From Candidatus Omnitrophota bacterium (GTDB lineage Bacteria; Omnitrophota; Gorgyraeia; Zapsychrales; Zapsychraceae), in contig JADFXT010000008.1 in NCBI GenBank assembly GCA_015233405.1, positions 11,250 to 75,249 of the forward strand: DNA of 64,000 bases. The letters run 5' to 3'. The stretch's first letter is position 1. Every line of letters begins with the position of its first letter. The notes under the pieces were generated by a model. The model was not told where the DNA came from. It saw only the letters and a list, made by a program, of their open reading frames with translations, and ran no database searches. Shown here piece by piece: positions 1 to 64,000 of the stretch. A program made the position numbers and the translations under genes.

Positions 1-3000
1 TTTTTTGTGGTTTCGGAAATAATACCAAAATAAAGATCCTGGAGATCTCTTTGTTCAAAGGTGATGGTGCTTTTTGCGTCGGCTCCTTCAGCGCGCACAA
101 CAATACCTCGCCGCGGTTGTCTCTGTTGTGTCGTCATGGCCGCGTCCGCAAGCTGTTTGTTATGAGCTTCTATGACGCGCGCGTCGATGCCTTTGTGTTT
201 ACTGTTGATTAAATCCGTCAATTTTTCAATTGTGCCAGCGGAAAGAGTGACGCCATATTTTTCCTGGAGAGACTGAATAACCTGGTCGGGAGCAACCCAG
301 CCGGCCTCTAAGAAAGATCCGCTTACGGAACTCTGTTCCTCTATATTCATTGTTTCATTCACAACCTTGGTTTTGCCATTTTCTAGAAACACCAAAGAAG
401 GCCGATCCTGAACTTGTTCAGTAGAAGACATATGGGCAAAATAAGGCAACATGGGCGATAAAATAAAGATCATATTTTTGAACGCTGTGCTCATCAGCCG
501 ATTCAATGACGATGTTTTCTTAAAAGCAGAGATAACAAACGGCATTTCTTTTAATAAAAATTCTTTAGGAATACCCTTCTTGACCATGGTCGGCATCACA
601 ACCGTGTCGGCGACATTTCCATTCACCTGAAGAATATCCAAAGCTTCTTGAATGATCTTGTGCTCAATCGGCTTTCCTTGTTGTTTTAAATCTTGATTGA
701 GGCTATCGACGAGGTCCTGATATTTTATGGACCCAATCACCATCGCAAGTTGCGACATCGCATAAGCCTTTAATTGTTTGACGGGCGAGGTGGGATGCAT
801 AATCCCGTCCTTGCCAGCCTCAAAAGGATGGTTCAAAAATTCCATATTTTCTGTTAAACTCAAATCCGCCACAGCATAACGAACGGCAGGGCTTCGAATA
901 ATGGCATTCCTGACATTTTCCCGCCATTCCCTTTTGTCTAATTGAGGCAATAATTTCGGATCAAGACTTGTAAACTGAAACAATCCTTTCACGTCTATTT
1001 CCGGGTTCATCATCTGTAAGATCGCGCAGAATAGCGGCGGAAATGTTTTAAAACCGCTATCCACAAAACGCACCTTTTTTAATTTATCAATACCCATTGC
1101 GCGCAATTCATCCTGAATTTCTTCGATCTTCGCTTTAAAGGCAGGGTCCTTTTTCATCATATCTTTAATATTCGATTTCAAACGAGACAAAAACTTATCA
1201 AAGTTATGACTACTGTAACGATTAGCCTCCATGATCGCGTCAGCAACATCATAATAAAACGGACTAAATGTCGCATTCTCGCCACTGATATAAAAAAGAT
1301 TGGGAATTCTTTCTTCGCCGCTTAAGAAAGACACAGCTTTTTCGCTTGTGTATAATAACCCCATGTCCCGAGGGAAAGTCACGTTCTGGTATTCCCCTTT
1401 ACCGTTATTGATCGTTTGCTCGCCGCCAAACGCAGACATGGCAAAAGCATAATCTAATTGCTCAGGACCTTTTTCAATCTCCTGAATTAATTGGGCGCGC
1501 ATATTATTAATATCATCTCGCATAAAGTGATTCGTAGCTTTTGATATTGCATCGTCGGCTAATTTGTTGACACTCTCTTTCCAAAGCGTATTGATCATTT
1601 GCCATCGCTCTTGTTCTGTAATCTTCCCTTGTTTGACTTCCTGGGCGCTTTGCATGGCGGCTTTAAGAATATCTTCGGCAAACTTGGGCGAATAAAGAAC
1701 CGGTAAATCCTGCTGTTCAAAAGTTATTGTATTATCAGCGATAACACCTTGAGGCTCGATCGGCGGCCGTCTTGTTCGTATGCTTGGTTGTTCGGTCGAG
1801 GTCGTCATGGCCGCGTCCATAAATTGTTTGTTATGCGTTTCTATGACACGAGCATCGACGCCTTTATGCTTACTGTTGATTAATTCTGTTAATTTTTCAA
1901 TGGTCCCGGCGGAGAGCGTAATATTATATTTCTCCTGAATAGCTTTTATCGCTTCAGACGGTTCAACCCATCCGGCCTGTAAAAACGACTCATCGACCGA
2001 GGCCACTTCTCTATGGCTTATTTCTTTCTCGCCTACTTGATTTTCACTGACAACCTTCGTCTTGCCATTTTCCAGAAGGACCAAGGACGGCCGCTCCTGA
2101 ATCTGCTGGGCAGGTGCCATGTGCGCGAAATAAGGCAACATCGGCGATAAGATAAGCAACAAATCCTTAAGCCCTTGCTTTGCCAGCCAATCCATCGATA
2201 AGGTTTTCTTGAAAGGAGATGTAGAAAATGGGTTTTCTTTTAAGAATTCCTGAGGAATACCCTTCTTGACCATGGTCGGCATCATCACGCTATCGCCAGA
2301 ATTCTCACTCACATGAACAACGTCCAGAGCTTCTTCAACAACATTGTGCCCAATCGTTTGAGCCTCTTGATTGGATTTTCCTTGAGCCTTCAAATCTTGA
2401 TTAAGACTGTTAAGAAGGAATTGGTATTTGATTGTGCCGATCACAAAACAGAGCTGCCCCCAATAGGCTTGTAATTGCTCGGTCTCAGATGTCGGACGCA
2501 TGGTCCCATCACCATCCGCTTTAAATGGGTGACGAAGATAATTGTCATTTTCTGACCATCTCAATGTCGGTTTAGCGTACATATCATTTTGAAAAACGCT
2601 CCTGACATTCTGGCTCCATTGGGATACATTTAATTCTTCAGCCAATTGAAGATCTGTCTCCTGAAAGAGCGCTTTAACTTTGATCTCAGGGTTCATCATA
2701 TGCAGAATCGCGCAGAACATCGGCGGAAATGTTCGATATCCGCTGTCGACAAAACGCACTTGCTTTAATTGGTCAACGCCCATGGCGCGCAGCTCATCCT
2801 GGATTTCTTCGATCTTCGCTTTGAAAAATATATCTTTTTCCATCCATTCCTTGATTTTGGTTTCTAATATAGCCAAAAAGTCATCGAAGTTACGCGCACC
2901 ATTATTGGCATGAGAAATAATGATGCCCATTTGATGATAATATTTATTAAATGTCCCGTTCGCACCGCTAATATAAAAAAGATTGGGAGTTCTTTTCTCG

Positions 3001-3420
3001 CCGGTCCAAAGAGCGCTACTCATTTCGCTGGTATACAATAACCCCATGTCCCGAGGGAAACTGACGTTCTGATATTCCCCATTGCCGTTATTGCGTGTTT
3101 GCTCACCGCCAAACGCAGCCATGGCATAGGCATAATCCAATTGACCGGGGTTTGAATCAATGTTCTGGATTATTTTGTCACGCGTCTCCTTGATCCCTTT
3201 CTTCGTGACTTGATCTTGGGTTTGAGCCAGCGCTTCATCCGCTAATTTGGTTACACTTTTTTTCCAAATTCTATTAAGCCGAATCCAGAGTTTTTCTTCG
3301 GTAATTTTTCCTTGTTTAATTTCCTCCATCCCTTGTAAGGCTGATTCAACCATGGCTTGAGCGCTTTTAGAAATAATCTCCCAATAAAGGACCGGTAAAT
3401 CCTGTTGCTCAAACTTAACC
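1..3420 (-). repeat. Tandem coding repeats of ~1.66-1.69 kb (~555-565 aa modules): two full units plus the start of a third, inside the 1-4706 CDS.
   Basis: The landmark FEQQDLPVLY recurs at ~3384-3410 and ~1692-1716, and as FEQRDLQDLY at ~30-60. Blocks that align between units include AFGGEQT.NNG.GEYQNV.FPRDMGLLYTSE, NLFYISG, FKAKIEEIQDELRAMG, VRFVDSG..TFPP.FCAIL.MMNPEI, MPTMVKKGIP.EFL, LSPMLPYFAHM, RPSLV.LENGKTKVV and LSAGTIEKLT.LINSKHKG.DARVIE.HNKQ. DNA is near-identical in stretches, for example ~1360-1460 versus ~3042-3142. Confidence 0.85.
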
Positions 3421-4706
3421 GAGTTGTCCTCCATTGGGATTTCGTCGCTGCTGCTATGCACAATAATCCCTCTGGATTCAATCCGCGGTCTTCTCTGTCG
3501 TCCACTCTGTCGGGCTAAAACACTAGCTTGGCCTATCTTAAAAAGATCCGTCACAACCTCTCTTAAATGATCCGTTTCTGTCAGGAAGGCAAATTCCCGG
3601 GCCTGTTCATCGCTCAATTCAGTCACCATGGCCAAATCTGTAAGTTTTAATCCTCGCATACCGCCGGAGAAATATTTTCTTGGAATGAGCGATTGCGTAA
3701 CGGGATCATATTCTTCTTTGATAAAGTTGTACGCGCCTTTCTTAAACGCCTCCAAATACCGGTCATAGATCTTCAGCTTCTCTTGCTTGTCTTTAATATC
3801 CACGCCAGCGGTCTTATTCTGATCAACGTAAGACTTGCCCAAGAGACTTTCTTTAAGATTCCGCTTAAACCATGTGGCTAAGATCATGGAATAATAAATC
3901 TGACGTAGCGGGGCAAAACTTTTTCCAACGTTTACTTCTTTTTCCAGCTCAGGGATGATGATTTCTTTAATAATCTGCGTAGGGGCGCGGTTCCCGCGCC
4001 CTTTATCCTCAGGGCGGGGAAACCCCGCCCCTACAATATTGGTGGACGCTAAATAATCCTCTTCCAACATCACCTTCAATTTCGCCTCTACAACGAACGC
4101 TTTATTCTCATGCTCATAAACAACCGCCTTCGCCGGAATGATCCACACTTTATTTAACGTATCGACCGGCACATCCGTCGTTCCGTATAATTCATACGAT
4201 TTCTTATAAATCTTGTCCCAAAATGTTTTCCCGATTTCTTTCTCAGGATTCATCAAAGAGCTTGTGATCTGTTTCAGCAAATAATCCTGAGCGAGTAAAT
4301 CACGGCCCATTTCTGTGACGCCGAATTTTTCCGGAATAATTCTGTCCGGCTCTTTCGGATTCAAGTTCACCCACATATCGTCTTCGGGTGTCGTTAACGA
4401 CGCTAAGAAATATTTGATCAGCTTGGTAGACTCTTGCTTAAACGCCTCGTCCTTTAAACCGGATTGGGCCGTGTCTACGATAAAGTCGAATCTTAAGGGA
4501 TTATCAGGGAATATTTTGATGCCTTTAATGACCGCAGGATTAAATGCCGGTGTTAAACCGAATTCTTGGACTATTGGTGCTGGAAGAGTTTGTGCGAAGG
4601 AAAGCTGAGCAGGAAGAACGGAATTGAGAATAAAGCTTAAAAGTATAAGAATATTAATCAACTTATACGTTTTACTTTTATAGCTTTTTTCTCGCCCCAG
4701 GATCAT
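1..4706 (-). CDS. Large secreted repeat protein of unknown function. The 5' end is complete and the 3' end lies beyond the window start.
   Basis: My reverse-complement translation from ATG 4706-4704 (AGGGGG SD-like motif at 4715-4720) gives MILGREKSYKSKTYKLINILILLSFILNSVLPAQLSFAQTLPAP..., which looks like a signal peptide. The frame stays open to base 1 (1,568 codons plus 2 nt). It is absent from the supplied track, presumably because no stop lies in the window. Other frames here give only 62-97 aa ORFs. I recognise no family. Confidence 0.8.
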   Translation of the reverse strand, partial: MILGREKSYKSKTYKLINILILLSFILNSVLPAQLSFAQTLPAPIVQEFGLTPAFNPAVIKGIKIFPDNPLRFDFIVDTAQSGLKDEAFKQESTKLIKYFLASLTTPEDDMWVNLNPKEPDRIIPEKFGVTEMGRDLLAQDYLLKQITSSLMNPEKEIGKTFWDKIYKKSYELYGTTDVPVDTLNKVWIIPAKAVVYEHENKAFVVEAKLKVMLEEDYLASTNIVGAGFPRPEDKGRGNRAPTQIIKEIIIPELEKEVNVGKSFAPLRQIYYSMILATWFKRNLKESLLGKSYVDQNKTAGVDIKDKQEKLKIYDRYLEAFKKGAYNFIKEEYDPVTQSLIPRKYFSGGMRGLKLTDLAMVTELSDEQAREFAFLTETDHLREVVTDLFKIGQASVLARQSGRQRRPRIESRGIIVHSSSDEIPMEDNSVKFEQQDLPVLYWEIISKSAQAMVESALQGMEEIKQGKITEEKLWIRLNRIWKKSVTKLADEALAQTQDQVTKKGIKETRDKIIQNIDSNPGQLDYAYAMAAFGGEQTRNNGNGEYQNVSFPRDMGLLYTSEMSSALWTGEKRTPNLFYISGANGTFNKYYHQMGIIISHANNGARNFDDFLAILETKIKEWMEKDIFFKAKIEEIQDELRAMGVDQLKQVRFVDSGYRTFPPMFCAILHMMNPEIKVKALFQETDLQLAEELNVSQWSQNVRSVFQNDMYAKPTLRWSENDNYLRHPFKADGDGTMRPTSETEQLQAYWGQLCFVIGTIKYQFLLNSLNQDLKAQGKSNQEAQTIGHNVVEEALDVVHVSENSGDSVMMPTMVKKGIPQEFLKENPFSTSPFKKTLSMDWLAKQGLKDLLLILSPMLPYFAHMAPAQQIQERPSLVLLENGKTKVVSENQVGEKEISHREVASVDESFLQAGWVEPSEAIKAIQEKYNITLSAGTIEKLTELINSKHKGVDARVIETHNKQFMDAAMTTSTEQPSIRTRRPPIEPQGVIADNTITFEQQDLPVLYSPKFAEDILKAAMQSAQEVKQGKITEQERWQMINTLWKESVNKLADDAISKATNHFMRDDINNMRAQLIQEIEKGPEQLDYAFAMSAFGGEQTINNGKGEYQNVTFPRDMGLLYTSEKAVSFLSGEERIPNLFYISGENATFSPFYYDVADAIMEANRYSSHNFDKFLSRLKSNIKDMMKKDPAFKAKIEEIQDELRAMGIDKLKKVRFVDSGFKTFPPLFCAILQMMNPEIDVKGLFQFTSLDPKLLPQLDKREWRENVRNAIIRSPAVRYAVADLSLTENMEFLNHPFEAGKDGIMHPTSPVKQLKAYAMSQLAMVIGSIKYQDLVDSLNQDLKQQGKPIEHKIIQEALDILQVNGNVADTVVMPTMVKKGIPKEFLLKEMPFVISAFKKTSSLNRLMSTAFKNMIFILSPMLPYFAHMSSTEQVQDRPSLVFLENGKTKVVNETMNIEEQSSVSGSFLEAGWVAPDQVIQSLQEKYGVTLSAGTIEKLTDLINSKHKGIDARVIEAHNKQLADAAMTTQQRQPRRGIVVRAEGADAKSTITFEQRDLQDLYFGIISETTK
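3979..4034. repeat. Pair of GC-only stem-loops (REP-like palindromic element) embedded in frame in the 1-4706 CDS.
   Basis: gtaggggcgcggttcccgcgccc (3979-4001) and gggcggggaaaccccgcccctac (4012-4034) are each a hairpin, and they are near inverted copies of each other. The minus frame reads them as VGAGFPRPEDKGRGNRAPT. They contrast sharply with the AT-rich flanks. Confidence 0.75.
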
Positions 4707-4797
4707 GATGTCTGCCCCCTATTAGACTTCATTTACTATGTCCTATATAAAGTATAAAACATAATAATGATATATATAAGGGCAAAACGGGGGTTTC

Positions 4798-4819
4798 AGG
4801 AAAGCGCTTCCTTTTAGAA
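4798..4819 (+). promoter_or_regulatory. Conserved 22-nt intergenic motif, copy 1 (aggaaagcgcttccttttagaa). It may be a promoter or operator.
   Basis: It matches the motif at 6528-6549 at 20 of 22 positions, and the upstream caaaa.ggg...ttt.agg context is also similar. It contains the palindrome AGCGCT and a TAGAAT -10-like hexamer. Function is not established. Confidence 0.25.
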
Positions 4820-4898
4820 TACGATTTAATAGAATTGCCTTTGTAGATTTAATTGCAAAAAATTTCCATACACTTAGGGACGTGTTCTTGGATAATTA

Positions 4899-4985
4899 TT
4901 TCTTCAGGCTTCGCTTATCCGTATTTGTCACCATGGTCCAGCCTTTAAATCATGGATCCCCGACAAAACATTTCGGGGATGACAT
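4899..4985. repeat. Composite hairpin (MITE/REP-like) element, short copy.
   Basis: ttcttcaggcttcgcttatc...atttgtca...tccagcc...ggatccccgacaaaacatttcggggatgaca aligns with 11312-11421. In this copy the first hairpin core is replaced by ccatgg. Confidence 0.7.
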
Positions 4986-5030
4986 CAAAATGAAAATTAT
5001 TTTCACTATGCCTGCAGGCGTTGTTTCTAC

Positions 5031-5072
5031 TAAAGACAAAAAACGCGGGTTTGGAATTCCAAACCCGCGTTT
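5031..5072 (-). terminator. Rho-independent terminator for the 5102-6385 gene.
   Basis: aaacgcgggtttgg-aatt-ccaaacccgcgttt (5041-5072) forms a perfect 14-bp stem. On the minus strand it runs into TTTTTTGTCTTT, 30 nt after the TAA stop. Confidence 0.8.
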
Positions 5073-5101
5073 ATGATAAAACTGTGAACCACTCAACAAC
5101 C

Positions 5102-6385
5102 TTATTTGATCACAGATGTCTGTAATTGTTCTTCAAGCTCTCGAATATTTTCTTTCTTTTGATCAAGCTGTTCTTTGAAATAAAGGATATCCGTATTTTT
5201 CTCGTCGATGATATCGCCTTTCTCATAAACTTTTGCCAAATAATGATCCAAGTCTTTATACAAACGATGAAGCTCATCATATCGTTCTAACAAAGTATTA
5301 TGCGCTGATGCCAACTCCAGGCGATATTCAATGGCATGGCTCTTCTGCGGGTTCTGTTGCTTGGCATACAGATAATCCTCTAAAACAGCAAGCATTTGCC
5401 GGTTGGTCTCTTCCTGTTCCAAGGCTTTGTCCTTGGCTTCATTTTGTTCATCCAAAATAGCTGTCATTTTCTTTTCATAATCCAAGGCCTCTTGGGCGGA
5501 TTTTCTCATCTGTTCCTCCAAAAGGTCAATGGCCCGTCCCTGGACTTTTAAAGCCATCTGGGTCTCATCAGAATCTAAAGCCGGCGTCGGAGTTTCTTCT
5601 AAGGCTTCTGGTTCCATGGTCTCTTGAGGCTCTGTGAAAGTTTGAGCCCGATGCGCCACAACAGGCTTTTTATAAGCTAATTGATTTATAGATTTTTTCG
5701 CTTCAGTCTTTTTAGCAAGTTTTTTGGTTTCTGTTACTGGTTTGACTTCAGCAGAAGACTTTACAACAGGTTCTTTCACCGTGGGCGACACGACCGGCGC
5801 TGTTGTATCCGGCGCTTTTAATAAACGCTCTGCTAAAGCCATGTCTGCATTTTGCATAACTTTTTCGGCTTTGGCGATCTTCTGAGAAACTTTAGCGTGA
5901 GCAACTTTTCGCTTACTTTGTTCAATGTCTTTTTGAAGAGCGGCAATTTCTTTTAAAACCTCTCGGCTAAGATTGCCCATTCTATCCTGCGTCGGAGTAA
6001 TCGGAGCGCTCACTGGGGCAGCCGCAACCGCGCCTTCTGACGTCGGAAGAATGGCTAATTTTTCAACATTCTGGTCTTGTAAATTCTTGGCCAAATCCAC
6101 AAGCGACGTTAACCCCGTCTTTGTGCCGGCATACAACCCCTTTTCGATACCCATTTTATTTAAACCTTTAATGGCTTTTTGATTGGACGGGTCGATCAGA
6201 AGGGCTTTACTGAATTCATGCGCGGCATCATCATATTGCCCCCGGTCATAAGCCGTTTGGGCAATTTGAACTAAAAGCGCTGAACCTTCTTCTCTTAAGC
6301 TCTTCGCCCGGGCGTCAATCCCGAGGAAAAAAAACAATAGGCTGACGAATATCGTGGAAATAAAGATCTTTTTGGATATGTTCAT
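5102..6385 (-). CDS. Secreted or membrane-anchored TPR plus coiled-coil protein, function unknown (427 aa).
   Basis: ATG 6385-6383 is preceded by GGGGGAG (6389-6395). The N-terminus MNISKKIFISTIFVSLLFFFLGIDARA looks like a signal peptide. One TPR-like pair is present (AQTAYDRGQYDDAAHEFSKALLIDPSNQKAIKGL), followed by a P/A/K/E-rich linker and a heptad-like C-terminal half. The track ORF start at 6508 adds 41 residues ahead of the signal peptide and lacks an RBS. Confidence 0.8.
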   Translation of the reverse strand: MNISKKIFISTIFVSLLFFFLGIDARAKSLREEGSALLVQIAQTAYDRGQYDDAAHEFSKALLIDPSNQKAIKGLNKMGIEKGLYAGTKTGLTSLVDLAKNLQDQNVEKLAILPTSEGAVAAAPVSAPITPTQDRMGNLSREVLKEIAALQKDIEQSKRKVAHAKVSQKIAKAEKVMQNADMALAERLLKAPDTTAPVVSPTVKEPVVKSSAEVKPVTETKKLAKKTEAKKSINQLAYKKPVVAHRAQTFTEPQETMEPEALEETPTPALDSDETQMALKVQGRAIDLLEEQMRKSAQEALDYEKKMTAILDEQNEAKDKALEQEETNRQMLAVLEDYLYAKQQNPQKSHAIEYRLELASAHNTLLERYDELHRLYKDLDHYLAKVYEKGDIIDEKNTDILYFKEQLDQKKENIRELEEQLQTSVIK

Positions 6386-6527
6386 GTTCTCCCCCTTTTT
6401 TTTATTCTCCCGCTTAACCTGTGAATTGGTTTTTCGCGGGCAAAGTTCCCCAAACTCATCAACAAAGGAAAGTATAACATCCAGAAAACCACTCGACAAG
6501 GCAGCCAAGCCTCAAAAGGGCCTTTTT

Positions 6528-6549
6528 AGGAAAGCGCTGTCTTTTAGAA
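6528..6549 (+). promoter_or_regulatory. Conserved 22-nt intergenic motif, copy 2 (aggaaagcgctgtcttttagaa), in the divergent region upstream of mutS.
   Basis: It matches 4798-4819 at 20 of 22 positions. A TAGAAA -10-like hexamer lies ~65 nt upstream of the mutS ATG. Function is not established. Confidence 0.3.
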
Positions 6550-6611
6550 ATCTGTCGCTCCAAACACCTTTTTCCTTTTTTCCCTTTTTATTTTATGCTA
6601 TAAAGGTGCCT

Positions 6612-9233
6612 ATGGAATCATCCCCCAAGACGATTTCTCCAGAACAAATTCATCCATCTTCTGAAACGCCAAACGAACCGGCGGTTTCAACTCCGATGCT
6701 TAAGCAGTATCATATTATTAAGAAGAAGCATCAGGATTGCATCCTCTTTTTCCGGCTCGGAGATTTTTATGAGATGTTTTATGAAGATGCCAAGGTCGTT
6801 TCCAAAGAGCTCGATTTAGTCCTCACGGGCCGCGGCAAAGATATCAACGGCCGTGTCCCTATGTGCGGATTTCCCCACCACGCCTCGGAAAACTATATCG
6901 CCCGGCTTGTCAAGCGCGGCTATAAAATTGCCATCTGTGAACAACTCGAAGACCCGGCTTTAGCGAAAGGTATTGTTAAACGCGACATCATCCGTATTAT
7001 TACCGCTGGAACTTATCTGGATGAAAGCTCAACCGACACGCGGTATTTGCTCGCCTTAGCACCAACGCCTAAATCCATGGGCATTTCCTTTATCGACCCG
7101 GCCTCGGGTACCATTTATACAAACCAGTATCCTTACGATATCAAGCGCATTACTGAACTGTTGGCTAAACTTGCCGTTTATGAATGCATTTATCCCTCAT
7201 CTCAGGAAGAGCTGATCAAAAATATTTTTAAGCAACCTACTCTACAGCATAAAAATATTTGCCTAAGCTCCTATCAGGACTGGTGCTTTAATACCGAAAT
7301 GGCCCAAAAAAATATTTGTGAACACTTTGGCGTTCATAATTTAAGTGGTTTTGGGATTGACGAATTGCCTCAAGCCCAGGCGAGCTGTGGCGCGCTTCTG
7401 GAATATTTAAAAGAAATGAACAAGCAGCCGCTACGGCATATCGACCGGATTTCCCTTTATATAGATGAAGATTATGTTTTTATTACACCGGCCGCCACCC
7501 GGGGATTAGAACTTGAAAACTTTATTCAAACCCTGGATGAGACGCTCTCTCCTTTGGGCAAGCGAAAATTCCATTTTTGGTTCACGCATCCGGCTAAAGA
7601 CGTGGAGATCATTCGCGAGCGCCAAGAAGCAATCAAACTCCTTAAAAGACATGACCTTATTCAGAAGGATCTTAAGATTCACTTAAGCAAAATCACCGAT
7701 TTGGAAAAATGTTTGTCGCGTATCAGCTATGGATATACTCACGTCAAAGATTTGCTCGCACTACGAAATGCCTTGGTGCGTATACCGGATTTCATCAACA
7801 TCGTCCGGACGCTCAAAAACGCCAACGACCTTTTTGAAATCGAAGATATCCCGGAGCTTAGGATGCTTCTGGAACAAACGGTCAACGAAGACGTCCCGCT
7901 CTCCCATCCCGACGGAAAAATTATCAAGGCGGGCTATCATCCAGAGCTGGACAACTTGCGCAATATTCAAAACCACGGCCGCGAATGGCTTAAAAATTTT
8001 CAGGCCCAGGAGATCAAGAAAACCGGTATCAATTCTCTTAAAGTAGGGTTCAACAAAGTTTTCGGTTATTATATTGAAATCACGCGAAGCAATTTAGACC
8101 TTGTCCCGCCGGATTATATCCGCAAGCAAACCCTGGTCAATGGCGAGCGGTTCATCACGCCGGGATTAAAAGAATATGAAGAGAAGATCTTGACCGCAGA
8201 AGACAAAATTTTAAAGATCGAAAACGAGATCGTCCGCGAGCTTCACCAAAAAATTCTAGACCATTCGGAAAACCTGCACCGCTTCTGCCAGTCTCTCGCG
8301 ACCATCGACTGCCTGTACGCCCTAAGCATGCTCGCCAACAGTTATAATTATTGCTGCCCCGACGTCAACAATGGCGATGTCTTAAGTATCAAAGAGGGCC
8401 GCCATCCTGTGGTCGAGAAAACAACCACAGACACATTCGTGCCAAATGACACGCTTTTGGATAGTGAAGACAATCATCTGATTATCTTAACCGGGCCGAA
8501 CATGGCAGGCAAATCCACCTATATCCGCCAAAGCGCCCTGTTAACCATTATGGCGCAGACCGGAAGTTTTATTCCCGCCAAGAGTGCGACCATCGGTATT
8601 GTGGATAAAATTTTCACCCGCATCGGCGCGCACGACGACATCTCTAAAGGCCAATCGACTTTTATGGTCGAGATGAACGAAACCGCAGACATCTTAAACA
8701 ACCTGACGGATAAAAGCTTGGTCATTCTCGATGAGATCGGCCGCGGCACCAGCACCTACGACGGACTTTCATTAGCCTGGGCGCTTGCGGAACATTTTCA
8801 AAACACAAAAGCCCGCACGCTGTTTGCCACACATTTTCACGAACTGACCGCGCTCGCCGATAAATTACCGGGCATCAAGAACTACAATGTCGCGGTTAAA
8901 GAATGGAAAGACGAAGTGGTGTTCCTCCATAAGATCGTTCCCGGAAGCTCCGATGACAGTTATGGGATTTATGTCGCCAAACTCGCTGGCATTCCGGAAG
9001 AAGTTATCTTCCGTGCCAAGAAGATCCTGACCCAGCTGGAACTAAAGAACGACATCAAAGAGAATATCCGTCGGGATTTCCAAACAGAAGAACAACTGAA
9101 TCTTTTTATGACGCACAACGATCCCGTTTTGGAGGAGATCGTCAACACCATTAAAGCTTTGGATGTTAATAATTTGACTCCGCTGCAGGCGTTATCAAAA
9201 ATGCAGGAGATGAAGGAAAAGATTGAGAGATAA
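6612..9233 (+). CDS. mutS: DNA mismatch repair protein MutS.
   Basis: Hallmarks are TPMLKQYHIIKKKHQDCILFFRLGDFYEMF (mismatch-binding domain), Walker A GPNMAGKSTY, DEIGRGTSTYDG and FATHFHEL. I chose the ATG at 6612 (AAAGGTG 5 nt upstream). The track start at 6354 adds an implausible 86 aa that overlaps the divergent gene. Confidence 0.93.
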   Translation: MESSPKTISPEQIHPSSETPNEPAVSTPMLKQYHIIKKKHQDCILFFRLGDFYEMFYEDAKVVSKELDLVLTGRGKDINGRVPMCGFPHHASENYIARLVKRGYKIAICEQLEDPALAKGIVKRDIIRIITAGTYLDESSTDTRYLLALAPTPKSMGISFIDPASGTIYTNQYPYDIKRITELLAKLAVYECIYPSSQEELIKNIFKQPTLQHKNICLSSYQDWCFNTEMAQKNICEHFGVHNLSGFGIDELPQAQASCGALLEYLKEMNKQPLRHIDRISLYIDEDYVFITPAATRGLELENFIQTLDETLSPLGKRKFHFWFTHPAKDVEIIRERQEAIKLLKRHDLIQKDLKIHLSKITDLEKCLSRISYGYTHVKDLLALRNALVRIPDFINIVRTLKNANDLFEIEDIPELRMLLEQTVNEDVPLSHPDGKIIKAGYHPELDNLRNIQNHGREWLKNFQAQEIKKTGINSLKVGFNKVFGYYIEITRSNLDLVPPDYIRKQTLVNGERFITPGLKEYEEKILTAEDKILKIENEIVRELHQKILDHSENLHRFCQSLATIDCLYALSMLANSYNYCCPDVNNGDVLSIKEGRHPVVEKTTTDTFVPNDTLLDSEDNHLIILTGPNMAGKSTYIRQSALLTIMAQTGSFIPAKSATIGIVDKIFTRIGAHDDISKGQSTFMVEMNETADILNNLTDKSLVILDEIGRGTSTYDGLSLAWALAEHFQNTKARTLFATHFHELTALADKLPGIKNYNVAVKEWKDEVVFLHKIVPGSSDDSYGIYVAKLAGIPEEVIFRAKKILTQLELKNDIKENIRRDFQTEEQLNLFMTHNDPVLEEIVNTIKALDVNNLTPLQALSKMQEMKEKIER

Positions 9234-9297
9234 AAAACACAAGGAATTCTTTCTGAAATATCTTTTAATTGTTGTCCATGAATGTTTTCTTTGATTT

Positions 9298-9397
9298 TGT
9301 CATCCCCGCAATCCTTAGGCGGGGATCCAGAATTTTGAGAACATAGATTCCCGACCTGTCTGCCGACAGGCAGGCAAAAGCTTTCGGGAATGACAAC
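9298..9397. repeat. Two hairpin (REP/MITE-like) units between mutS and mutL.
   Basis: The units are tgtcatccccgcaatccttaggcggggatccag (9298-9330) and agattcccgac...tcgggaatgaca (9346-9397). They share the GTCATyCCCG...CGGGrATCCAG termini seen at 10477, 11337 and elsewhere. The first could double as the mutS terminator. Confidence 0.7.
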
Positions 9398-9459
9398 TAA
9401 AAGAAATAAAAACTGCATAAAAAAATAAGGACAAAAATTCTTTTAAAATTATAGAAATT

Positions 9460-11280
9460 ATGCCCAGAATAAATATTCTTCCCCCCAACTTAGTCAGTAA
9501 AATCGCAGCCGGAGAAGTTATTGAGCGGCCCGCCTCCGTCATCAAAGAATGCGTGGAAAATTCTCTGGATGCTGGTGCGACCTCTGTCGAAATTCACTTA
9601 AAGAATGCCGGCACAACGCTCATTCATATCAAGGATAACGGCGGCGGCATTGACCGTGACGACCTTGAGAGGATTTTTCTGCGTCACGCCACAAGTAAAA
9701 TCAAAAATGAAGACGACTTATATCAAATTCATTCACTCGGATTTCGCGGGGAGGCGCTCTACAGCATTGCTGCTATCGCCGATGTCACACTAAAAAGCAA
9801 GACCGAACACCAGCCCGAAGGCTGGGAAATCCATATCCGCGGCACCGAGCGTTTAGGGCTCAAACCGGCGGCAACACCCGGCCACGGCACGGAAATGGAG
9901 ATCAAAGAACTTTTTTATAATACTCCGGCGAGAAAAAAATTCCTAAAATCGAGCGCGACCGAGATCAATCAAATCTTAAACACCTTTATTCCTTATACGC
10001 TTTTATATCCCAGCGTCCGTTTTCTATTAACGCATCAAGGCAACAACTTAATCGACCTTTTACCGTCGGACAGTTTAACCAAACGCATTGCCCAAGCCCT
10101 TCATCTAGAAGAAAAATATCTGCTCGAGAAAATTCAGGACAACATTCATCTTGTCTTAGGCGACATGAACATCAAACGCGCCCGACGGGATTTACAATTT
10201 ATTTTCGTTAACGGCCGGCCGGTCCAAAATAAAAACATCTCTTTTCATCTTAATCAAATCTACCGGCTGATTATGCCGGAAGGCGATGTTCCCTTTTTCT
10301 GCGTCTTTATCGCCGTCCCGCCGGAAGATGTCGACGTTAATGTCCATCCCTCCAAACGGGAAGTTAAACTGAAAGACGAACAGGAAATTTGTTTAAAATT
10401 AAGAATTTTAGGGGAAGAAACGCTGATGCGGCAGGGAAATATAAAAGTAATCGTAAGTGATCCATCACAACCTATCTGTCATTCCCGCGAAAGCGGGAAT
10501 CCAGGGTTGGGGAGTAAAATTCTAGATGGAATTCAGAACCCCAGTAGAAATTCAAAAGAAATACTGGATCCCCGCTTTCGCGAGGATGACAGGAAAAGGG
10601 GCTGGGATGACAGAAACGATGCTTCGAACAATGATTTTCCACAAGAGACGCCCCCTCACACTGCCGAACAAATCTTCTTCATCCCGCCGGAGGAATTTTC
10701 CGTCGGAAAAAAAGAAAACCTGCAAGCCCAGCTTCAGCATGCCCGATTGATCGGCGCCTTCCTTAATAAATATCTTTTTTTCGAGCAAGGCCGGTCACTG
10801 CTTTTAATGGACCAGCATGCGGCGGCGGAGCGTATCAATTATGAAAAGTTCCTCAATCAAATCCGTAAAGGCCAAGTAGAGGTTCAGCATCTATTAACGC
10901 CGACGGTCATTCCACTTTCTCCTCAAGAGTTGATCGTTTGGGAAGAGACTCAGACCACTTTAGAAACAGTCGGGTTTTCCAATAATCAATGGGACAATAA
11001 GTCCATTGCCATTCATTCGCATCCGGCCATGATCCTTAACATCGAACGCGCTGTCAGAAATCTTTTAGCGGATGAAAAGATCGCACAAGACGATTGGGAA
11101 TCAATTGCCCGACGGGCATGCCGGGCATCTGTCATGACGGGAGATTATCTTAATGCTGAACAGGCAGACGGTTTGCGGTTACAATTACTGGAATGTTTCG
11201 ACCCCTTCACCTGCCCGCATGGACGGCCTACGGTCGTCGAAATCACAGAAGAATTTTTAGATAAACAGTTTTTGAGATAA
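9460..11280 (+). CDS. mutL: DNA mismatch repair protein MutL, endonuclease type.
   Basis: GHKL ATPase motifs are IAAGEVIERPASVIKECVENSLDAGAT, DNGGGI and LGFRGEAL. C-terminal motifs are DQHAAAERINYE and FTCPHGRP. Confidence 0.93.
   Translation: MPRINILPPNLVSKIAAGEVIERPASVIKECVENSLDAGATSVEIHLKNAGTTLIHIKDNGGGIDRDDLERIFLRHATSKIKNEDDLYQIHSLGFRGEALYSIAAIADVTLKSKTEHQPEGWEIHIRGTERLGLKPAATPGHGTEMEIKELFYNTPARKKFLKSSATEINQILNTFIPYTLLYPSVRFLLTHQGNNLIDLLPSDSLTKRIAQALHLEEKYLLEKIQDNIHLVLGDMNIKRARRDLQFIFVNGRPVQNKNISFHLNQIYRLIMPEGDVPFFCVFIAVPPEDVDVNVHPSKREVKLKDEQEICLKLRILGEETLMRQGNIKVIVSDPSQPICHSRESGNPGLGSKILDGIQNPSRNSKEILDPRFREDDRKRGWDDRNDASNNDFPQETPPHTAEQIFFIPPEEFSVGKKENLQAQLQHARLIGAFLNKYLFFEQGRSLLLMDQHAAAERINYEKFLNQIRKGQVEVQHLLTPTVIPLSPQELIVWEETQTTLETVGFSNNQWDNKSIAIHSHPAMILNIERAVRNLLADEKIAQDDWESIARRACRASVMTGDYLNAEQADGLRLQLLECFDPFTCPHGRPTVVEITEEFLDKQFLR
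10477..10613. repeat. Inverted pair of hairpin-repeat units inserted in frame in the mutL inter-domain linker.
   Basis: tgtcattcccgcgaaagcgggaatccagg (10477-10505) and its inverse ctggatccccgctttcgcgaggatgacagg (10564-10593) are followed by a further ggatgacag half-site at ~10605-10613. They are translated as ...ICHSRESGNPGLG...LDPRFREDDRKRGWDDRND. The alternative frame gives the WIPAFARMTGKGAGMT peptide typical of such elements. Confidence 0.75.
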
Positions 11281-11311
11281 AAATAAATCCCCACCACCGC
11301 TATACAGATTG

Positions 11312-11534
11312 CTTCTTCAGGCTTCGCTTATCTACATTTGTCATTCCCGCGATCCCACCCAAAAGCGAGAATCCAGCCTTTTAAAATCGTGGATCCCCGA
11401 CCAACCCATTCGGGGATGACAATCTTTAGTTTTTTGCTGTCATTCCCAACTTCCTCGATTTTTTTATCTAGAAATGATTGGGAATCCAGGAAATAATTTA
11501 AGATACTGGATCCCGGGTCTTCGTCCGGGATGAC
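11312..11534. repeat. Cluster of four hairpin (REP/MITE-like) units in the convergent mutL / giant-ORF intergenic region.
   Basis: The cluster contains cttcaggcttcgcttatc...tgtcattcccgcg...gcgagaatccag (11337-11377), ggatccccgaccaacccattcggggatgac (11391-11420), tgtcattcccaac...ttgggaatccagg (11438-11490) and ctggatcccgggtcttcgtccgggatgac (11506-11534). These probably act as terminators for both convergent genes. Confidence 0.75.
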
Positions 11535-11572
11535 AAAATACGGATTCTTTTCACTACCGACAATGCATCTTC

Positions 11573-14500
11573 CTAAACCCGAATAATCATTCCATAAAAA
11601 TCAGATCCCGCCGGGCGATAAAGATGCCCTTTCGAATCCATTTCAATAAGACAAATAGCTTCAACAGGTTTTAAACGCTCAATGCTTAAGAATTCCTCTC
11701 GCACCCAATCCGTTCCGGCGAGCCGGTGCATATTGCCTGCATAATTAAGCGTAATATCATAGACGGGCTTACGGGTATCTTTTCTAGGAGCCTTGATTCT
11801 CCGCCGAAAATCACGGTCAATTTTCTTGCTCAACTCTTTTTCCACTAACCTAATATTAGTCTGGTCTATCTCACCCGTCGAAGGAACTTCTGGATAAAAG
11901 AAAACCTCTGCTTTTCCAAAAATATGTTGATAGCGTTTTGGCATCAAAGACCATAGCGGTATCCATATCAGAAATGGCTTTCTTCGATCAAAAATAATAA
12001 TAATTCTTTTATCTTTGTTTATAACGTATGGACGAGGTTTCCGTTGGCACAAATGTTTTTCCTTAATAAGAGGTTTGATGGCCGGCGGGGTCCAAGGTTT
12101 AACGCCCTCACCCGGGCCCTCAAAAATTCTTCCGCCCTTTATTCCGCCGCAACATTTCCGTCGACATCGGGATCTCAAATAACGATAAGGCTTAAAAGAC
12201 GAGCAACCTGGCACGAACGGTTTAACGTAAGGACTGGACGGATATTTTTCTTCACCATAAAGCTTTGCCTCCTTTTTAAACCAAGGATAAATAATATAAC
12301 GCCTCCAAGCCCCATATCGTCGACGGCGCTCGCGGCGTTTACAATTACGGATTCTATCTTTCCAATCCTTAGGCCAATCTTTCTCGTCATGGTTCGCCAA
12401 ATAATCATAAATGCAAGTCCGCGAACAGTCTGCCGCTACGACACAACCTTTGCAGTCGGGATACGATTCGCTTTTGGGCATCGCTGTCGCACCTAAGACC
12501 GGCACTGCGGCCATGGCAATTCCGGCAGTATGGAACCCAATCCCCGACGGAAAAATCATCTCTCCAATTAAACCGGCGATCGTAAAAAGCCCAACAACTA
12601 AAACCAATTTTAAGGCTGTCTTAAACCATGTTTCTTTTTTCTCAACCCGATGGCTCATTTGAAGATATACGGCTTGGGCGCTGTTTTTATAACCCGCATC
12701 ATTAATATCTTCGACAATATCCCTTGTATTCTCCAGCACAACCTTGGCTTCTGCGGCTAATCCTAATTTAATGAGCGCATCCATGCCATCGCCATTCATT
12801 TGGGCCATCTCATTACGCAGGCGGTCCTTTTCACTTGGCTCTACAGTCTTTCCTAGTTTTGCATCCAAGACGGAAATCGACATCAGATACTGGATAAAAT
12901 CATTTTGATCCACCGTATAGTCTGCCTGTTGATTTAAAGAAAATAATTCTTTAGCCATATCAAGAGCCAAATTATATTGAAAACTTCCCAATACCCGAGC
13001 GAGAAAGAACCGGGCCACCGTAATAAATAAATCTTTTTGCTCTTTGTTTTGTGCCGACGGAATGATGTAATATTTCACATACGAAGAACAATAAGCAATG
13101 AAAGACTGATATGCCGTCCGGTCAAACGCAGAGAGTTTAGCCAATAGTTTTACAAAATTTTTCCAATAGACTCCGGTGTTATAATAGCCGGCTATTTTCA
13201 TCATGCCATTCATAGCGCCGCAAGCGGCTTCATTGATCTCTTGCTGACTTTTCGCGTCAAGCGCTTTGTCTTCGTCGATGGATTTAGAAATTCCATCCTC
13301 GATTTTTGCCATGTTCTTTGGTATTTCATAAGCATTAACAACAGCCCTGTCGAGCCGGCCTGTTTTATCCCCATAGTCACGGATATGCAGCTTAATAATG
13401 TTTGCCGCGCCCTCTTTTTCAGCCAGATTATTTAGAAAATAGATCCACGATTCCAAATAAACCGAGCTGCTTTCGATCATCTTATCGGACAAAATAGACT
13501 TTTCTAAGTCGGGGAGAGCAGCGGAATATTCCTGGGAACAAAGCATGTTTAGCTCCCTAGCAAATTCCATGCGGATTTCAAGCAATTCCTTGTTACCAGC
13601 ATTGATGGCCTTTAGACAATCATCGCCTAACGACTTCATCACGGCCATAAATTTTTCCTGGTCAAGCGCGGCACATTGTTGAACGCTTCGGCCCTGAAAC
13701 ATCGGTCCTTCTTCAATGATTTTAGCTGATGCTGCTTTCTCCTCGGGCTTAACGGCTGTCGGAAGCTCTTGCACAGGCTTAGTAACGACCGCGGCCGATT
13801 CATTGATCATTTCAATATAAAGGTGATTATCTATGCCTAGGTCTTGCCAATTTTTCGTAAACTGCGATGACGTAAAAGAAACGGTCAGCTGCTGCAAAAT
13901 AATATCCAGCCGGGCTTGTTGTCCTGCGGGAATTTTTTTAATCATAGCGCTAATCGCAATTCTTTCACTCAATGCATCTAAATAGCTTTTGTCCAATGCC
14001 AGTTCTTCTTCGCTGCCTAATTTAATCGTATACTGGCTGTAAATATCCGCTAAAGCATCCTCCTCAGCCTCGGACTCAAATAATTTTTCTCCTAATAAGC
14101 TTTCTGCCAACTCGATTAACGGATGGAAAAATTCATGATGGTCAATAAAACGAGACAACATTCTCTGATTTTCTACGCTTAATAATCTCGGATTGATTTC
14201 TTTGAGTTTCTGCTCACGTTCTTCTGCATCCGCAATATTGAATATTTCCGTCACTTTCAAGTGGTCAACAATCATCTTTCCTTGCCCCGGCGCGCCGGAC
14301 TTCGGCACATATTTGCCGTAAACAACACCACTGCGGGCAAAAGTTTTTCCGGCGAGAGCGGCAGGATTGGAGTCCTCATGAAGCCCGGCAGATTCATTCT
14401 TTGACATGGCTTTTAAACAATTACATTCCGGCAAATAAGAGCCGCTGTTACGTTTTTCCCTGAACGCTCGAATCTCGTCACTGTTCCAATGCTCTGAGAA

Positions 14501-17500
14501 AGGCTTTGTCCCAAGCTGGCTTCCTAAAGTTAAATAAGGCAATTTATAACAGGCCGTCAAATACCCCTTATAGTCGATACAAGCCTCACTATTTAAAAGG
14601 CAATTTCCTTTAGACGCTTCTTTGATGTCCCAGAAAAAGAGGCTTATGCCATACTTTTTACATTCTTCTGTGACTTCTTTGCGCAGGCGATTTAAAGTTT
14701 CTTCGTCATGAACTGCAATGTCCGTAATTCTCGGGACACACCCCTCCAAAATCCTCAGCTCTAAACTTTTCGCCCCCCAAGACGCTATGGCAGCCGGCAT
14801 TTCTTTTAATTTATCGATATTGTGGCGTGTAATAATGCAATTGATCCAAATAGGAATATCTGTTCTTTGCGCAAAATTTTTCAAATTTTCAATAATCGGC
14901 TCTAATGAGTACCGGCGGACTGCCCGATAAGATTCCGCATCTGGACCGTCTATGCTCACTTTAAGCATCGTAATTCCTGAATCCTTTAATTCATCTATAA
15001 GTTTCGTCGTCAATAGTGTGGCGTTCGTTATTAATTCTATTTCGGTGTCCGAACTTTTCTGCCGGATGTACTTAATCATCGCAATAAGATAAGGATTAAG
15101 CGTCGGCTCGCACGTGCCGCAGAATTGAACTTTCGACAAGACGTAATCAAAAGAATCGATAATGCGCTTAAAAGTTTCAAAAGACATATGTTCGACCTTC
15201 TGATTGAGATGATCTTTATCTCGGCGATTACAAAACGTGCATTGTAAATTACAAGAATTAGATATCTCGATTTCCAGAAAACTCGGGCCAGGATTTAGAG
15301 AATCAAAGATCTCCAACTCCTCTGCCACATCATGAGCTTTAATGCGGTCAGGGCTCTTGGAATAGAACAATCGGTATTCAAAATATTCGTGGCGTTTAAC
15401 TGAGACAGACAGGGCGTTCGTCCGGCGGGTCACATAGAGGATATTCTTACCGTTTTCCAAACGGATCACAGCGCCGTAATCGTCAGATTCATTTTTGACA
15501 TCGACGAGATAAGCGGCGTCAATAAGTGTCAGCGGCGGAGCGTTCGCATAACCCGCGGATTTAAGCTCGCTTTCCAATCTCTTATTTTCAATTTCTAGGA
15601 ATTGATTGTAACTTTCTTTAAGTTTGGTAGATTCCTCTTTGTTTGATTGATTATTGACCGCGGCGATCTGCTCGTCGCTTAGCTTACCGTTGGCCCCGCG
15701 GGGGATAGAAACTGCTGATGATAATGCCTGTGGTCTGCGGATATAGTCTTTACCATAATCGCGGATAAAATCTTTCATCGGGCGATACCAGAAGAAATAG
15801 GAGCCTTCAGGATAAAAATCGATTTCTCTTTTCGTTTTATTGATCAAATCCCACAAGATTCGTTTGTTTTTCCCAGGCAATTGTTCCCATCCTCTTACGA
15901 ACCCTAAATGTGTTAACGCCTCGTCGACTTTCTTGACCTCAGCAAAATTTCCGGTGTATGCATAAACAAACGCCCAACGGATATCATTGCCCAATTGTTT
16001 GCCGATGCCATAAGCGCCGGTAAAAAGACGACGGAATTTATTCTGTCCTCGGGAAGCGCGAGAACGAGGAACAATCTTGGGGAAAACATCATTGCAACTA
16101 TAGACGACGACTGCTTTCTCTGTTAAATGTCCGGAGATATAACTCTTTGGCGATACGTCCAAAATAAGATGCCGCGCATTTAAATCCGGCATGAACATGT
16201 CGTGATCATCGACTTGCCAAGTCTCTGTTAAACCATTGAGCCTGCGTTTTCTTGTGATAGGAAGAACGTCATCGGATTCGAGCGGGCTTAAAGCCGCAGC
16301 TAAATTTCCGACTGCCGGCGGGAATTGCAAAGGCTCATCGCTTCGTCCATAACGCGCCAGATCTTCAGCCCGGCGTCGGTCGCCAAACATACTATACGGC
16401 GGACGGTTCGTCGAAGAGTTTCTTTTATTCCATTGTTCTCTCCAGTATTCGTCAATAATATGTCTAGCATTTCGAAAGTCTTCTCGACCGGCTTCTCCTC
16501 TGCGCGCCTCGTGCTCGGCATCCCAAGGCGACTTCCCTTTTATCAGTAAACGCAGATATTCAACTCCATTTTTCGGGTCATTGGTCTGCCGCGTCAATTC
16601 ATAAGCCATGCCTTCCAATATGAAACCCTGTTTCTGAGCCAAAGCCCCATCTTTTTCATCGACGCCAATCTGAATGCCTGCTTCTTTCATGCGTTCGTCA
16701 GCACCGATATTCTTTTGCATAATTACTATGCCTTGTTTGATCAGGCGGTTCCGAAGAGAAGAACGTTTGGTAGAAAGCACAGCAGCATAATCCGTATGCA
16801 AATAATCAGAAAAAGCATACGCCAAAGGAAAATCTTTATATTGTCGGATATTATTTAAATAATGAACAAGCTCATGATCAACAACGATCATAAATTCATT
16901 GAGCGAAAGACCAATATCAATGGAAATATTAGAAACCTTCTCTCGTCCTATAATCCAGCCCCCTGTCAAGGCATAAGCGGTTAAGAATACACCCAAAGCA
17001 TTGAGGGCCACAAAAACAACGTTAGTTACCGTCTTAAAATCATGATACGCACAAATCAAAACTACGATTCCTGCAATCATCGATAAAGAAATAACCCCTA
17101 AAAGAACCATCATCAGCGGTTTTCTAAACCATTTCGTCAATGAAAGACCTAATTCAGACCCAATCGACCTCGGCGTCCAATGAATATAATTAAAATGTTG
17201 ATTGATTTCTTCCTGCCATGTCGTCGGGAAAAACATTTGCGCTATCGCTTGAACTCGCTGTTCAATAACCTTTTTCTGTTCTGGAATAAATTCTTTGCCC
17301 ATCAATAACTTTTTAAAAGTCTGCCCAAAGGAAAGCTGGACCGCATGTGAGCCTTTTCCATTCCACGAGCGCAAATTACGAGCTTTATTTAAGAATTCTT
17401 TCAAAATCAATGATATGACAACAATCGTAACCACCAAACTTGCCACCAGAAAAATGCTACCGGCAAGTCTAAGCGCCGCCGTAAAACCTCCGGCAAAGAC

Positions 17501-20500
17501 AGGAGAGAAAAATCCCGACATAAGAATAAGCCGGGTGGTCCAAGGAAGATTCCACATCTTCATCGGCTGTTTAATATTGCCCGTTGTTAATCCGGAGACA
17601 GCCTCGTCGACTTTTGCATATAACGCTTGAATGGTGTCATTATTAGAAATCACTCGCCCTGCTTTTGATTGATAGTCTTTTTGGTACAAGAAAAATTCGT
17701 TCTCCGCCTCAAAAACAGCCGGGCTCATCCGGGCGATGACGCCGCTTCTTTGGGTTCTTGCATGAAAACCTTTACGCCTCTCGTCGGTATTCCGCTCGAT
17801 AGACCAGATCTCATCCCACAAAGGATCTAAATCCATTTTATAAAGCTGTGCGGAATCAACAAAAACTGTCCTAGCACCCCTATGAATGGACCGGCCGATT
17901 TGCATTAAAACATATCGACGGATAAACGGCACATATATTTTCGCGTATTGCGCCATGGCCTGTTTGTTATAAGAAACATTCTTTAATCCCGCAAAAAGGG
18001 CCTTAAGAACGACCTGGCTGACAGAGAGCTTTAATAATGCCCAAACCTGCGCTAACGACGGAGAATAAAACGCGTTGTCTCCTTTAATAACCATAAAACC
18101 TTTTTGGGCCAAATATCTTACAATCGTGGTCTTACCGCTGGCCGGCAATCCTGTTATCCCGACGAGCTTTACTCCCATTTTTTCTTTTAACTCTTTAACA
18201 GATGCAATCTTTAGCTGATCACGTTTACTCAATTCCTGTCCACGGACCATTGTTTCGGAAGCAAAAGGATTTCCTGCCAAGCGTAAATATTCTTTCACAA
18301 TCGCGATATTGACTGGCACCTGGCGGACCGCGTTGATCAAATTGTCGTCTAATCCCAGACGTTTAATTTCCTTCTTTGCCAACTCTTCGTTTGATTGTGC
18401 CACAATTTGAATATCGGTCTTTGCCCAAGAATCTATAAGGTAAAAGAATCCGATCTCCGTCTTATATTCCGGATTGTTCTCTATAATCTCGCGTGCCTTT
18501 TTTCGGAACGCTTCGCTTTTGACAAACGCAAGGTTATATCCACCCGTCGACCTTCTCGCTATCCGTCGAACTTTGCCCAAGGTATAATGAAGCCCGGCGA
18601 TAGTCCCGATATAATGGATCTGCGCATCTGTTAATCCATATTTTGTTAATGCCTCGTAAATAAATCCATTTCGATCTAAAATTAAATCTCGGGAAACTTG
18701 CTCATGGTCGTCAAACGTGAAGCTTCCATTGTTCAGAGGCTTTTTCGCAAACTTGCCGATATCATGAAGAATGATCGCAAAAACGAGCAAATCTTTTTTA
18801 GCAACACCGTCTATCTTTTCCTGTAAAGCCCCCTCACATAATTCCCAAATATCTCTCCAGAGACTAGGCGCATCAAAATACGCATCCAAACATTTTTGTG
18901 TATGGGTAATGATGCCCCATTGATGCCATTTAGGCGAATGATGGAGCACATTGTCCACATCAGCGGCAAATTGTTGTCTGTAAACAGGATCTAGGGCTAT
19001 GTTATTTTCCACGACACGCTTGGCAAACCCCGTTAATAAACCAAAGAATTCTTCATGCTCAACGAGGACTTGCTTATCCACCAGGGACAGCAACATGGAA
19101 ACTTGTTTTATAAATTCAGGATTGGGCGACAATAGCCCCATGCTCTCTATAGAAACAACTTTGTCCGGGAAGATCTTATTTAATAACTCCTTAATCGTTC
19201 CGATGGCTCGCCGGGATTCCGAAGAGTTACGCTTTTCTTCGCTATTGGCAATCTCTAAAGCCTCAGCCAAATACGGCACCACACGAATCCATTTCTCGTT
19301 CATCTCCTCAGAGGAATAATTTTTGATCACAGAATCCGCCTTCTTCTTAAGCGGATTAACAAATTCTATTTCCCCATCTTCGACGATCGGCCAGTACTGT
19401 AAAGTTTGGAAAGGAGGATTGCCTCTGGTATCCAGATCACGCAATAATCTTCGCATCAAGCGCAATTCCAGAGGAACATCGACAAAGATCTTTTCTATCG
19501 GAGCATCTTTCACCTCTTCTGTCATCATCGGATCAAGAGCATAAAGCGATTCTAATAATAACGTTCCATTTTCCGGTAAAGAAACAACCCTGCCGGAATG
19601 TCTCTTACTTTCGTGGGTTTTCATATCAAACGCAGGTAAGTCAACCTCTTCTCCCCTCATCAAGCGCCCAATATCTTCTTTGGCCCATTCCAGGTGAATA
19701 GCCCCCGGCGAATCCCCATTCGGACTGCCATCTGCTTCTAACTTTGGCCATTCGGCTATATTCTTGTAATACCAATCTAACGATAACAATAAGACCGGGC
19801 TTCCAGACTTTTCAATTTCTTCCACTTTCTTCTCAGCCAAAGTCGTTTTTCCGCTTCCGCTCGGTCCGCCGATGATGATCACGTTGCGGGTATTCAGCGT
19901 CGAAGAAACTGCCTCCTTGGCTTGCGGAATTTTAAGATCTGTGAAAAGAAGCATATCTAGAACCCACTTAGAGAGCGAAGATGGACGATAATACAACGCA
20001 TCTATATCCAAATAAGTTTTAATCCCTTTCTTCGCCCAATAGCCAACGCGGCTTTCTTCCACAGTAATCCCATATCTGGAAGGCGACTTTTCTTCACCAG
20101 TAGATGGAAGAATATAATCTTTTTTGGGACACGCTTCTAGGGCAATATTTTTTTGTTTTATGATGTTAAGGATTTCCTCAACCTTTTGACTAATGCCTTG
20201 ATACTGGCGGCTCTGCGGATAAAGATTCCGCAAAATAAGAGCATGGCCGATGCGTGAATGATCTGGCAATATTTCTATGGCATCACGGATATACTTTAAG
20301 TGAGCATGAATGACTTTCTCGTTATCCAACTTATTTATTTCTCCCAAATGCGCTGTGATGACAAATCCTTCTTGATGCGCCAAGTTAATAGCATCCTTCC
20401 AATAAGATATAGGAAAATTCATATCAGACGCACCGGAGAAATCTATGCCATACATTCTCGAAGAATATTCTTTTCCGCCCTTCTTCAAATCAGCCAATGT

Positions 20501-23500
20501 TTGTATAACATCCTTAAATTTCTTGGGATCTTTCATAAAGGGGTTTCCGCGATTGAAGGAAAACATAAACTTGACCTGATGCTTGCCACCATAATGTTCA
20601 TCCGCATAATTTTCCGCTTCCGTAGCAACCTTATAAATATCCCACAGTCTTTCGTCGATAGAATCATAATAAGGCTTGCGAGGATTGAATCTTAATTCAA
20701 CCCATTTCGCTCCATCCGCGAAAGCTTGTTCGATGGCACGTTTTGCCAACTTTCTTGCAAATGCCTTTTTATCCTCTTGGTTTTTATATAAATCTTCTGG
20801 AAGGTCTTTGACATCGGACCAGCCTAACAAATTAATGTCATTTTTCTGCTCGAGATGAGATAGAAATGTGTTATTCGATATCTTTCTATCACGTAACATG
20901 TTGGCCAAATCTTCTCTCATTTGGTTCTCTGAATATTTGTTATTATCGGCCATTCGTAAATATTCTTTAAATGCCTCCCGTATATTCAGTTCTCCGTTTT
21001 TCACCAAAGGCTTGTCTCCAGCTTCTTTTCTCTTAAGGTCAAACTTACCTCTATCAGCTATCAAAAGATCTATAAATTCCTCATCAGGATATGAGGCCGT
21101 CGTATGATAATGTACTGTCAATTTTCTCCAAATTGTTCTGATCATCCAGATAAGCGCCTGATAAACAAGATTATCGAATAACGAAGAAGGATCTTCTTTT
21201 TGCTCTTCGATATTGCCGACTTTTTCCTGAAGGTCTTTTATCACGGATAATGTTTTTTCAGAAAAATTCGGCCTCTTAGCCAAATCACAAAACACTTGAT
21301 GGATTGTCCTATTTTCATCACGCTTTATCTCGTCCTCTAAAAGAACAACTAAATCTGAAATCTCTTTGATGCGCTCAGGAGTGAAATATTCAGAAGTCTT
21401 ATGCAATTCTTCATAGAAAACAGGCGCCATTTGTAATCGTTGCTGGATGTCAGCTTGATAGAATTTCTGAACAAATTCTTTGGCTAACTTTTCCATAGCC
21501 TTATCGTGATCAGGATTGGATTCATGCTTTTTGATGATGGAATATAAGCGAGGATTTTGACTACGCCCAAAATCTTCAGGGACGTTCCAAAGGATTTTTC
21601 CGTCTTCTTGTCGACGAGCGATTTCAAATTTTTCCGGTGGACCGCGAAGCGTAATTTGATTCTTCTCTGCCGCACTTTTGACCAGATCAACAGCTTCCTT
21701 ATAAAGTTGCCGAAGCTGAGCTGCTGCCTTAGGATGATAATTCGCCACCGCTAACTTAAAGTCAATCGGTTTGATCGCGTGGGTGGAAGAATTTTTCTTT
21801 CCCGATAAGCCGGATGAAGTTTTCTTCCGTTGACGAGTCAATCGATTCTTGAGCGTTTTACTCAAGGTAAAAGGCTTTATGCCTTTAACGAAAGCTCCGA
21901 TATTCTTTAAAATACCTTTGGGTTCCGGCGCACTCTCGACGGGTTTCGCCTGCGGCTCTTCGATCTCAACAATATCTTCACGGGTATCAACAGCGTCTTC
22001 TCGGGCATCGGCCTCGCCGGTCACATCATGGCCCAAAGAAGTCGCGGAAGCTATTCTGTAGCGCAACTCTTCAATAGCATCTTTTCTGTCCGTCGAGCTT
22101 TCGACATATCGGCCGGACACAAAATTGGTCACCCCGCCCTTGGCCGCCTTGGAAATATTCTTGTCCGTAATACCTCCCTGAATAAGAATTTCACCTTTAA
22201 ACTTTCTCTGCTTGCGCAGTTCTCTGGCCTTATATTCAACCGGTGTAAAATCTTTTCCGGTCCCGGCGGTGATGGAAGACGTCAAGCAGATCATGTCTGC
22301 TTCTTTGAGGACCTTGTCGGATAACAAAGAAACCTCTTCTTCCAATTCAAGGACAACGCCGGCCAGCTTTTTATGTTTCTTGATAAACCTTAGAATATTA
22401 AGCAAGTCTTTCTCGTCGGCGAAACTATCTCTCTGCACCTCAATACTGCGGACATTAAGATCCTTGTTACAATAAGAAGACACTAATTCCGCGCTCGGAT
22501 TTAAAACCATCAAATGAACATCCATCAGAATATCGAGATCAAGAATTTTTCTCAGCTTTAATAAAAATGTAGGGGTCACCCAGTTGCTATTGGCAACCAA
22601 ATTGGGGCTCAAACCTTCTTTATGAAGCTTATCGAGAAATGACTGTTCAATCCTGTCAATATGAATAAAATCTGCACCGATCGACGTAGAACCGGCCATC
22701 TTCTCCACAAAATAATCCTGCGCGACCTTGCCACCTAAATTGCGAACTTGATTCTCGGTAAGATCAGGGAACGGCACGCCGATCAAGATCGGGCGCTTGG
22801 CGGTCAGCTTGCTCCAGATAACCACAACTGCGGTTAACCCCAAAGCAATCAACGTAGTCCATAAAAGCGTCATAAGTCCGTACGAATGGCTCCAGATGAT
22901 GATCCCGGCGGCAAAAATGGCTAGGACGCCTAAATTGGCAGATAAAAACAGCAAATAAGAAAATCCTGGATGGCGTCTATTAGAAATATAATTACGGAAC
23001 AAAGAATTCAAATACCCCGTCGCAAAATTAGCCAAGACGCTAAACGCCGGCGGCACGACGTTTTGCACAAATTCGTTCTGAATAAAGTCCAACGGCATTC
23101 TGGCTTTTAAGGCCAACCATTGTTTGTTAAGTTGGCTCTTATAGGAATAATCCGCTAAAAGCTTATTGGCTTTTTTATCAGGCATGTCGTGAGCCTTTTG
23201 CCTGTCACGAATGTACATCTTGATAAATCGCGGATGGAAAAATATCCCGTAAAGAAAAGTAATGGGAACTCCCCAGGCCAGAGAAATCAAGACGCGGGTA
23301 AAATGATAAACTCCGACGGGGAAGAAATGGTTGATGACAAGGATAAAGAAAATGTCCGTCGCAATTCCTTGGATAAATCGCCAGCCCATAAATTCCCATA
23401 ATCTTCGGTTCAACCGGCTTTTAAAAGCCTCGCTGTCGGAGAGAATGAGCGAGAAGCGTTCGCTCGACGCACCAAATATGGCGGAAATAAAACCGGAAAC

Positions 23501-26500
23501 GATAATAATCAGAGGTGTATACCGGTAGGCCTTATAAAATCCTATTAAATCTTTAGCGAAAATTGCGCCACACAAATAATTCATTCCAACCAACGCAGCG
23601 ATAAAAACCGCGGAAACGATAAAATAATGGATGACCATCTTCTTACGCAAAGCCTGGACATCCTTCTCCGTCATCCCCACCTCGATCTTCTTCTGTTGGA
23701 TACGGCGGATGACCAAAGCTGTTAAATTTTGCGACTCCTTCTTACTCTCAAATCCTTTTTCGATGTTTTTTCTTTCAAAAGCGATAAGCTCACGGCCGAG
23801 GGCGGTATCTTGATATTCGATCGGAAGGTAAATCAGGCCATCGAGGACACAGCTAAGGACAAAGGCTCCGGAGGAAGAATACAAACAAGGAACTCCGGGA
23901 GATTGATTACGGATATCGGATTCATTTAACTTGACATAATACACATGCCCACCGACGGGAATGACCGTGTTCTGCTTAATAATGGTGCGTAGCGCTGACT
24001 CGATTTCTGGCTTGAGATTGCCGTCCTTGGTCAACTGCCCACGCCCGCAGGCAAAATTTTTCTTATCGCCATTATTTTGAACTGGCTTGCTTTCAGACGA
24101 TTTCGCCGGCGCCGGCGCAATCTGCGTTGACTTCTTCCAAACCGCCATTTGGGCGAGTAAAGATTTTCGTAACGCTTTTCCTTGGAAGACCAACTTAAAC
24201 AAGAACTTGATCGTCTCAAGATCGCCTTTCCACCACGGCATATTTTCATAACGATGGTCGATCTCTTCGGCAAATTTCCCGACGCCGTTATGCCAATATT
24301 CATCAAATTCCTCTAGGCTATTCCACCGGTCATACCCGCCCAAACCCTTCCGTAAGAAAATGCCCGGGCTAAAAATCCCATACTGGGAGGTAAAAGAACG
24401 CTGAAGCCTACGCTCTTGGTCTGGCGGAAACGCCCTCGGGCCAAACAATGCAAGCTGGCCCATGAGAACGTTAAATAGCTGCGGAAGCTCGTCGAGCAAT
24501 GTGCTTCTTAAAAATTTCCCGCCGGGAATGTGATCAAAATTATTATTTCGTGATATCGTGTCCTGATCTTCCGTTGCCGGCTCATAAGGTGTCAGTGTCC
24601 TAAATTTCAACATCGTAAAGAGCTTGCCATTACGGCTATACCGTTTCTGTTTATAAATAATCGGGCCGGGATATTTTCCTTGACGGGACCAAAGATAGAC
24701 GGCAATGAAAGCCATGGCAGGTGAAAAAACAATAATCGCAACCAAAGAAACAATGATCTCTACCGCCCTCTTGATCCAGATGTGTCTATCATGGATGGTT
24801 TTTGAAACGACCGTAGGAACAAGACCTGAAACAGCGGACTTTTCCTCCAAGAGTTCATCGACGGTTCGCTGAATTTCTTCCTTCATAAAAGAATCAGTTT
24901 TAAGGCCTTTAACAATTTTCCAGGTCTTTCCGTTCGACCGGACAGGGAACCCGAACATAAGACCTTTTGGTATTCCATAACTTCCGTCGGAAGCAACCGC
25001 TACGGAGAAGAACTCTCCTTTCGGCGTGGGCGTTGTCAAATTCTTAACCGTATCAACAATAGCCTGGACCGCTGAAATAGCAGAAGATTTCCCGCGCGCT
25101 TTAATAACTTCCGCGCCCCTTTGCCGGGCTTTTGTCAAAAATTCCGACTTAAGCCATGCTTCATCCAATACATCCACAACGGGCCTGCCTTGAATTGTCG
25201 CGTGAAGAAAATCAGGATATTGCGTCGCAGAATGATTGCCCCAAACCGCTATATTTTTTACATCGGAAACATGATAACCGGCCTTATTTGCCAAAAAGGC
25301 CTTAGCCCGATTCTGGTCCAACATCATTAAGGCGAAAAAGTTTTCTTGCGGAACATTTTTCATAAAGGCCTTAGCAATGTAGGCATTGGTGTTCGCCGGA
25401 TTTCCGACGACCAGGACCTTGCAGGACGGTTTGGCATTTTGGGATAATGCTTTACCCTGGGCTGCAAAAATTTCGCCATTGATATTCAGAAGGTCTTTGC
25501 GCTCCATCCCATTCTTACGAGGCATTCCTCCGACGAGTATAGCCCAATCTGCATCCTTGAAAGCTTCCGAAAGATTACTCGTGGCAATGACTGTCTTAAG
25601 TAACGAAAATTTATGGTCCTGAATCTCCTTCGCAATTTTTGCTAAGGTGTCCGAAGCCTGCGGAACATCCAAAAGCTGAAGAATGATCTCTGTTTCAAGT
25701 CCAAACATTTCGCCCGAAGCGATACGGGGCAATAGAACCCGGCCGATCTGTCCAGCAGCGCCAGTAACCGTCACCTTCATCAATTTCGTCGGCGAGACGA
25801 CATCTTTTCTGCCTTTATTCAAAAATTCTTCAGGGATCTCTGTTGCAGCCTTCCCTTGGATCTCCAAGATAGTTCCCTCGCCAGAGAGAACATAATTCGC
25901 GCCTTTTAAAGCCTGCTCATAATCATCGCCCCATGTCACAGAACTTAAGATCGGCGACGCAAAATCTTCAAGTTCCATAACTAGACCTTTTAAGATATGG
26001 CTATTTTCAGCACTATCGACGAGGCGTAATTCGATATTCCGCTTGCCAAACATCTCGCCGGAAACAATGCGAGATAGCAAAGAATAAGCTTTCTCACTAG
26101 AAGCTCCAGGCACAACGACTTTAAGCGATGGCTTAGAGGTAGGTTTCTCTTGTGTTGTGACTTTGTTTTCTTCTTTTCCCGACCCTATCGCCTCATTGAC
26201 CAGTTCAGCGAATTGCGGAAAATATGCTTGGTACGCTTTCACATTTGTTTGGTTGGGCTTTGTGACTTTATCTTCAGTCGCGGCCAGATTCTTCAACGCA
26301 TCATTCCAAGACAATTGATTGTCATGTGTTGAATCATAATAGGCCTTACGTGCGACAATGGCGCTTCCCATCGAGACCGGCTCTCTGCCGCCCTTTAACA
26401 TGCGGACATCCGCGTTAAAAATATCCGCAATGATCTGACGGGTGGTGGCATTACGCGCCCCGCCGCCCGTTAAATTGATTTCCGTGACTTTAAGCCCAAT

Positions 26501-29500
26501 TTGGTCCGCCACCCATTTTAAGAAATACGTCTGGCCTTCCGACGCGGCGCGTAAGATTTGAGCGCGATTTTCTTTTGTGAAATTACCAAGGTTTCGCGTA
26601 AAATATTTGCCCGGTGTGTGCGGAATCCTGACCGCTTCTTCCTGCGTATTCTGCGTGATCATCATCGCCCCGTTATTTCCCGACGGGACCGTTGCTAACA
26701 GCTCTTCAAAGATCTCCCATTTGATGTTACTGATATCATCTTTATCTTTCTTGTCATCCATGACCGGCATGCGTCCGTATTTCTTCTCGAACCGCACAGA
26801 CGCTTCTTCGGTTGTGATGTACATATCGCGAATGTCCCGTAGCGCCAGCCCGCCGTTCTGGAAGCATACCAGCTTCATATACTCGCCCGTCGGCTCTCTA
26901 AAGACATGGCCAATAATATTCTTGAATGTCGCCTTAAGGTTTTTCTGATTTAGATAAGTATATAAAGTAAAGGACGTCCCTAAGCTCATGGCGATCGCAC
27001 CCGGTTTAACGATCCCTTGGCCGGTCATACTGGCCGGATTATCTCCCGTCAAATTTACGACAACCGTTTGGTCAGAGAATCCGTATTTCTTGACCCAATA
27101 CGGCGCAATTTTACCCACAATCTCCGTCGACGGCTTAAGTCCGCTTAATTTTTTCCGCACGCCCGGGACCAATTTGTCTAATTGACGAAGCCAACGGCCC
27201 TTCTTGACATCCATTGCATTGGTTCCGGCTCCGTCGCCGAGATCCCACGGAAACCGCGCATCTGCAGTTAATAGAGATCCGTTATACGCGGCAATATTTA
27301 AGATCGTGTCCGTCTGATCATACGCTGCTTTATTTTCATGATAAAACCTCATGATCTGCGGGAAGGAGAATCGAAGCTCTCCCTTGGACCCGGTCAGCTT
27401 CATTAATTTTTTAGCCCCGCCAAAGAATTTCTCCAGTTGCTCAACTTCAGCCCCGGTCGTTTTATCCATCCAGATCGGCGCTGTTTCCCTCGAGAAGATC
27501 CCTTTAATCTGCTCCTCCAGCGGAAGGTTAGGATTCAAACTCTTAAGTCTTTGAGCAGCTTCCTTGTTGTAATAAACCGTGCCGTGCTGCTGGCCTGCTC
27601 CGGAAATTGCTTTAATATTCCCGACGCTCCATCCCTTCTTTGCAAATTCTTCCTTTAACACCTGCATATTTCTATCCAATGCCGCAGCCAACATCAAAGG
27701 CGAAGTGTGATTTAAGTTCGTATTCCCTTCCCTTAACTTCACTAAATACCCGTAGGGGGCGTTATACTTGGCATACTGCGGGTCTTCATATTTTTCCTGG
27801 TGAGACCAAACGATTTCGTTCTTATCCCCGTCGATAACGGTCATCGTCACCGACTGAGTACTCGAATTAACCCCTAAGAACCAGTTGTGGGAATTATTGA
27901 GATTAGACAATAACACGATCTCTGCATTATCCAGCTTGACATTTCTCGCATCTATTTCTCCAGCTTCATTAATTGATGTTTTATCGCCCAAAATGATGCG
28001 CATCGCGCCGATTTGCGTACCATGACTGAACATCACAACAGTTTTACCTTCATATTGGCGGTTCAACTTCATCAGTAGCTCTTTAGTCCTCAGAAGTAAA
28101 TCCAGATAGCTTTCGCCTTTTATCGGCCGCACAATGACGTCGCCCTCTTGACGATATCTGTTGACCAATGCCTGATCTTCGAGTGAAAGGTCTGATGGAA
28201 CTTTATTTTCCCAAACACCAAATGACCGTTCTTTAGCTAACGGCTCTTCGATAATATTGATCTTGATCCCGGTTTGCTCTTGGACATACTCGACAAACGC
28301 ACGGGCCGTATCCATGGCTCGGGTCAGCGGGCTTGCAATAACGACGATCTCTTCGCCGGCAAGGATCTTGGATTTTAATTGGGCGAATAATTTTTCTGCA
28401 GCTGCTTTGACTTGTTTCCGCCCATTTTCAGACAACTGATTGACCGCCTCATCCACGTCGCCCTGGAATGATCCCGGAGCCAGATTTTTTTCTGTCTCTC
28501 CGTGCCTGACCGCCCAGAATTCAAATCGAGGAGCGGCAACACTTGTATCATGATTACTAAATTTGGTTTTGTTCGTTCTTTGGTTGAGAAGGATCTTTCC
28601 GTCGAGATCTTTGATCGGCGTCCACATATTATCTAGAATTCTATCGAGCTTATCTTCTACCGCATCAATGTGTTTCTTCAATTTATTCTTTTCATATAAA
28701 TAGCTAAAATTCTCTGAATAATATCCTGCCGCGAAGAAAGCAGCCCCGGCAACAATGAGGATAAGGACAGGTAAAATCACCTGCGTCAAAATTGCACCGA
28801 TTCCCGTCGCGGCACTAGCCGTTGCGGTTAATCCGAATAAAACCAATAATCCGATTTTGGAAATACTTAAAGGTTTTCGCGCCTGGCGTGAATCCTTAAC
28901 TTGTGCAGGAAAATCAACAATCAATCTTAACTTTTGATTGGATAATTTGGCGAGCGCCTTCCAGAACAAACTCGGTTCAAATTTAATTCCGTTATCCGTC
29001 GAAGAAACTTCATAATTTCTAAACGTTGCAAGATATTTAAAGCCCGCCCCGCGAGATAATCCGAGCGCCTTCGTCAAAACAGAAGCACTGCTGTTTTCTC
29101 CGCCGGCCGCACTTAAACAGCTGTCAAAAAGACCAACGCTTCCACCGGCGAAATAATCTTTATAATCCTCAAGCGGCTTGGCCTCTTTTGAGCCCAAAGC
29201 CACCTGAGTGGCTTTGAAATTATTTTTCTCTTCCGCGGCTTTCATAATGATGTTACCGACGATCCCATGCGCCGATAAATACAAAAGATTCCATTGTTCC
29301 ACATCTGCCGGCATGGCTTTGATGGCCGCAACAAGCTCCTGGATGCTACTAATTGGAGAAGGAACAACAATCCTGTATCCGGATTCCTTGATGCGCTTGG
29401 CTTGTCTTTCAAAATAAGGTTCAAGGGAACCCGAACGGTAATCCGCGCGTAGTAGAAGCGCACTGCCCGCCGGAAATCTTTCTTTTAAAGAAAGCTTTTC

Positions 29501-32500
29501 GATAAACTGTTGTGCTTTTTGGTTCGGCAGATCTTCCAAGGCAACCTTGGCCATCATGCGCTTCGCATAAGAAGGCGATTGCCTAAATATCTGCGTCAAA
29601 ACATCAACAGCCTTGTCGTCGCCTTGATGCTTTAAATAAGCGATTTTTAATCTCGTCGGGAACGAAAAAATATTTTGTTTGGTCAAGACCGGCGCCCACT
29701 GCAGTATATTTAAGAATGATTTATTAAGTTTACAACTCGCAAGAAAAACCGCCAACATCGTAAGCATGGTAACCATATGGAAAATCGTCTTTGCCGACCA
29801 CCACGCTGCTAAAGAATAAAATACCCCGGCCAATAGCGAGAACGTTATGACACCAACGCTCATCATAACAGCAATGCTCGTCGTGATAAGGCCGGTTCTC
29901 TGAATGGAAGAAACCACCTGTTCCGGCGTCTGTTTAAAAACTTCTTTCCATCCAGCATTCTTTAAAGGTTTCGCCTCAATGTTTTCTGATGAAATTTCTG
30001 TCGGATTGATTGGCGCATAAACCACTTTTCCATCAGAATCAATACCAACAACATTTTCCGTAGCATCTTTCTTTTGAGCAAAGACCAATTGTCCCTGTTC
30101 ATCGATTCCCGCAAAATCACTCACCGGCAAGAGCTCTTCTTTCTTTTCTTGGCCAAAAATCATCTCTCCGTTATCATCAATGCCTATCAATTGTTCGACA
30201 GATTCGTTGGCGGGGGCCTCTTCCTGCTCTTGCCAATCCTCCACATTTGGCTCTTGCGTTTGCCCTAATAAACTCTCAATATCTCGACGGATTTCCTGCG
30301 CTTCTTCATCATTGGAGTCTCGATTAAGAGCTTCTTGTATATTTGCCAAAGCCTCGCCATATTCAAAAGATGATTCATAGAGTTTTGCTCGTTCCTTATA
30401 AACCTCAGCGTTTTGAGGATCAAGTCTTATCGCCTGATCAAAATCACTTAAAGCTTCCTCCTTAAACCCTAACTGGGCATTCATAATTCCTTTCATAAAA
30501 TGAATCTTGGCATTCCCAGGCTCAAGAGTTCCAGCTTGCGTAAAGGCCTCCAAAGCATCTTGATATTGCTCTAATTGCCAATAAGTAAACCCAAGCCCCG
30601 CGTACACCTTGGAATTCTTGAAACCTAAATCGATTGCTTTTTGAAAATCTGCCAAGGCCTCCTGGCTTTTGGACAATTCAAAATGAAGATAACCACGCTT
30701 ATAGTAAGCCCTGACATAATTCTCGTCGATCTCAAGGGCTTTATTGAAATTAAACAGCGCTTGGTCATAGTCGCCGGACTGAAAATCAACAAGGCCTAAA
30801 ACGTAATAATTTTCTGCGCCCTGGTCATTTACGCCACCGTTTAGAACAAGAGGTTTCCGCTGCTTCTCCGCTTCCAGCGCCCTTCGCTCATGAGTTTTCT
30901 TTAATCGTGAATGGAATTCTAAAGAAAGAACAAAAATGGCTGTACGGACCCAACGAAGAACTCTTTTCTTTAAAGGAAGATTATCGAGGAATGGCTTGCT
31001 CATCTTTTGAATGGACTGGCCAATATTGGCAAGCTGTTTATTACGCATCAACAATAGCCCATAAGCAAATCCCGTCAATAAACCGATCAAATGGCCAACC
31101 TGAGCAACCGGAGCTATGGAAGCATGGGCCAATATATATACCAAAGAAATAGAAATTAAAAACGTTCTCAAATATGGATTGGATCTCGTGGCAATAAACG
31201 CGGCGGTTAATGCGAAGTCGACAACAGAAAAGCCTAAAATGTTTTGGACAAGATATTTATGCAATAAAATCAGATAAAGCCCGCTAGAAGCCAAGATACT
31301 TAATAATGAGATTATCAGAATATTCTTAGCGCCCAATTTCTTTTCAACCATATTCCCAAAGAGCCACACCACCAACATATTGCCTGTAAAATGAATTAAA
31401 TTATTGTGTAAAAATGCATGTGTGACCAGCTGCCAGATATAACCAAAATGCCAAACAGCATAGGGATATAAGGCAAAAAGATGTTTCATCCCCGTCGGCC
31501 AGAACTGCTGGAGGACAAAGATCAAGGACATGGTAAGAATAAGGCCGGTCGTCGCAGGTCGGGAAACAAATCGACCGGACTTATGTAAAATAGCCGCTAT
31601 GAGAACCAGAGCGAACGTCACAGCCATCATCACCAGGGCGGTTTCATAATCAAGGCCAAAAAACGTAGCAACAGGTTTAACCACAATAATAGTATTCGCA
31701 TTGACCACGCCTCCTAAAGCCAAGACTCCAAGAAAAGCTTTAGTGAAGAAATTTCTTCCTCTTCGAGAAGCAACAGGTTTCTTCTCAACCTTATTGTTTA
31801 AAGGAAGGTCCTTTTTCCGGCGGATTGAAGTTTTTGATTTGTCAGGACGAATCGCTTTCATAATATTCCACGACAACATTGATTCGAGTGTCGCGATGGC
31901 ATTGAATATTGCATGAAGCGTGATGGACGCAAAGAGATTGCCCGTCGTATAATAAACATATCCAAGAGCTATCCCCATAAACCACTGGATAATATTTCCG
32001 ATTTTTCCATGGGCTGTTCTAAAAATATTCGTGCTATAAAGCAGCGCTAAGAAAACCCCTAACGAAAGCTGCAAACTGACATCGAAGCCTATTGCGGGCA
32101 AGAGTAAATGAAATGGCTGGTTAAATCCCCATGGGAGAATATGCGTAAATACTTTCACCAAAAGTCTAAAGATGCCGGCTCTAAAGAACATCTCCTCAAC
32201 AATAGGAGCAATAACTGCCACAGGCAATAAACCGAACAGGAAAGACCAATTGGATAGTTTGGGAGCGTCAGGTTTTTTATCTTTCTTTTCCTTGGCGAAA
32301 ATAAAATTCGCCATAACAACAACAAAACCAATCGCATTGATTATCCATAATTTATTTTGCCAAAAGAATTGCCAACCGGCCGTTATTCCAGCTCCAATAG
32401 AAAATTGACCATGAAACAGCATCCAGAAAAAGAGGACCACGATAATTGGCCGTGCCACAACAAACAAAATTGTAAAGATAGGATTATTATATTCTGTAAC

Positions 32501-35500
32501 AAAACCTCTTAAAAATAACGTTGTAAAACCTGCAACCGTCATTAAAAGGAAACCGATTCCAATATTAGGGACAGACAAAAGCGGCGCCACTTGAAAAGAT
32601 CCTGTCATGAGCCAATAAATTTCAACGCCGATAGCAACCAATATACCGACGGCCCATGGAGCAGGAGATTTCCTTATATTATTGAGGCCAGTCAAAACCT
32701 TCTTTACGTTCAACAAAAATTTCGAAGGTTTCCGAGACGATTTTGATTTAGAAATCACTTTAGTCTGTTGGACTTTCGGAGCTTTTATTAGCGTAAGCTC
32801 TTCAGACATGATGTTAAACTGTTGCAACTGCTTAACTTCACTTGGAAAGGATTTTAAGGTTCTCTGCTCGGCATTCTCATGCGATAAACCTTGTGATTCT
32901 TCAACAAATTCATGATAATTAATAGCTTTTAGTAAAGAGGCTGGATTTTCAACAGTTTGGAGTTTATTAAATACCTTAGACGAGAGATAAATCTTCAAGA
33001 CGCCACTTTCCTCAATAGCAAAGATAAAAATCTTTGGCATCGTCGGCGGAGCAGTAGCGGCAAACTTTGCTAAATAAAATTTCACGGGCTTAGAATATAA
33101 ATATTTGTCCGCGATTTCCTTGAATAATCGTTTTGGCGACGCCACCAAATGTTTCTTTGCCCAAACTAAATGCTCTTTAGTCAAATTTCCGAAATAACCG
33201 TTGGCCTCTTTTTTGTGTTCTTCCGTCGGTCGAGCAGAGGCTTTTTTCTTGAACACCTTAACCAACGCCAACCCCAACAATCCGCCGCCTAAATAACAAA
33301 CCGCCGCCCAAAAATTACTGATCCCCATTTGAGGAACGAACAAGGCGACATACGCGCCGAAGAATCCGACAAACGTTCCAACCAAGAAGCCAACATAAGA
33401 CCAAGCGTTACCCGGCAATCGAAAAGCAAAACCCTTCTTCGTAGAGAATTTAGTCCCTAAAAGCCACATAACGATGATGGACCACGTCGGGTTAAATAAG
33501 GACCCCACGGATATCATGGCATCAGAACCTTGCGGTTTATTTAAATTGAAATAATCGATTTCCGGCCAATATATCCAATTTAACGGAAGCCAGCGACGGA
33601 CCTTTTCTTTATTATTTTCTATCATCTCTTTTGTGGAAATCGGCTTGATCCATCCTCGGGACATAGCAAACTTTTCATAAAGTCCAAAAACAGCCATACT
33701 CCAAAGCACGCAAATGATTGTTGTTGCGGTCTGATTGACCAAGACCTTGAACAGCATTCCAAATACCGTCGGGTCTATAAATAAATATTGGTTGTAAAAG
33801 ACACGTAATCCTGAGGCAAACAAAAAGCCCATACAAAGAGGGATCACAACAACCATTTTCCAGAATTCCGCTTTCTTTTCACCCACGCTCAATTTTTGTC
33901 CTTTGATTTGATTAGAAACAAGACAAACAACTTCTCCGACGATGCTAAAGATCGCCATATTGACCCAAGAAGGAAATATCCGTAACGATCCCGGGAAAAC
34001 CAAAAGAACTGTGACTGTCATCATAGAAGTTAAAATCATCAGAAATATGTAGTTATGCTTCTTTAACCACGAAATCCATTTCTTCTCTATTTTTGGCTCT
34101 ACAACTTTTTGTGGCTTAGGACTCGACATCACAAGAGCGCTCTTTACATCGACGGGTTTATTATGAATTTTTGCATATCTCTCTTTTAAAGGTTTATATT
34201 CCAATATCGAAGCATAGACTTCACCGACGATCTTTCTGACCAAAGCAAAGCCTGCGCCAGATGGATTAACAGGCGACGGCTTCGGTAAAATATGAAGCGT
34301 CGTGTAAATCTGCTGCAATTTTTCCAAAGCAAATATCCCGCCGAATGTCAGATAAGCCCCAACACTCATCAAAATGCTGCGGAAAATATCTTTTTGGGCA
34401 GTCTTGATTGGATAATTCCGAATGATCCTCTGCGAATAATTCAGCGCTCCACCGACTAAACTAACCAGCAAAATATCCAAGGCGACATTGACCTTCCCAT
34501 TCGCTACAATAATGAAAAAGACAAGATAAGCCCCGACGCTCATGGCAATGCTGCGGACAATATCTTTCTTGGCGGTGTTCTTGGGATTATCTCGAAGAGT
34601 CTTCTGAGAATAATTCAACACAACAACGGCCAGGCCAATAAACACAGCAATATCCAAAATAATACTGAAAGCCATTCCATGGGAAACCGCACTGATAGGA
34701 TTAGAGACGAACACTTTAGTCGCTACAATAAGGATGCTTGATAAACCGCTCACCAATATGTCATTGGCTAACTGACGTCGTCTGATTGCGGAGGACTCCC
34801 ATTTTCCGGTTACCTTTTTATTGGCAAGTAGATTCACTCCAACATTATGAATAACCATCAATAATACCCAAGTCAAAGCGGCCCAGAACGAATACGAAGA
34901 AAAGCCTTTGCTGATGGCCATTCCTAAAAATGTGGCGATGGAGCCATAAATCATTTTTCTGTAAGTAACCGCACGGAATTTATTGTCACTATCCGGCCTG
35001 CCATTCTCGAAGAAAATGTCGGAGCTGGCCTTGAGCCTTGAGAGAATATTCTTACGATGATCTTTTTCCGACTTAGGACTAAACATCCCTGTCAGATAGG
35101 CAATGCTCTTTAGATTAAATAGATTTTTTGTTAATACACTAGTAACGAAGTGCGGAATGTGAAGAAAAACTTCAAGGTATTCATGGAGGCTGATGGTCTT
35201 AAGAATTTCCAGCGTCATCGGGCGAGTGCGGTCTTCGGAAACAATCTTTGTAGCAGAAGATAACACAATTGGATCACTATCAAACTTCGATTGAGAGCAA
35301 AATTCAGGCGAGAAATAAATCTTTAAGGTACCGCTTTCTTGAACAGCAAAAATAAAATCGTTGGGTAGGCTCGGCGGTGCAGTAGCGGCAAACTTCGCCA
35401 AATAAAACTTTACCGGCATACCAAATAAAGAAATTCGGATATTACCAAACAATTCCTCTGGCGATATAACCATGTTCATTTTAACCCACGCCAAAAGTGT

Positions 35501-38500
35501 CTTTGTCAAATTCCCAAAATATCCATAGCTCTCCGCCGGGTTCTTTCTCGACGAGTTATTATCCTGGATTGGCTTATTAGGATTCACGACTTTTAAGCTA
35601 TATTGTTTACCGGAATCCCCTAGATCATCCACAAAAATAGATCTTTTACCCGCCACGGCTTTCCAGAAGGCAAGCGCGTCTTTATAGATATAGGTGCTGG
35701 TGATCTTAGAAACCTTTAGAGTATTAAATGCGTATTGCTTGATCTCATTAAATAACCTGGTTCCAATTCCACGGCGTCTGTGATCCGGATTAACAGCGAG
35801 CGTCATAATAACCACATCATCAGACCTGACATTGAATTTGGTAAAACCAACAATTTTATTATTCTGGTCGACGGCAAATCTGGCATTGGCGTCAAAATAA
35901 TTTGTATACGGGAGAGAAACTCTATGAAGCACGCTTGTCTTTTGGGCCCACTTTGTTAAATTGTCCCAAGCCGCCTCAACTTCTTGTTGACTCATGATCG
36001 TATTAAGATCTTTGGGTTCCACAATCCTGACGGATGCTCCTGTTACAGATTGAATGACGATATCAGCGGATTTCGTCGAGATCTCCTCTTCTTTCTGAAC
36101 CGCATTCTTCCTTTGCTCCGTAATCTCCGTCGCCTTTTGTTTTCCTTCCCCATTAGACATTAACGAGCCCGCCAGAAAAGAAGACAACGCCAAATCAAGA
36201 TTACCCGCTAATCCAATATCGCCAGCTTGCCGTGTACCGTTCATGGAATGTCTTGCCCCACGGGCAGAATCAAGCGCACGCACTGACATACGGACGAGAT
36301 ATTTTCCTCTTGCTAAATGCGGACCGCTTAAGAAAACCCTGCCGCTGCCGGCAGAAACGCGGATTTGCTGACGACGAACAAGCTGTCCTGAAAGGTTAAA
36401 GACTTTGACATCCAGATCTGCCGGCTTCGCCAAAACGTATCTGACTTCTATCGTGCTGCCGGATAGGTCATAGCGGACAATGATATTGCTGGGAACCAGC
36501 GAAGAAGAATTATCCAAAGTCGGTGTTTTCTTCCAGGCGTTCTTAAGCGTTGTATAAACAGCTTTCTCTTGCCCGTCGATCGTAAGAAGCCCATAATATT
36601 CTTCATTGGAATAACTATCATACGGCACACCGTTGTTCGCAGCGCCGCCTGCATCCTGCTGCGACGGATTTCCGGCTTTCCACCACTCATCACGCCACTC
36701 CATGAAAGTCACGCCGATACACGTATCTTTATATTTATTGACCTCGGTCCAAATATTTTGGACCGCCTGGGCCTGTGCGGCCGCATCAGCTTTGCCGGTC
36801 TGGTTGTTATAAGAATCCGTCCCGGCCTCCGAGAAATACATGCCTACATCTTTGCCAAGCTGGGATTTTAAAGTCTGCCACTGGGTAAAAATATTGGTGC
36901 CGCCGTTACGTTCACCGGCCGGGTCATCCCATCGATACACATTGATTCCCCAAATATCCACACTCGGGCATTTTTTGACCACATCCAGCGTCGGGATCTC
37001 TCCGTGGGCCGTTGCCGTCGGATGATTTGCATCATTAGCTTTTGCATAAGCCGCAGCCGTTTCAAGCTCCGTATACCAATTATTAATGTCGTTACTAAAC
37101 CATTCCGGATGAAAATTGTATTCATTCCCGAATTCCCAGAACAGGACCGCCGGGTGGCTCTTATAATTCGTAATAAAAGTTTTATAGCCGCCGTTATAAA
37201 TGTCCGGCCCGGGAACGGTGCGGTCATCATTGTGCGGAATATTAAAAATCAAGAATATCCCGGCGGCGGCAAAAGCATCCAGAACAGTTTTATCCGTTAC
37301 AGGAAAATAAAGGCGGACCGCATTGACGCCCATATCGACCATCTTGGCGATATCCGTGGAAAGATTGGTGAAATCATAACCGTCTTTATAAGTTTTTCCT
37401 TTAGCCACCGGTGAATAAGTGACCCCGCGGATCTGGGTCACGACGCCATCAATAAGAAGTTTCCCGCCGCTTTGTTTGACGACTCGCGGACCAGCAGCAG
37501 CCAAGGTCTTTGCCGTGGCAGAAGTTTTCGTTCCAGAAAAAGTTAGAAAAGCCAGGCCGGCGCCCAACGCACTTAAGAATCCTCGACGGGAAACAGGCTT
37601 CTTGTCAGCTTTGGGGGTTTCAGAAATTGTTTTGTCAGCCAGAGTAGAAGCTATGGACTGCTCATTTTTCGCGTTTAGATCTTTTATCGCAATCGGGAAA
37701 AGAGGCGCGTTGACTAAATCAAACCGGAAGCTATCTTTCTCGCCAGCTTTCTTAAATCCAAGACCAAGCCAGAAGGAATCGTTGACGGAGTTTTTAATAT
37801 CAAAATACGAACAGCCCAGGTCTTTGGATATGGCAAGCCCCAAAAGTGCGAGCGCACCCCCCAAATGTTTCTTGCGTAGGGCTAAATCGTAAACCTCAAT
37901 GGCATTGGTTCCTTGTTCATAACCATAATTAGCGAAACCAGGATTGAAATAAAAATATCCGGCCATCTGCTTTTGATCGTTAAGATAAGCAAAAATGGCA
38001 TATGTTTGATTTTCGGGAATGCTGCTTAGCGTCTTTAATTCAAAACGGACAACTGTTCCGTCGGTCGCCTTGAGTGACAACTCGCCATTCGCCAATAGAA
38101 TTCGATCAGCGTCAATCGGAGTCATTTCTCCAATGACGACCTCTTTGTCCACCAAAGACAATAAGGTAGAAACTTGTTTCATAAATTCAGAACTGGGCGA
38201 CGATATGCCCATACTCTCTATGGAAACAACTTTGTCCGGGAAGATCTTATTTAATAACTCCTTAATCGTCCCTATGGCTCGCCGGGATTCCGGAGAATTA
38301 CGCTTTTCTTCGCTATTGGCAATCTCTAAAGCCTCAGCCAAATACGGCACCACACGAATCCATCTCTCGCTCATCTCCTCAGAGGAATAATTTTTGATTA
38401 CAGAATCCGCCTTCTTCTTAAGCGGATTAACAAATTCTATTTCCCCATCTACAACGATCGGCCAATACTGTAAAGTTTGGAAAGGAGGATTGCCTCTGGT

Positions 38501-41500
38501 ATCCAGATCGCGCAATAATCTTCGCATCAAGCGCAATTCCAGAGGAACATCGACAAAGATCTTTTCTATCGGAGCATCTTTCACCTCTTCTGTCACCGTC
38601 GGAGAAAGCGCATAAAGCGATTCTAATAATAATGTTCCGTTTCTAGGCACTGAAACAATTCTCCCAGAATGCCTCTTACTCTCGTGTTTCTCAAAATCAA
38701 ACGAAGGTAAATCGACTTCTTCGCCATTCATCAAGCGCCCAATATCTTCTTTGGCCCATTCGAGGTGAATAGCCCCCGGCGAATCCCCATTCGGGCTGCC
38801 ATCCGCCAACGTTGGCCATTCGGCTATATTTTTATAATACCAATCTAAAGACAACAATAAGACCGGGCTTCCGGATTCTTCAATCTCTTTCACTTTCTTC
38901 TCGGCTAAAGTCGTTTTTCCGCTTCCGCTCGGTCCACCGATGATGATCACTTTGCGGGTATTCAGCGCGGAATTCTTAGATGCGGAGTTCTTCTTGTCCC
39001 AATTTTTTCCTAAAATAATCTTTTTAAACCATTCAAAACCTTTATATCCGAAGAATAACCCCATCGCAAATCCACCGGCGTTATAAACACCGCTGGCCAA
39101 TACTTCCCCTGTTTTGGCCAGTATATTAAGGTCCCCTATCGAGAAGTCCGTCAAAGACATCATGATGCCAAAAGAAATGTTGACGAAAATAGCTCGACGA
39201 GCGATACTCCAGAAGTTTTCTTTCACAAATTTCCAGCTTAATGATTTTTCTTCATCCTGAAGAGACTGATAATTAATAGTGAACACAGCGTTCGCTGCCA
39301 GAATAAACCAAATCATCCCGAGCCCAAACAGAAAAGAGCCAAAAGACGTCATTGCGTTAATAGCGACAACAGCTCTCGTCACTGTTTCCGCATTAGCTAG
39401 AGCACCGGACAACAAGATAAAGAAAGGAACCAAAAATACTAATTTTTTGGGCGATAAAAAGGACGGAATTTGTGAAAGCGCTTTCCATGAAGATAAAAAT
39501 AAAGATTTTGCATCTCTACAAATTTCCGGCGCGAATAAAGAAGCAGGGAAAGAATACAACGTAACATCCTTAGTCTCTGCTTGAACTTGGGTTTCTTTAG
39601 AAACAGGCAAAGGATTAATTTCCTTCAGGACTTTCTGATATTCTTCGTCGACAACATGGCGGATTTCATTAAAATCTTTGATCGAATTAATTTTCGCTGC
39701 CAATGCGCGAATTGACTCATCGTTTTCTTTTTTGGCAATCTCAGTCAAGAAACCAACTAAAAGAGTTTTTGCCCTTGCTTTATAATCATCAGACTTTACC
39801 CCGCTTTGAGGAATGTGGATGCCGAATTCTAGTGCATAATAACCAAGAAGGGTATTCAGAGTGCTCAGATATAATTCATGACTTAAACTATTATAAAGCG
39901 TAAAATTACAAAAATCCTGCGCAGCGATAACCGCCTTCTGATAAAGATTCTGTTGGCTTATGGGCCGGCCCTTTAGTGCGTCATCGATACGCCGTAAAAC
40001 CATTGGATCACGGAGCATCTGAATTGAGACCATAACGCCATCGCATCCTGTTTCGAGCATTTTGACCGCATCATCCGCCGAAGAAATATCGCCGTTACCA
40101 TAAATCAGCTTATCCGGGAATGCCTTCTTAAGCCGCTCTAAATAATCCCATTTTGCTTTGGCTGTCTGCGCTTTCTCGAATTTTCGTGGGACATCATAAA
40201 TTTCAAACTGTGTGCGGGTATGTAAAGTGATCCAATCCGCTCCGGCTTCAAAAAGTTTCTCAAAAAATTCACGCGTCGCTTCTTCATCCGGATTATGCGA
40301 ATCGTCTTTAAATAATATCCTTGTTTTAACGCTGACCGGTATTTGGACATGGGCTTTGACCTCTCTAACGATACGCGCCGCCAATTCAGGTTGATAGGTC
40401 AAACCAATTCCGCCAGTAATCTGCTTACCTTCAGGAATCCCCTCAACTTTAACCATTATTTTTTGATTAAATAAAGGAACGCAACCCATATTAATATCTA
40501 TCGCGGAGGCACCTTGCCGCTGGGCAATCAAGGCCGCTTTGACAAAATATCCTACGATTTTATCTTCGCTATCAAAAATCTGTTCCTCATTAAGCTCTTC
40601 AGGAAGGCTGTGGGGACCTGCAAGCTGAATGATCACATATCGTTCAAGGCTTGAAATATCAAGACGAGGTAAACCAGTTTTCCAGTCCGCATCAAACGAA
40701 AAACGCGGATTATAAAACGGTTTAGAAAAAATATTTCCAATACGAACCAAATCCGACTCAGTCATGAAATCGGCTTCGGAGCCTAAAAGCGCCCCAAGTA
40801 ACACCCTCTTGGCAACAACCGTCAATAGATCAACCGGCCCAGAAATTTCCTTTGGCATATTTTTATTTATTATTCTTTCAACCAAAGATTCTCTTCGCAT
40901 CCATTTGATCTTTAAAAATTTCCGTCTCTTGACAGGAGCTGATTGAATCTGGTATCCCCAATTAGAATTAAAATCTGTAAATTCTACAGTTCTTAGCTCT
41001 TTCTCGGGCATGCCAAAAATACTAACTATTTGAAGCGTTCTTGTCGGATTAGGAATAAAAAACTCCAAGAAATACTCAGACCCCTCTTTGGAAACACGGG
41101 CGGGAAGTGTAGTGTTCACATTCCCCAAAGATTTAAATCCAAACTTTCTGATGACCTGGGCATAAATATTACCTTCAAAATTTAATAGCTGTTTTGCCTG
41201 CTCCTTAAAAAACCTCAGCGGAATCTTTATGCGGAGAGCATCATATGAATTTCCAGTAGATACGACCTTAGTATCACCAAGTTGCATAATGCGACACGAA
41301 ATCGCTTCTTCTTTAGCTGTTAAGATTTCGGGGAAATAGTCCTTGTTGTCCTTTTTCAGGGCCTCACGCAAAATCGAAGATAAACGATCTCGAATCAAAA
41401 GAGGCACTTTAGTGGAAACTTCACTCCACTTCGCTTCTGGGATATCTAAACCATTAAATTTAATCATAAAATCAACTGCTAAACGTTTTGGCTCTAAAGT

Positions 41501-44500
41501 AATCCGAACAAATCTATTAGGTGTTAAATAATGATAAACATATATTCCCGCATCATTATTTGATGGAACCTTTTCTACCTTGACATCGAGAGGCGCCGTA
41601 AAGCTCATGCCAGCTTGACAAGCCGACGTCGTCCATGAACGTTCAAGTTTCGACATCAGATCAGGATTCTTCTTCAATATACCTATGATGTTAATATTTT
41701 TGCTGCCCTTGCCCTTGACATTGAATTCCTCATGGGCGTGTCCCCATGTATTAGGAGCACTCATACATCCTTCAAAGCTCACAGCCTGTTCATGACTGAG
41801 CCCTTTAACGGTCTCTAAATATTCATGTTCGGCGATTCTTCTTTGATCTAATTCAGAATCTTTTGCATTTAAATCAGGATGGTTCTGCAGAAATTTGTCA
41901 TATTCAGAAGAGGAAAGAACAACTTTAAGAAGACTGTTACTGGACTGAAAGGCCCCAAAACAAAAATCCTGAGGAACATTGAGCGCCGGCGGAGCATTGG
42001 CCGGATAAGCCATGCGATAAAATTCAACGTTGATTTTCTCCTCGCCGAAGTTCGATGATATGGATTCAAAAACCTTGGTGAGGTCACCAGGATTAAGCTC
42101 AACTTGCTTACGTAAGAACGTTACCTGGTCTGAATTAAGATTTCCATTTAGGCCAAAACGATTAGCCGAAGGCGCCTTTCCTGATTGCTGATAAGGCAAC
42201 TCTGGCTGATCCATAACCTTATTATCTTTGGCCGCAACTTCTATTTTCTCCTCTAGAAATTCCCTTACCCGTTTAAAACGCGCTTGAATTCCTTGTTTGG
42301 GTGAGACGCTGTAAAAGATTTTTATAATCTTTTTAATTCGATTAGCATACGGCGTAAAACTTTGATCGACCCTTTGCCGGATATCCATGGCTTTCCGCAA
42401 GGTGTGGCTATAATTTTTTCCCTCTGCGCGTTCGCGCAAAGCCATATCAAAAACATGAAACTCTGGGCTCATATCCCGAGGATAACCGGTTCCCGAATAA
42501 AGGGCTTCAGCTTCTTTAAGGAATATGTCGTACATGTTAAAACGCACAGCGGTCAGGATTAACTGCATTTGGATCGCCGCCGGGAACATATCGGTTTCAT
42601 AAAGCTGAATTTTCTTAACCGACTGATATAAAGAATCAAAGGCTTTTTGCGCCAATCCGTTTAATCCGAGCGATTTCAATCGTAAGAACAATTTTCCGGA
42701 TATGACCCAGATGTTATGCAATAAATCCCGGGCGACCAAAGTGTAGTTCTCTCGGTTAATTACTCCAGCCGCTTCCTTCGCCCTAACTTCTTCCCAAAGA
42801 TTGTTTAATGTTCTTTCTTGCGCAAAAGCGTCATCAACGATTCGGCTATATTTTAAAACAAAATCCTGGCGCATTTGTTTCTGCAAGAATTCTTTCATGG
42901 CTCCAGGTTTTCCAATAATGATGTCGGAAATCGTCAGGAAGTTATTATCCAAATCCCGAATCTTACGGTCACGGACAACAATATCATTTGAATCATAAAC
43001 ATTAAACCAGCAGAACTCACTGACGTAATAAAGCAAAGCGGCCAATTCTTCTTTTCTGGCTGTCTTAAGATATTCCGCCGAGAAATAAGCGGTAAACCGG
43101 CTGCGGCCGCTATGGACCATGGAAATCAAGTTTTGAATCGGATCTGAACAAATTGGTTTAGCTTTCATATCCAACTCTACAACGGTCAAGATTCCCCGAA
43201 CCTGTTTTACAATTTCGCTAACCACCCCGACCCCGAGGCGCGGAGCGACACTTTCCAAATAATCCAACGCTTCTAAAATTTTCTGAGCGCTAGTACTCTT
43301 CGTTCTATCTTCGGGCTCCGTTTCCCCCAAAGTATGATTAAGATTTTTCATATAATAATGATCATACCCATAAACAATGCCCTTACCGTAAGCGCTGACA
43401 ATACTGTTACGGGTCTGGCGAATCTGCGGATTTGTGACAATAACTTCCTTATTCCCATAATGAGACATGTAGAGGTCATAAATATGTCCGGAATATTGAG
43501 GTATCATTCCAAGTTCGTGGAATAATAAACCATAAAAATTGAGGGAAAACGGTTTATCTCCCTTAAGGGCTTCACCTTTAAGGAAGTTCTCTTTAAAATA
43601 TGCCTCCTGATTCAAGATATCCGTAATAGCTTTTTCTGGCCCATATTTTGCAATTAGTCGACGGGAATTATAAATAAAACTATCCATGTTCGTAAAATCC
43701 CGGCTTAATCGGTCAAATAACAAATCTAAAAGATCCGTCTTACTCAAATTGCCACGGCTTAACACACCCGCCAACCCTTCCACATCGCTGATGCTTGAGA
43801 AATCCTTCTCAATTTTCTTTTCTGCCGCCGGAGATTGAACATCATCGCGCTGTTGAGGAACACCCATTTTGCGAATCTCTTCCAATTCTTTCCCAGCGGT
43901 GCTCATAGAAATAATGATGTCAAATTTTTCCCCGTTAAGGCTGCGGATTTTGTCCTCTATCAGCTGTTCGGTATTAGGCCCAAGCTTGAAACTATTGACG
44001 GGCACATTTTTACCAGTCCTCTCCTTTTGCTCAAGCAGGACTAATCGAATCGTTTCCGGCGCGGAAAGGAAGGCCTGGGCCTCTCTTAAAGTCATCTTGA
44101 CCGCTAAACCTTTCTCCGCTGTGATCGTCACGCGAGGTAATATATTTCGGTGATCTTTTAAGAACGCCGCCAATGCTTTTGTGACATATCCATAATCCGA
44201 TTCGCCGAAATAAATCAAGTTTCTAATATTGTTAAATTCCGCATTCTCCGTCAGTATTTTCAAGTGGGAATTGCCGCCGGTAGAATCCATGCCGATGACC
44301 TGCTGATACAACTTAAGAAGAATGAGCTGAAATTTGAATTCGAAAACGGAATTTGTGCTGATCGCGTCAAATTCTTTGACGACTTCCTGATCCTTATAAA
44401 AGACTTTTTCTATGAACTCCAACTGGCCTAAGTTAATCTTGGAAAGTGTGGTCCCTCGTTTAATGAGAATTTCATATAATCCGGAAACCTCTCCAGCCAT

Positions 44501-47500
44501 CCCGAGAACTTTTCCAACATTTCCGGCATCGAAAGAAACAGTCTTAGCTGCGTCTTTGATCGCATAACGCGCATACTTCCTGACCAATTCATATGACGGG
44601 CCGTCATAAGACAAAAGGGCCTTGGCCTTCTTGGATAATATTTCGAATTTAAAGTGCCGGCTGCCGGTAAACTTGCTGATGACGTTAAGGTCATAATCGA
44701 AATCGGTGTTTTCAAACATTCGACCAGCTTCGATAATAAAGCTCCTGGCCTGCGCCTTCCAGGCCGTCACCTCATTGGTCCGATCATAAGCTTTGACATG
44801 GGCTTCTTCGTGGATTCTGATTTGATTGAGATATTCTTCTGCGGCGGAATAAACTTTAAGTTTCTTTTCTTTCAATAAGGCCTCAACCGCTTCCACAAAC
44901 ATTTCTTGGGTCAAGCCGTTGGCCCATACCCAACTATCACCAGCGGAGCGGGCAATATCGAATTTGTTGATGTCCGGCGGAACCGCAACTTTATTGGATG
45001 CGACGAGCCATTGGATAATAGTGCGCAGATCGTCAGCCAATAACCCAAATTTCTCTCTGACCATATCAGAGAACCGTTTCTGTTTTGCCGCCTCATCCAT
45101 TGAATCAGGATTGATCGCCTGGAATTTGATCTGTTTAATTGTTTGAAGCTTTTCTTTAATATTTTTCAGTAATGCTTTCTCAGCTTCGGTTAAAACAGAT
45201 TCGCGCGCTTTAAATTCCACTTGCCCATATAAAAGAGTTGCCAAAGGTAGCGGCACGGCATAATCGGACGCGATTTGAGGGCTTGTTAATTCTTCCCCGC
45301 GGCCTTTTCTCTGCTCAATATCTTTTTCTATCTCAGCAATATTAAGGAAACGATCATTTTCTTCTTGGTGAGGATCAAAATCATACCGGCTGACCCCTCG
45401 TCTATTTAATCGCGGTTCTAAGTCGAGCCCAAAAAGCCGAAGTAATCGATAGGTAATGTTGACATAGACTTTTTCAATTAAATGGCTGAATTGATAAATC
45501 GTCATCGTCGGGCTGTTGAGGCTATATTTGAGGGCAAAATTAGAAACATCCAAAACTCGTCGATGATGATAATAAACTTCTTCCCTTGGAAAATTAAGCG
45601 GGTCAAACTGCCAGAGCCATCGGCTGCGGCGAAGGATCATATATTTAACCAAAGCAGGATGATTGGTCATGCGGGCATGAATGTATATGCTGCCGCGACC
45701 ATTGTTCCAGACATTTCCGCGCAAAAGATTATGCGTCGACGGAACAATCTCAATTTGCTTCAAATAAGCAAATACCGCAAGCACGTCTTTATCATTTTTG
45801 CGAACAGCCTCGTCGCGCAATTCCTTTAATAGATAATCTGCTCTTTCTTGAGGTGTCAGATTAAAATACTCAGCGCCATATTTGGTAAAAAGACTATGAG
45901 CAATTCTCGAGATATGTTCGTTGAAATTGAAAACGCCGCTGACAACCATAGACCCGCGGTGGAACACATAACGCGTCATATTTAAGAAAAACGTGCCATA
46001 AAATAATGCAGCAATAAAGAGATTGTTCATCGGTAAGAGATGGACGGCAACATAGTACGTCAGAATATACCCTAGGATTTCTCCAACAAAGTTAATGCCG
46101 CTAAACACATTGACGCTGATCTTTTTTGCGAATAATAATTTCTTTGTGATTTCGCTGAGGAAAATAATGTGCCAATCATACAATATCGGCCCGCGTAAGA
46201 CGGATAAGACAATCGCCAGACGGGTTAAAAAGGACAACCGCGGCATAGAATTACGGTGAACATTTGAGTAAAATTTAAGGGCGTTTTCCAGAGCCATGGT
46301 TAAAGGAACATCTTTGTCATTCATAGCCGCGGTTTTATCATTAACGCTCTTTTCGACGGCATTCACAAGTTCCTGGCTGGAACTCTTAGAGGTCAAGACC
46401 AATTCGTGGCTGGCATTGATGACATAATCATAAAGGCCTTGTTTGATATCAAACGACATTTTCTTAAAGAACGCGTCGGGGATCATGACGGCAGCGCGTA
46501 AACGGGCAATGAGAGTTCCCCATCCTTTTTGTTCGGTTTCCCGGGAGACATATCTGTTTTGAGCGGTTTTCCTGTCCGTAATAACACCGACTTTCCGTGT
46601 CTCAGCTAAATCCCTAAAAATATACGAAGACAGCGCGCCTTCAATGACCAGAACCATGCCTTTAGTTAAGACGGCATCCGGCCCTTCCGACAAACCGTTA
46701 TCACTCCTTCCCAAATATGAGTTCCTGAGCGCCGCAACTTTACCAATGGCTTCCTGAGGATTTTGATTAAGGGTTTTCCTGGACTTCGTCAACCAGTTCA
46801 TAAAATCGTTGATTTTCCGGCCATCGAAAATCGCAGCATAGACCAAAGCCTGGATAAAATTCAGAAGCTTGATCTGAAGCTGCTTGATCGGCGATAAAAC
46901 AAAGTATAATAAAACCAAAACAGCGGCCATCGGTGCAAACAATAGCGGAAGCTTGCGTTTTAAGAACCAGTCTGATTCCAAATGCAACGTCAGATATCCT
47001 TGCGCTTGAAGATATCGTCTGAAATTATATGATAAGCTGGACTTTCCACTTCCCGGCGTACCGTCAAAAATAAACACAGGAACATCTGGGCCTTGAGGCA
47101 GGCCTTTAAATAATTGGTCAAACACCTGCGCTTCTTGCTTCAACTGGTTCGTTTGGGCAGCCAAAGCATTTGTTTCATTGCGTTCCTTCTCGTGGATATC
47201 AATTTGACGCAAGACCCAACTGATTTCATTAGGTAACAAACTGAAAGTTTTTAAGATTGTAACCAGTTCTTTACGTTTGGCAGGGCCCCAGGTGCTGTTA
47301 TCGGCAATGGGCGTATTAAGAACAAGTTCTGTTTCACCGGCAGATAATTGAAGTCTGATTTGTTCATCCGTAAGACCAAATATCGACGGAGGAGCTTTGA
47401 TATGGCCGGATTCTATCAAATATTTGAGAGCGACCTTAAACAAGATATTTCCAAGCCTCATCAAGGAATTGTAAACATAAAATTCTGTCTTATGTTGACC

Positions 47501-50500
47501 TGCTTCGTTATAAACCGCTTTAGTTTTGATAAAATGCTCCACCGGTGAGATCAAACGATTTCCTTCAAAATTGGGCATTAATTCTGCCACTTTTTTCGGT
47601 GTTAAAATCTTCTCATGACCCAACCCCGCCGCTTTCGCCAGCTCTTTTAATCCCTCCTCTGAACCAATAAAAACAATAGAACCTAAAGGATTAGGAATAA
47701 GCGTGCGCTCGGCGTGGGTCTTGCCGCGTTCAAGGTCAATCCACGGAATATGCGCTGCCATTCCTCGCCTTAACCGGGAAACAACGTTCGCGAATTTATC
47801 CTTATTAAAATTACGGAAAATATCAATCGTTCCATCTTCTTCGATGTCTGCAATGGTCCGGTCTTTTAAGAAATTACGGCTATAGCCAACAATGTGGCCT
47901 CCCTGATTTCTTAAAGCATCCACATAAGCCTGGACCTTCGGGCTATCGAGATAATGGACTCTTTCTGTAATAGCCGGATCATAAAGGCTATCGACGGCGA
48001 TAAAAAGAATTGGCTTTATTTGGACTTTCCGGTTCTCAATTTCCTTGATCTTTGCCTTGATATCCGCTGGAAGAATGAGCTTCAGCTGAACCTTATGAAG
48101 ATATTGAAGATACTTTGCCCCTAAAGAAGCAAGATTATAATCATCACGGTCTAAAATGTTTTCTTTTAAGAACACAACAAATTCATCAATCCTTTTCGAC
48201 GCATCCCAGCCGATGTAATGGCGTGCCATGGCCCAAAGGGCATCTTCTCTCACAGAAGGATCCGGATCGGTTAAGATCGTTTTCTTGAATATGCCGACAA
48301 TCCTCCTAAAAATCTCTTCTGATTCTTGATAAGCTTCCGTCGCTGTTTTATCTTTTTCATTGTGGAAACCGCCTAATGCTAAAATGCTGGCCGTTCTGAC
48401 TTCCACGCTTTTCTGCTGAGCGTAATCTGCATTCGCCTCAAGGATGTCGAGCGTATCTTTGATTTCTTGGCGAAGCATCTGCGCGCTACGGACGATTCTA
48501 TGTTCGAAATATTCTTTTATCGATAAGGCGGCATATCTCTTCGTCCAAAACCTCTTTTGGGGATCTTTAAGAATATTCGTCAAGACAGGCAAAGACCTTA
48601 TAGATCTCAATGTTTCTCCGCCGAGCGTACGCACTCCGGCGTCTTCGACGATAGAAAGCGGGTCACGCAAACTGTCATGAAGGATCACGTCGTAAACTTC
48701 ATGACGTTCGTCCTCATGTTTGCTCAGATAATTTGCAAATTTTGCAAATGCTCCGACAGCAACCTTTCTGACCCAGGGGTCTGGATCATGCTGAGCTAAC
48801 TCAAGAAGAAGATCATAAGCCTTTAACGCTGCGTCATCTTTTAACTTATCGCTACGCATAAGCCGACCAAGGAATTTGACCGCAAGCTCTCTAGGCCCGA
48901 TATATTCAAGGCTCGACGCTGTTCTAGGATCATACGGCATAGAGGCGTCCTTCATAAAGACCTCTAAAATAGCCGGACCTTGGTTCTTGAACAAATTCAA
49001 AGAAATATCTTTTTTACCTAAGAAATTCTTTCCTTGCTGGATTTCCTCTTTGACGCGATTCACGAGAGCGGTATATTCCGAATGGTTCAATTCTTTCCTA
49101 AGTGTTTTACGCATAAACCGACGGACAATGAAATAAACAGGGATCGCAATAGGTTCCAAGTGGATAACGAATAAAATGGCAGCCAAAGTCGGGAATCCAA
49201 GGGCGGCAAGGACTAGCGGTCCTAACCAATCATCTATAGCAAAGAGAATAACGATAAAAGCAACAAATCCTAAGCCTTCTTTCATCGCCTTTTTCCATGA
49301 AGCCTTAAACGTCCTAACAGGATGGATGATGTCATCCACAGTTTCTTTTAAATATTTAAAAAAGAAATCCCAAATTTGGCCCAACACCTTTTTCGTCCAA
49401 ATGGAAAATGGCAGGCGCTCACGGTCGTTTTGATAATTTCTAAAAATACGGTCGACGCCGGCGACACCGATTTGGCGCATCACGTTGGTTTTAATAGCCT
49501 TGCCTTTCCAGTACGTGAAAAGCGTAACCCCAACAGCTGCCAAAACAATCAACGCCCATACTTCAGTGTTTAAGCCTAAAATTTTGAAACTCGAGACCGC
49601 GTTAATTGCCGCGAACTTATGAGACTCGGCGCTGGCTAAAGAAACCAATCCGCTTAATCCCAGCGCACTACCAATTAAGGCGACTTGTTTCAAATCGCTT
49701 TTCTTTGAAATAACAGCCGGGACAACAGCTTTATTATTCAACGACGGCTTGATCGATTGTAAAGCCTCGTCCGCGCTCTCGACGATATGAAGCAAATCCG
49801 CATCCTGCGGCTTGATAAGCTGAGCCGATGGGAAACTAATCATGGCTTTAACGACCGCTTCTTTGATCGGCGTCCAGAATTTGCGGCCCACTAGAATAAT
49901 CGGTCTTTTTTCCACTTTACCTGTTTGAGTGATCGCCACAAGGTCGAACAACTGGCTCATGGTCTTAGCTCTTCCGGGCAAGAAAACAAAGGCCGATGAA
50001 TTCTCAGCAAGTAAAATATGCTGATTGGAAAGGTGTGCCGTAAAAATGCTGTTTTTTGTCTGCGTTATGGAATTCAGATCACGAACAGCCACTGTCTCCT
50101 GAATCAAATCCGTTTTTTCGCCTGCGGCATTCTCTAAAATTCGTTTTAAATCTTTATTAACAGTCCCTAATCGCACCGGCACATTGTCAGATAATAACGA
50201 CGACGCTATTTGTCCGGCAATGGCTTCTTCAGATTTGTCCATTAATTCTGATTGTCCGATAAACGTAACGCTTTTTGGTAAGCGGCTTAATCGGCTCAAC
50301 ACCGAGCTAATATCATCGTTAGCTTCTTTGAGCATTTCAGACGAATCGTCAATGGTCTTATAATCAAACGGCGGCGTCTTCAAATATGCAATGGCTTCTT
50401 CTATAGAATCCGTAATGAGCGGCAAGTTCTCTATTTTGTCCATCCAGCCATATTCGCGCCAGCTCTGATAAAAGGATTCCATGATCGGCGTCCAGAAATC

Positions 50501-53500
50501 TTTGCCGAATAATACGACCGGCAATTGCCTATACCAGACTTCGAACAATTCATCCAAGGTGCCGAATCCGCCGGGGAAAACCACGATGCCGCGGCAATTG
50601 TTATAAAGCCCCATTTTTCTGGTCACAAAGTGCTCGAAACGATAAACATCCTCTACGTATTCAGAGGTCTTTTGTTCAAACGGAAGTTGGATCCTAATCC
50701 CTTGTGTTTGATTTACAACGTTTTTCGCTTGACCGGCCGTTGCCCTGGCTTCGATATATCCTTCCAAAGGCGCTTCCATCATCGACGGGCCAGCCCCTGT
50801 CCGAATTTTTAAGCCGGCGTTGTAAATCGCCTTGCCGAGTTCCCGGGCTTTGTCAAAAACAGGACTCGTCGACGGGATTCTCGCGCTTCCAAAAATCGCC
50901 ACGGCCTTCGGCCAAAGTAAGTGAATTTGCCGGACAAGTTTTCGCTCTTCTTGAAATTCTTTAATTAACTTGCTCGTTCGAACATCGACGGGGAAAGGCT
51001 CTTTCTTATTTTTCTTCAACCGCAACCCTGCGCTCAAAAATACCATCACACCCAAAACCTTCAGCATCGGGATAACAGCCGCAGCCAAAAAGTATTGCCA
51101 AGCTCCGCTAAGAATAAAGACCACCATCGCCGCCATACCTATCCACTGCCATCGCCCAGAAACATCTAACATCTTTTCTTCATTTTTAGTTATTCTCGAA
51201 AGAAGCACATTAAAACCATCCAGCGGAGGAACCGGCAAAAGGTTGAGGGTCATTAAAATCAAATTAATAAAAACGACTTGCGATAAGAAGACCTCAAAGC
51301 CCAAATGCCAAGCTCCGGATAAATGAACTAATCCTGTGAAGACAACAGCGAGAATCAAGTTAGCGGCAGGACCGGCAAGAGCGACCCAGAACATCCCTTT
51401 ACGGCCGACTTTAAAAATGTCGACTGGGACCGGCTTTGCCCAACCAAAACTAATTAATAACGGAAGAATGATCGTTCCGAAAAGATCGATATGCGCCAGA
51501 GGATTGAGTGTCAACCGTCCTGCTTTCTTTGCGGTGTCATCCCCAAAACGATAAGCAACATACCCGTGAGCGAATTCATGGAAACTCAAACTGATTAAAA
51601 CAACAGAGATCATCAGAATTCTTTGTAATAAATGCGGTCCAATCAAGGCCATCCCCGTAAAACCAAAGAACATCCAATTTTTAAATGAAGGCTTCTTGAT
51701 CCGCTCAATGACTTTCGAGAGGAATTTATTCGACGATAAAGTCGAATTTATTTTCCCAATAATCTTTTCTCTGTTGTTATAAGCACCCTTAAAACTCGAA
51801 AGCGCTTTTTCGACGGATAAAAATAAAACCTTGCCACCATTTTGTGCTAACTTGGCCAAGGAAATTCCAAGCTCTCGGCTTAATATCGATACAGCGAATG
51901 ACAATATTATGATGCCGACAATTAAAACAGCAATGATTGCCCCGGCAGGAGAAAAAGCTTGAGTAGAACTTGAAATTGCGGCGGTATCGACAACAGCTTG
52001 AGCTGCCCCCAGCGATGATAACCCGCCAGCCGCAGCACCAGCTCCTCCCACAGCCGCCTGAATATGCCCTATCGATAACAAGACCGTGGCCATCAATCCA
52101 CCGACAATGTTACGCTTCATATGGCTTGCTGGTTTTTCTACCCTCGGTGTATCTAAGCAAACTATTTGGCTCTGCGTTGTTTTTTCCGGTGTGGGTTTTT
52201 TAATCTCTTTGTTCAATGACTTAATCACCATCGGCAGAAGTCTTTGAGCTGAGGCATTTTCAAAAGGCTTCTCGGAAAGAATCTTCAATGTCAAAACTTT
52301 CGATTCATTCCTAGAGGAGATAATCTGCATCGCAAAAGTGCTCAAGTCGACATAATGAAGGGTTGCAATAGCTTCCTGATTTTTAGAAATAAGCGCCAGC
52401 GATATTAAAGTATTAATGCTGCGTTCGTCTCCCTTTTCTGCCCCTAATTTAAGCTTCCAAAGTATGCCCGCGGCTTCTTGGGCATACTTATCAGACCCTT
52501 TGGGCAATTCTAGTTGCGCCGTCGTATCCTGTTTGCTAAGAGAAGTGTCGCTGATGGCCGAGGCCGCACGCATTTCAGAAGAAAATAATAAAACCAAAGA
52601 AGCAGCCATTATCGAGGAGAGGAAAAATCTGCGCCCAAATAGAGATTTGCGCTTAAGCGATGTTTCCGGTTTATTAGGCGTATTATCCGCAGGCTTAACA
52701 GCAAAAGCTGGCATCTTTGCAGAGTCAGAAACTTTTACCTCAGGCAGACCAAGTTTAATAAGCGCGCTATAAATCTCAGCATTCTCAATTGAAATCAATC
52801 CATTGGCTTTTACATCTTCAAGAGCTCTGGCGCATTCCAACCATTCCCGCTCATTAATAAGCCCTGTCAAAGCAGTATCGATGTATTTCTCTATATCCTG
52901 GACAGGAAGACATTTCATTTTATTAACATCAATGCTGGCGCCTACAAGCTCTACCCACCAACCATTTTTCTTCATGCCATCTAGAACAATTCTGGCTCGA
53001 CCGGCCATCTGATCCTTGTCGACGTTAAAAATGTCGCATTTCTGTATAACATCCAAACAACCAAGCCAATCATTTCTCTTTGTTAAATTCTCAAAACTGG
53101 TTTCCGCATAGGCAGAAACATTCTTAATAAATCCTTTTTCAAAGCCTTTTAACGCGATGTTCAAATATCCGAAATAATATTTCTGCTTTAAAAGGACGTT
53201 TAAATACGTCATTACGCTGGATTTTGTGTTAATAATATTTTTGTCAATTGCAGTCATAACGACATTGGCGTATTCCCAGAGCATGTTATTATCTTCGAGG
53301 ACAGTAAGATGAGTCTTAATGTCATCTTCCGTCGTCAAGATCCCAGCCGCTATACCTTCCTGGACTTTTTGTGAATATCTCGATATCCAGCCACTTTGCT
53401 CTATACTCTTTAAAGATTGAGCAAATCGTTCCTGGCTATTGTTGAGCGTAAAACCATTTCGAGCAGCTTTGATGACAACATCGGAAAGCTCAGTATAAAA

Positions 53501-56500
53501 TCCATCATTTTCCATTTCTCCAGCAACAGCCTCAAGATACTGCTCTATATCATTTCGCTGGAGTCCTTCCTGAGCCCCGTTCTGAAGAAGTTCATCCACC
53601 AATTTCGCCCATTGCTGATTATTTCTTAACGTAGCCAGCTCAACGATAAACGGTGTTTTCTTGTGCCAAAGCTTCACGGCAAATTTACTATGCTGACTCC
53701 TGTATAAAATATATGCCGGCGCGGCAATCATGCCCAAGAGACCAATAACAATCATGGCTATCGATAGATAAATATTTAAATGGCTCGTGAATCCGATTGT
53801 TTGGCCTGCATCAGCAAACAATGCGCCGGCGCTCAAAAGAATGGACAGCGTTAAAGTCGAAAGCATGTTGAGATTAAAATTGGTACTATTTTTTCCTGTC
53901 TTCTGCGCTTTATCCGATTTGACATTCTCTGCTGGTTTTGAAACAACAGCCGTCTGAGATTTTTCAGTTTGCCGACGAGATTCATTCTTCATGGATGCAT
54001 TGATGATGCCTAAAACCTCTTCAGCGCTATCAACGACTCTCAGTAAATTCTTATCCTCTTCACTGATCAATTGAACGGATGAATTAAACATGGATTTGAT
54101 CATCACATCTTTGATCGGCTGCCAGAATTCCCTGCCGACTAAAAGAACCGGCCGCTTCTCAACCTTGAGTGTTTGCATGACCGTCAAGACATCAAAAAGA
54201 CAGCCTAATGTTTTTACTCTTCCAGGGACAAAAATAAGGCCTAGAGAATTCTTGACGAGAATAACGCGATGATTAGAAATATTACGCAGAACAATTCGAC
54301 CTGGTTTCTGAACAATATGGATTTCACGAGGATAGGAAACCGTTGATAAAACCATCTGAGCGTTCTCTCCGGCGGCATTCTTCACAATTCGCTTTAAAGG
54401 ACGATTCGCCGTGCCCAACCGCACAGGAACACCTTCAGACAATAAGGACGTGGCTGTTTTCGCAATAATTTCCCTTTCATTCATATCTAAGAACCTCGAT
54501 CGTCCAATGATCGTCACGCTCGGCGGAAGCTGGTCTAATTTCGATGCGGCAGATTCCAAATCCTCACTGGCCGCTTGAACATCCTCGATGGATTCTTTAC
54601 GTGCTTCAAACGAAGTCGAACTTAAATATTTGATCGCCTCTTTGGCTGAATCCGTGATAAACGGCCTTGGGCCAACCTGATCTACCCATCCGTATTTCTC
54701 CCATGTTGCATAAAGAGTATCAATGATCGGCGTCCAAAAATCTCTGCCGACGAGAACGAGCGGCAAATCTCTTTTCCAAACTTCAAACAATTCATCCATA
54801 GTGCCGAATCCGCCCGGCATAACGACGATGCCGCGGCAATTATCATAAAGGCCTCTTTTTCTGGTCACAAAATAATTGAATTCGTAATTCTCTTCTACAT
54901 ACGGAGAAATTTTGGCCTCAAAAGGAAGCTGAATACTAATCCCTTGTGTCTGATTTTTCTCATTTCTTTCCACGTTAGCGGCTTGTCTTGCTTCGATATA
55001 TCCCTTAAGAGGAGCTTCCATCATTGACGGGCCAGCTCCTGTCCTTGGGACAAAGCCTGCTTTAAATATCTCAGCGCCAATCTCCTCGCCTTTTACAAAA
55101 ATAGGATTTGAAGGAGGGATCCTGGCACTGCCGAAAATGACGATCGCCGGTGACCAACGGGAATGAATTTGAGAAACGCGTTGTCGTTCTTTCTTAATCT
55201 CATTCAACATGCCGTTTTCATTCTTGGCCTGAGGAACAGACGGTGTTTCTACTAAACGAGCTGATGATTTTTTAGCAGTACGAACAAACACCTTCTTAGG
55301 GGCAGGCTTAAAAGCGGCCTTTGTATGCGCAATAGCAAGGGCCTCAGTCCTTTGATCCATAGCTAAATGGGAAACGATCTCATGGAAGAAAATCTTAAGT
55401 TGTTCAGGATCATTTCTAATGCTGGTATGCAGATAAATGATGCGGCTATCCATAACCACCCTGGCGCGGCGGCTTCCCACTAAATGCATGTCGGTTGTGA
55501 ATATAAACTGAATGGACGGAAGGATCTCTAAAACTTGATTGACCAATTCTTGCGGACCTGCCCGAGTCACTTGAGCAATGACATCTGAAACATTTTTCTG
55601 AATAATTTCATAGAATTCGATCGGCAAGCCGTCGGGAATGAATTCTTTCTTAAGCATCTCAAGCGTGACCGCAGGAAAAACCGTCTTTTTCCCAAACCAT
55701 CTTTTCTCCAATGTCTGCTGACTTGGCGATACCAATTTATAATAATTTAATAAATTCTTTCGGCCGGATCGAATAGACGCTTGAGCTTTGATCTTTGCTA
55801 AAGTCGCCACTCCCAAATTCTTTGCCTTATCCATAACGGGTTTCCGCAAAGCTTTCCTTTGTTGGAAAATATTATATTCCTTATTATCTTTCATTATGCT
55901 TGCAATAAAATCTTCCCTATCCTTAAGGACCACGTTCTTATGGTCAACGTGCTCTCCTCTAGCTCGAGCTTCCTTAATCATGCTTTCTGAGATCTGATCA
56001 GGAAAGCCCTCAGCAAAAATAAATTTCTTGATACCCATATTCAGCGCCATTTCCACACATTGACGGCAAGGGTCATGCGTCGCATAAAGAGTGGCCTCGC
56101 TGAAGTCTTCGATTTTTCCTTCTAAGTATGCCATGATGATGGCCTTTTGCTCCGCGCAAACTGAACGTCTTAAGTCCGACCGGTTATCCCTGATGTCCAA
56201 AGCAATCTCTCCGTTTTGATAATAAGAAACATAATCCTTGAAATTAAGCATGACATCATCCTGCCGTATATCTCCGCCCATGACATCTGTATCCGTCTTT
56301 TGATAAATAGACGGGCCATTAAACCCAATGCCGCGAATAATACCATTTTCAACCAAAACCGCTCCGACATTAGCAATCTCTTGTTTATTAAAGTGGCTGA
56401 ACGCAGCAGCGTACGCAAGCTTCAACCATTTTTCATCAGTATTTTCCAAAGAAGCAAATTTCTTTTCCAAAGCGTCCTTTAAAGCAACTAGATTTTCATA

Positions 56501-59500
56501 TTCAATAATGTGCTTTAAGAATTTCTCCTTGCTGTCCAATGCGCCAGCCTTTTCTTGTAAAAGGATGATGTCCGCTAAAATCTGCCAGAAAACAATGGCC
56601 CTGACTTTTTGTGTCCCCGACTTATCTTTGCGAACATGGTATTGGCTGCCACCTTGAACGTCATCAAACACAACTTCCTGGTTATCGAAGCGATTGATGA
56701 GAACATACAGATGACCGTCTTCTTTAACGACTAAAGGCCCTAAAGCTTTCTCGAGCATCTTCTCTCTATCCTCGATCCACTCTTTTCTTTTCGATTCAAT
56801 AGCTTGTGCAATGTCTTTTTCTTCACGTCCTTTAAGCCCGTCAAGGAATTCTGTTGTCTTTTTAATCTCGGCGAGAATATCCTTTTTGTTCATCTTGGAA
56901 TAAGCCTGTAAAACAAGACTTGTTTCTCTGGCCAAGCGAGAATCAGTACCATCATTTCCCAACGAAATCAATTTGGCCCAGGCGAGAATCCTGACCCAAT
57001 AAAAATCATCATCGGCCAACTTGACCAATTTTTCATTACTGTTTGTTGTTATGACTTGCGAAACTCTATCTAACCATGTGAAAACCGCTGCCTGTTCTCC
57101 GGATTTTTTCATGATCCTTGCTTCAACTTTATCCACGACGCTTTGCAAAATGGTATTCAGTTCTTCGGTATAAACATCCACCTCATTTTCTTTTGCGGCG
57201 ATAACATTCTTTAAAAACTCAAAATCTTTCTTAAACAAGCCTTCTTGGTTATACATCACATCTAAATTCTTGATGAAGGCCTTAAAATGTTTAATGGACG
57301 GAGACGGCATGCTTAAATGGATGTCGGCGCGATCCTGGGCGAGCTTCTGGAGATAATACCAAACAACCCATAATCTGCGTCGGGTGGCGAGATCTCCGCA
57401 AAGAATTACTTCTTTAACCAAATCCTTAGCTTCTAAAGTAACCCCGACAATTTTTTGTAATATCATCGGCATGATCCGGGCATAATATTTTTCATAAGAA
57501 GCCTGATCGCTTCTCACCGCAGAAGGATAAACTGACTGAGTTAGATCGTTGGTGCCAAGGCTGACAAAATTAACAAAATCGTTTCCTACTCGTTTATTAA
57601 GAAGACGTCCGAGATTTTCAGCAGCCTCCTTGGTCTCTACCATAATGCCGATATCAAAAATCTTATCCTTCATTAATTCTTGAGCTTTGGCCGTCGAGAT
57701 AAGGCTATTGATAGCGTCTAGGTCGCCTAACATGTCGACCATCGGGAATTCAACTTTAAAATTCTTGAAACCTTCCTTGGACAAACGCATCAAGGCACGC
57801 AATTCTTGTCTGGCAAAAATAACTCCTAACGGATGTTCGATATACCATTTATTTCCTTTATAAAGCATAAACCTAAACGGTAACGGCATTTTATCGGCCA
57901 TACAATCGAGGATCCTAAACGTGACACTTGTTTCTCCGGCCGCTTGAAGGATTTCTCTGAAAACGTTTTCCAAATCAGACAAAGAAAATTCCAGGGTATT
58001 TGTAAAAAGATTTTCCGTCCGGACCAACCCTATGCCTTGAGCAGAATTTTCCACGGCCTTACGCACCGCCTCAGCTGTGTCTGCATTGGCAAGCACAATT
58101 GAATTAATCCTGGCCAAATCCATTAAATTGCGTTTAAGGAATTTTTGTTGATACGCTGTCACTTCAGCATTTTTATTTAACGATGCTTCAAATTCTTTTT
58201 GAGAAGAATCAGACGGAGATAAAAGCACGCTTCCGTCGGATAAAAGGAACGCCTCCTGGCCGTCTTTAAAAGAAGCGCTGGCATTGGAGTCTTTTAATAC
58301 GGCAACCGGAATATCAAAAGCCTGGGCCACAATCGCATAATGGCTTTGCAAGGAGCCGGTGCTATTAATAATGCCTTTCAGATTTTTGCCGAATATTCTC
58401 ATCAAGGAAGCGAGCTGGATAGGTGTCGGAATATAATGAAGCATCAGAATCACGTCCTTATCCTGGACGGATGGAATCACAAATTCCGCTTTTCCAAAAA
58501 GATAATCGGCGAGAAAATCAAATTTCCTCATGAGTTCAAGTTCAGCCTGAGAGGCATCGACAAAGAAAGAAGAATTACCGTTGGCATACAATTTGGAAAA
58601 TGCCGCAAAGGTGCCGTCTTCTTTCAATTGTTTGAGTGACTGGGCAACGGCTTCTTCATATAACACATATCTGGCGCTCAAATAGCCGGCTTGGCCCGAT
58701 AAAATATCTGATAACTCTCTAATAATATTAAAGAGGAAGGTTTTTTCAATCTGGGACACGATCTTAAAATAGGATTCATCGGCGGAATAATCCTTTTGAT
58801 TAGCCGTTTCCAAAAGAATCGCTGTTTCTAAAAAGAGGGCCTTTACGCGCGCCTTCGCTGCATGGCGGACAAGGTTACGGATATTATTTGTATCATAGTC
58901 ATATTGTAAAATTAATTCCTGCAAGACCTCCTCAAGGGCATCTTTAACTTCCTTAAAATTTGTTTGTTGCTTAACATAAAACTTGGGATCCTGGCCGGCC
59001 TCTAATTTTTTCTCTATCTCACCCTGAAACTGTTTGATCGCCGGCTCTACAAGATTTTCTAGACTATCAATAACCACTTGTTCCGCCCAAAAGCCAGGAG
59101 CTGTTACAAATCCATCAGCTGTTTGCTCTAAAACGACCTTCAGAAAATTGAACACGCTCGAATCTTTAAGCCCTGTTCTTTCAAAAACCCTTTCCATTCT
59201 TTCTAAAATAGAATTCTTAACATTCGTATATCGCTCAATTTCCTGAGACATCTTCTCTTTAATGGCGGCGTTGATTTTTTCCTGTTCCTGCGAAGCCGTC
59301 GAACCAGCATCCTCATTCTTATCGGAAACCAATAAAAAGGCGTTCGGGGATTTCAGATTCTCGACGATGATCTCATAGATGGATTTGGGACCTATCTTAT
59401 ATTCCTCAAGGCTCTTTCGACCGGCTACGCCTAATGTTTTTTCAAACAAACTAACAAGGTCTAAAGTAAAATTCGTCTCGATCAACTTTTCGGTCATAGT

Positions 59501-62500
59501 CTGTAAAACTTGTTCTAGGCGGACCGCCGGAGAAAATCCATAGACATTGTATTTAAGAATTTCAAGACCGCTGAGCGACTCAAAATTAATATGGCTGATA
59601 TCTTTAATAAAGATCTCAAAAATTCTTAAGGTCAGGATTTTATTAATGACCTCTCTCGACATATCCCTTGTAACCGCTGGAGCCATAAAGACTTGACCCC
59701 GGACATTTTTCTCGGCAGTGGTGACAACGGCAATGTGCTGCTCGACATTCAATTTCAATTGTTTTAACCAATCTGCGTCGGCAATAATTCCCAGAGAATT
59801 ATTCTCGAGAAATTGAATATGACTTAACAAAAGATTGTTTTGAATAAGGGTGGAGATGGTGAGTTTTCTGGCTTCTTCTTCGCTGGATCCCAACAAGTGC
59901 AGGAATTCATGGTCTTCAAAGATAATTCTCAATTGCTCTGGCGGGCCGCGTAAAATATTCGGATTAACATAAAGGACTTTTTGGTTTCCAACTTCCGCCG
60001 GAGCTTCCAACGCAGTCCTGATGACGACGTTATCAAAATTAAGTTCGATGCCTTTTGCCGCCAGCGCGTCTTTTCCGCCAAACGCCGTAACGATCGTCTC
60101 AAGCTCTTCTGTCTTTGGAGCTCTGTCCGATTGAGGCTTTGTCGGCATCGTCGCCGGATATTGTTGTTTGGTAGCAATTCCTTCTTTTGCATAGACCGCA
60201 ATATACGTCCCTAACGGCCTTTCCACAGAAAATATTTTACCGGTGCATGACTCTGTCCTTGGCTTGGCGATACGATATTCTTCGACGTTTTCTTCTCGCT
60301 GATAAGTCTTCACATCCGCGCTCGTACCCAGAAGGACAGCGTCTTTGATATTATTTTCCAATAAGACCTCAACAAATTCGTCAATGGTGATGTTTTCAAA
60401 AACAGCCACACGGACCAATTGTCTTTCTGCATTATAACCGATCGCGGACATTGCCATTTTCTGGTCTCTGGCCCAAATCAATTGCTGGCTTTCTAAGGAC
60501 GGCTTGGCGTTAAATTGAATGTCGTCAAGATTGTTCTTTCCATTAACGATGATGGCCTGGCCGGCTATGGCATTTCGCGGCAGAACACCTTCTGTCAAAA
60601 TTCCATTGGTAAACTGGACCTTTACAAGATTTCTATTTTCTTTATCAAAACTCACAAACCAGAACAGGCCATTTAATGGCGTATATTCTTTCTGGAACAA
60701 CCCTTTGGCCCCTTGGGATTTCGCATATAATTTTCCGTTAATCACGGTCAAGAACGCGGGCTCCCAATGGCTTTGAGAACCATTAAACACGAATATTGGC
60801 CGTCGGCCTGACGGTGTTGACTCAACAAATTCCTTCATCGTTAATCCAATCGCTGCGCCGGGTTCTTTATCCTTTTCGCTCACAGGATTTTCCATAAAAT
60901 CTCGCGCCAACACATTTTTATCCGCATAAAGCTCAACGTCCACTTTATCCAAATCCATAGAAGTCACTTCGAAATCCCTGATGATAGACTCGGCCTGCGC
61001 CACGATTTCATTATCAGCTATTTCGACGCTAGAAACACGGCCTTGCAAGGAGGATTGAGCTGAAAGATCTGAATTTCTGGAAAGATTTCTTCTTCTCTCT
61101 TTCTTAGAAGCTTCCAAATCTTTCATAAATTGCTCTGATTTTAATTCTGCGATTCTTTGTTCATGACGCTCTACTTCCTGCTTATAAAATCCGAGAACTC
61201 TGGCATTTGTGGCTTCTTGAATTTGAGAATTCAAAATATTGATAGCTTCACGAATCTGTTCTTCGTATTTTCTGATGGCCTCTTCACGATTCAGCGACCA
61301 ATCTTCATTAATTTCCTTATCAGCTTTTTCTAATATTTCCCAACGCTTAAAAGTCTTTTGGATATACATCGGATTCTTTTCCTGTAATAGCGCAACAACT
61401 TCATCCGGAGCAATATCAAAAATTCGCTCTTTGTTTCCTAAAATATCGAGATGATTCTCCGCTACTTCGAGCATCATGCGAGCTAATTGTCTTTGATGAG
61501 GGACGATTAAATGATGACCATCTTCCCGAAGAGTGGTTTCTTGTTTGGAAAGAGCAACAGTTTTCTTTAAATTCGGGAATTTTGAGAAGATTTCTACAGC
61601 CGCATCTTCAATTTCTCTTCTATCCTGCAAGACTTTCAATAAATCGCCTTCCAAAATACTCTCTTTTTGATCAATCTGGGCTTGAGATACTTGTAACAAA
61701 AGATTTCTTCTTTCTGCATCTGACAAAATGCTCCAATCTGTTTTATACTCACGCGCCACTAAATAACGGATATAATTTCTTAATAAAAGATATAGCGCGT
61801 TATCCTTGGATTTAATTTTCTGCATGGTCAACTCTTTGTCCTGCTCTACTTCCACAAATTCCTGACAAAGCAACGTAGCAAGCTCAAACTTAACAATCGC
61901 GGCATTAACAACTCTCTCCTGAAGATCGTTTAAATATTCTTCAGTATCCGATAAGACATCAAAATTCTCTTTGCTCTTCTTGAATTTTAAGGACCATGCA
62001 TCAATCGTCGCGTAAATATCCGGATATTTCTCCTTAAGAACATCCGCCAACTGCTCCTTTGAATTATTAAGGAACACGGCATGCAATTGCGGATTCATCC
62101 GGATTATTTCCAACACAGCATAAATTTCTTTGTCTTTATCACGGGATAAATCTCGACGCTTATAGAGAGGCAAATCTTTAATAGAAGCTTCTCTAAATAT
62201 TTCCTGGAATTCTCGGTTGATATAATCTAACTGATCAAATAAATAAACAATATTTAAAGTCCCATTGAGCCAATAAGCAAAATGCATCCACGTAAAAATT
62301 GTTATTAATTGATCCATAGCCGCTTCGACATTTTCCGGCGTCAAATGATCGATTGTTTTCATAAATGTTCTATAATCCTCATATCCCTGCCATCTGGCCT
62401 CGAAAAGGCCTTTGAGGTCATCAATATTAAAATCCTTTAATTGAGTCAGGAAATAAAAAATGCTTTTGGGATCATCATATCTAATTTTATGGAAAAGCCC

Positions 62501-64000: not shown

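Follow-up and report, generated by a model that had tools for sequence, protein, structure and literature searches.

Internal twin-arginine segments as possible start-transfer signals in a giant multi-enzyme membrane protein of Omnitrophota

A giant multi-enzyme reading frame

The window analyzed here, a 64,000-nucleotide stretch of DNA from an Omnitrophota bacterium, contains a single uninterrupted open reading frame (ORF) of more than 52 kb with no in-frame stop codon (Table 1). The frame is still open at base 64000, the window edge, so the true N-terminus of the giant protein lies outside the window, its length exceeds 17,475 aa, and all residue numbers, which we counted from the first GTG (63766), are relative. 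The product is a chain of about 20 Pfam families and roughly 60 to 80 hydrophobic segments, with M50, CPBP, and rhomboid protease domains among them. The MutS encoded next to it shares 63% identity with the MutS of an Omnitrophota MAG and at most 45% with those of all other genomes.

The giant is an Omnitrophota-type multi-enzyme membrane protein, a class known from two preprints that describe multi-enzyme, transmembrane-rich giant proteins (bioRxiv 10.64898/2026.06.07.730766; 10.1101/2023.11.21.568195). It has in common with the "multi-enzyme metabolic clusters" of that class a reading frame longer than 10,000 aa, a large number of different enzyme Pfams, numerous transmembrane helices, internally repeated modules, a lack of sequence-level orthologues, and the Omnitrophota affiliation, which for our protein was judged from the neighboring MutS. 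No orthologue of the giant was found in any collection searched, and none of seven other long proteins with modules in common with it (0/7) has an internal Tat-like segment. Unlike here, internal signal peptides lay outside the analysis in the preprints, one of which suppressed such calls as chunking artefacts; both leave cleavage of the products undecided and discuss it for C39 and S8 peptidase domains only (10.64898/2026.06.07.730766; 10.1101/2023.11.21.568195). Neither of these peptidase domains had a Pfam match in the within-window part of the giant.

Table 1. Features of the giant ORF. Residues are numbered from the first GTG; a slash marks a candidate cleavage site.
Feature	Positions	Strand	Residues (aa)	Remarks
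Giant ORF	11573..64000	-		17,397 aa from first GTG at 63766; >17,475 aa in all
Signal-peptide-like segment	53807..53920	-	3283-3320	...NMLSTLTLSILLSAGALFADA/G
RR1	52556..52651	-	3706-3737	RKSLFG-RR-FFLSSIMAASLVLLFSS-EMRAASA/I
Hydrophilic 148-aa segment after RR1	52112..52555	-	3738-3885	
Peptidase M50 (site-2 protease-like) membrane domain	51023..51646	-	4041-4248	HEFAH in first helix
Signal-peptide-like segment	49628..49717	-	4684-4713	SKKSDLKQVALIGSALGLSGLVSLASA/E
Signal-peptide-like segment	39389..39472	-	8099-8126	SPKKLVFLVPFFILLSGALANA/E
RR2 ("glycosidase" signal)	37511..37612	-	8719-8752	KADKKPVS-RR-GFLSALGAGLAFLTFSG-TKTSATA/K
Clan GH-A TIM-barrel glycoside hydrolase	36485..37510	-	8753-9094	
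Seven-strand beta-sandwich	36275..36484	-	9095-9164	aligned to T9SS C-terminal sorting domain of stand-alone homologues
Weakly hydrophobic segment	36161..36217	-	9184-9202	IGLAGNLDLALSSFLAGSL
CPBP/Rce1-like intramembrane protease domain	31847..32668	-	10367-10640	upstream of RR3
RR3	31697..31789	-	10660-10690	VEKKPVAS-RR-GRNFFTK-AFLGVLALGGV-VNA/N
Strongly hydrophobic transmembrane segment	31583..31642	-	10709-10728	hairpin with RR3 ahead of rhomboid core
Rhomboid protease core	31043..31558	-	10737-10908	
Signal-peptide-like segment	28811..28885	-	11628-11652	ARKPLSISKIGLLVLFGLTATASA/A

Three internal twin-arginine segments

A preliminary description of this DNA had noted three RR-x-F-(L/F) motifs, each ahead of a hydrophobic region. 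The peptides it gave for RR1 (RKSLFGRRFFLSSIMAASLVLLFSSEMRAASA) and RR3 (VEKKPVASRRGRNFFTKAFLGVLALGGVVNA) are encoded exactly where it placed them, and the motif is present in RR1 (RRFFL) and RR2 (RRGFL, aa 8727), but RR3 reads RRGRNFF, a degenerate form that ends in VNA. RR1 has the anatomy of a Tat signal: its h-region is uncharged over 17 aa, its c-region contains a basic residue, and it has an A-S-A site. RR2 is the best Tat consensus of the three; its h-region is weakly hydrophobic and Gly/Ala-rich, among the least hydrophobic cores in the giant, and is followed by a c-region Lys and an A-T-A site. The distance from RR to A-x-A is exactly 24 aa in both, with an uncharged core of 17-18 aa.

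We considered whether the segments are plain transmembrane helices with an RR in their basic flanks by chance, a coincidence that would concern chiefly RR3 and that we judge very unlikely. Plain RR plus a hydrophobic core is not enriched (0.46 per 1000 aa in the giant and 0.30 in the background), and some RR flanks are expected among 60-80 hydrophobic segments. On that criterion alone RR3 is therefore not above chance; it lacks the x-F-L spacing, another helix follows 18 aa later, and by motif statistics it is not distinguishable from an ordinary positive-inside helix. Against coincidence, the strict motif (RR-x-F-[LFIVM] with an uncharged hydrophobic core) occurs twice, or 0.115 per 1000 aa, about 10-fold above the internal background rate of 0.0114 in 1,087 ORFs, with 0.03 occurrences expected from composition shuffles. 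RR-x-F-L occurs literally once more, at aa 7614, where no hydrophobic stretch follows.

Self-comparison also speaks against coincidence. Ranked among about 5,700 windows of the giant (17,397 aa), RR1 and RR2 were reciprocal best matches (score 46, z 6.4-7.0); their 37-aa alignment has no gaps and brings both RR and A-x-A into register. RR3 matched RR2 better than any other part of the protein (score 45, z 6.2-6.5), with KKPV(A)SRRG common to both. DNA similarity among the three segments is low, which indicates that they were not copied recently. RR1 and RR2, with RR3 as a degenerate member, are best explained as versions of one cassette type with predicted Tat-signal anatomy.

The surroundings of RR1 and RR3 are partly as previously described. 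RR1 is followed by a soluble stretch, the hydrophilic 148-aa segment, which has no Pfam match and no detectable homologue and is predicted to be periplasmic if RR1 is N-in/C-out. The M50 block, said to come next, begins only about 330 aa past RR1, however, with two more hydrophobic segments intervening, and stand-alone M50 homologues begin at the M50 domain rather than at RR1. RR3 lies after the CPBP domain and a loop of about 12 net positive charges; in other long proteins with an embedded CPBP homologue, no RR segment follows it. The placement of RR3 directly ahead of the rhomboid block was not borne out, as a transmembrane segment (aa 10709-10728) stands between, and stand-alone rhomboids align from about aa 10735 on, past both.

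Other internal segments resemble signal peptides as well (Table 1), and the one at aa 4684-4713 opens a four-segment cluster whose charge pattern fits N-in/C-out. Eight signal-peptide-like segments with A-x-A were counted in the forward sequence of the giant versus two in the reversed sequence. They make up 9.8% of its hydrophobic segments versus 3.7-4.3% in the 1,087 background ORFs, an excess of only about 2.5-fold (p 0.012-0.024).

The glycoside hydrolase module behind RR2

RR2 heads a barrel whose nearest fold is that of the extracellular GH158 endo-beta-1,3-glucanases, with the catalytic Glu motifs FGNEYN and FSEAG conserved and intact. The whole unit aligns end to end with stand-alone secreted enzymes of 320-430 aa at 35-45% identity: RR2 coincides with the signal peptides at their N-termini, the mature domain begins in the same column, and the beta-sandwich falls on their T9SS sorting domain. 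It is thus collinear over all three parts with Bacteroidota T9SS cargo glycosidases (such as P0001-P0009; signal peptide, GH2/GH158-like barrel, and Por_Secre_tail). In contrast to these, it forms part of a giant ORF, it has a signal of the RR type rather than the Sec or lipoprotein type, and its tail is degenerate and runs on into further protein.

None of the signals of the 120 closest stand-alone homologues contains RR (0/120; all are of Sec or lipoprotein type), so the twin-arginine character of RR2 was not inherited from that family as sampled. The best explanation is that the module was captured as a whole precursor gene and that its present signal is the giant's own RR type, unlike those of its stand-alone relatives. 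The earlier suggestion that the fused units were once independently exported is well supported for the RR2 glycosidase unit. It finds no such support for RR1 or RR3, for which we saw no comparable stand-alone counterparts; M50 and rhomboid homologues start downstream of them.

The segments could also be fossils, that is, leftovers of the signal peptides of swallowed genes that now serve at most as membrane anchors, with RR and A-x-A free of selection. The hydrolase keeps a degenerate T9SS-type tail that presumably has no use without secretion of the Bacteroidota type, scores below threshold (TIGR04183: 19.8 vs 23 bits), and has lost the PNP motif; the degeneracy of RR3 and the low DNA similarity among the segments also agree with decay. 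On the other hand, the catalytic residues are intact, and the cytoplasm offers no obvious substrate to an enzyme resembling endo-beta-1,3-glucanases. RR2 resembles RR1 and RR3 rather than the signals of its homologues, the spacing in RR1 and RR2 is identical, and the charges flanking all three segments are in keeping with a functional topology determinant. We consider fossil signals unlikely.

It is highly improbable that the long ORF is read as several proteins from internal translation starts, with each RR segment an N-terminal signal. Tat signals usually have long n-regions, and an in-frame ATG lies 27 codons before RR1. However, this ATG has no Shine-Dalgarno-like sequence at a working distance (the nearest GAGG is about 24 nt away), no ATG, GTG, or TTG occurs in the 15 codons upstream of RR2 or RR3, and there is no stop codon in 52 kb.

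Membrane topology and export

Using hand-made rules to assign topology, we found that each RR segment is preceded by a cytoplasmic-type stretch or a basic loop, with an N-flank net charge of +4 to +5 for all three and a C-flank charge of -1 for RR1 and RR3. Under these rules, topology parity through the M50 block is ambiguous. Rhomboids have an N-in topology, and the N-in start for the next-but-one helix after the RR3 loop agrees with it. RR2 is flanked by cytoplasmic-type domains (PRK, GNAT-like) and the hydrolase module, and the fact that the stand-alone relatives of the hydrolase all have N-terminal signal peptides aligned on RR2 supports export. The alternative offered in the preliminary description, that such segments act as internal start-transfer signals, fits all three, with their strongly positive N-flanks and locally consistent N-in/C-out topology. 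We therefore lean, though not strongly, toward RR1, RR2, and RR3 being internal N-in/C-out start-transfer signals of the giant, as judged from sequence.

As start-transfer signals, the RR segments would act while the chain is inserted co-translationally through SecYEG/YidC. The basic n-region of each would be retained in the cytoplasm and the hydrophobic core would enter the membrane. What lies downstream would cross to the periplasm as far as the next hydrophobic segment, which would return the chain. RR2 would export the laminarinase-like module as a whole (a GH158-like barrel with an Ig-like tail), RR1 would export the 148-aa segment ahead of the M50 protease, and RR3 would pair with the next helix in a hairpin and so orient the rhomboid core. 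Against this reading count the absence of internal Tat-like segments from the seven other long proteins, the Tat-signal HMM results given below, and two features of RR2. The only return segment after the hydrolase module, IGLAGNLDLALSSFLAGSL, is weakly hydrophobic and appears to be the sole candidate stop-transfer before the next cytoplasmic-type (GNAT) domain. In addition, the C-flank is net positive: the first 25 residues past the h-region include five Lys/Arg and one Asp, and Lys/Arg in this position are unfavorable for Sec translocation.

We also weighed whether the giant is a polyprotein cut by signal peptidase I at A-x-A and/or by its embedded proteases. Cutting would leave the RR cassettes close to newly formed N-termini, and the Tat translocase would then export the hydrolase, already folded, and the RR1 segment after translation. 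With RR motifs this deep inside an uncut chain, true Tat export would need prior cleavage. Compared with Tat signal peptides (TIGR01409/PF10518; S/T-R-R-x-F-L-K), RR1 (GRRFFLS) and RR2 (SRRGFLS) have the full anatomy: the motif, a moderately hydrophobic Gly/Ala-containing h-region, a basic c-region residue ("Sec avoidance"), and A-x-A in register. Unlike Tat signal peptides, they lie thousands of residues inside the protein, and RR3 is off motif. Tat-signal HMMs did not recover the segments above the family cut-off (RR2, 10.5 vs 16.7 bits; RR1 and RR3, no score). The absence of RR from the 120 homologue signals would suit Tat export, since the RR type looks newly acquired rather than left over, as would the M50, CPBP, and rhomboid protease domains and the undecided cleavage in the two preprints.

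Polytopic proteins that carry an internal RR motif and are targeted by both Sec and Tat are known, namely actinobacterial Rieske proteins, Sco3746, and polyferredoxins (PMC3471235, PMC5449189). As here, the motif directly precedes an N-in/C-out helix, and RR2 matches their helix of low hydrophobicity followed by positive charges, the features behind Sec-to-Tat handover of internal RR helices (PMC5449189). However, their RR helix is the last to span the membrane, as it is for every known internal Tat motif, and a cofactor-bearing C-terminal domain follows it (PMC3471235, PMC5449189), whereas 6,700 to 13,700 residues with many transmembrane segments follow each RR segment of the giant and the exported hydrolase is cofactor-free. 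Unless the chain is cut, stretches of more than 3,700 to more than 10,600 aa separate the N-terminus from the RR motifs. There is no identifiable cleavage site upstream of any of these motifs, and we found no literature linking Omnitrophota and Tat. Tat export of a cleaved polyprotein is decidedly unlikely.

Cleavage at the segments themselves would also be compatible with start transfer. Signal peptidase cuts some polyproteins at internal signal sequences, among them the flavivirus polyprotein and the cytochrome b/c1 precursor FbcH of Bradyrhizobium japonicum. Like these, the giant has internal segments of n-h-c build in which residues -3 and -1 are small, and cleavage would part functional units at the distal membrane face. 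They differ in that both are cleaved, whereas the sites in the giant are candidates from sequence, and in that the giant has a scale of more than 17,000 aa with about 20 enzyme families and a Tat-type motif with no counterpart in either. Signal peptidase I acting at the A-x-A sites on the periplasmic face would possibly cut the giant chain there, and internal signals that bear A-x-A may thus mark its cutting places.

Internal twin-arginine segments in the giant reading frame

The giant minus-strand ORF encodes 17,397 aa from its first GTG, at 63766, from which all its aa numbers are counted. Since the reading frame has no stop up to base 64000, the protein must exceed 17,475 aa, and its N-terminus lies beyond the window. 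Pfam scans, run on four overlapping pieces, resolved a chain of mostly cytoplasmic-type enzyme domains from about 20 families above cut-offs, namely PPDK_N/PEP-utilizers, cytidine-deaminase-like, four LOG (Lysine_decarbox), HEAT, Dus, two PRK/uridine-kinase modules, GNAT, His_Phos_1, FGGY kinase, Ldh/Mdh, Bac_transf, ribulose-phosphate 3-epimerase, radical SAM and TPR. The chain also includes intramembrane proteases of three families (M50, CPBP/Rce1-like and rhomboid), and hydropathy scans detected 57-82 hydrophobic segments, depending on the threshold. These site-2, CPBP and rhomboid modules share one polypeptide with dozens of potential transmembrane substrates.

With well over 10,000 aa, many enzyme families and numerous TM helices, the protein has the characters of an Omnitrophota giant multi-enzyme protein. 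Because transmembrane-rich giant "multi-enzyme metabolic cluster" proteins are already described for the phylum (bioRxiv 10.64898/2026.06.07.730766; 10.1101/2023.11.21.568195), the giant taken as a whole belongs to a known class. MutS and MutL genes flank the ORF, and the adjacent MutS has its best match in Candidatus Omnitrophota MAG246 (63% identity, compared with at most 45% in other genomes); this single marker would indirectly place the giant gene in an Omnitrophota genome. The MutS-MutL neighbourhood of the closest genome contains neither a giant ORF nor any similarity to this one.

Coordinates of the twin-arginine (RR) segments and other features (aa numbers refer to the giant ORF)
Feature	aa	Window positions	Strand	Details
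Giant ORF	1-17,397	11573..63766	minus	open to base 64000
RR1	3706-3737	52556-52651	minus	n-region RKSLFG-RR; h-region FFLSSIMAASLVLLFSS; c-region/site EMRAASA then I
RR2 (glycosidase signal)	8719-8752	37511-37612	minus	n-region KADKKPVS-RR; h-region GFLSALGAGLAFLTFSG; c-region/site TKTSATA then K
RR3	10660-10690	31697-31789	minus	n-region KKPVAS-RR-GRNFFTK; h-region AFLGVLALGGV; c-region/site VNA then N
M50 site-2 protease	4041-4248
CPBP/Rce1-like	10367-10640
Rhomboid	10737-10908
-1 residues of the eight A-x-A segments	3320, 3737, 3911/3913, 4713, 8126, 8752, 10882, 11652
PRK/uridine-kinase duplicates	8265-8545; 14621-14902	~38132-38974; ~19061-19906	minus	83-90% aa identity
Double LOG module duplicates	2853-3263; 4267-4680			46-57% identity
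HE-module copies	7187-7328; 9395-9539; 10181-10299	41783-42208; 35150-35584; 32870-33226	minus
Short HExxH motifs	~1240, ~2835, ~6390, ~15640, ~16520			by eye, translation
Second long ORF		1..~4721	minus	runs off the left window end
468-aa ORF		5102..6508	minus	between both long genes

The two peptides quoted in the preliminary description, RR1 and RR3, are encoded exactly as given there. It had counted three RR-x-F-[LF] motifs, including that of the glycosidase signal, RR2; RR1 and RR2 fit this pattern and RR3 does not. The core R-R-x-F-L is present in RR2 (SRRGFLS) and RR1 (GRRFFLS) and absent from RR3 (SRRGRNFFTK; consensus [ST]-R-R-x-F-L-K). RR-x-F-L also occurs literally at aa 7614, but no hydrophobic stretch comes after it there. 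RR2 and RR1 show the Tat-type combination of a weak h-region, a basic c-region residue and A-x-A, with the -1 Ala 24 residues after the second Arg in both. RR3 has only VNA, and its c-region has no basic residue. On the summed Hessa scale the RR2 core (+5.3) ranks among the least hydrophobic in the giant, and RR1 (+2.8) and RR3 (+2.3) are intermediate.

The positions relative to the protease blocks required correction. RR1 had been placed before a soluble segment and the M50 block; a 148-aa hydrophilic stretch does follow it, but M50 is not adjacent, as two hydrophobic segments and then another loop of 77 aa also lie in the interval, and stand-alone M50 homologues start at the HExxH helix, ~330 aa downstream of RR1. 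RR3 is not directly ahead of the rhomboid: a very hydrophobic helix (aa 10709-10728) intervenes, 18 residues after RR3, and stand-alone rhomboids align from ~aa 10735.

We asked how often such segments arise by chance. RR-x-F-[LF] followed by a hydrophobic stretch was observed twice, against 0.03 expected from composition shuffles. A fairer background consisted of 1,087 ORFs (465,000 aa) taken from the 80 loci retrieved by way of MutS; RR-x-F-[LFIVM] with an uncharged hydrophobic core occurred at 0.115 per 1000 aa in the giant and at an internal rate of 0.0114 in this background. Plain RR with a hydrophobic core was not enriched (0.46 versus 0.30 per 1000 aa). These motif statistics single out RR1 and RR2 but not RR3. 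When the 38-aa RR2 was compared with every window of the giant, its two best matches were RR1 (score 46, z 6.4) and RR3 (45, z 6.2). RR1 and RR2 each have the other as top match (z 7.0 and 6.4; the next best reach z 4.4-4.6) and align over 37 residues ungapped, with the RR and A-x-A columns coinciding, and KKPV(A)SRRG is common to RR2 and RR3. The observation is thus real, with RR1 and RR2 well above chance and RR3 a degenerate member of their class. Recent duplication of the cassettes was considered and rejected, since their DNA aligns with only ~64% column identity and with indels; the resemblance would instead stem from an ancient common origin or from a common constraint.

Tat-like character and membrane orientation

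Profile searches gave no significant Tat assignment: against TIGR01409 (cut-off 16.7 bits) RR2 scored 10.5 bits (E 0.64) and RR1 and RR3 had no match, and Pfam TAT_signal (PF10518) matched none of the three. A literature search on Tat in Omnitrophota found nothing. Tat signal peptides are N-terminal in their precursors, whereas the RR segments of the giant are internal. Internal initiation at these segments was rejected, as no start codon, ribosome-binding site or Shine-Dalgarno-like sequence adjoins them; a search for promoters and terminators gave no informative signal.

In dual-targeted proteins, weak hydrophobicity and basic residues after the core shift internal RR helices from Sec to Tat (PMC5449189), and both are features of Tat signals too. 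RR2 combines a weak core with K8747, K8753 and R8761 on the C-side of its helix, RR1 has one Arg and one Glu there, and RR3 lacks both features. Dual Sec/Tat polytopic proteins carry the RR before the final TM, followed by a C-terminal cofactor domain; in the giant, by contrast, dozens of hydrophobic segments come after each RR segment, and the domain after RR2 is a GH-A hydrolase. Tat transport is post-translational and acts on folded substrates. After each RR segment the giant continues for another 6,700 to 13,700 residues containing many helices, and the known internal Tat motifs all lie ahead of the last helix of their protein (PMC5449189). Genuine Tat export is therefore unlikely for the uncut chain, and Tat export of parts of the giant is plausible only after prior cutting.

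The preliminary description had also offered internal start-transfer signals as an explanation, and this is the best reading for RR1, RR2 and RR3. The computed net charge of the N-flank is +4 to +5 for all three; the C-flank is -1 for RR1 and RR3 and net positive for RR2, where the 25 residues past the h-region contain five Lys/Arg and one Asp. The segments would act as N-in/C-out start-transfer signals during co-translational insertion, with the RR pair serving at least as a strong positive-inside determinant, and their A-x-A sites may serve signal peptidase I.

Orientation was read from the local context of each segment; simple hydropathy rules do not fix the number of helices inside M50 and the other polytopic blocks. 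RR1 is preceded by 350 aa without hydrophobic segments, and these by a hairpin that follows the LOG domains. The natural orientation for RR1 is N-in/C-out, and with the next two hydrophobic segments it would have the M50 HExxH helix enter from outside, in agreement with the N-terminal first helix of stand-alone homologues. No hydrophobic segment separates RR2 from the PRK module and GNAT-like stretch that precede it, and the hydrolase unit follows; the sole candidate for a return passage between this unit and the next GNAT domain is a weak segment at aa 9184-9202. RR3 is preceded by a loop of ~12 net positive charges after the CPBP domain. Together with the next helix it would form a hairpin placing the first rhomboid helix N-in, the topology of this helix in known rhomboids.

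A wider, rule-based scan required at least two Lys/Arg ahead of an uncharged hydrophobic core, and A-x-A 12-30 residues past the last charge. Eight such signal-peptide-like segments were found in the giant and two in its reversed sequence, with RR3 (VNA) additional. They account for 9.8% of hydrophobic segments in the giant and 3.7-4.3% in the background ORFs (p 0.012-0.024), an enrichment that is real but modest. Textbook-like members are SKKSDLKQVALIGSALGLSGLVSLASA|E and SPKKLVFLVPFFILLSGALANA|E, and in a cluster of four hydrophobic segments starting at aa 4695 the charges fit N-in/C-out for the first. The giant thus has the internal n-h-c segments, small residues at -3/-1 and, as predicted, the N-in/C-out orientation looked for in a polyprotein processed by signal peptidase.

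The RR2 unit and growth of the giant gene

The unit headed by RR2, a GH158-like barrel with a T9SS-type beta-sandwich tail, was examined by comparing aa 8715-9235 with 5.8 billion proteins, which gave 238 matches. The 120 matches listed are all stand-alone proteins of 317-431 aa; several are annotated Bacteroidota, and a T9SS C-terminal sorting domain is present in some. The best homologue has 44% identity and is neighboured by typical Bacteroidota genes. In the alignment the RR2 h-region falls on the homologues' N-terminal signal peptides, the mature domains begin in the same column, the catalytic motifs FGNEYN and FSEAG are conserved intact, and the C-terminal stretch falls on the sorting domain. 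The AlphaFold model derived from these aligned sequences comprises a confident TIM barrel and a seven-strand beta-sandwich, with the RR2 region unstructured; the nearest solved folds are GH158 endo-beta-1,3-glucanases, then GH2 and GH157. The tail scored 19.8 bits against TIGR04183 (cut-off 23) and E 0.053 against PF18962. Although a sorting-domain fold and alignment are present, the domain is internal and not C-terminal as in T9SS cargo.

Collinearity with complete secreted-enzyme precursors gives strong support to the capture of a whole gene. GC3 of the unit is mildly raised (z 1.3-1.9), which is not decisive for foreign origin. None of the 120 closest homologues has RR within its first 25 residues, all having Sec-type or lipoprotein signals; the twin-arginine signal of RR2 was therefore not inherited from that family as sampled, and by its sequence it resembles RR1 and RR3. 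The suggestion that several fused units were once independently exported holds only for the glycosidase unit, through this collinearity; no comparable evidence was found for RR1 or RR3.

Other parts of the giant bear on its assembly. The large PRK and LOG duplications indicate that the gene grows by internal duplication besides gene capture. Some units, for example Ldh/Mdh, seem to begin where stand-alone enzymes start: at aa ~12648 (...SPTKLMKVTVTGAAGQIG...) a Met was seen by eye before the malate/lactate dehydrogenase Rossmann motif, like a stand-alone start. Such starts would fit assembly of the ORF from whole genes. Immediately upstream of this unit, the Ldh N-domain is partially duplicated.

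Relatives, possible processing and neighbouring features

No orthologue of any RR-containing part was found in the 5.8-billion-protein set, 1.84 billion representatives, GTDB genomes or JGI metagenomes. Word-indexed protein searches returned only three stand-alone M50 proteins for aa 3600-4260 and no match for aa 10360-10960; scans with aa 8700-10960 found no relative in GTDB genomes and JGI metagenomes. In an exhaustive HMMER search with aa 10170-10960 against the 1.84 billion representatives, all matches were remote (to rhomboid, CPBP or HE-module sequences) and none had E <=1e-30. Distant homologues of the CPBP module embedded in other long proteins have neither an RR segment nor a rhomboid downstream, a mild argument against RR3 belonging to an ancient, conserved unit. 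Seven further long proteins with modules in common with the giant contain no convincing internal Tat-like segment, and relaxed-threshold Pfam searches of the RR1 and RR2 flanks and the HE and HExxH modules gave nothing usable.

In this Omnitrophota giant, Tat-type signal anatomy is internal and recurs within one chain. Both studies of these giants leave open how proteins of 10,000 to 150,000 aa bring parts of their chain across the membrane and whether they are cut into products; cleavage has so far been discussed only via C39 and S8 peptidase domains (bioRxiv 10.64898/2026.06.07.730766; 10.1101/2023.11.21.568195), and internal signal-peptide calls were suppressed as chunking artefacts (bioRxiv 10.64898/2026.06.07.730766). 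The window adds at least one putative internal signal that heads a complete, apparently functional secreted-enzyme module, and this signal is one of a small cassette family with a Tat-like motif, fixed spacing and a signal-peptidase-type site. If the cassettes work, twin-arginine uses would extend past N-terminal and last-helix signals, and one route of growth for giant genes would be to take in complete precursor genes, whose targeting signals are then re-used or replaced.

The giant could further be a flavivirus-like polyprotein, in which internal signal cassettes, some Tat-type, start translocation at set points, signal peptidase I cuts at A-x-A, and at least the folded laminarinase module is exported or released; we consider this improbable. 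If true, it would settle the choice between one chain and many for Omnitrophota giants. Cleavage at the A-x-A sites of RR1 and RR2 and at VNA of RR3, if it occurs, would create new N-termini at aa 3738 (ISDTSLSK), 8753 (KTLAAAGPR / TLAAAGPR) and 10691 (NTIIVVKPVATFFGLDYE).

The giant also contains three copies of an unannotated HE-module of ~130-150 aa, which is found twice each in two other long proteins, P0139 and P0145. Its invariant residues are G..G, F, A-P-P, F, S, H-E-x-x-E and H (GYFGNLT...KFY...APP...FIFA...IYFS...HEYxE...SHExA). It had no Pfam match, a metagenome scan found no relative, and its AlphaFold model (pLDDT 48.7) was too poor for use; the module may serve giant proteins as a linker domain of metal-binding or peptidase-like character. 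Five short HExxH motifs near enzyme-unit boundaries share similar local contexts, such as ...LYVNPNILRGPPEQLRIIFEDHEFLH and ...IYLHTSIRNDPEQLKIFFHEIVSHL, and could be minimal zincin-like elements relevant to self-processing.

Two further ORFs share the window. The second long ORF stays open over at least 1,572 codons. Its N-terminal Sec-type signal peptide (KSKTYKLINILILLSFILNSVLPAQLSFA|QTLP) is followed by a body of ~1.69-kb (563-aa) tandem repeats, the copies being 72-80% identical to one another in nucleotide sequence. Read by eye, the 468-aa ORF appears to have an N-terminal signal peptide (MNISKKIFISTIFVSLLFFFLGIDARA|K), a single TPR-like stretch and an extended region resembling a coiled coil.

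Follow-up and report, generated by a model that had tools for sequence, protein, structure and literature searches.

The locus described here raises the question of how what looks like a complete secreted enzyme came to lie in the middle of one continuous reading frame, and of what its targeting signals might do there. The window, by which we mean the whole stretch of 64,000 nucleotides that was analysed, comes from the MAG of an uncultured Omnitrophota bacterium and encodes a MutS that is 100% identical to MBF0522593.1 of Candidatus Omnitrophica bacterium. It also contains a giant ORF on the minus strand, in which the first base of residue n is at 63766-3(n-1), and since the frame is unbroken as far as window base 64000, the true protein is longer than the 17,397 aa counted here. 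Pfam tiling covered this ORF with more than 20 unrelated families, including PPDK, dCMP deaminase, M50, LOG, HEAT, Dus, uridine kinase (twice), GNAT, Rce1, rhomboid, TPR, His-phosphatase, FGGY, MDH, Bac_transf, RPE, adenosine deaminase and radical SAM/SPASM, and a hydropathy scan gave about 62 hydrophobic segments. RR was seen ahead of five hydrophobic segments across the ORF, with about two expected, which is unconvincing as a general enrichment. The ORF is of a known kind, the Omnitrophota multi-enzyme giant protein of at least 10,000 aa with many enzyme families and TM helices. [quoted passage not shown] 2023, bioRxiv 10.1101/2023.11.21.568195) likewise have Omnitrophota hosts and ORFs of more than 10,000 aa, join unrelated enzyme Pfams and many TM helices in one frame, and share the GNAT, radical SAM, HEAT, TPR and glycosyl-hydrolase content. 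In neither of the two papers did a term search return twin-arginine, Tat, T9SS, sorting domain or fusion. Giant Omnitrophota proteins are known, and the cassette bears on how they were assembled in evolution and are threaded through the membrane. No close relative of the whole giant ORF was found in the protein, genome and metagenome databases searched, a genome scan with the MutL from the window gave no relative, and the repeated 'HE' modules had no match in Pfam or PDB, their AF2 model (pLDDT 37.7) being useless.

The cassette comprises aa 8722-9165, at 36272-37603 on the minus strand and in frame within the giant ORF, exactly where a sequence-only reading had placed it; on the plus strand the same interval gives a translation full of stops. 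Its order is KKPVSRRGFLSALGAGLAFLTFSG...AKTLAAAGP, FGNEYN (E8882), FSEAG (E8980) and a beta-rich tail ending GKYLVRMSVRAL (Table 1). That reading took it for an entire exported protein in mid-ORF, and database comparison agrees, as the cassette is the full equivalent of a precursor made of a leader, a clan GH-A glycosidase and a T9SS-type beta-sandwich. Stand-alone proteins of 408-446 aa, with the architecture leader, clan GH-A barrel and T9SS sorting domain, cover 85-95% of the cassette in matches of E = 1e-103 to 1e-74, a similarity that chance cannot account for, and the alignment is collinear from the signal peptide through the C-terminal sorting domain. A metagenome scan with the cassette returned GH matches at 41-45% and nothing closer.

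Table 1. Positions in the window of the giant ORF, the parts of the cassette and the flanking modules
Feature	Positions	Residues	Strand	Basis or remark
Giant multi-enzyme ORF	11573..64000	17,397 aa from GTG at 63766	-	Frame open to window end
Uridine-kinase module	38132..38974	8265-8545	-	Upstream of cassette; cytoplasmic in type
Linker or domain	37604..38131	8546-8721	-	Between uridine kinase and leader
Leader-like segment	37487..37603	8722-8760	-	Sits where homologues have the signal peptide
Twin-arginine consensus S-R-R-G-F-L	37574..37591		-	Same motif, same place in P0243 (SRRDFI) and P0294 (SRRSFL)
Clan GH-A (beta/alpha)8 glycosidase domain	36512..37486	8761-9085	-	AF2, Foldseek, PDB profiles, invariant catalytic residues
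Acid/base	37121-37123	E8882	-	N8881-E8882 just after beta4 (model strand 153-158)
Nucleophile	36827-36829	E8980	-	In beta7 (model strand 254-261)
Degenerate T9SS type-A sorting-domain remnant	36272..36484	9095-9165	-	HMM matches, AF2 beta-sandwich
Weakly hydrophobic segment IGLAGNLDLALSSFLAGSLMS	36155..36217	9184-9204	-	Candidate stop-transfer/return segment, uncertain
GNAT acetyltransferase module	35663..36016	about 9251-9368	-	Downstream of cassette; cytoplasmic in type

Two of the three neighbours that had been assigned to the cassette were recovered by Pfam: the upstream uridine kinase (PRK, E 1.9e-16, aa 8273-8463) and the downstream GNAT (Acetyltransf_1, E 2.6e-12, best stretch aa 9285-9355, with weaker GNAT models from about aa 9251). 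The third, a GNAT upstream at aa 8546-8721, was not, as this stretch had no Pfam match even at E <= 10, nor relatives in the protein database. A protein search with both flanks of the cassette joined returned two weak uridine-kinase matches and nothing else, so that it gave no orthologous giant genes with which to compare the junctions.

The glycosidase assignment held for the fold and the catalytic residues. In the AF2 model, residues 40-360 form a (beta/alpha)8 barrel of eight strand-helix units, mostly with pLDDT above 90, and the two glutamates proposed as acid/base (GNE) and nucleophile (SE) are placed as expected for the clan. Furthermore, the N and E of GNE and the E of SE(A/T)G are invariant across 121 sequences. 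The best Foldseek matches were barrels of GH158, GH157 and GH2 (E down to 2.6e-19), and PDB profile searches gave GH2 6ncw (E 5e-11) and GH158 9oro (E 8.5e-11, covering just profile positions 71-207). As in the GH158/GH157 endo-beta-1,3-glucanases and the GH2 barrel (PDB 9p26, 6pal, 9g5g, 6ncw), the acid/base is at beta4 and the nucleophile at beta7, and in those enzymes the barrel is often followed by an Ig-like domain. By structural comparison the closest families appear to be the beta-1,3-glucanases GH158 and GH157, together with the GH2 barrel, although the identity in these matches is 12-18%, so that no CAZy family is assignable; Pfam GH2_C and GH72 score under their cutoffs on the cassette. 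Homology, fold and catalytic residues were thus observed directly, and the catalytic barrel is intact and probably active as a glycosidase.

The beta-sandwich tail is a different case. Its resemblance to T9SS sorting domains, part of the sequence-only reading, was supported: the excised tail scored 23.1 bits with TIGR04183 (cutoff 23; 20.1 bits inside the cassette), covering profile positions 11-59 of 72, an HMM built from 15 homologues matched aa 9117-9161 (E 4.4e-5), and AF2 modelled a beta-sandwich with pLDDT of about 80, falling below 50 past model residue 447. With PF18962 the tail reached 15 bits against a cutoff of 27. What did not stand is its completeness, as RYDLSG replaces the YPNP motif, nothing corresponds to the terminal K-[IV]-[IV]-x strand, and about 8,230 residues follow in frame. 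Because it is internal and truncated, and because no T9SS is known from the host phylum, the sorting domain is a decaying relic, probably without a secretion role. PMC5445135 gives the T9SS as restricted to Bacteroidetes.

The same GH module is found in at least 10 other Omnitrophota-type giant ORFs, and it is the sole part that these have in common with the window. In ten of the best 80 genome loci it lay in an ORF without a stop from end to end of the 7-13 kb locus, and each of the ten has the label of an Omnitrophota or a 'Planctomycetales' MAG; 73 other genome loci carried it as a stand-alone gene, and it was internal in proteins of at least 1000 aa in 43 of the best 150 database representatives. 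The cassette is no curiosity of one gene, as giant Omnitrophota-type proteins have been built with this module repeatedly. Among the embedded copies compared, the window copy alone carries the sorting-domain remnant.

As for its origin, that reading had offered a gene fusion as one option, and end-to-end collinearity with the stand-alone precursors makes whole-gene fusion the best reading and a well supported one. Besides the collinearity with the 408-446-aa precursors, it is supported by P0243, an embedded copy that keeps a Met immediately ahead of SRRDFI, by the near-full-length Pfam matches of other modules in the giant ORF (MDH, PRK, rhomboid, His_Phos), and by an in-frame duplication, in which the uridine-kinase module recurs at 19061-19906 (846 nt, 89.5% identity). 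The ancestor would have been an ordinary secreted-enzyme gene with leader, catalytic barrel and T9SS sorting domain that was built in frame into giant proteins, and the window copy would be the least eroded example, with both ends of the old precursor still visible. The same order is seen in the Bacteroidota T9SS type-A cargo glycosidases (for example P0001 and P0006, 'T9SS type A sorting domain-containing protein', Salinivirgaceae), which share leader, GH-A barrel and C-terminal beta-sandwich and are 35-44% identical over the whole length. In these cargo proteins of 408-446 aa the leader is of Sec type, and the sorting domain is complete and forms the true C-terminus. The window copy, by contrast, lies inside a longer chain behind an RR-type leader, and its sorting domain no longer has the YPNP motif or the last strand.

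The likeness to cargo proteins could also mean that the window copy was captured separately and recently from a Bacteroidota-type T9SS cargo gene, with a history apart from the other embedded copies, which we consider improbable. It would explain why the sorting remnant is restricted to the window copy, and nesting of this copy within the embedded clade indeed requires many losses of the sorting domain, a point against the explanation that we prefer. In the GH domain, the window copy is as close to the nearest embedded copy (51%) as to P0001 (52%), which is a stand-alone T9SS cargo with Bacteroidota-like surroundings, and with best identities of about 50% nothing recent is visible. The G+C content of the cassette is the highest in the ORF (0.491 vs an ORF mean of 0.428; rank 1/340 among 444-codon windows). 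Codon positions 1 and 2 account for this, and the GC3 is not extreme (rank 28/340), so that the composition is not strong evidence for recent transfer. The phylogeny, which was distance-based (NJ with bootstraps, quartets and signature columns) and has long branches, favoured the embedded grouping: the stand-alone set was separated from the embedded copies in 145/150 bootstraps, the window copy was sister to P0243 in 126/150 and was grouped with embedded copies in 161/200 of another NJ run, 91% of quartets supported this grouping, and 8 of 15 diagnostic columns show the embedded state in the window copy. In addition, the window copy shares its RR leader with embedded copies and not with P0001-like genes. 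Recombination between embedded-type and Bacteroidota-type GH was rejected, as throughout the domain the window copy is no closer in identity to P0243 than to P0001, or the reverse.

Translation of the cassette alone from an internal start, which would yield a normal precursor with a free N-terminal signal, is extremely unlikely. P0243 has an in-frame ATG exactly ahead of SRRDFI, and Shine-Dalgarno sequences seem to be used rarely or not at all in the lineage, so a missing one is not decisive. In the window, however, there is no ATG, GTG or TTG from 80 codons upstream to the RR motif, and the nearest later start, the TTG of residue 8734, is within the h-region and past the RR. No usable start codon with a Shine-Dalgarno sequence was found near the leader, promoter-like and terminator-like sites are at chance level, and no stop codon follows the sorting domain.

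The leader lies at least 8,721 residues into the ORF, not at a free N-terminus. Its basic n-region leads into the motif S8726-R-R-G-F-L8731, 15 residues rich in Gly and Ala form the h-region, and A8750-T-A8752|K8753 lies in a basic c-region. The RR is 1 residue ahead of the h-region, and K8747, K8753, R8761 and K8764 follow it. The h-region, GFLSALGAGLAFLTF, has a hydropathy of 1.75 over 15 residues and 1.09 over 19, and in both length and hydrophobicity it falls short of a classical TM helix. These features correspond to the Tat pattern, with its S/T-R-R-x-F-L-K-type motif, moderately hydrophobic h-region and A-x-A c-region, and the strict motif occurs once in the 17,397 aa, with about 0.1 expected by chance as estimated from residue frequencies. 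The description of the segment as twin-arginine-like is strengthened by comparison with other internal leaders. The leader in the window scored below the cutoff of the curated Tat profile TIGR01409 (11.2-11.4 bits vs 16.7), and those of P0243 (the sister embedded copy, MSRRDFI) and P0294 (a third embedded copy) passed it with 17.9 and 24.3 bits; the two proteins in which these HMM-passing Tat-type leaders precede the hydrolase module are 1,977 aa and 5,056 aa long. Conservation of the RR is likewise divided. The strict motif is present in these three embedded copies, whose GH domains are about 41-51% identical. It is missing from every one of 196 copies in which the GH is N-terminal, for the most part stand-alone enzymes, and all 120 best-scoring homologues of the first search (<=640 aa, mostly stand-alone) have Sec or lipoprotein leaders. 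The recurrence of the embedded module and of internal RR leaders is in this sense a direct observation.

The explanation that we prefer as a whole, and regard as moderately probable, is that of a captured GH-A module with a relic sorting domain and a leader that acts as an internal export signal. The leader, probably no dead fossil and most likely an internal start-transfer or export signal, would insert N-in, the glycosidase would be moved to the outer face of the cytoplasmic membrane, and a downstream hydrophobic segment would return the chain, so that the neighbouring kinase and acetyltransferase modules would remain cytoplasmic. For topology and export route we infer, from the twin-arginine form, the low hydrophobicity and the basic c-region of the leader, that handling may be of Tat type, as in dual Sec/Tat membrane proteins. 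If the leader inserted and the return segment did not, the acetyl-CoA-dependent GNAT would end up outside, which speaks against this explanation, and the candidate at aa 9184-9204 has a 19-residue hydropathy of 1.31 (under the usual 1.6), contains Asp and Asn, shows no positive-inside bias and has an AF2 confidence below 50. Hydrophobic segments are present at analogous positions in L005, P0243, P0254, P0282 and P0294, among which that of L005 is clearly transmembrane-like.

In a rival reading, which we judge somewhat unlikely, the leader and sorting domain are inert remnants of a fused gene, the chain stays inside, and the glycosidase works or idles in the cytoplasm. The leader is weakly hydrophobic and under the Tat cutoff, no convincing return helix precedes the GNAT, and the sorting domain is clearly decaying. 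Furthermore, the leader slot is free of hydrophobic segments in 32 of 42 embedded copies, so the module can do without one, and L004 and L007 have no TM-like segment in 2,359 and 3,095 residues, respectively. Against this, the remaining 10 of 42 exceed the 3.6 expected (about 2.8-fold, P about 0.001), and canonical Tat motifs in three copies of such low mutual identity, with none among the N-terminal-GH copies, are unexpected without selection. In addition, clear hydrophobic segments bracket the GH in L005, P0282 and P0294; in L005 a strong TM helix stands on either side of it, with PALP and glucosamine-6-P-isomerase-type modules as flanks, and in P0294 the order is two TMs, RR leader, GH and TMs. 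Every stand-alone relative is extracytoplasmic. A cytoplasmic glycosidase beside a kinase and a GNAT might, for instance, act on imported oligosaccharides.

The segment might also be processed, if the inserted leader were cut by signal peptidase I at A8750-T-A8752|K8753 which would sever the giant chain and free a new N-terminus for the piece with the glycosidase. The Bradyrhizobium FbcH cytochrome b-c1 precursor is reportedly split at such an internal signal peptide. In the window the A-x-A site is 7 residues past the h-region, P0243, P0294, P0282 and P0266 have AFA, LAA, AYA or ALA sites behind their leaders, lipobox-like LSGC and NSSC occur in P0280 and P0254, and cleavage of giant proteins was raised as a possibility by West-Roberts et al. 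(bioRxiv 10.1101/2023.11.21.568195). The A-x-A motif is, however, short and common, and the architecture is explicable without cleavage; we regard this processing as quite unlikely. Such processing would refine the internal-export explanation and is no alternative to fusion.

With regard to mechanism, the statement that export signals normally work only at a free N-terminus proved too strong, as Tat-dependent transmembrane segments inside a chain are documented (PMC5449189, PMC3471235), and the Tat-dependent integration of internal TMDs that are weakly hydrophobic and carry positive charges on their C-terminal side is an established mechanism (PMC5449189). The polytopic dual Sec/Tat proteins (actinobacterial Rieske Sco2149, Sco3746, polyferredoxin; Keller 2012, PMC3471235; Tooke 2017, PMC5449189) resemble the window in an internal RR before a segment of low hydrophobicity, in positive charges after it, and in upstream TM helices or cytoplasmic parts that are made first; P0294, with two TMs and then an RR leader, shows the same likeness. 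They differ in the exported domain, which in every dual Sec/Tat protein known is the C-terminal one and has a bound cofactor (PMC5449189), a redox cofactor in the proteins named, whereas the putative exported domain in the window is a mid-chain glycosidase without cofactor motif. More than 8,000 residues follow this glycosidase, so that, unlike in dual Sec/Tat proteins, a return segment would be needed. In a more specific form of the internal-export explanation, which we consider unlikely, internal twin-arginine leaders would be working topogenic signals in large and giant multi-enzyme chains. Once the cytoplasmic modules were made, Tat, or an abortive-Sec-then-Tat handover, would export the glycosidase, already folded and without a cofactor, in the form of an internal loop, with the leader as start-anchor and the downstream helix as return. 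We know of no protein for which Tat membrane integration of an internal folded loop has been described. In Tat-integrated C-tail-anchored proteins, Tat inserts a signal, a folded domain and a C-terminal anchor, and in FbcH, as proposed for the window, an internal signal sequence starts the export of a downstream domain, FbcH being then cleaved. These proteins are two-part and of normal size, whereas the loop proposed for the window would lie inside a chain that exceeds 17,000 residues.

The cassette is a readable intermediate in which a whole gene, targeting signals included, was captured in frame, and after capture the catalytic barrel and leader-like segment have been kept while the T9SS sorting domain decays. 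The recurring Tat-type leaders before the hydrolase module lead to a concrete topogenesis hypothesis for giant proteins, which, if true, would extend the small class of internally Tat-targeted membrane proteins and explain how chains of 5,000 to 100,000 residues put selected hydrolase domains outside the cell membrane. In the giant-protein papers (bioRxiv 10.64898/2026.06.07.730766, 10.1101/2023.11.21.568195), internal signal calls in four proteins of at least 100 kAA, which had been run in pieces, were suppressed as chunking artefacts; where a pipeline removes internal signal-peptide calls from giant proteins, real features may be lost.

The sequence-only reading placed the cassette correctly and read the sequence there as it stands; the cassette lies on the minus strand, and the plus-strand translation of 36272-37603 is full of stops. 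It consists of the leader KKPVSRRGFLSALGAGLAFLTFSGTKTSATAKTLAAAGP, a domain with the motifs FGNEYN (E8882) and FSEAG (E8980), and a beta-rich tail ending in GKYLVRMSVRAL. The suggestion that an entire exported protein is embedded here was borne out by a search of 5.8 billion proteins, in which stand-alone proteins of 408-446 aa matched the cassette end to end (E = 1e-103 to 1e-74, 85-95% coverage). The alignment runs from the signal peptide of these homologues through their last strand, and the T9SS sorting domain PF18962 is present in many of them. The glycosidase (GH) assignment also held, as 121 sequences without exception have the catalytic N-E and the second Glu. Furthermore, the AlphaFold model of the cassette (mean pLDDT 78) shows a (beta/alpha)8 barrel (residues 40-360, mostly >90) with a C-terminal beta-sandwich (about 80), E8882 being just past beta4 and E8980 within beta7. 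The best structural matches of the model were GH158, GH157 and GH2, in agreement with a PDB profile search. No more than 12-18% of residues are identical to those of solved structures, so that membership of clan GH-A is established and that of a CAZy family is not.

The C-terminal tail, which had been likened to T9SS-type domains, does contain a sorting-domain remnant, but this is incomplete and internal. With TIGR04183, the excised tail scored 23.1 bits (cutoff 23), over profile positions 11-59 of 72 only, and the Pfam sorting-domain model reached 15 bits against 27; our own HMM, built from 15 homologues alone, located the domain with an E value of 4.4e-5. Alignment to the homologues showed that the YPNP motif and the terminal strand have been lost, and about 8,230 residues follow the remnant in frame. 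The sorting domain of the cassette is a relic. Our HMM and domain checks found no sorting domain in any other embedded copy, that is, a GH internal to a larger multi-enzyme protein, and therefore the window copy looks like the least eroded member, apparently a transitional form linking enzymes secreted through T9SS to bare embedded modules.

The giant ORF around the cassette has 17,397 aa when counted from the GTG at its listed start. Its frame is without a stop over 63767-64000, up to the window edge, and its PPDK_N Pfam match begins only at profile position 62; thus the real N-terminus lies outside the window and the listed GTG is not the true start. Residue numbers used here are offsets from 63766. 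The ORF is tiled by Pfam models, most with near-full-length matches (PPDK, dCMP deaminase, M50, LOG, HEAT, Dus, uridine kinase, GNAT, Rce1, rhomboid, TPR, His-phosphatase, FGGY, MDH, sugar transferase, RPE, adenosine deaminase and radical SAM/SPASM), and about 62 hydrophobic segments are scattered among the modules. The window MutS is 100% identical to MBF0522593.1 of a 'Candidatus Omnitrophica bacterium' MAG. The giant ORF is of an already known kind, the Omnitrophota giant proteins classed as 'multi-enzyme metabolic cluster', and relates to Archaeovorins, among whose content glycosyl hydrolases are known (West-Roberts et al. 2023, bioRxiv 10.1101/2023.11.21.568195). Term searches of that paper and of Nielsen & Lui 2026 (bioRxiv 10.64898/2026.06.07.730766) showed that the words twin-arginine, Tat, T9SS, sorting domain and fusion occur in neither, and in one of the two, internal signal calls had been suppressed as chunking artefacts for the four proteins run in pieces. 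Two things are new here: the anatomy of the precursor is preserved, and Tat-type leaders recur internally before the GH module.

The GH module recurs widely. Scanning genomes, one per species, with the alignment of the family gave 535 relatives. Among the 80 best loci are ten where the ORF with the GH stays open from one end of the 7-13 kb locus to the other; six of the ten are labelled Omnitrophota (including Ca. Gygaella obscura) and four 'uncultured Planctomycetales'. When four metagenome loci were added to the best 80, the 84 loci examined included 73 stand-alone genes of 282-467 aa, mostly from Bacteroidota and Kiritimatiellota records, and one ORF of 630 aa. Searched exhaustively with HMMER, 1.84 billion representatives yielded 1,597 relatives; among the best 150, 43 have at least 1000 aa and 22 at least 2000 aa, with the GH internal. 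The GH is all that the window ORF has in common with the other embedded-GH proteins. The block order around the GH differs between L001 and L003, both Omnitrophota giant ORFs: a 67%-identical block is downstream of the GH in L001 (aa 2366-2645) and upstream of it in L003 (aa 1575-1857), a pattern that appears to reflect modules shuffled between related giant genes. As for the flanks of the cassette, Pfam confirmed the uridine kinase upstream and the GNAT downstream, and the GNAT claimed upstream had no Pfam support even at E <= 10. The uridine-kinase module is itself duplicated in frame with sharp boundaries (846 nt, 89.5% DNA identity, 87-91% protein identity), one copy being followed by the cassette region and the second by another, unannotated stretch, which is evidence of a recent duplication at module level within the giant ORF. 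The GH-only sharing, the L001/L003 reordering and this duplication together argue that these proteins are built and rebuilt from gene-sized modules.

The window copy groups with embedded copies in 161/200 NJ bootstraps. In a larger data set, the homologue P0243 is its sister in 126/150 bootstraps, with the stand-alone set separated in 145/150; 91% of quartets join it with embedded copies, and of 15 diagnostic columns it has the embedded state in 8 and the stand-alone state in 3. The P0001 group, stand-alone T9SS cargo in a Bacteroidota-like context, is intermediate. The placement among embedded copies is only moderately supported, because it comes from distance methods with long branches. The window GH shows no trace of recombination, since its identities to P0243 (51%) and P0001 (52%) are equal along the whole domain. 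That the cassette might be a fusion fossil was right as to its origin, the in-frame capture of a complete secreted-enzyme gene being well supported, and as to the sorting domain; the leader, judged on sequence comparison, is probably not just a fossil. Separate translation of the cassette from an internal start is unlikely: no in-frame start codon was found from 80 codons upstream up to the RR motif, the only later start within the scanned range falls inside the h-region, after RR, and promoter-like and terminator-like sites are at chance level. The G+C of the cassette is the highest among 444-codon windows of the giant ORF (0.491, where the mean is 0.428; rank 1/340), mainly from codon positions 1 and 2 (GC3 rank 28/340).

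The leader has an exact S-R-R-x-F-L match, and the strict motif occurs only this once in the giant ORF. The h-region is Gly/Ala-rich (15 residues, hydropathy 1.75) and the basic c-region contains A-T-A|K. The twin-arginine-like character that had been noted therefore stands as regards the consensus, but TIGR01409, a curated Tat leader HMM, scored only 11.2-11.4 bits, below its cutoff of 16.7. Conservation of RR among relatives was mixed: the 120 homologues that scored best in the first search all have Sec or lipoprotein leaders in place of RR ones, but two embedded copies have an RR leader. P0243, a complete 1,977-aa gene, has ...VKQ-MSRRDFIGNLFKAAGVVGVAAVVGPRAFA-N... at residue 834, immediately N-terminal to its GH and with the old initiator Met still kept. 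In P0294 (GCA_019309025.1), a complete 5,056-aa multi-enzyme gene, two TM helices are followed by SISRRSFLRTAAVAVAGLVTAPSVLA-AEE, the GH and further TM helices. These leaders score above the TIGR01409 cutoff (17.9 and 24.3 bits, respectively). The strict Tat motif was found in 3 embedded copies versus 0/196 copies with an N-terminal GH (Fisher probability about 0.01, hand calculation). In addition, a hydrophobic 15-mer is present in the 65-residue leader slot of 10/42 embedded copies, and so missing in most, versus an expectation of 3.6 when each protein serves as its own background (P about 0.001); among these segments, some look Sec-like (P0282, P0266) and others lipobox-like (P0280, P0254). 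In P0243, the closest relative of the cassette, TM-like segments after the GH lead to a processive GT2 (Glyco_trans_2_3) synthase domain in the same chain, an arrangement reminiscent of polysaccharide synthases that are paired with a periplasmic glucanase.

From comparative patterns only, the best reading of the cassette leader is that of a putative internal signal for start-transfer or export, exapted and possibly of Tat type. At the L005 locus, two strong TM helices bracket a GH flanked by a PLP-enzyme module on one side and a glucosamine-6-P-isomerase-type module on the other. The cassette and its flanks might be laid out in the same way, as kinase, leader, GH with relic, weak hydrophobic segment and GNAT. 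The candidate return segment is weak (hydropathy 1.31) and contains Asp and Asn; if it did not work, the GNAT would be on the wrong membrane side. Membrane integration by way of internal TM segments that depend on Tat, are low in hydrophobicity and carry positive charges on their C-terminal side is already established as a mechanism (PMC5449189, PMC3471235), and in known dual Sec/Tat substrates the exported domain is C-terminal and cofactor-binding, whereas the window GH is internal and cofactor-free (PMC5449189).

Coordinates of the cassette, the giant ORF and other features in the window
Feature	Window position (nt)	Strand	Residues (aa)
Giant ORF	11573..63766	minus	17,397 aa from GTG
Cassette	36272-37603	minus	8722-9165
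Sorting-domain remnant (hit of our own HMM)			9117-9161
Candidate return segment			9184-9204
Uridine-kinase duplicates	38132-38974, 19061-19906		8265-8545, 14621-14902
Repeated HE module	35105-35614		9385-9554; also 7178-7340, 10162-10310
HE motifs			1286, 2795, 6319, 7314, 9528, 10285, 15631, 16126, 16544
Double LOG duplicates	53978-55210, 49727-50968		2853-3263, 4267-4680
Second RR-type segment	52556-52657		3704-3737
Partial MDH copy	about 25616-26125		12548-12600, 12663-12716
Second large ORF	1-4706	minus	at least 1,572 aa

Several other features of the window were observed. A module of ~130-160 aa with a hydrophobic-H-E-x-x-H/E helix is repeated between enzyme modules of the giant ORF, in which HExxH occurs 5 times versus 0.29 expected (one being the M50 active site) and HE[YF]xE 4 times versus 0.14 expected. 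The context G-N-L..., F-Y, A-x-A-P-P and L-K-I-Y recurs in several copies, and P0294 has a similar segment (VVYIHP...ILYHELISH). No Pfam or PDB match was found for this module, whose AF2 model had a pLDDT of 37.7; it may represent a zincin-like domain that serves as a spacer or in processing. The double LOG (Lysine_decarbox/SLOG) module represents an older in-frame duplication (45-64% identity). A second RR-type signal-like segment, LKRKSLFGRRFFLSSIMAASLVLLFSSEMRAASA, precedes a small unannotated domain of ~150 aa and then TM helices. A degenerate partial copy of the MDH N-terminus is located just upstream of the full MDH module, which still starts M-K-V-T-V-T-G-A-A-G-Q-I-G, presumably a typical MDH N-terminus. 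The second large ORF extends past the start of the window. Its N-terminus bears a signal-like segment, and the stretch that comes next, LPAP...PAVIKGIKIFPDNPLRFDFI, appears, by eye only, to resemble the P0243 N-terminus LPEP...ALLKGIRIDPTNPLNLTFYI.
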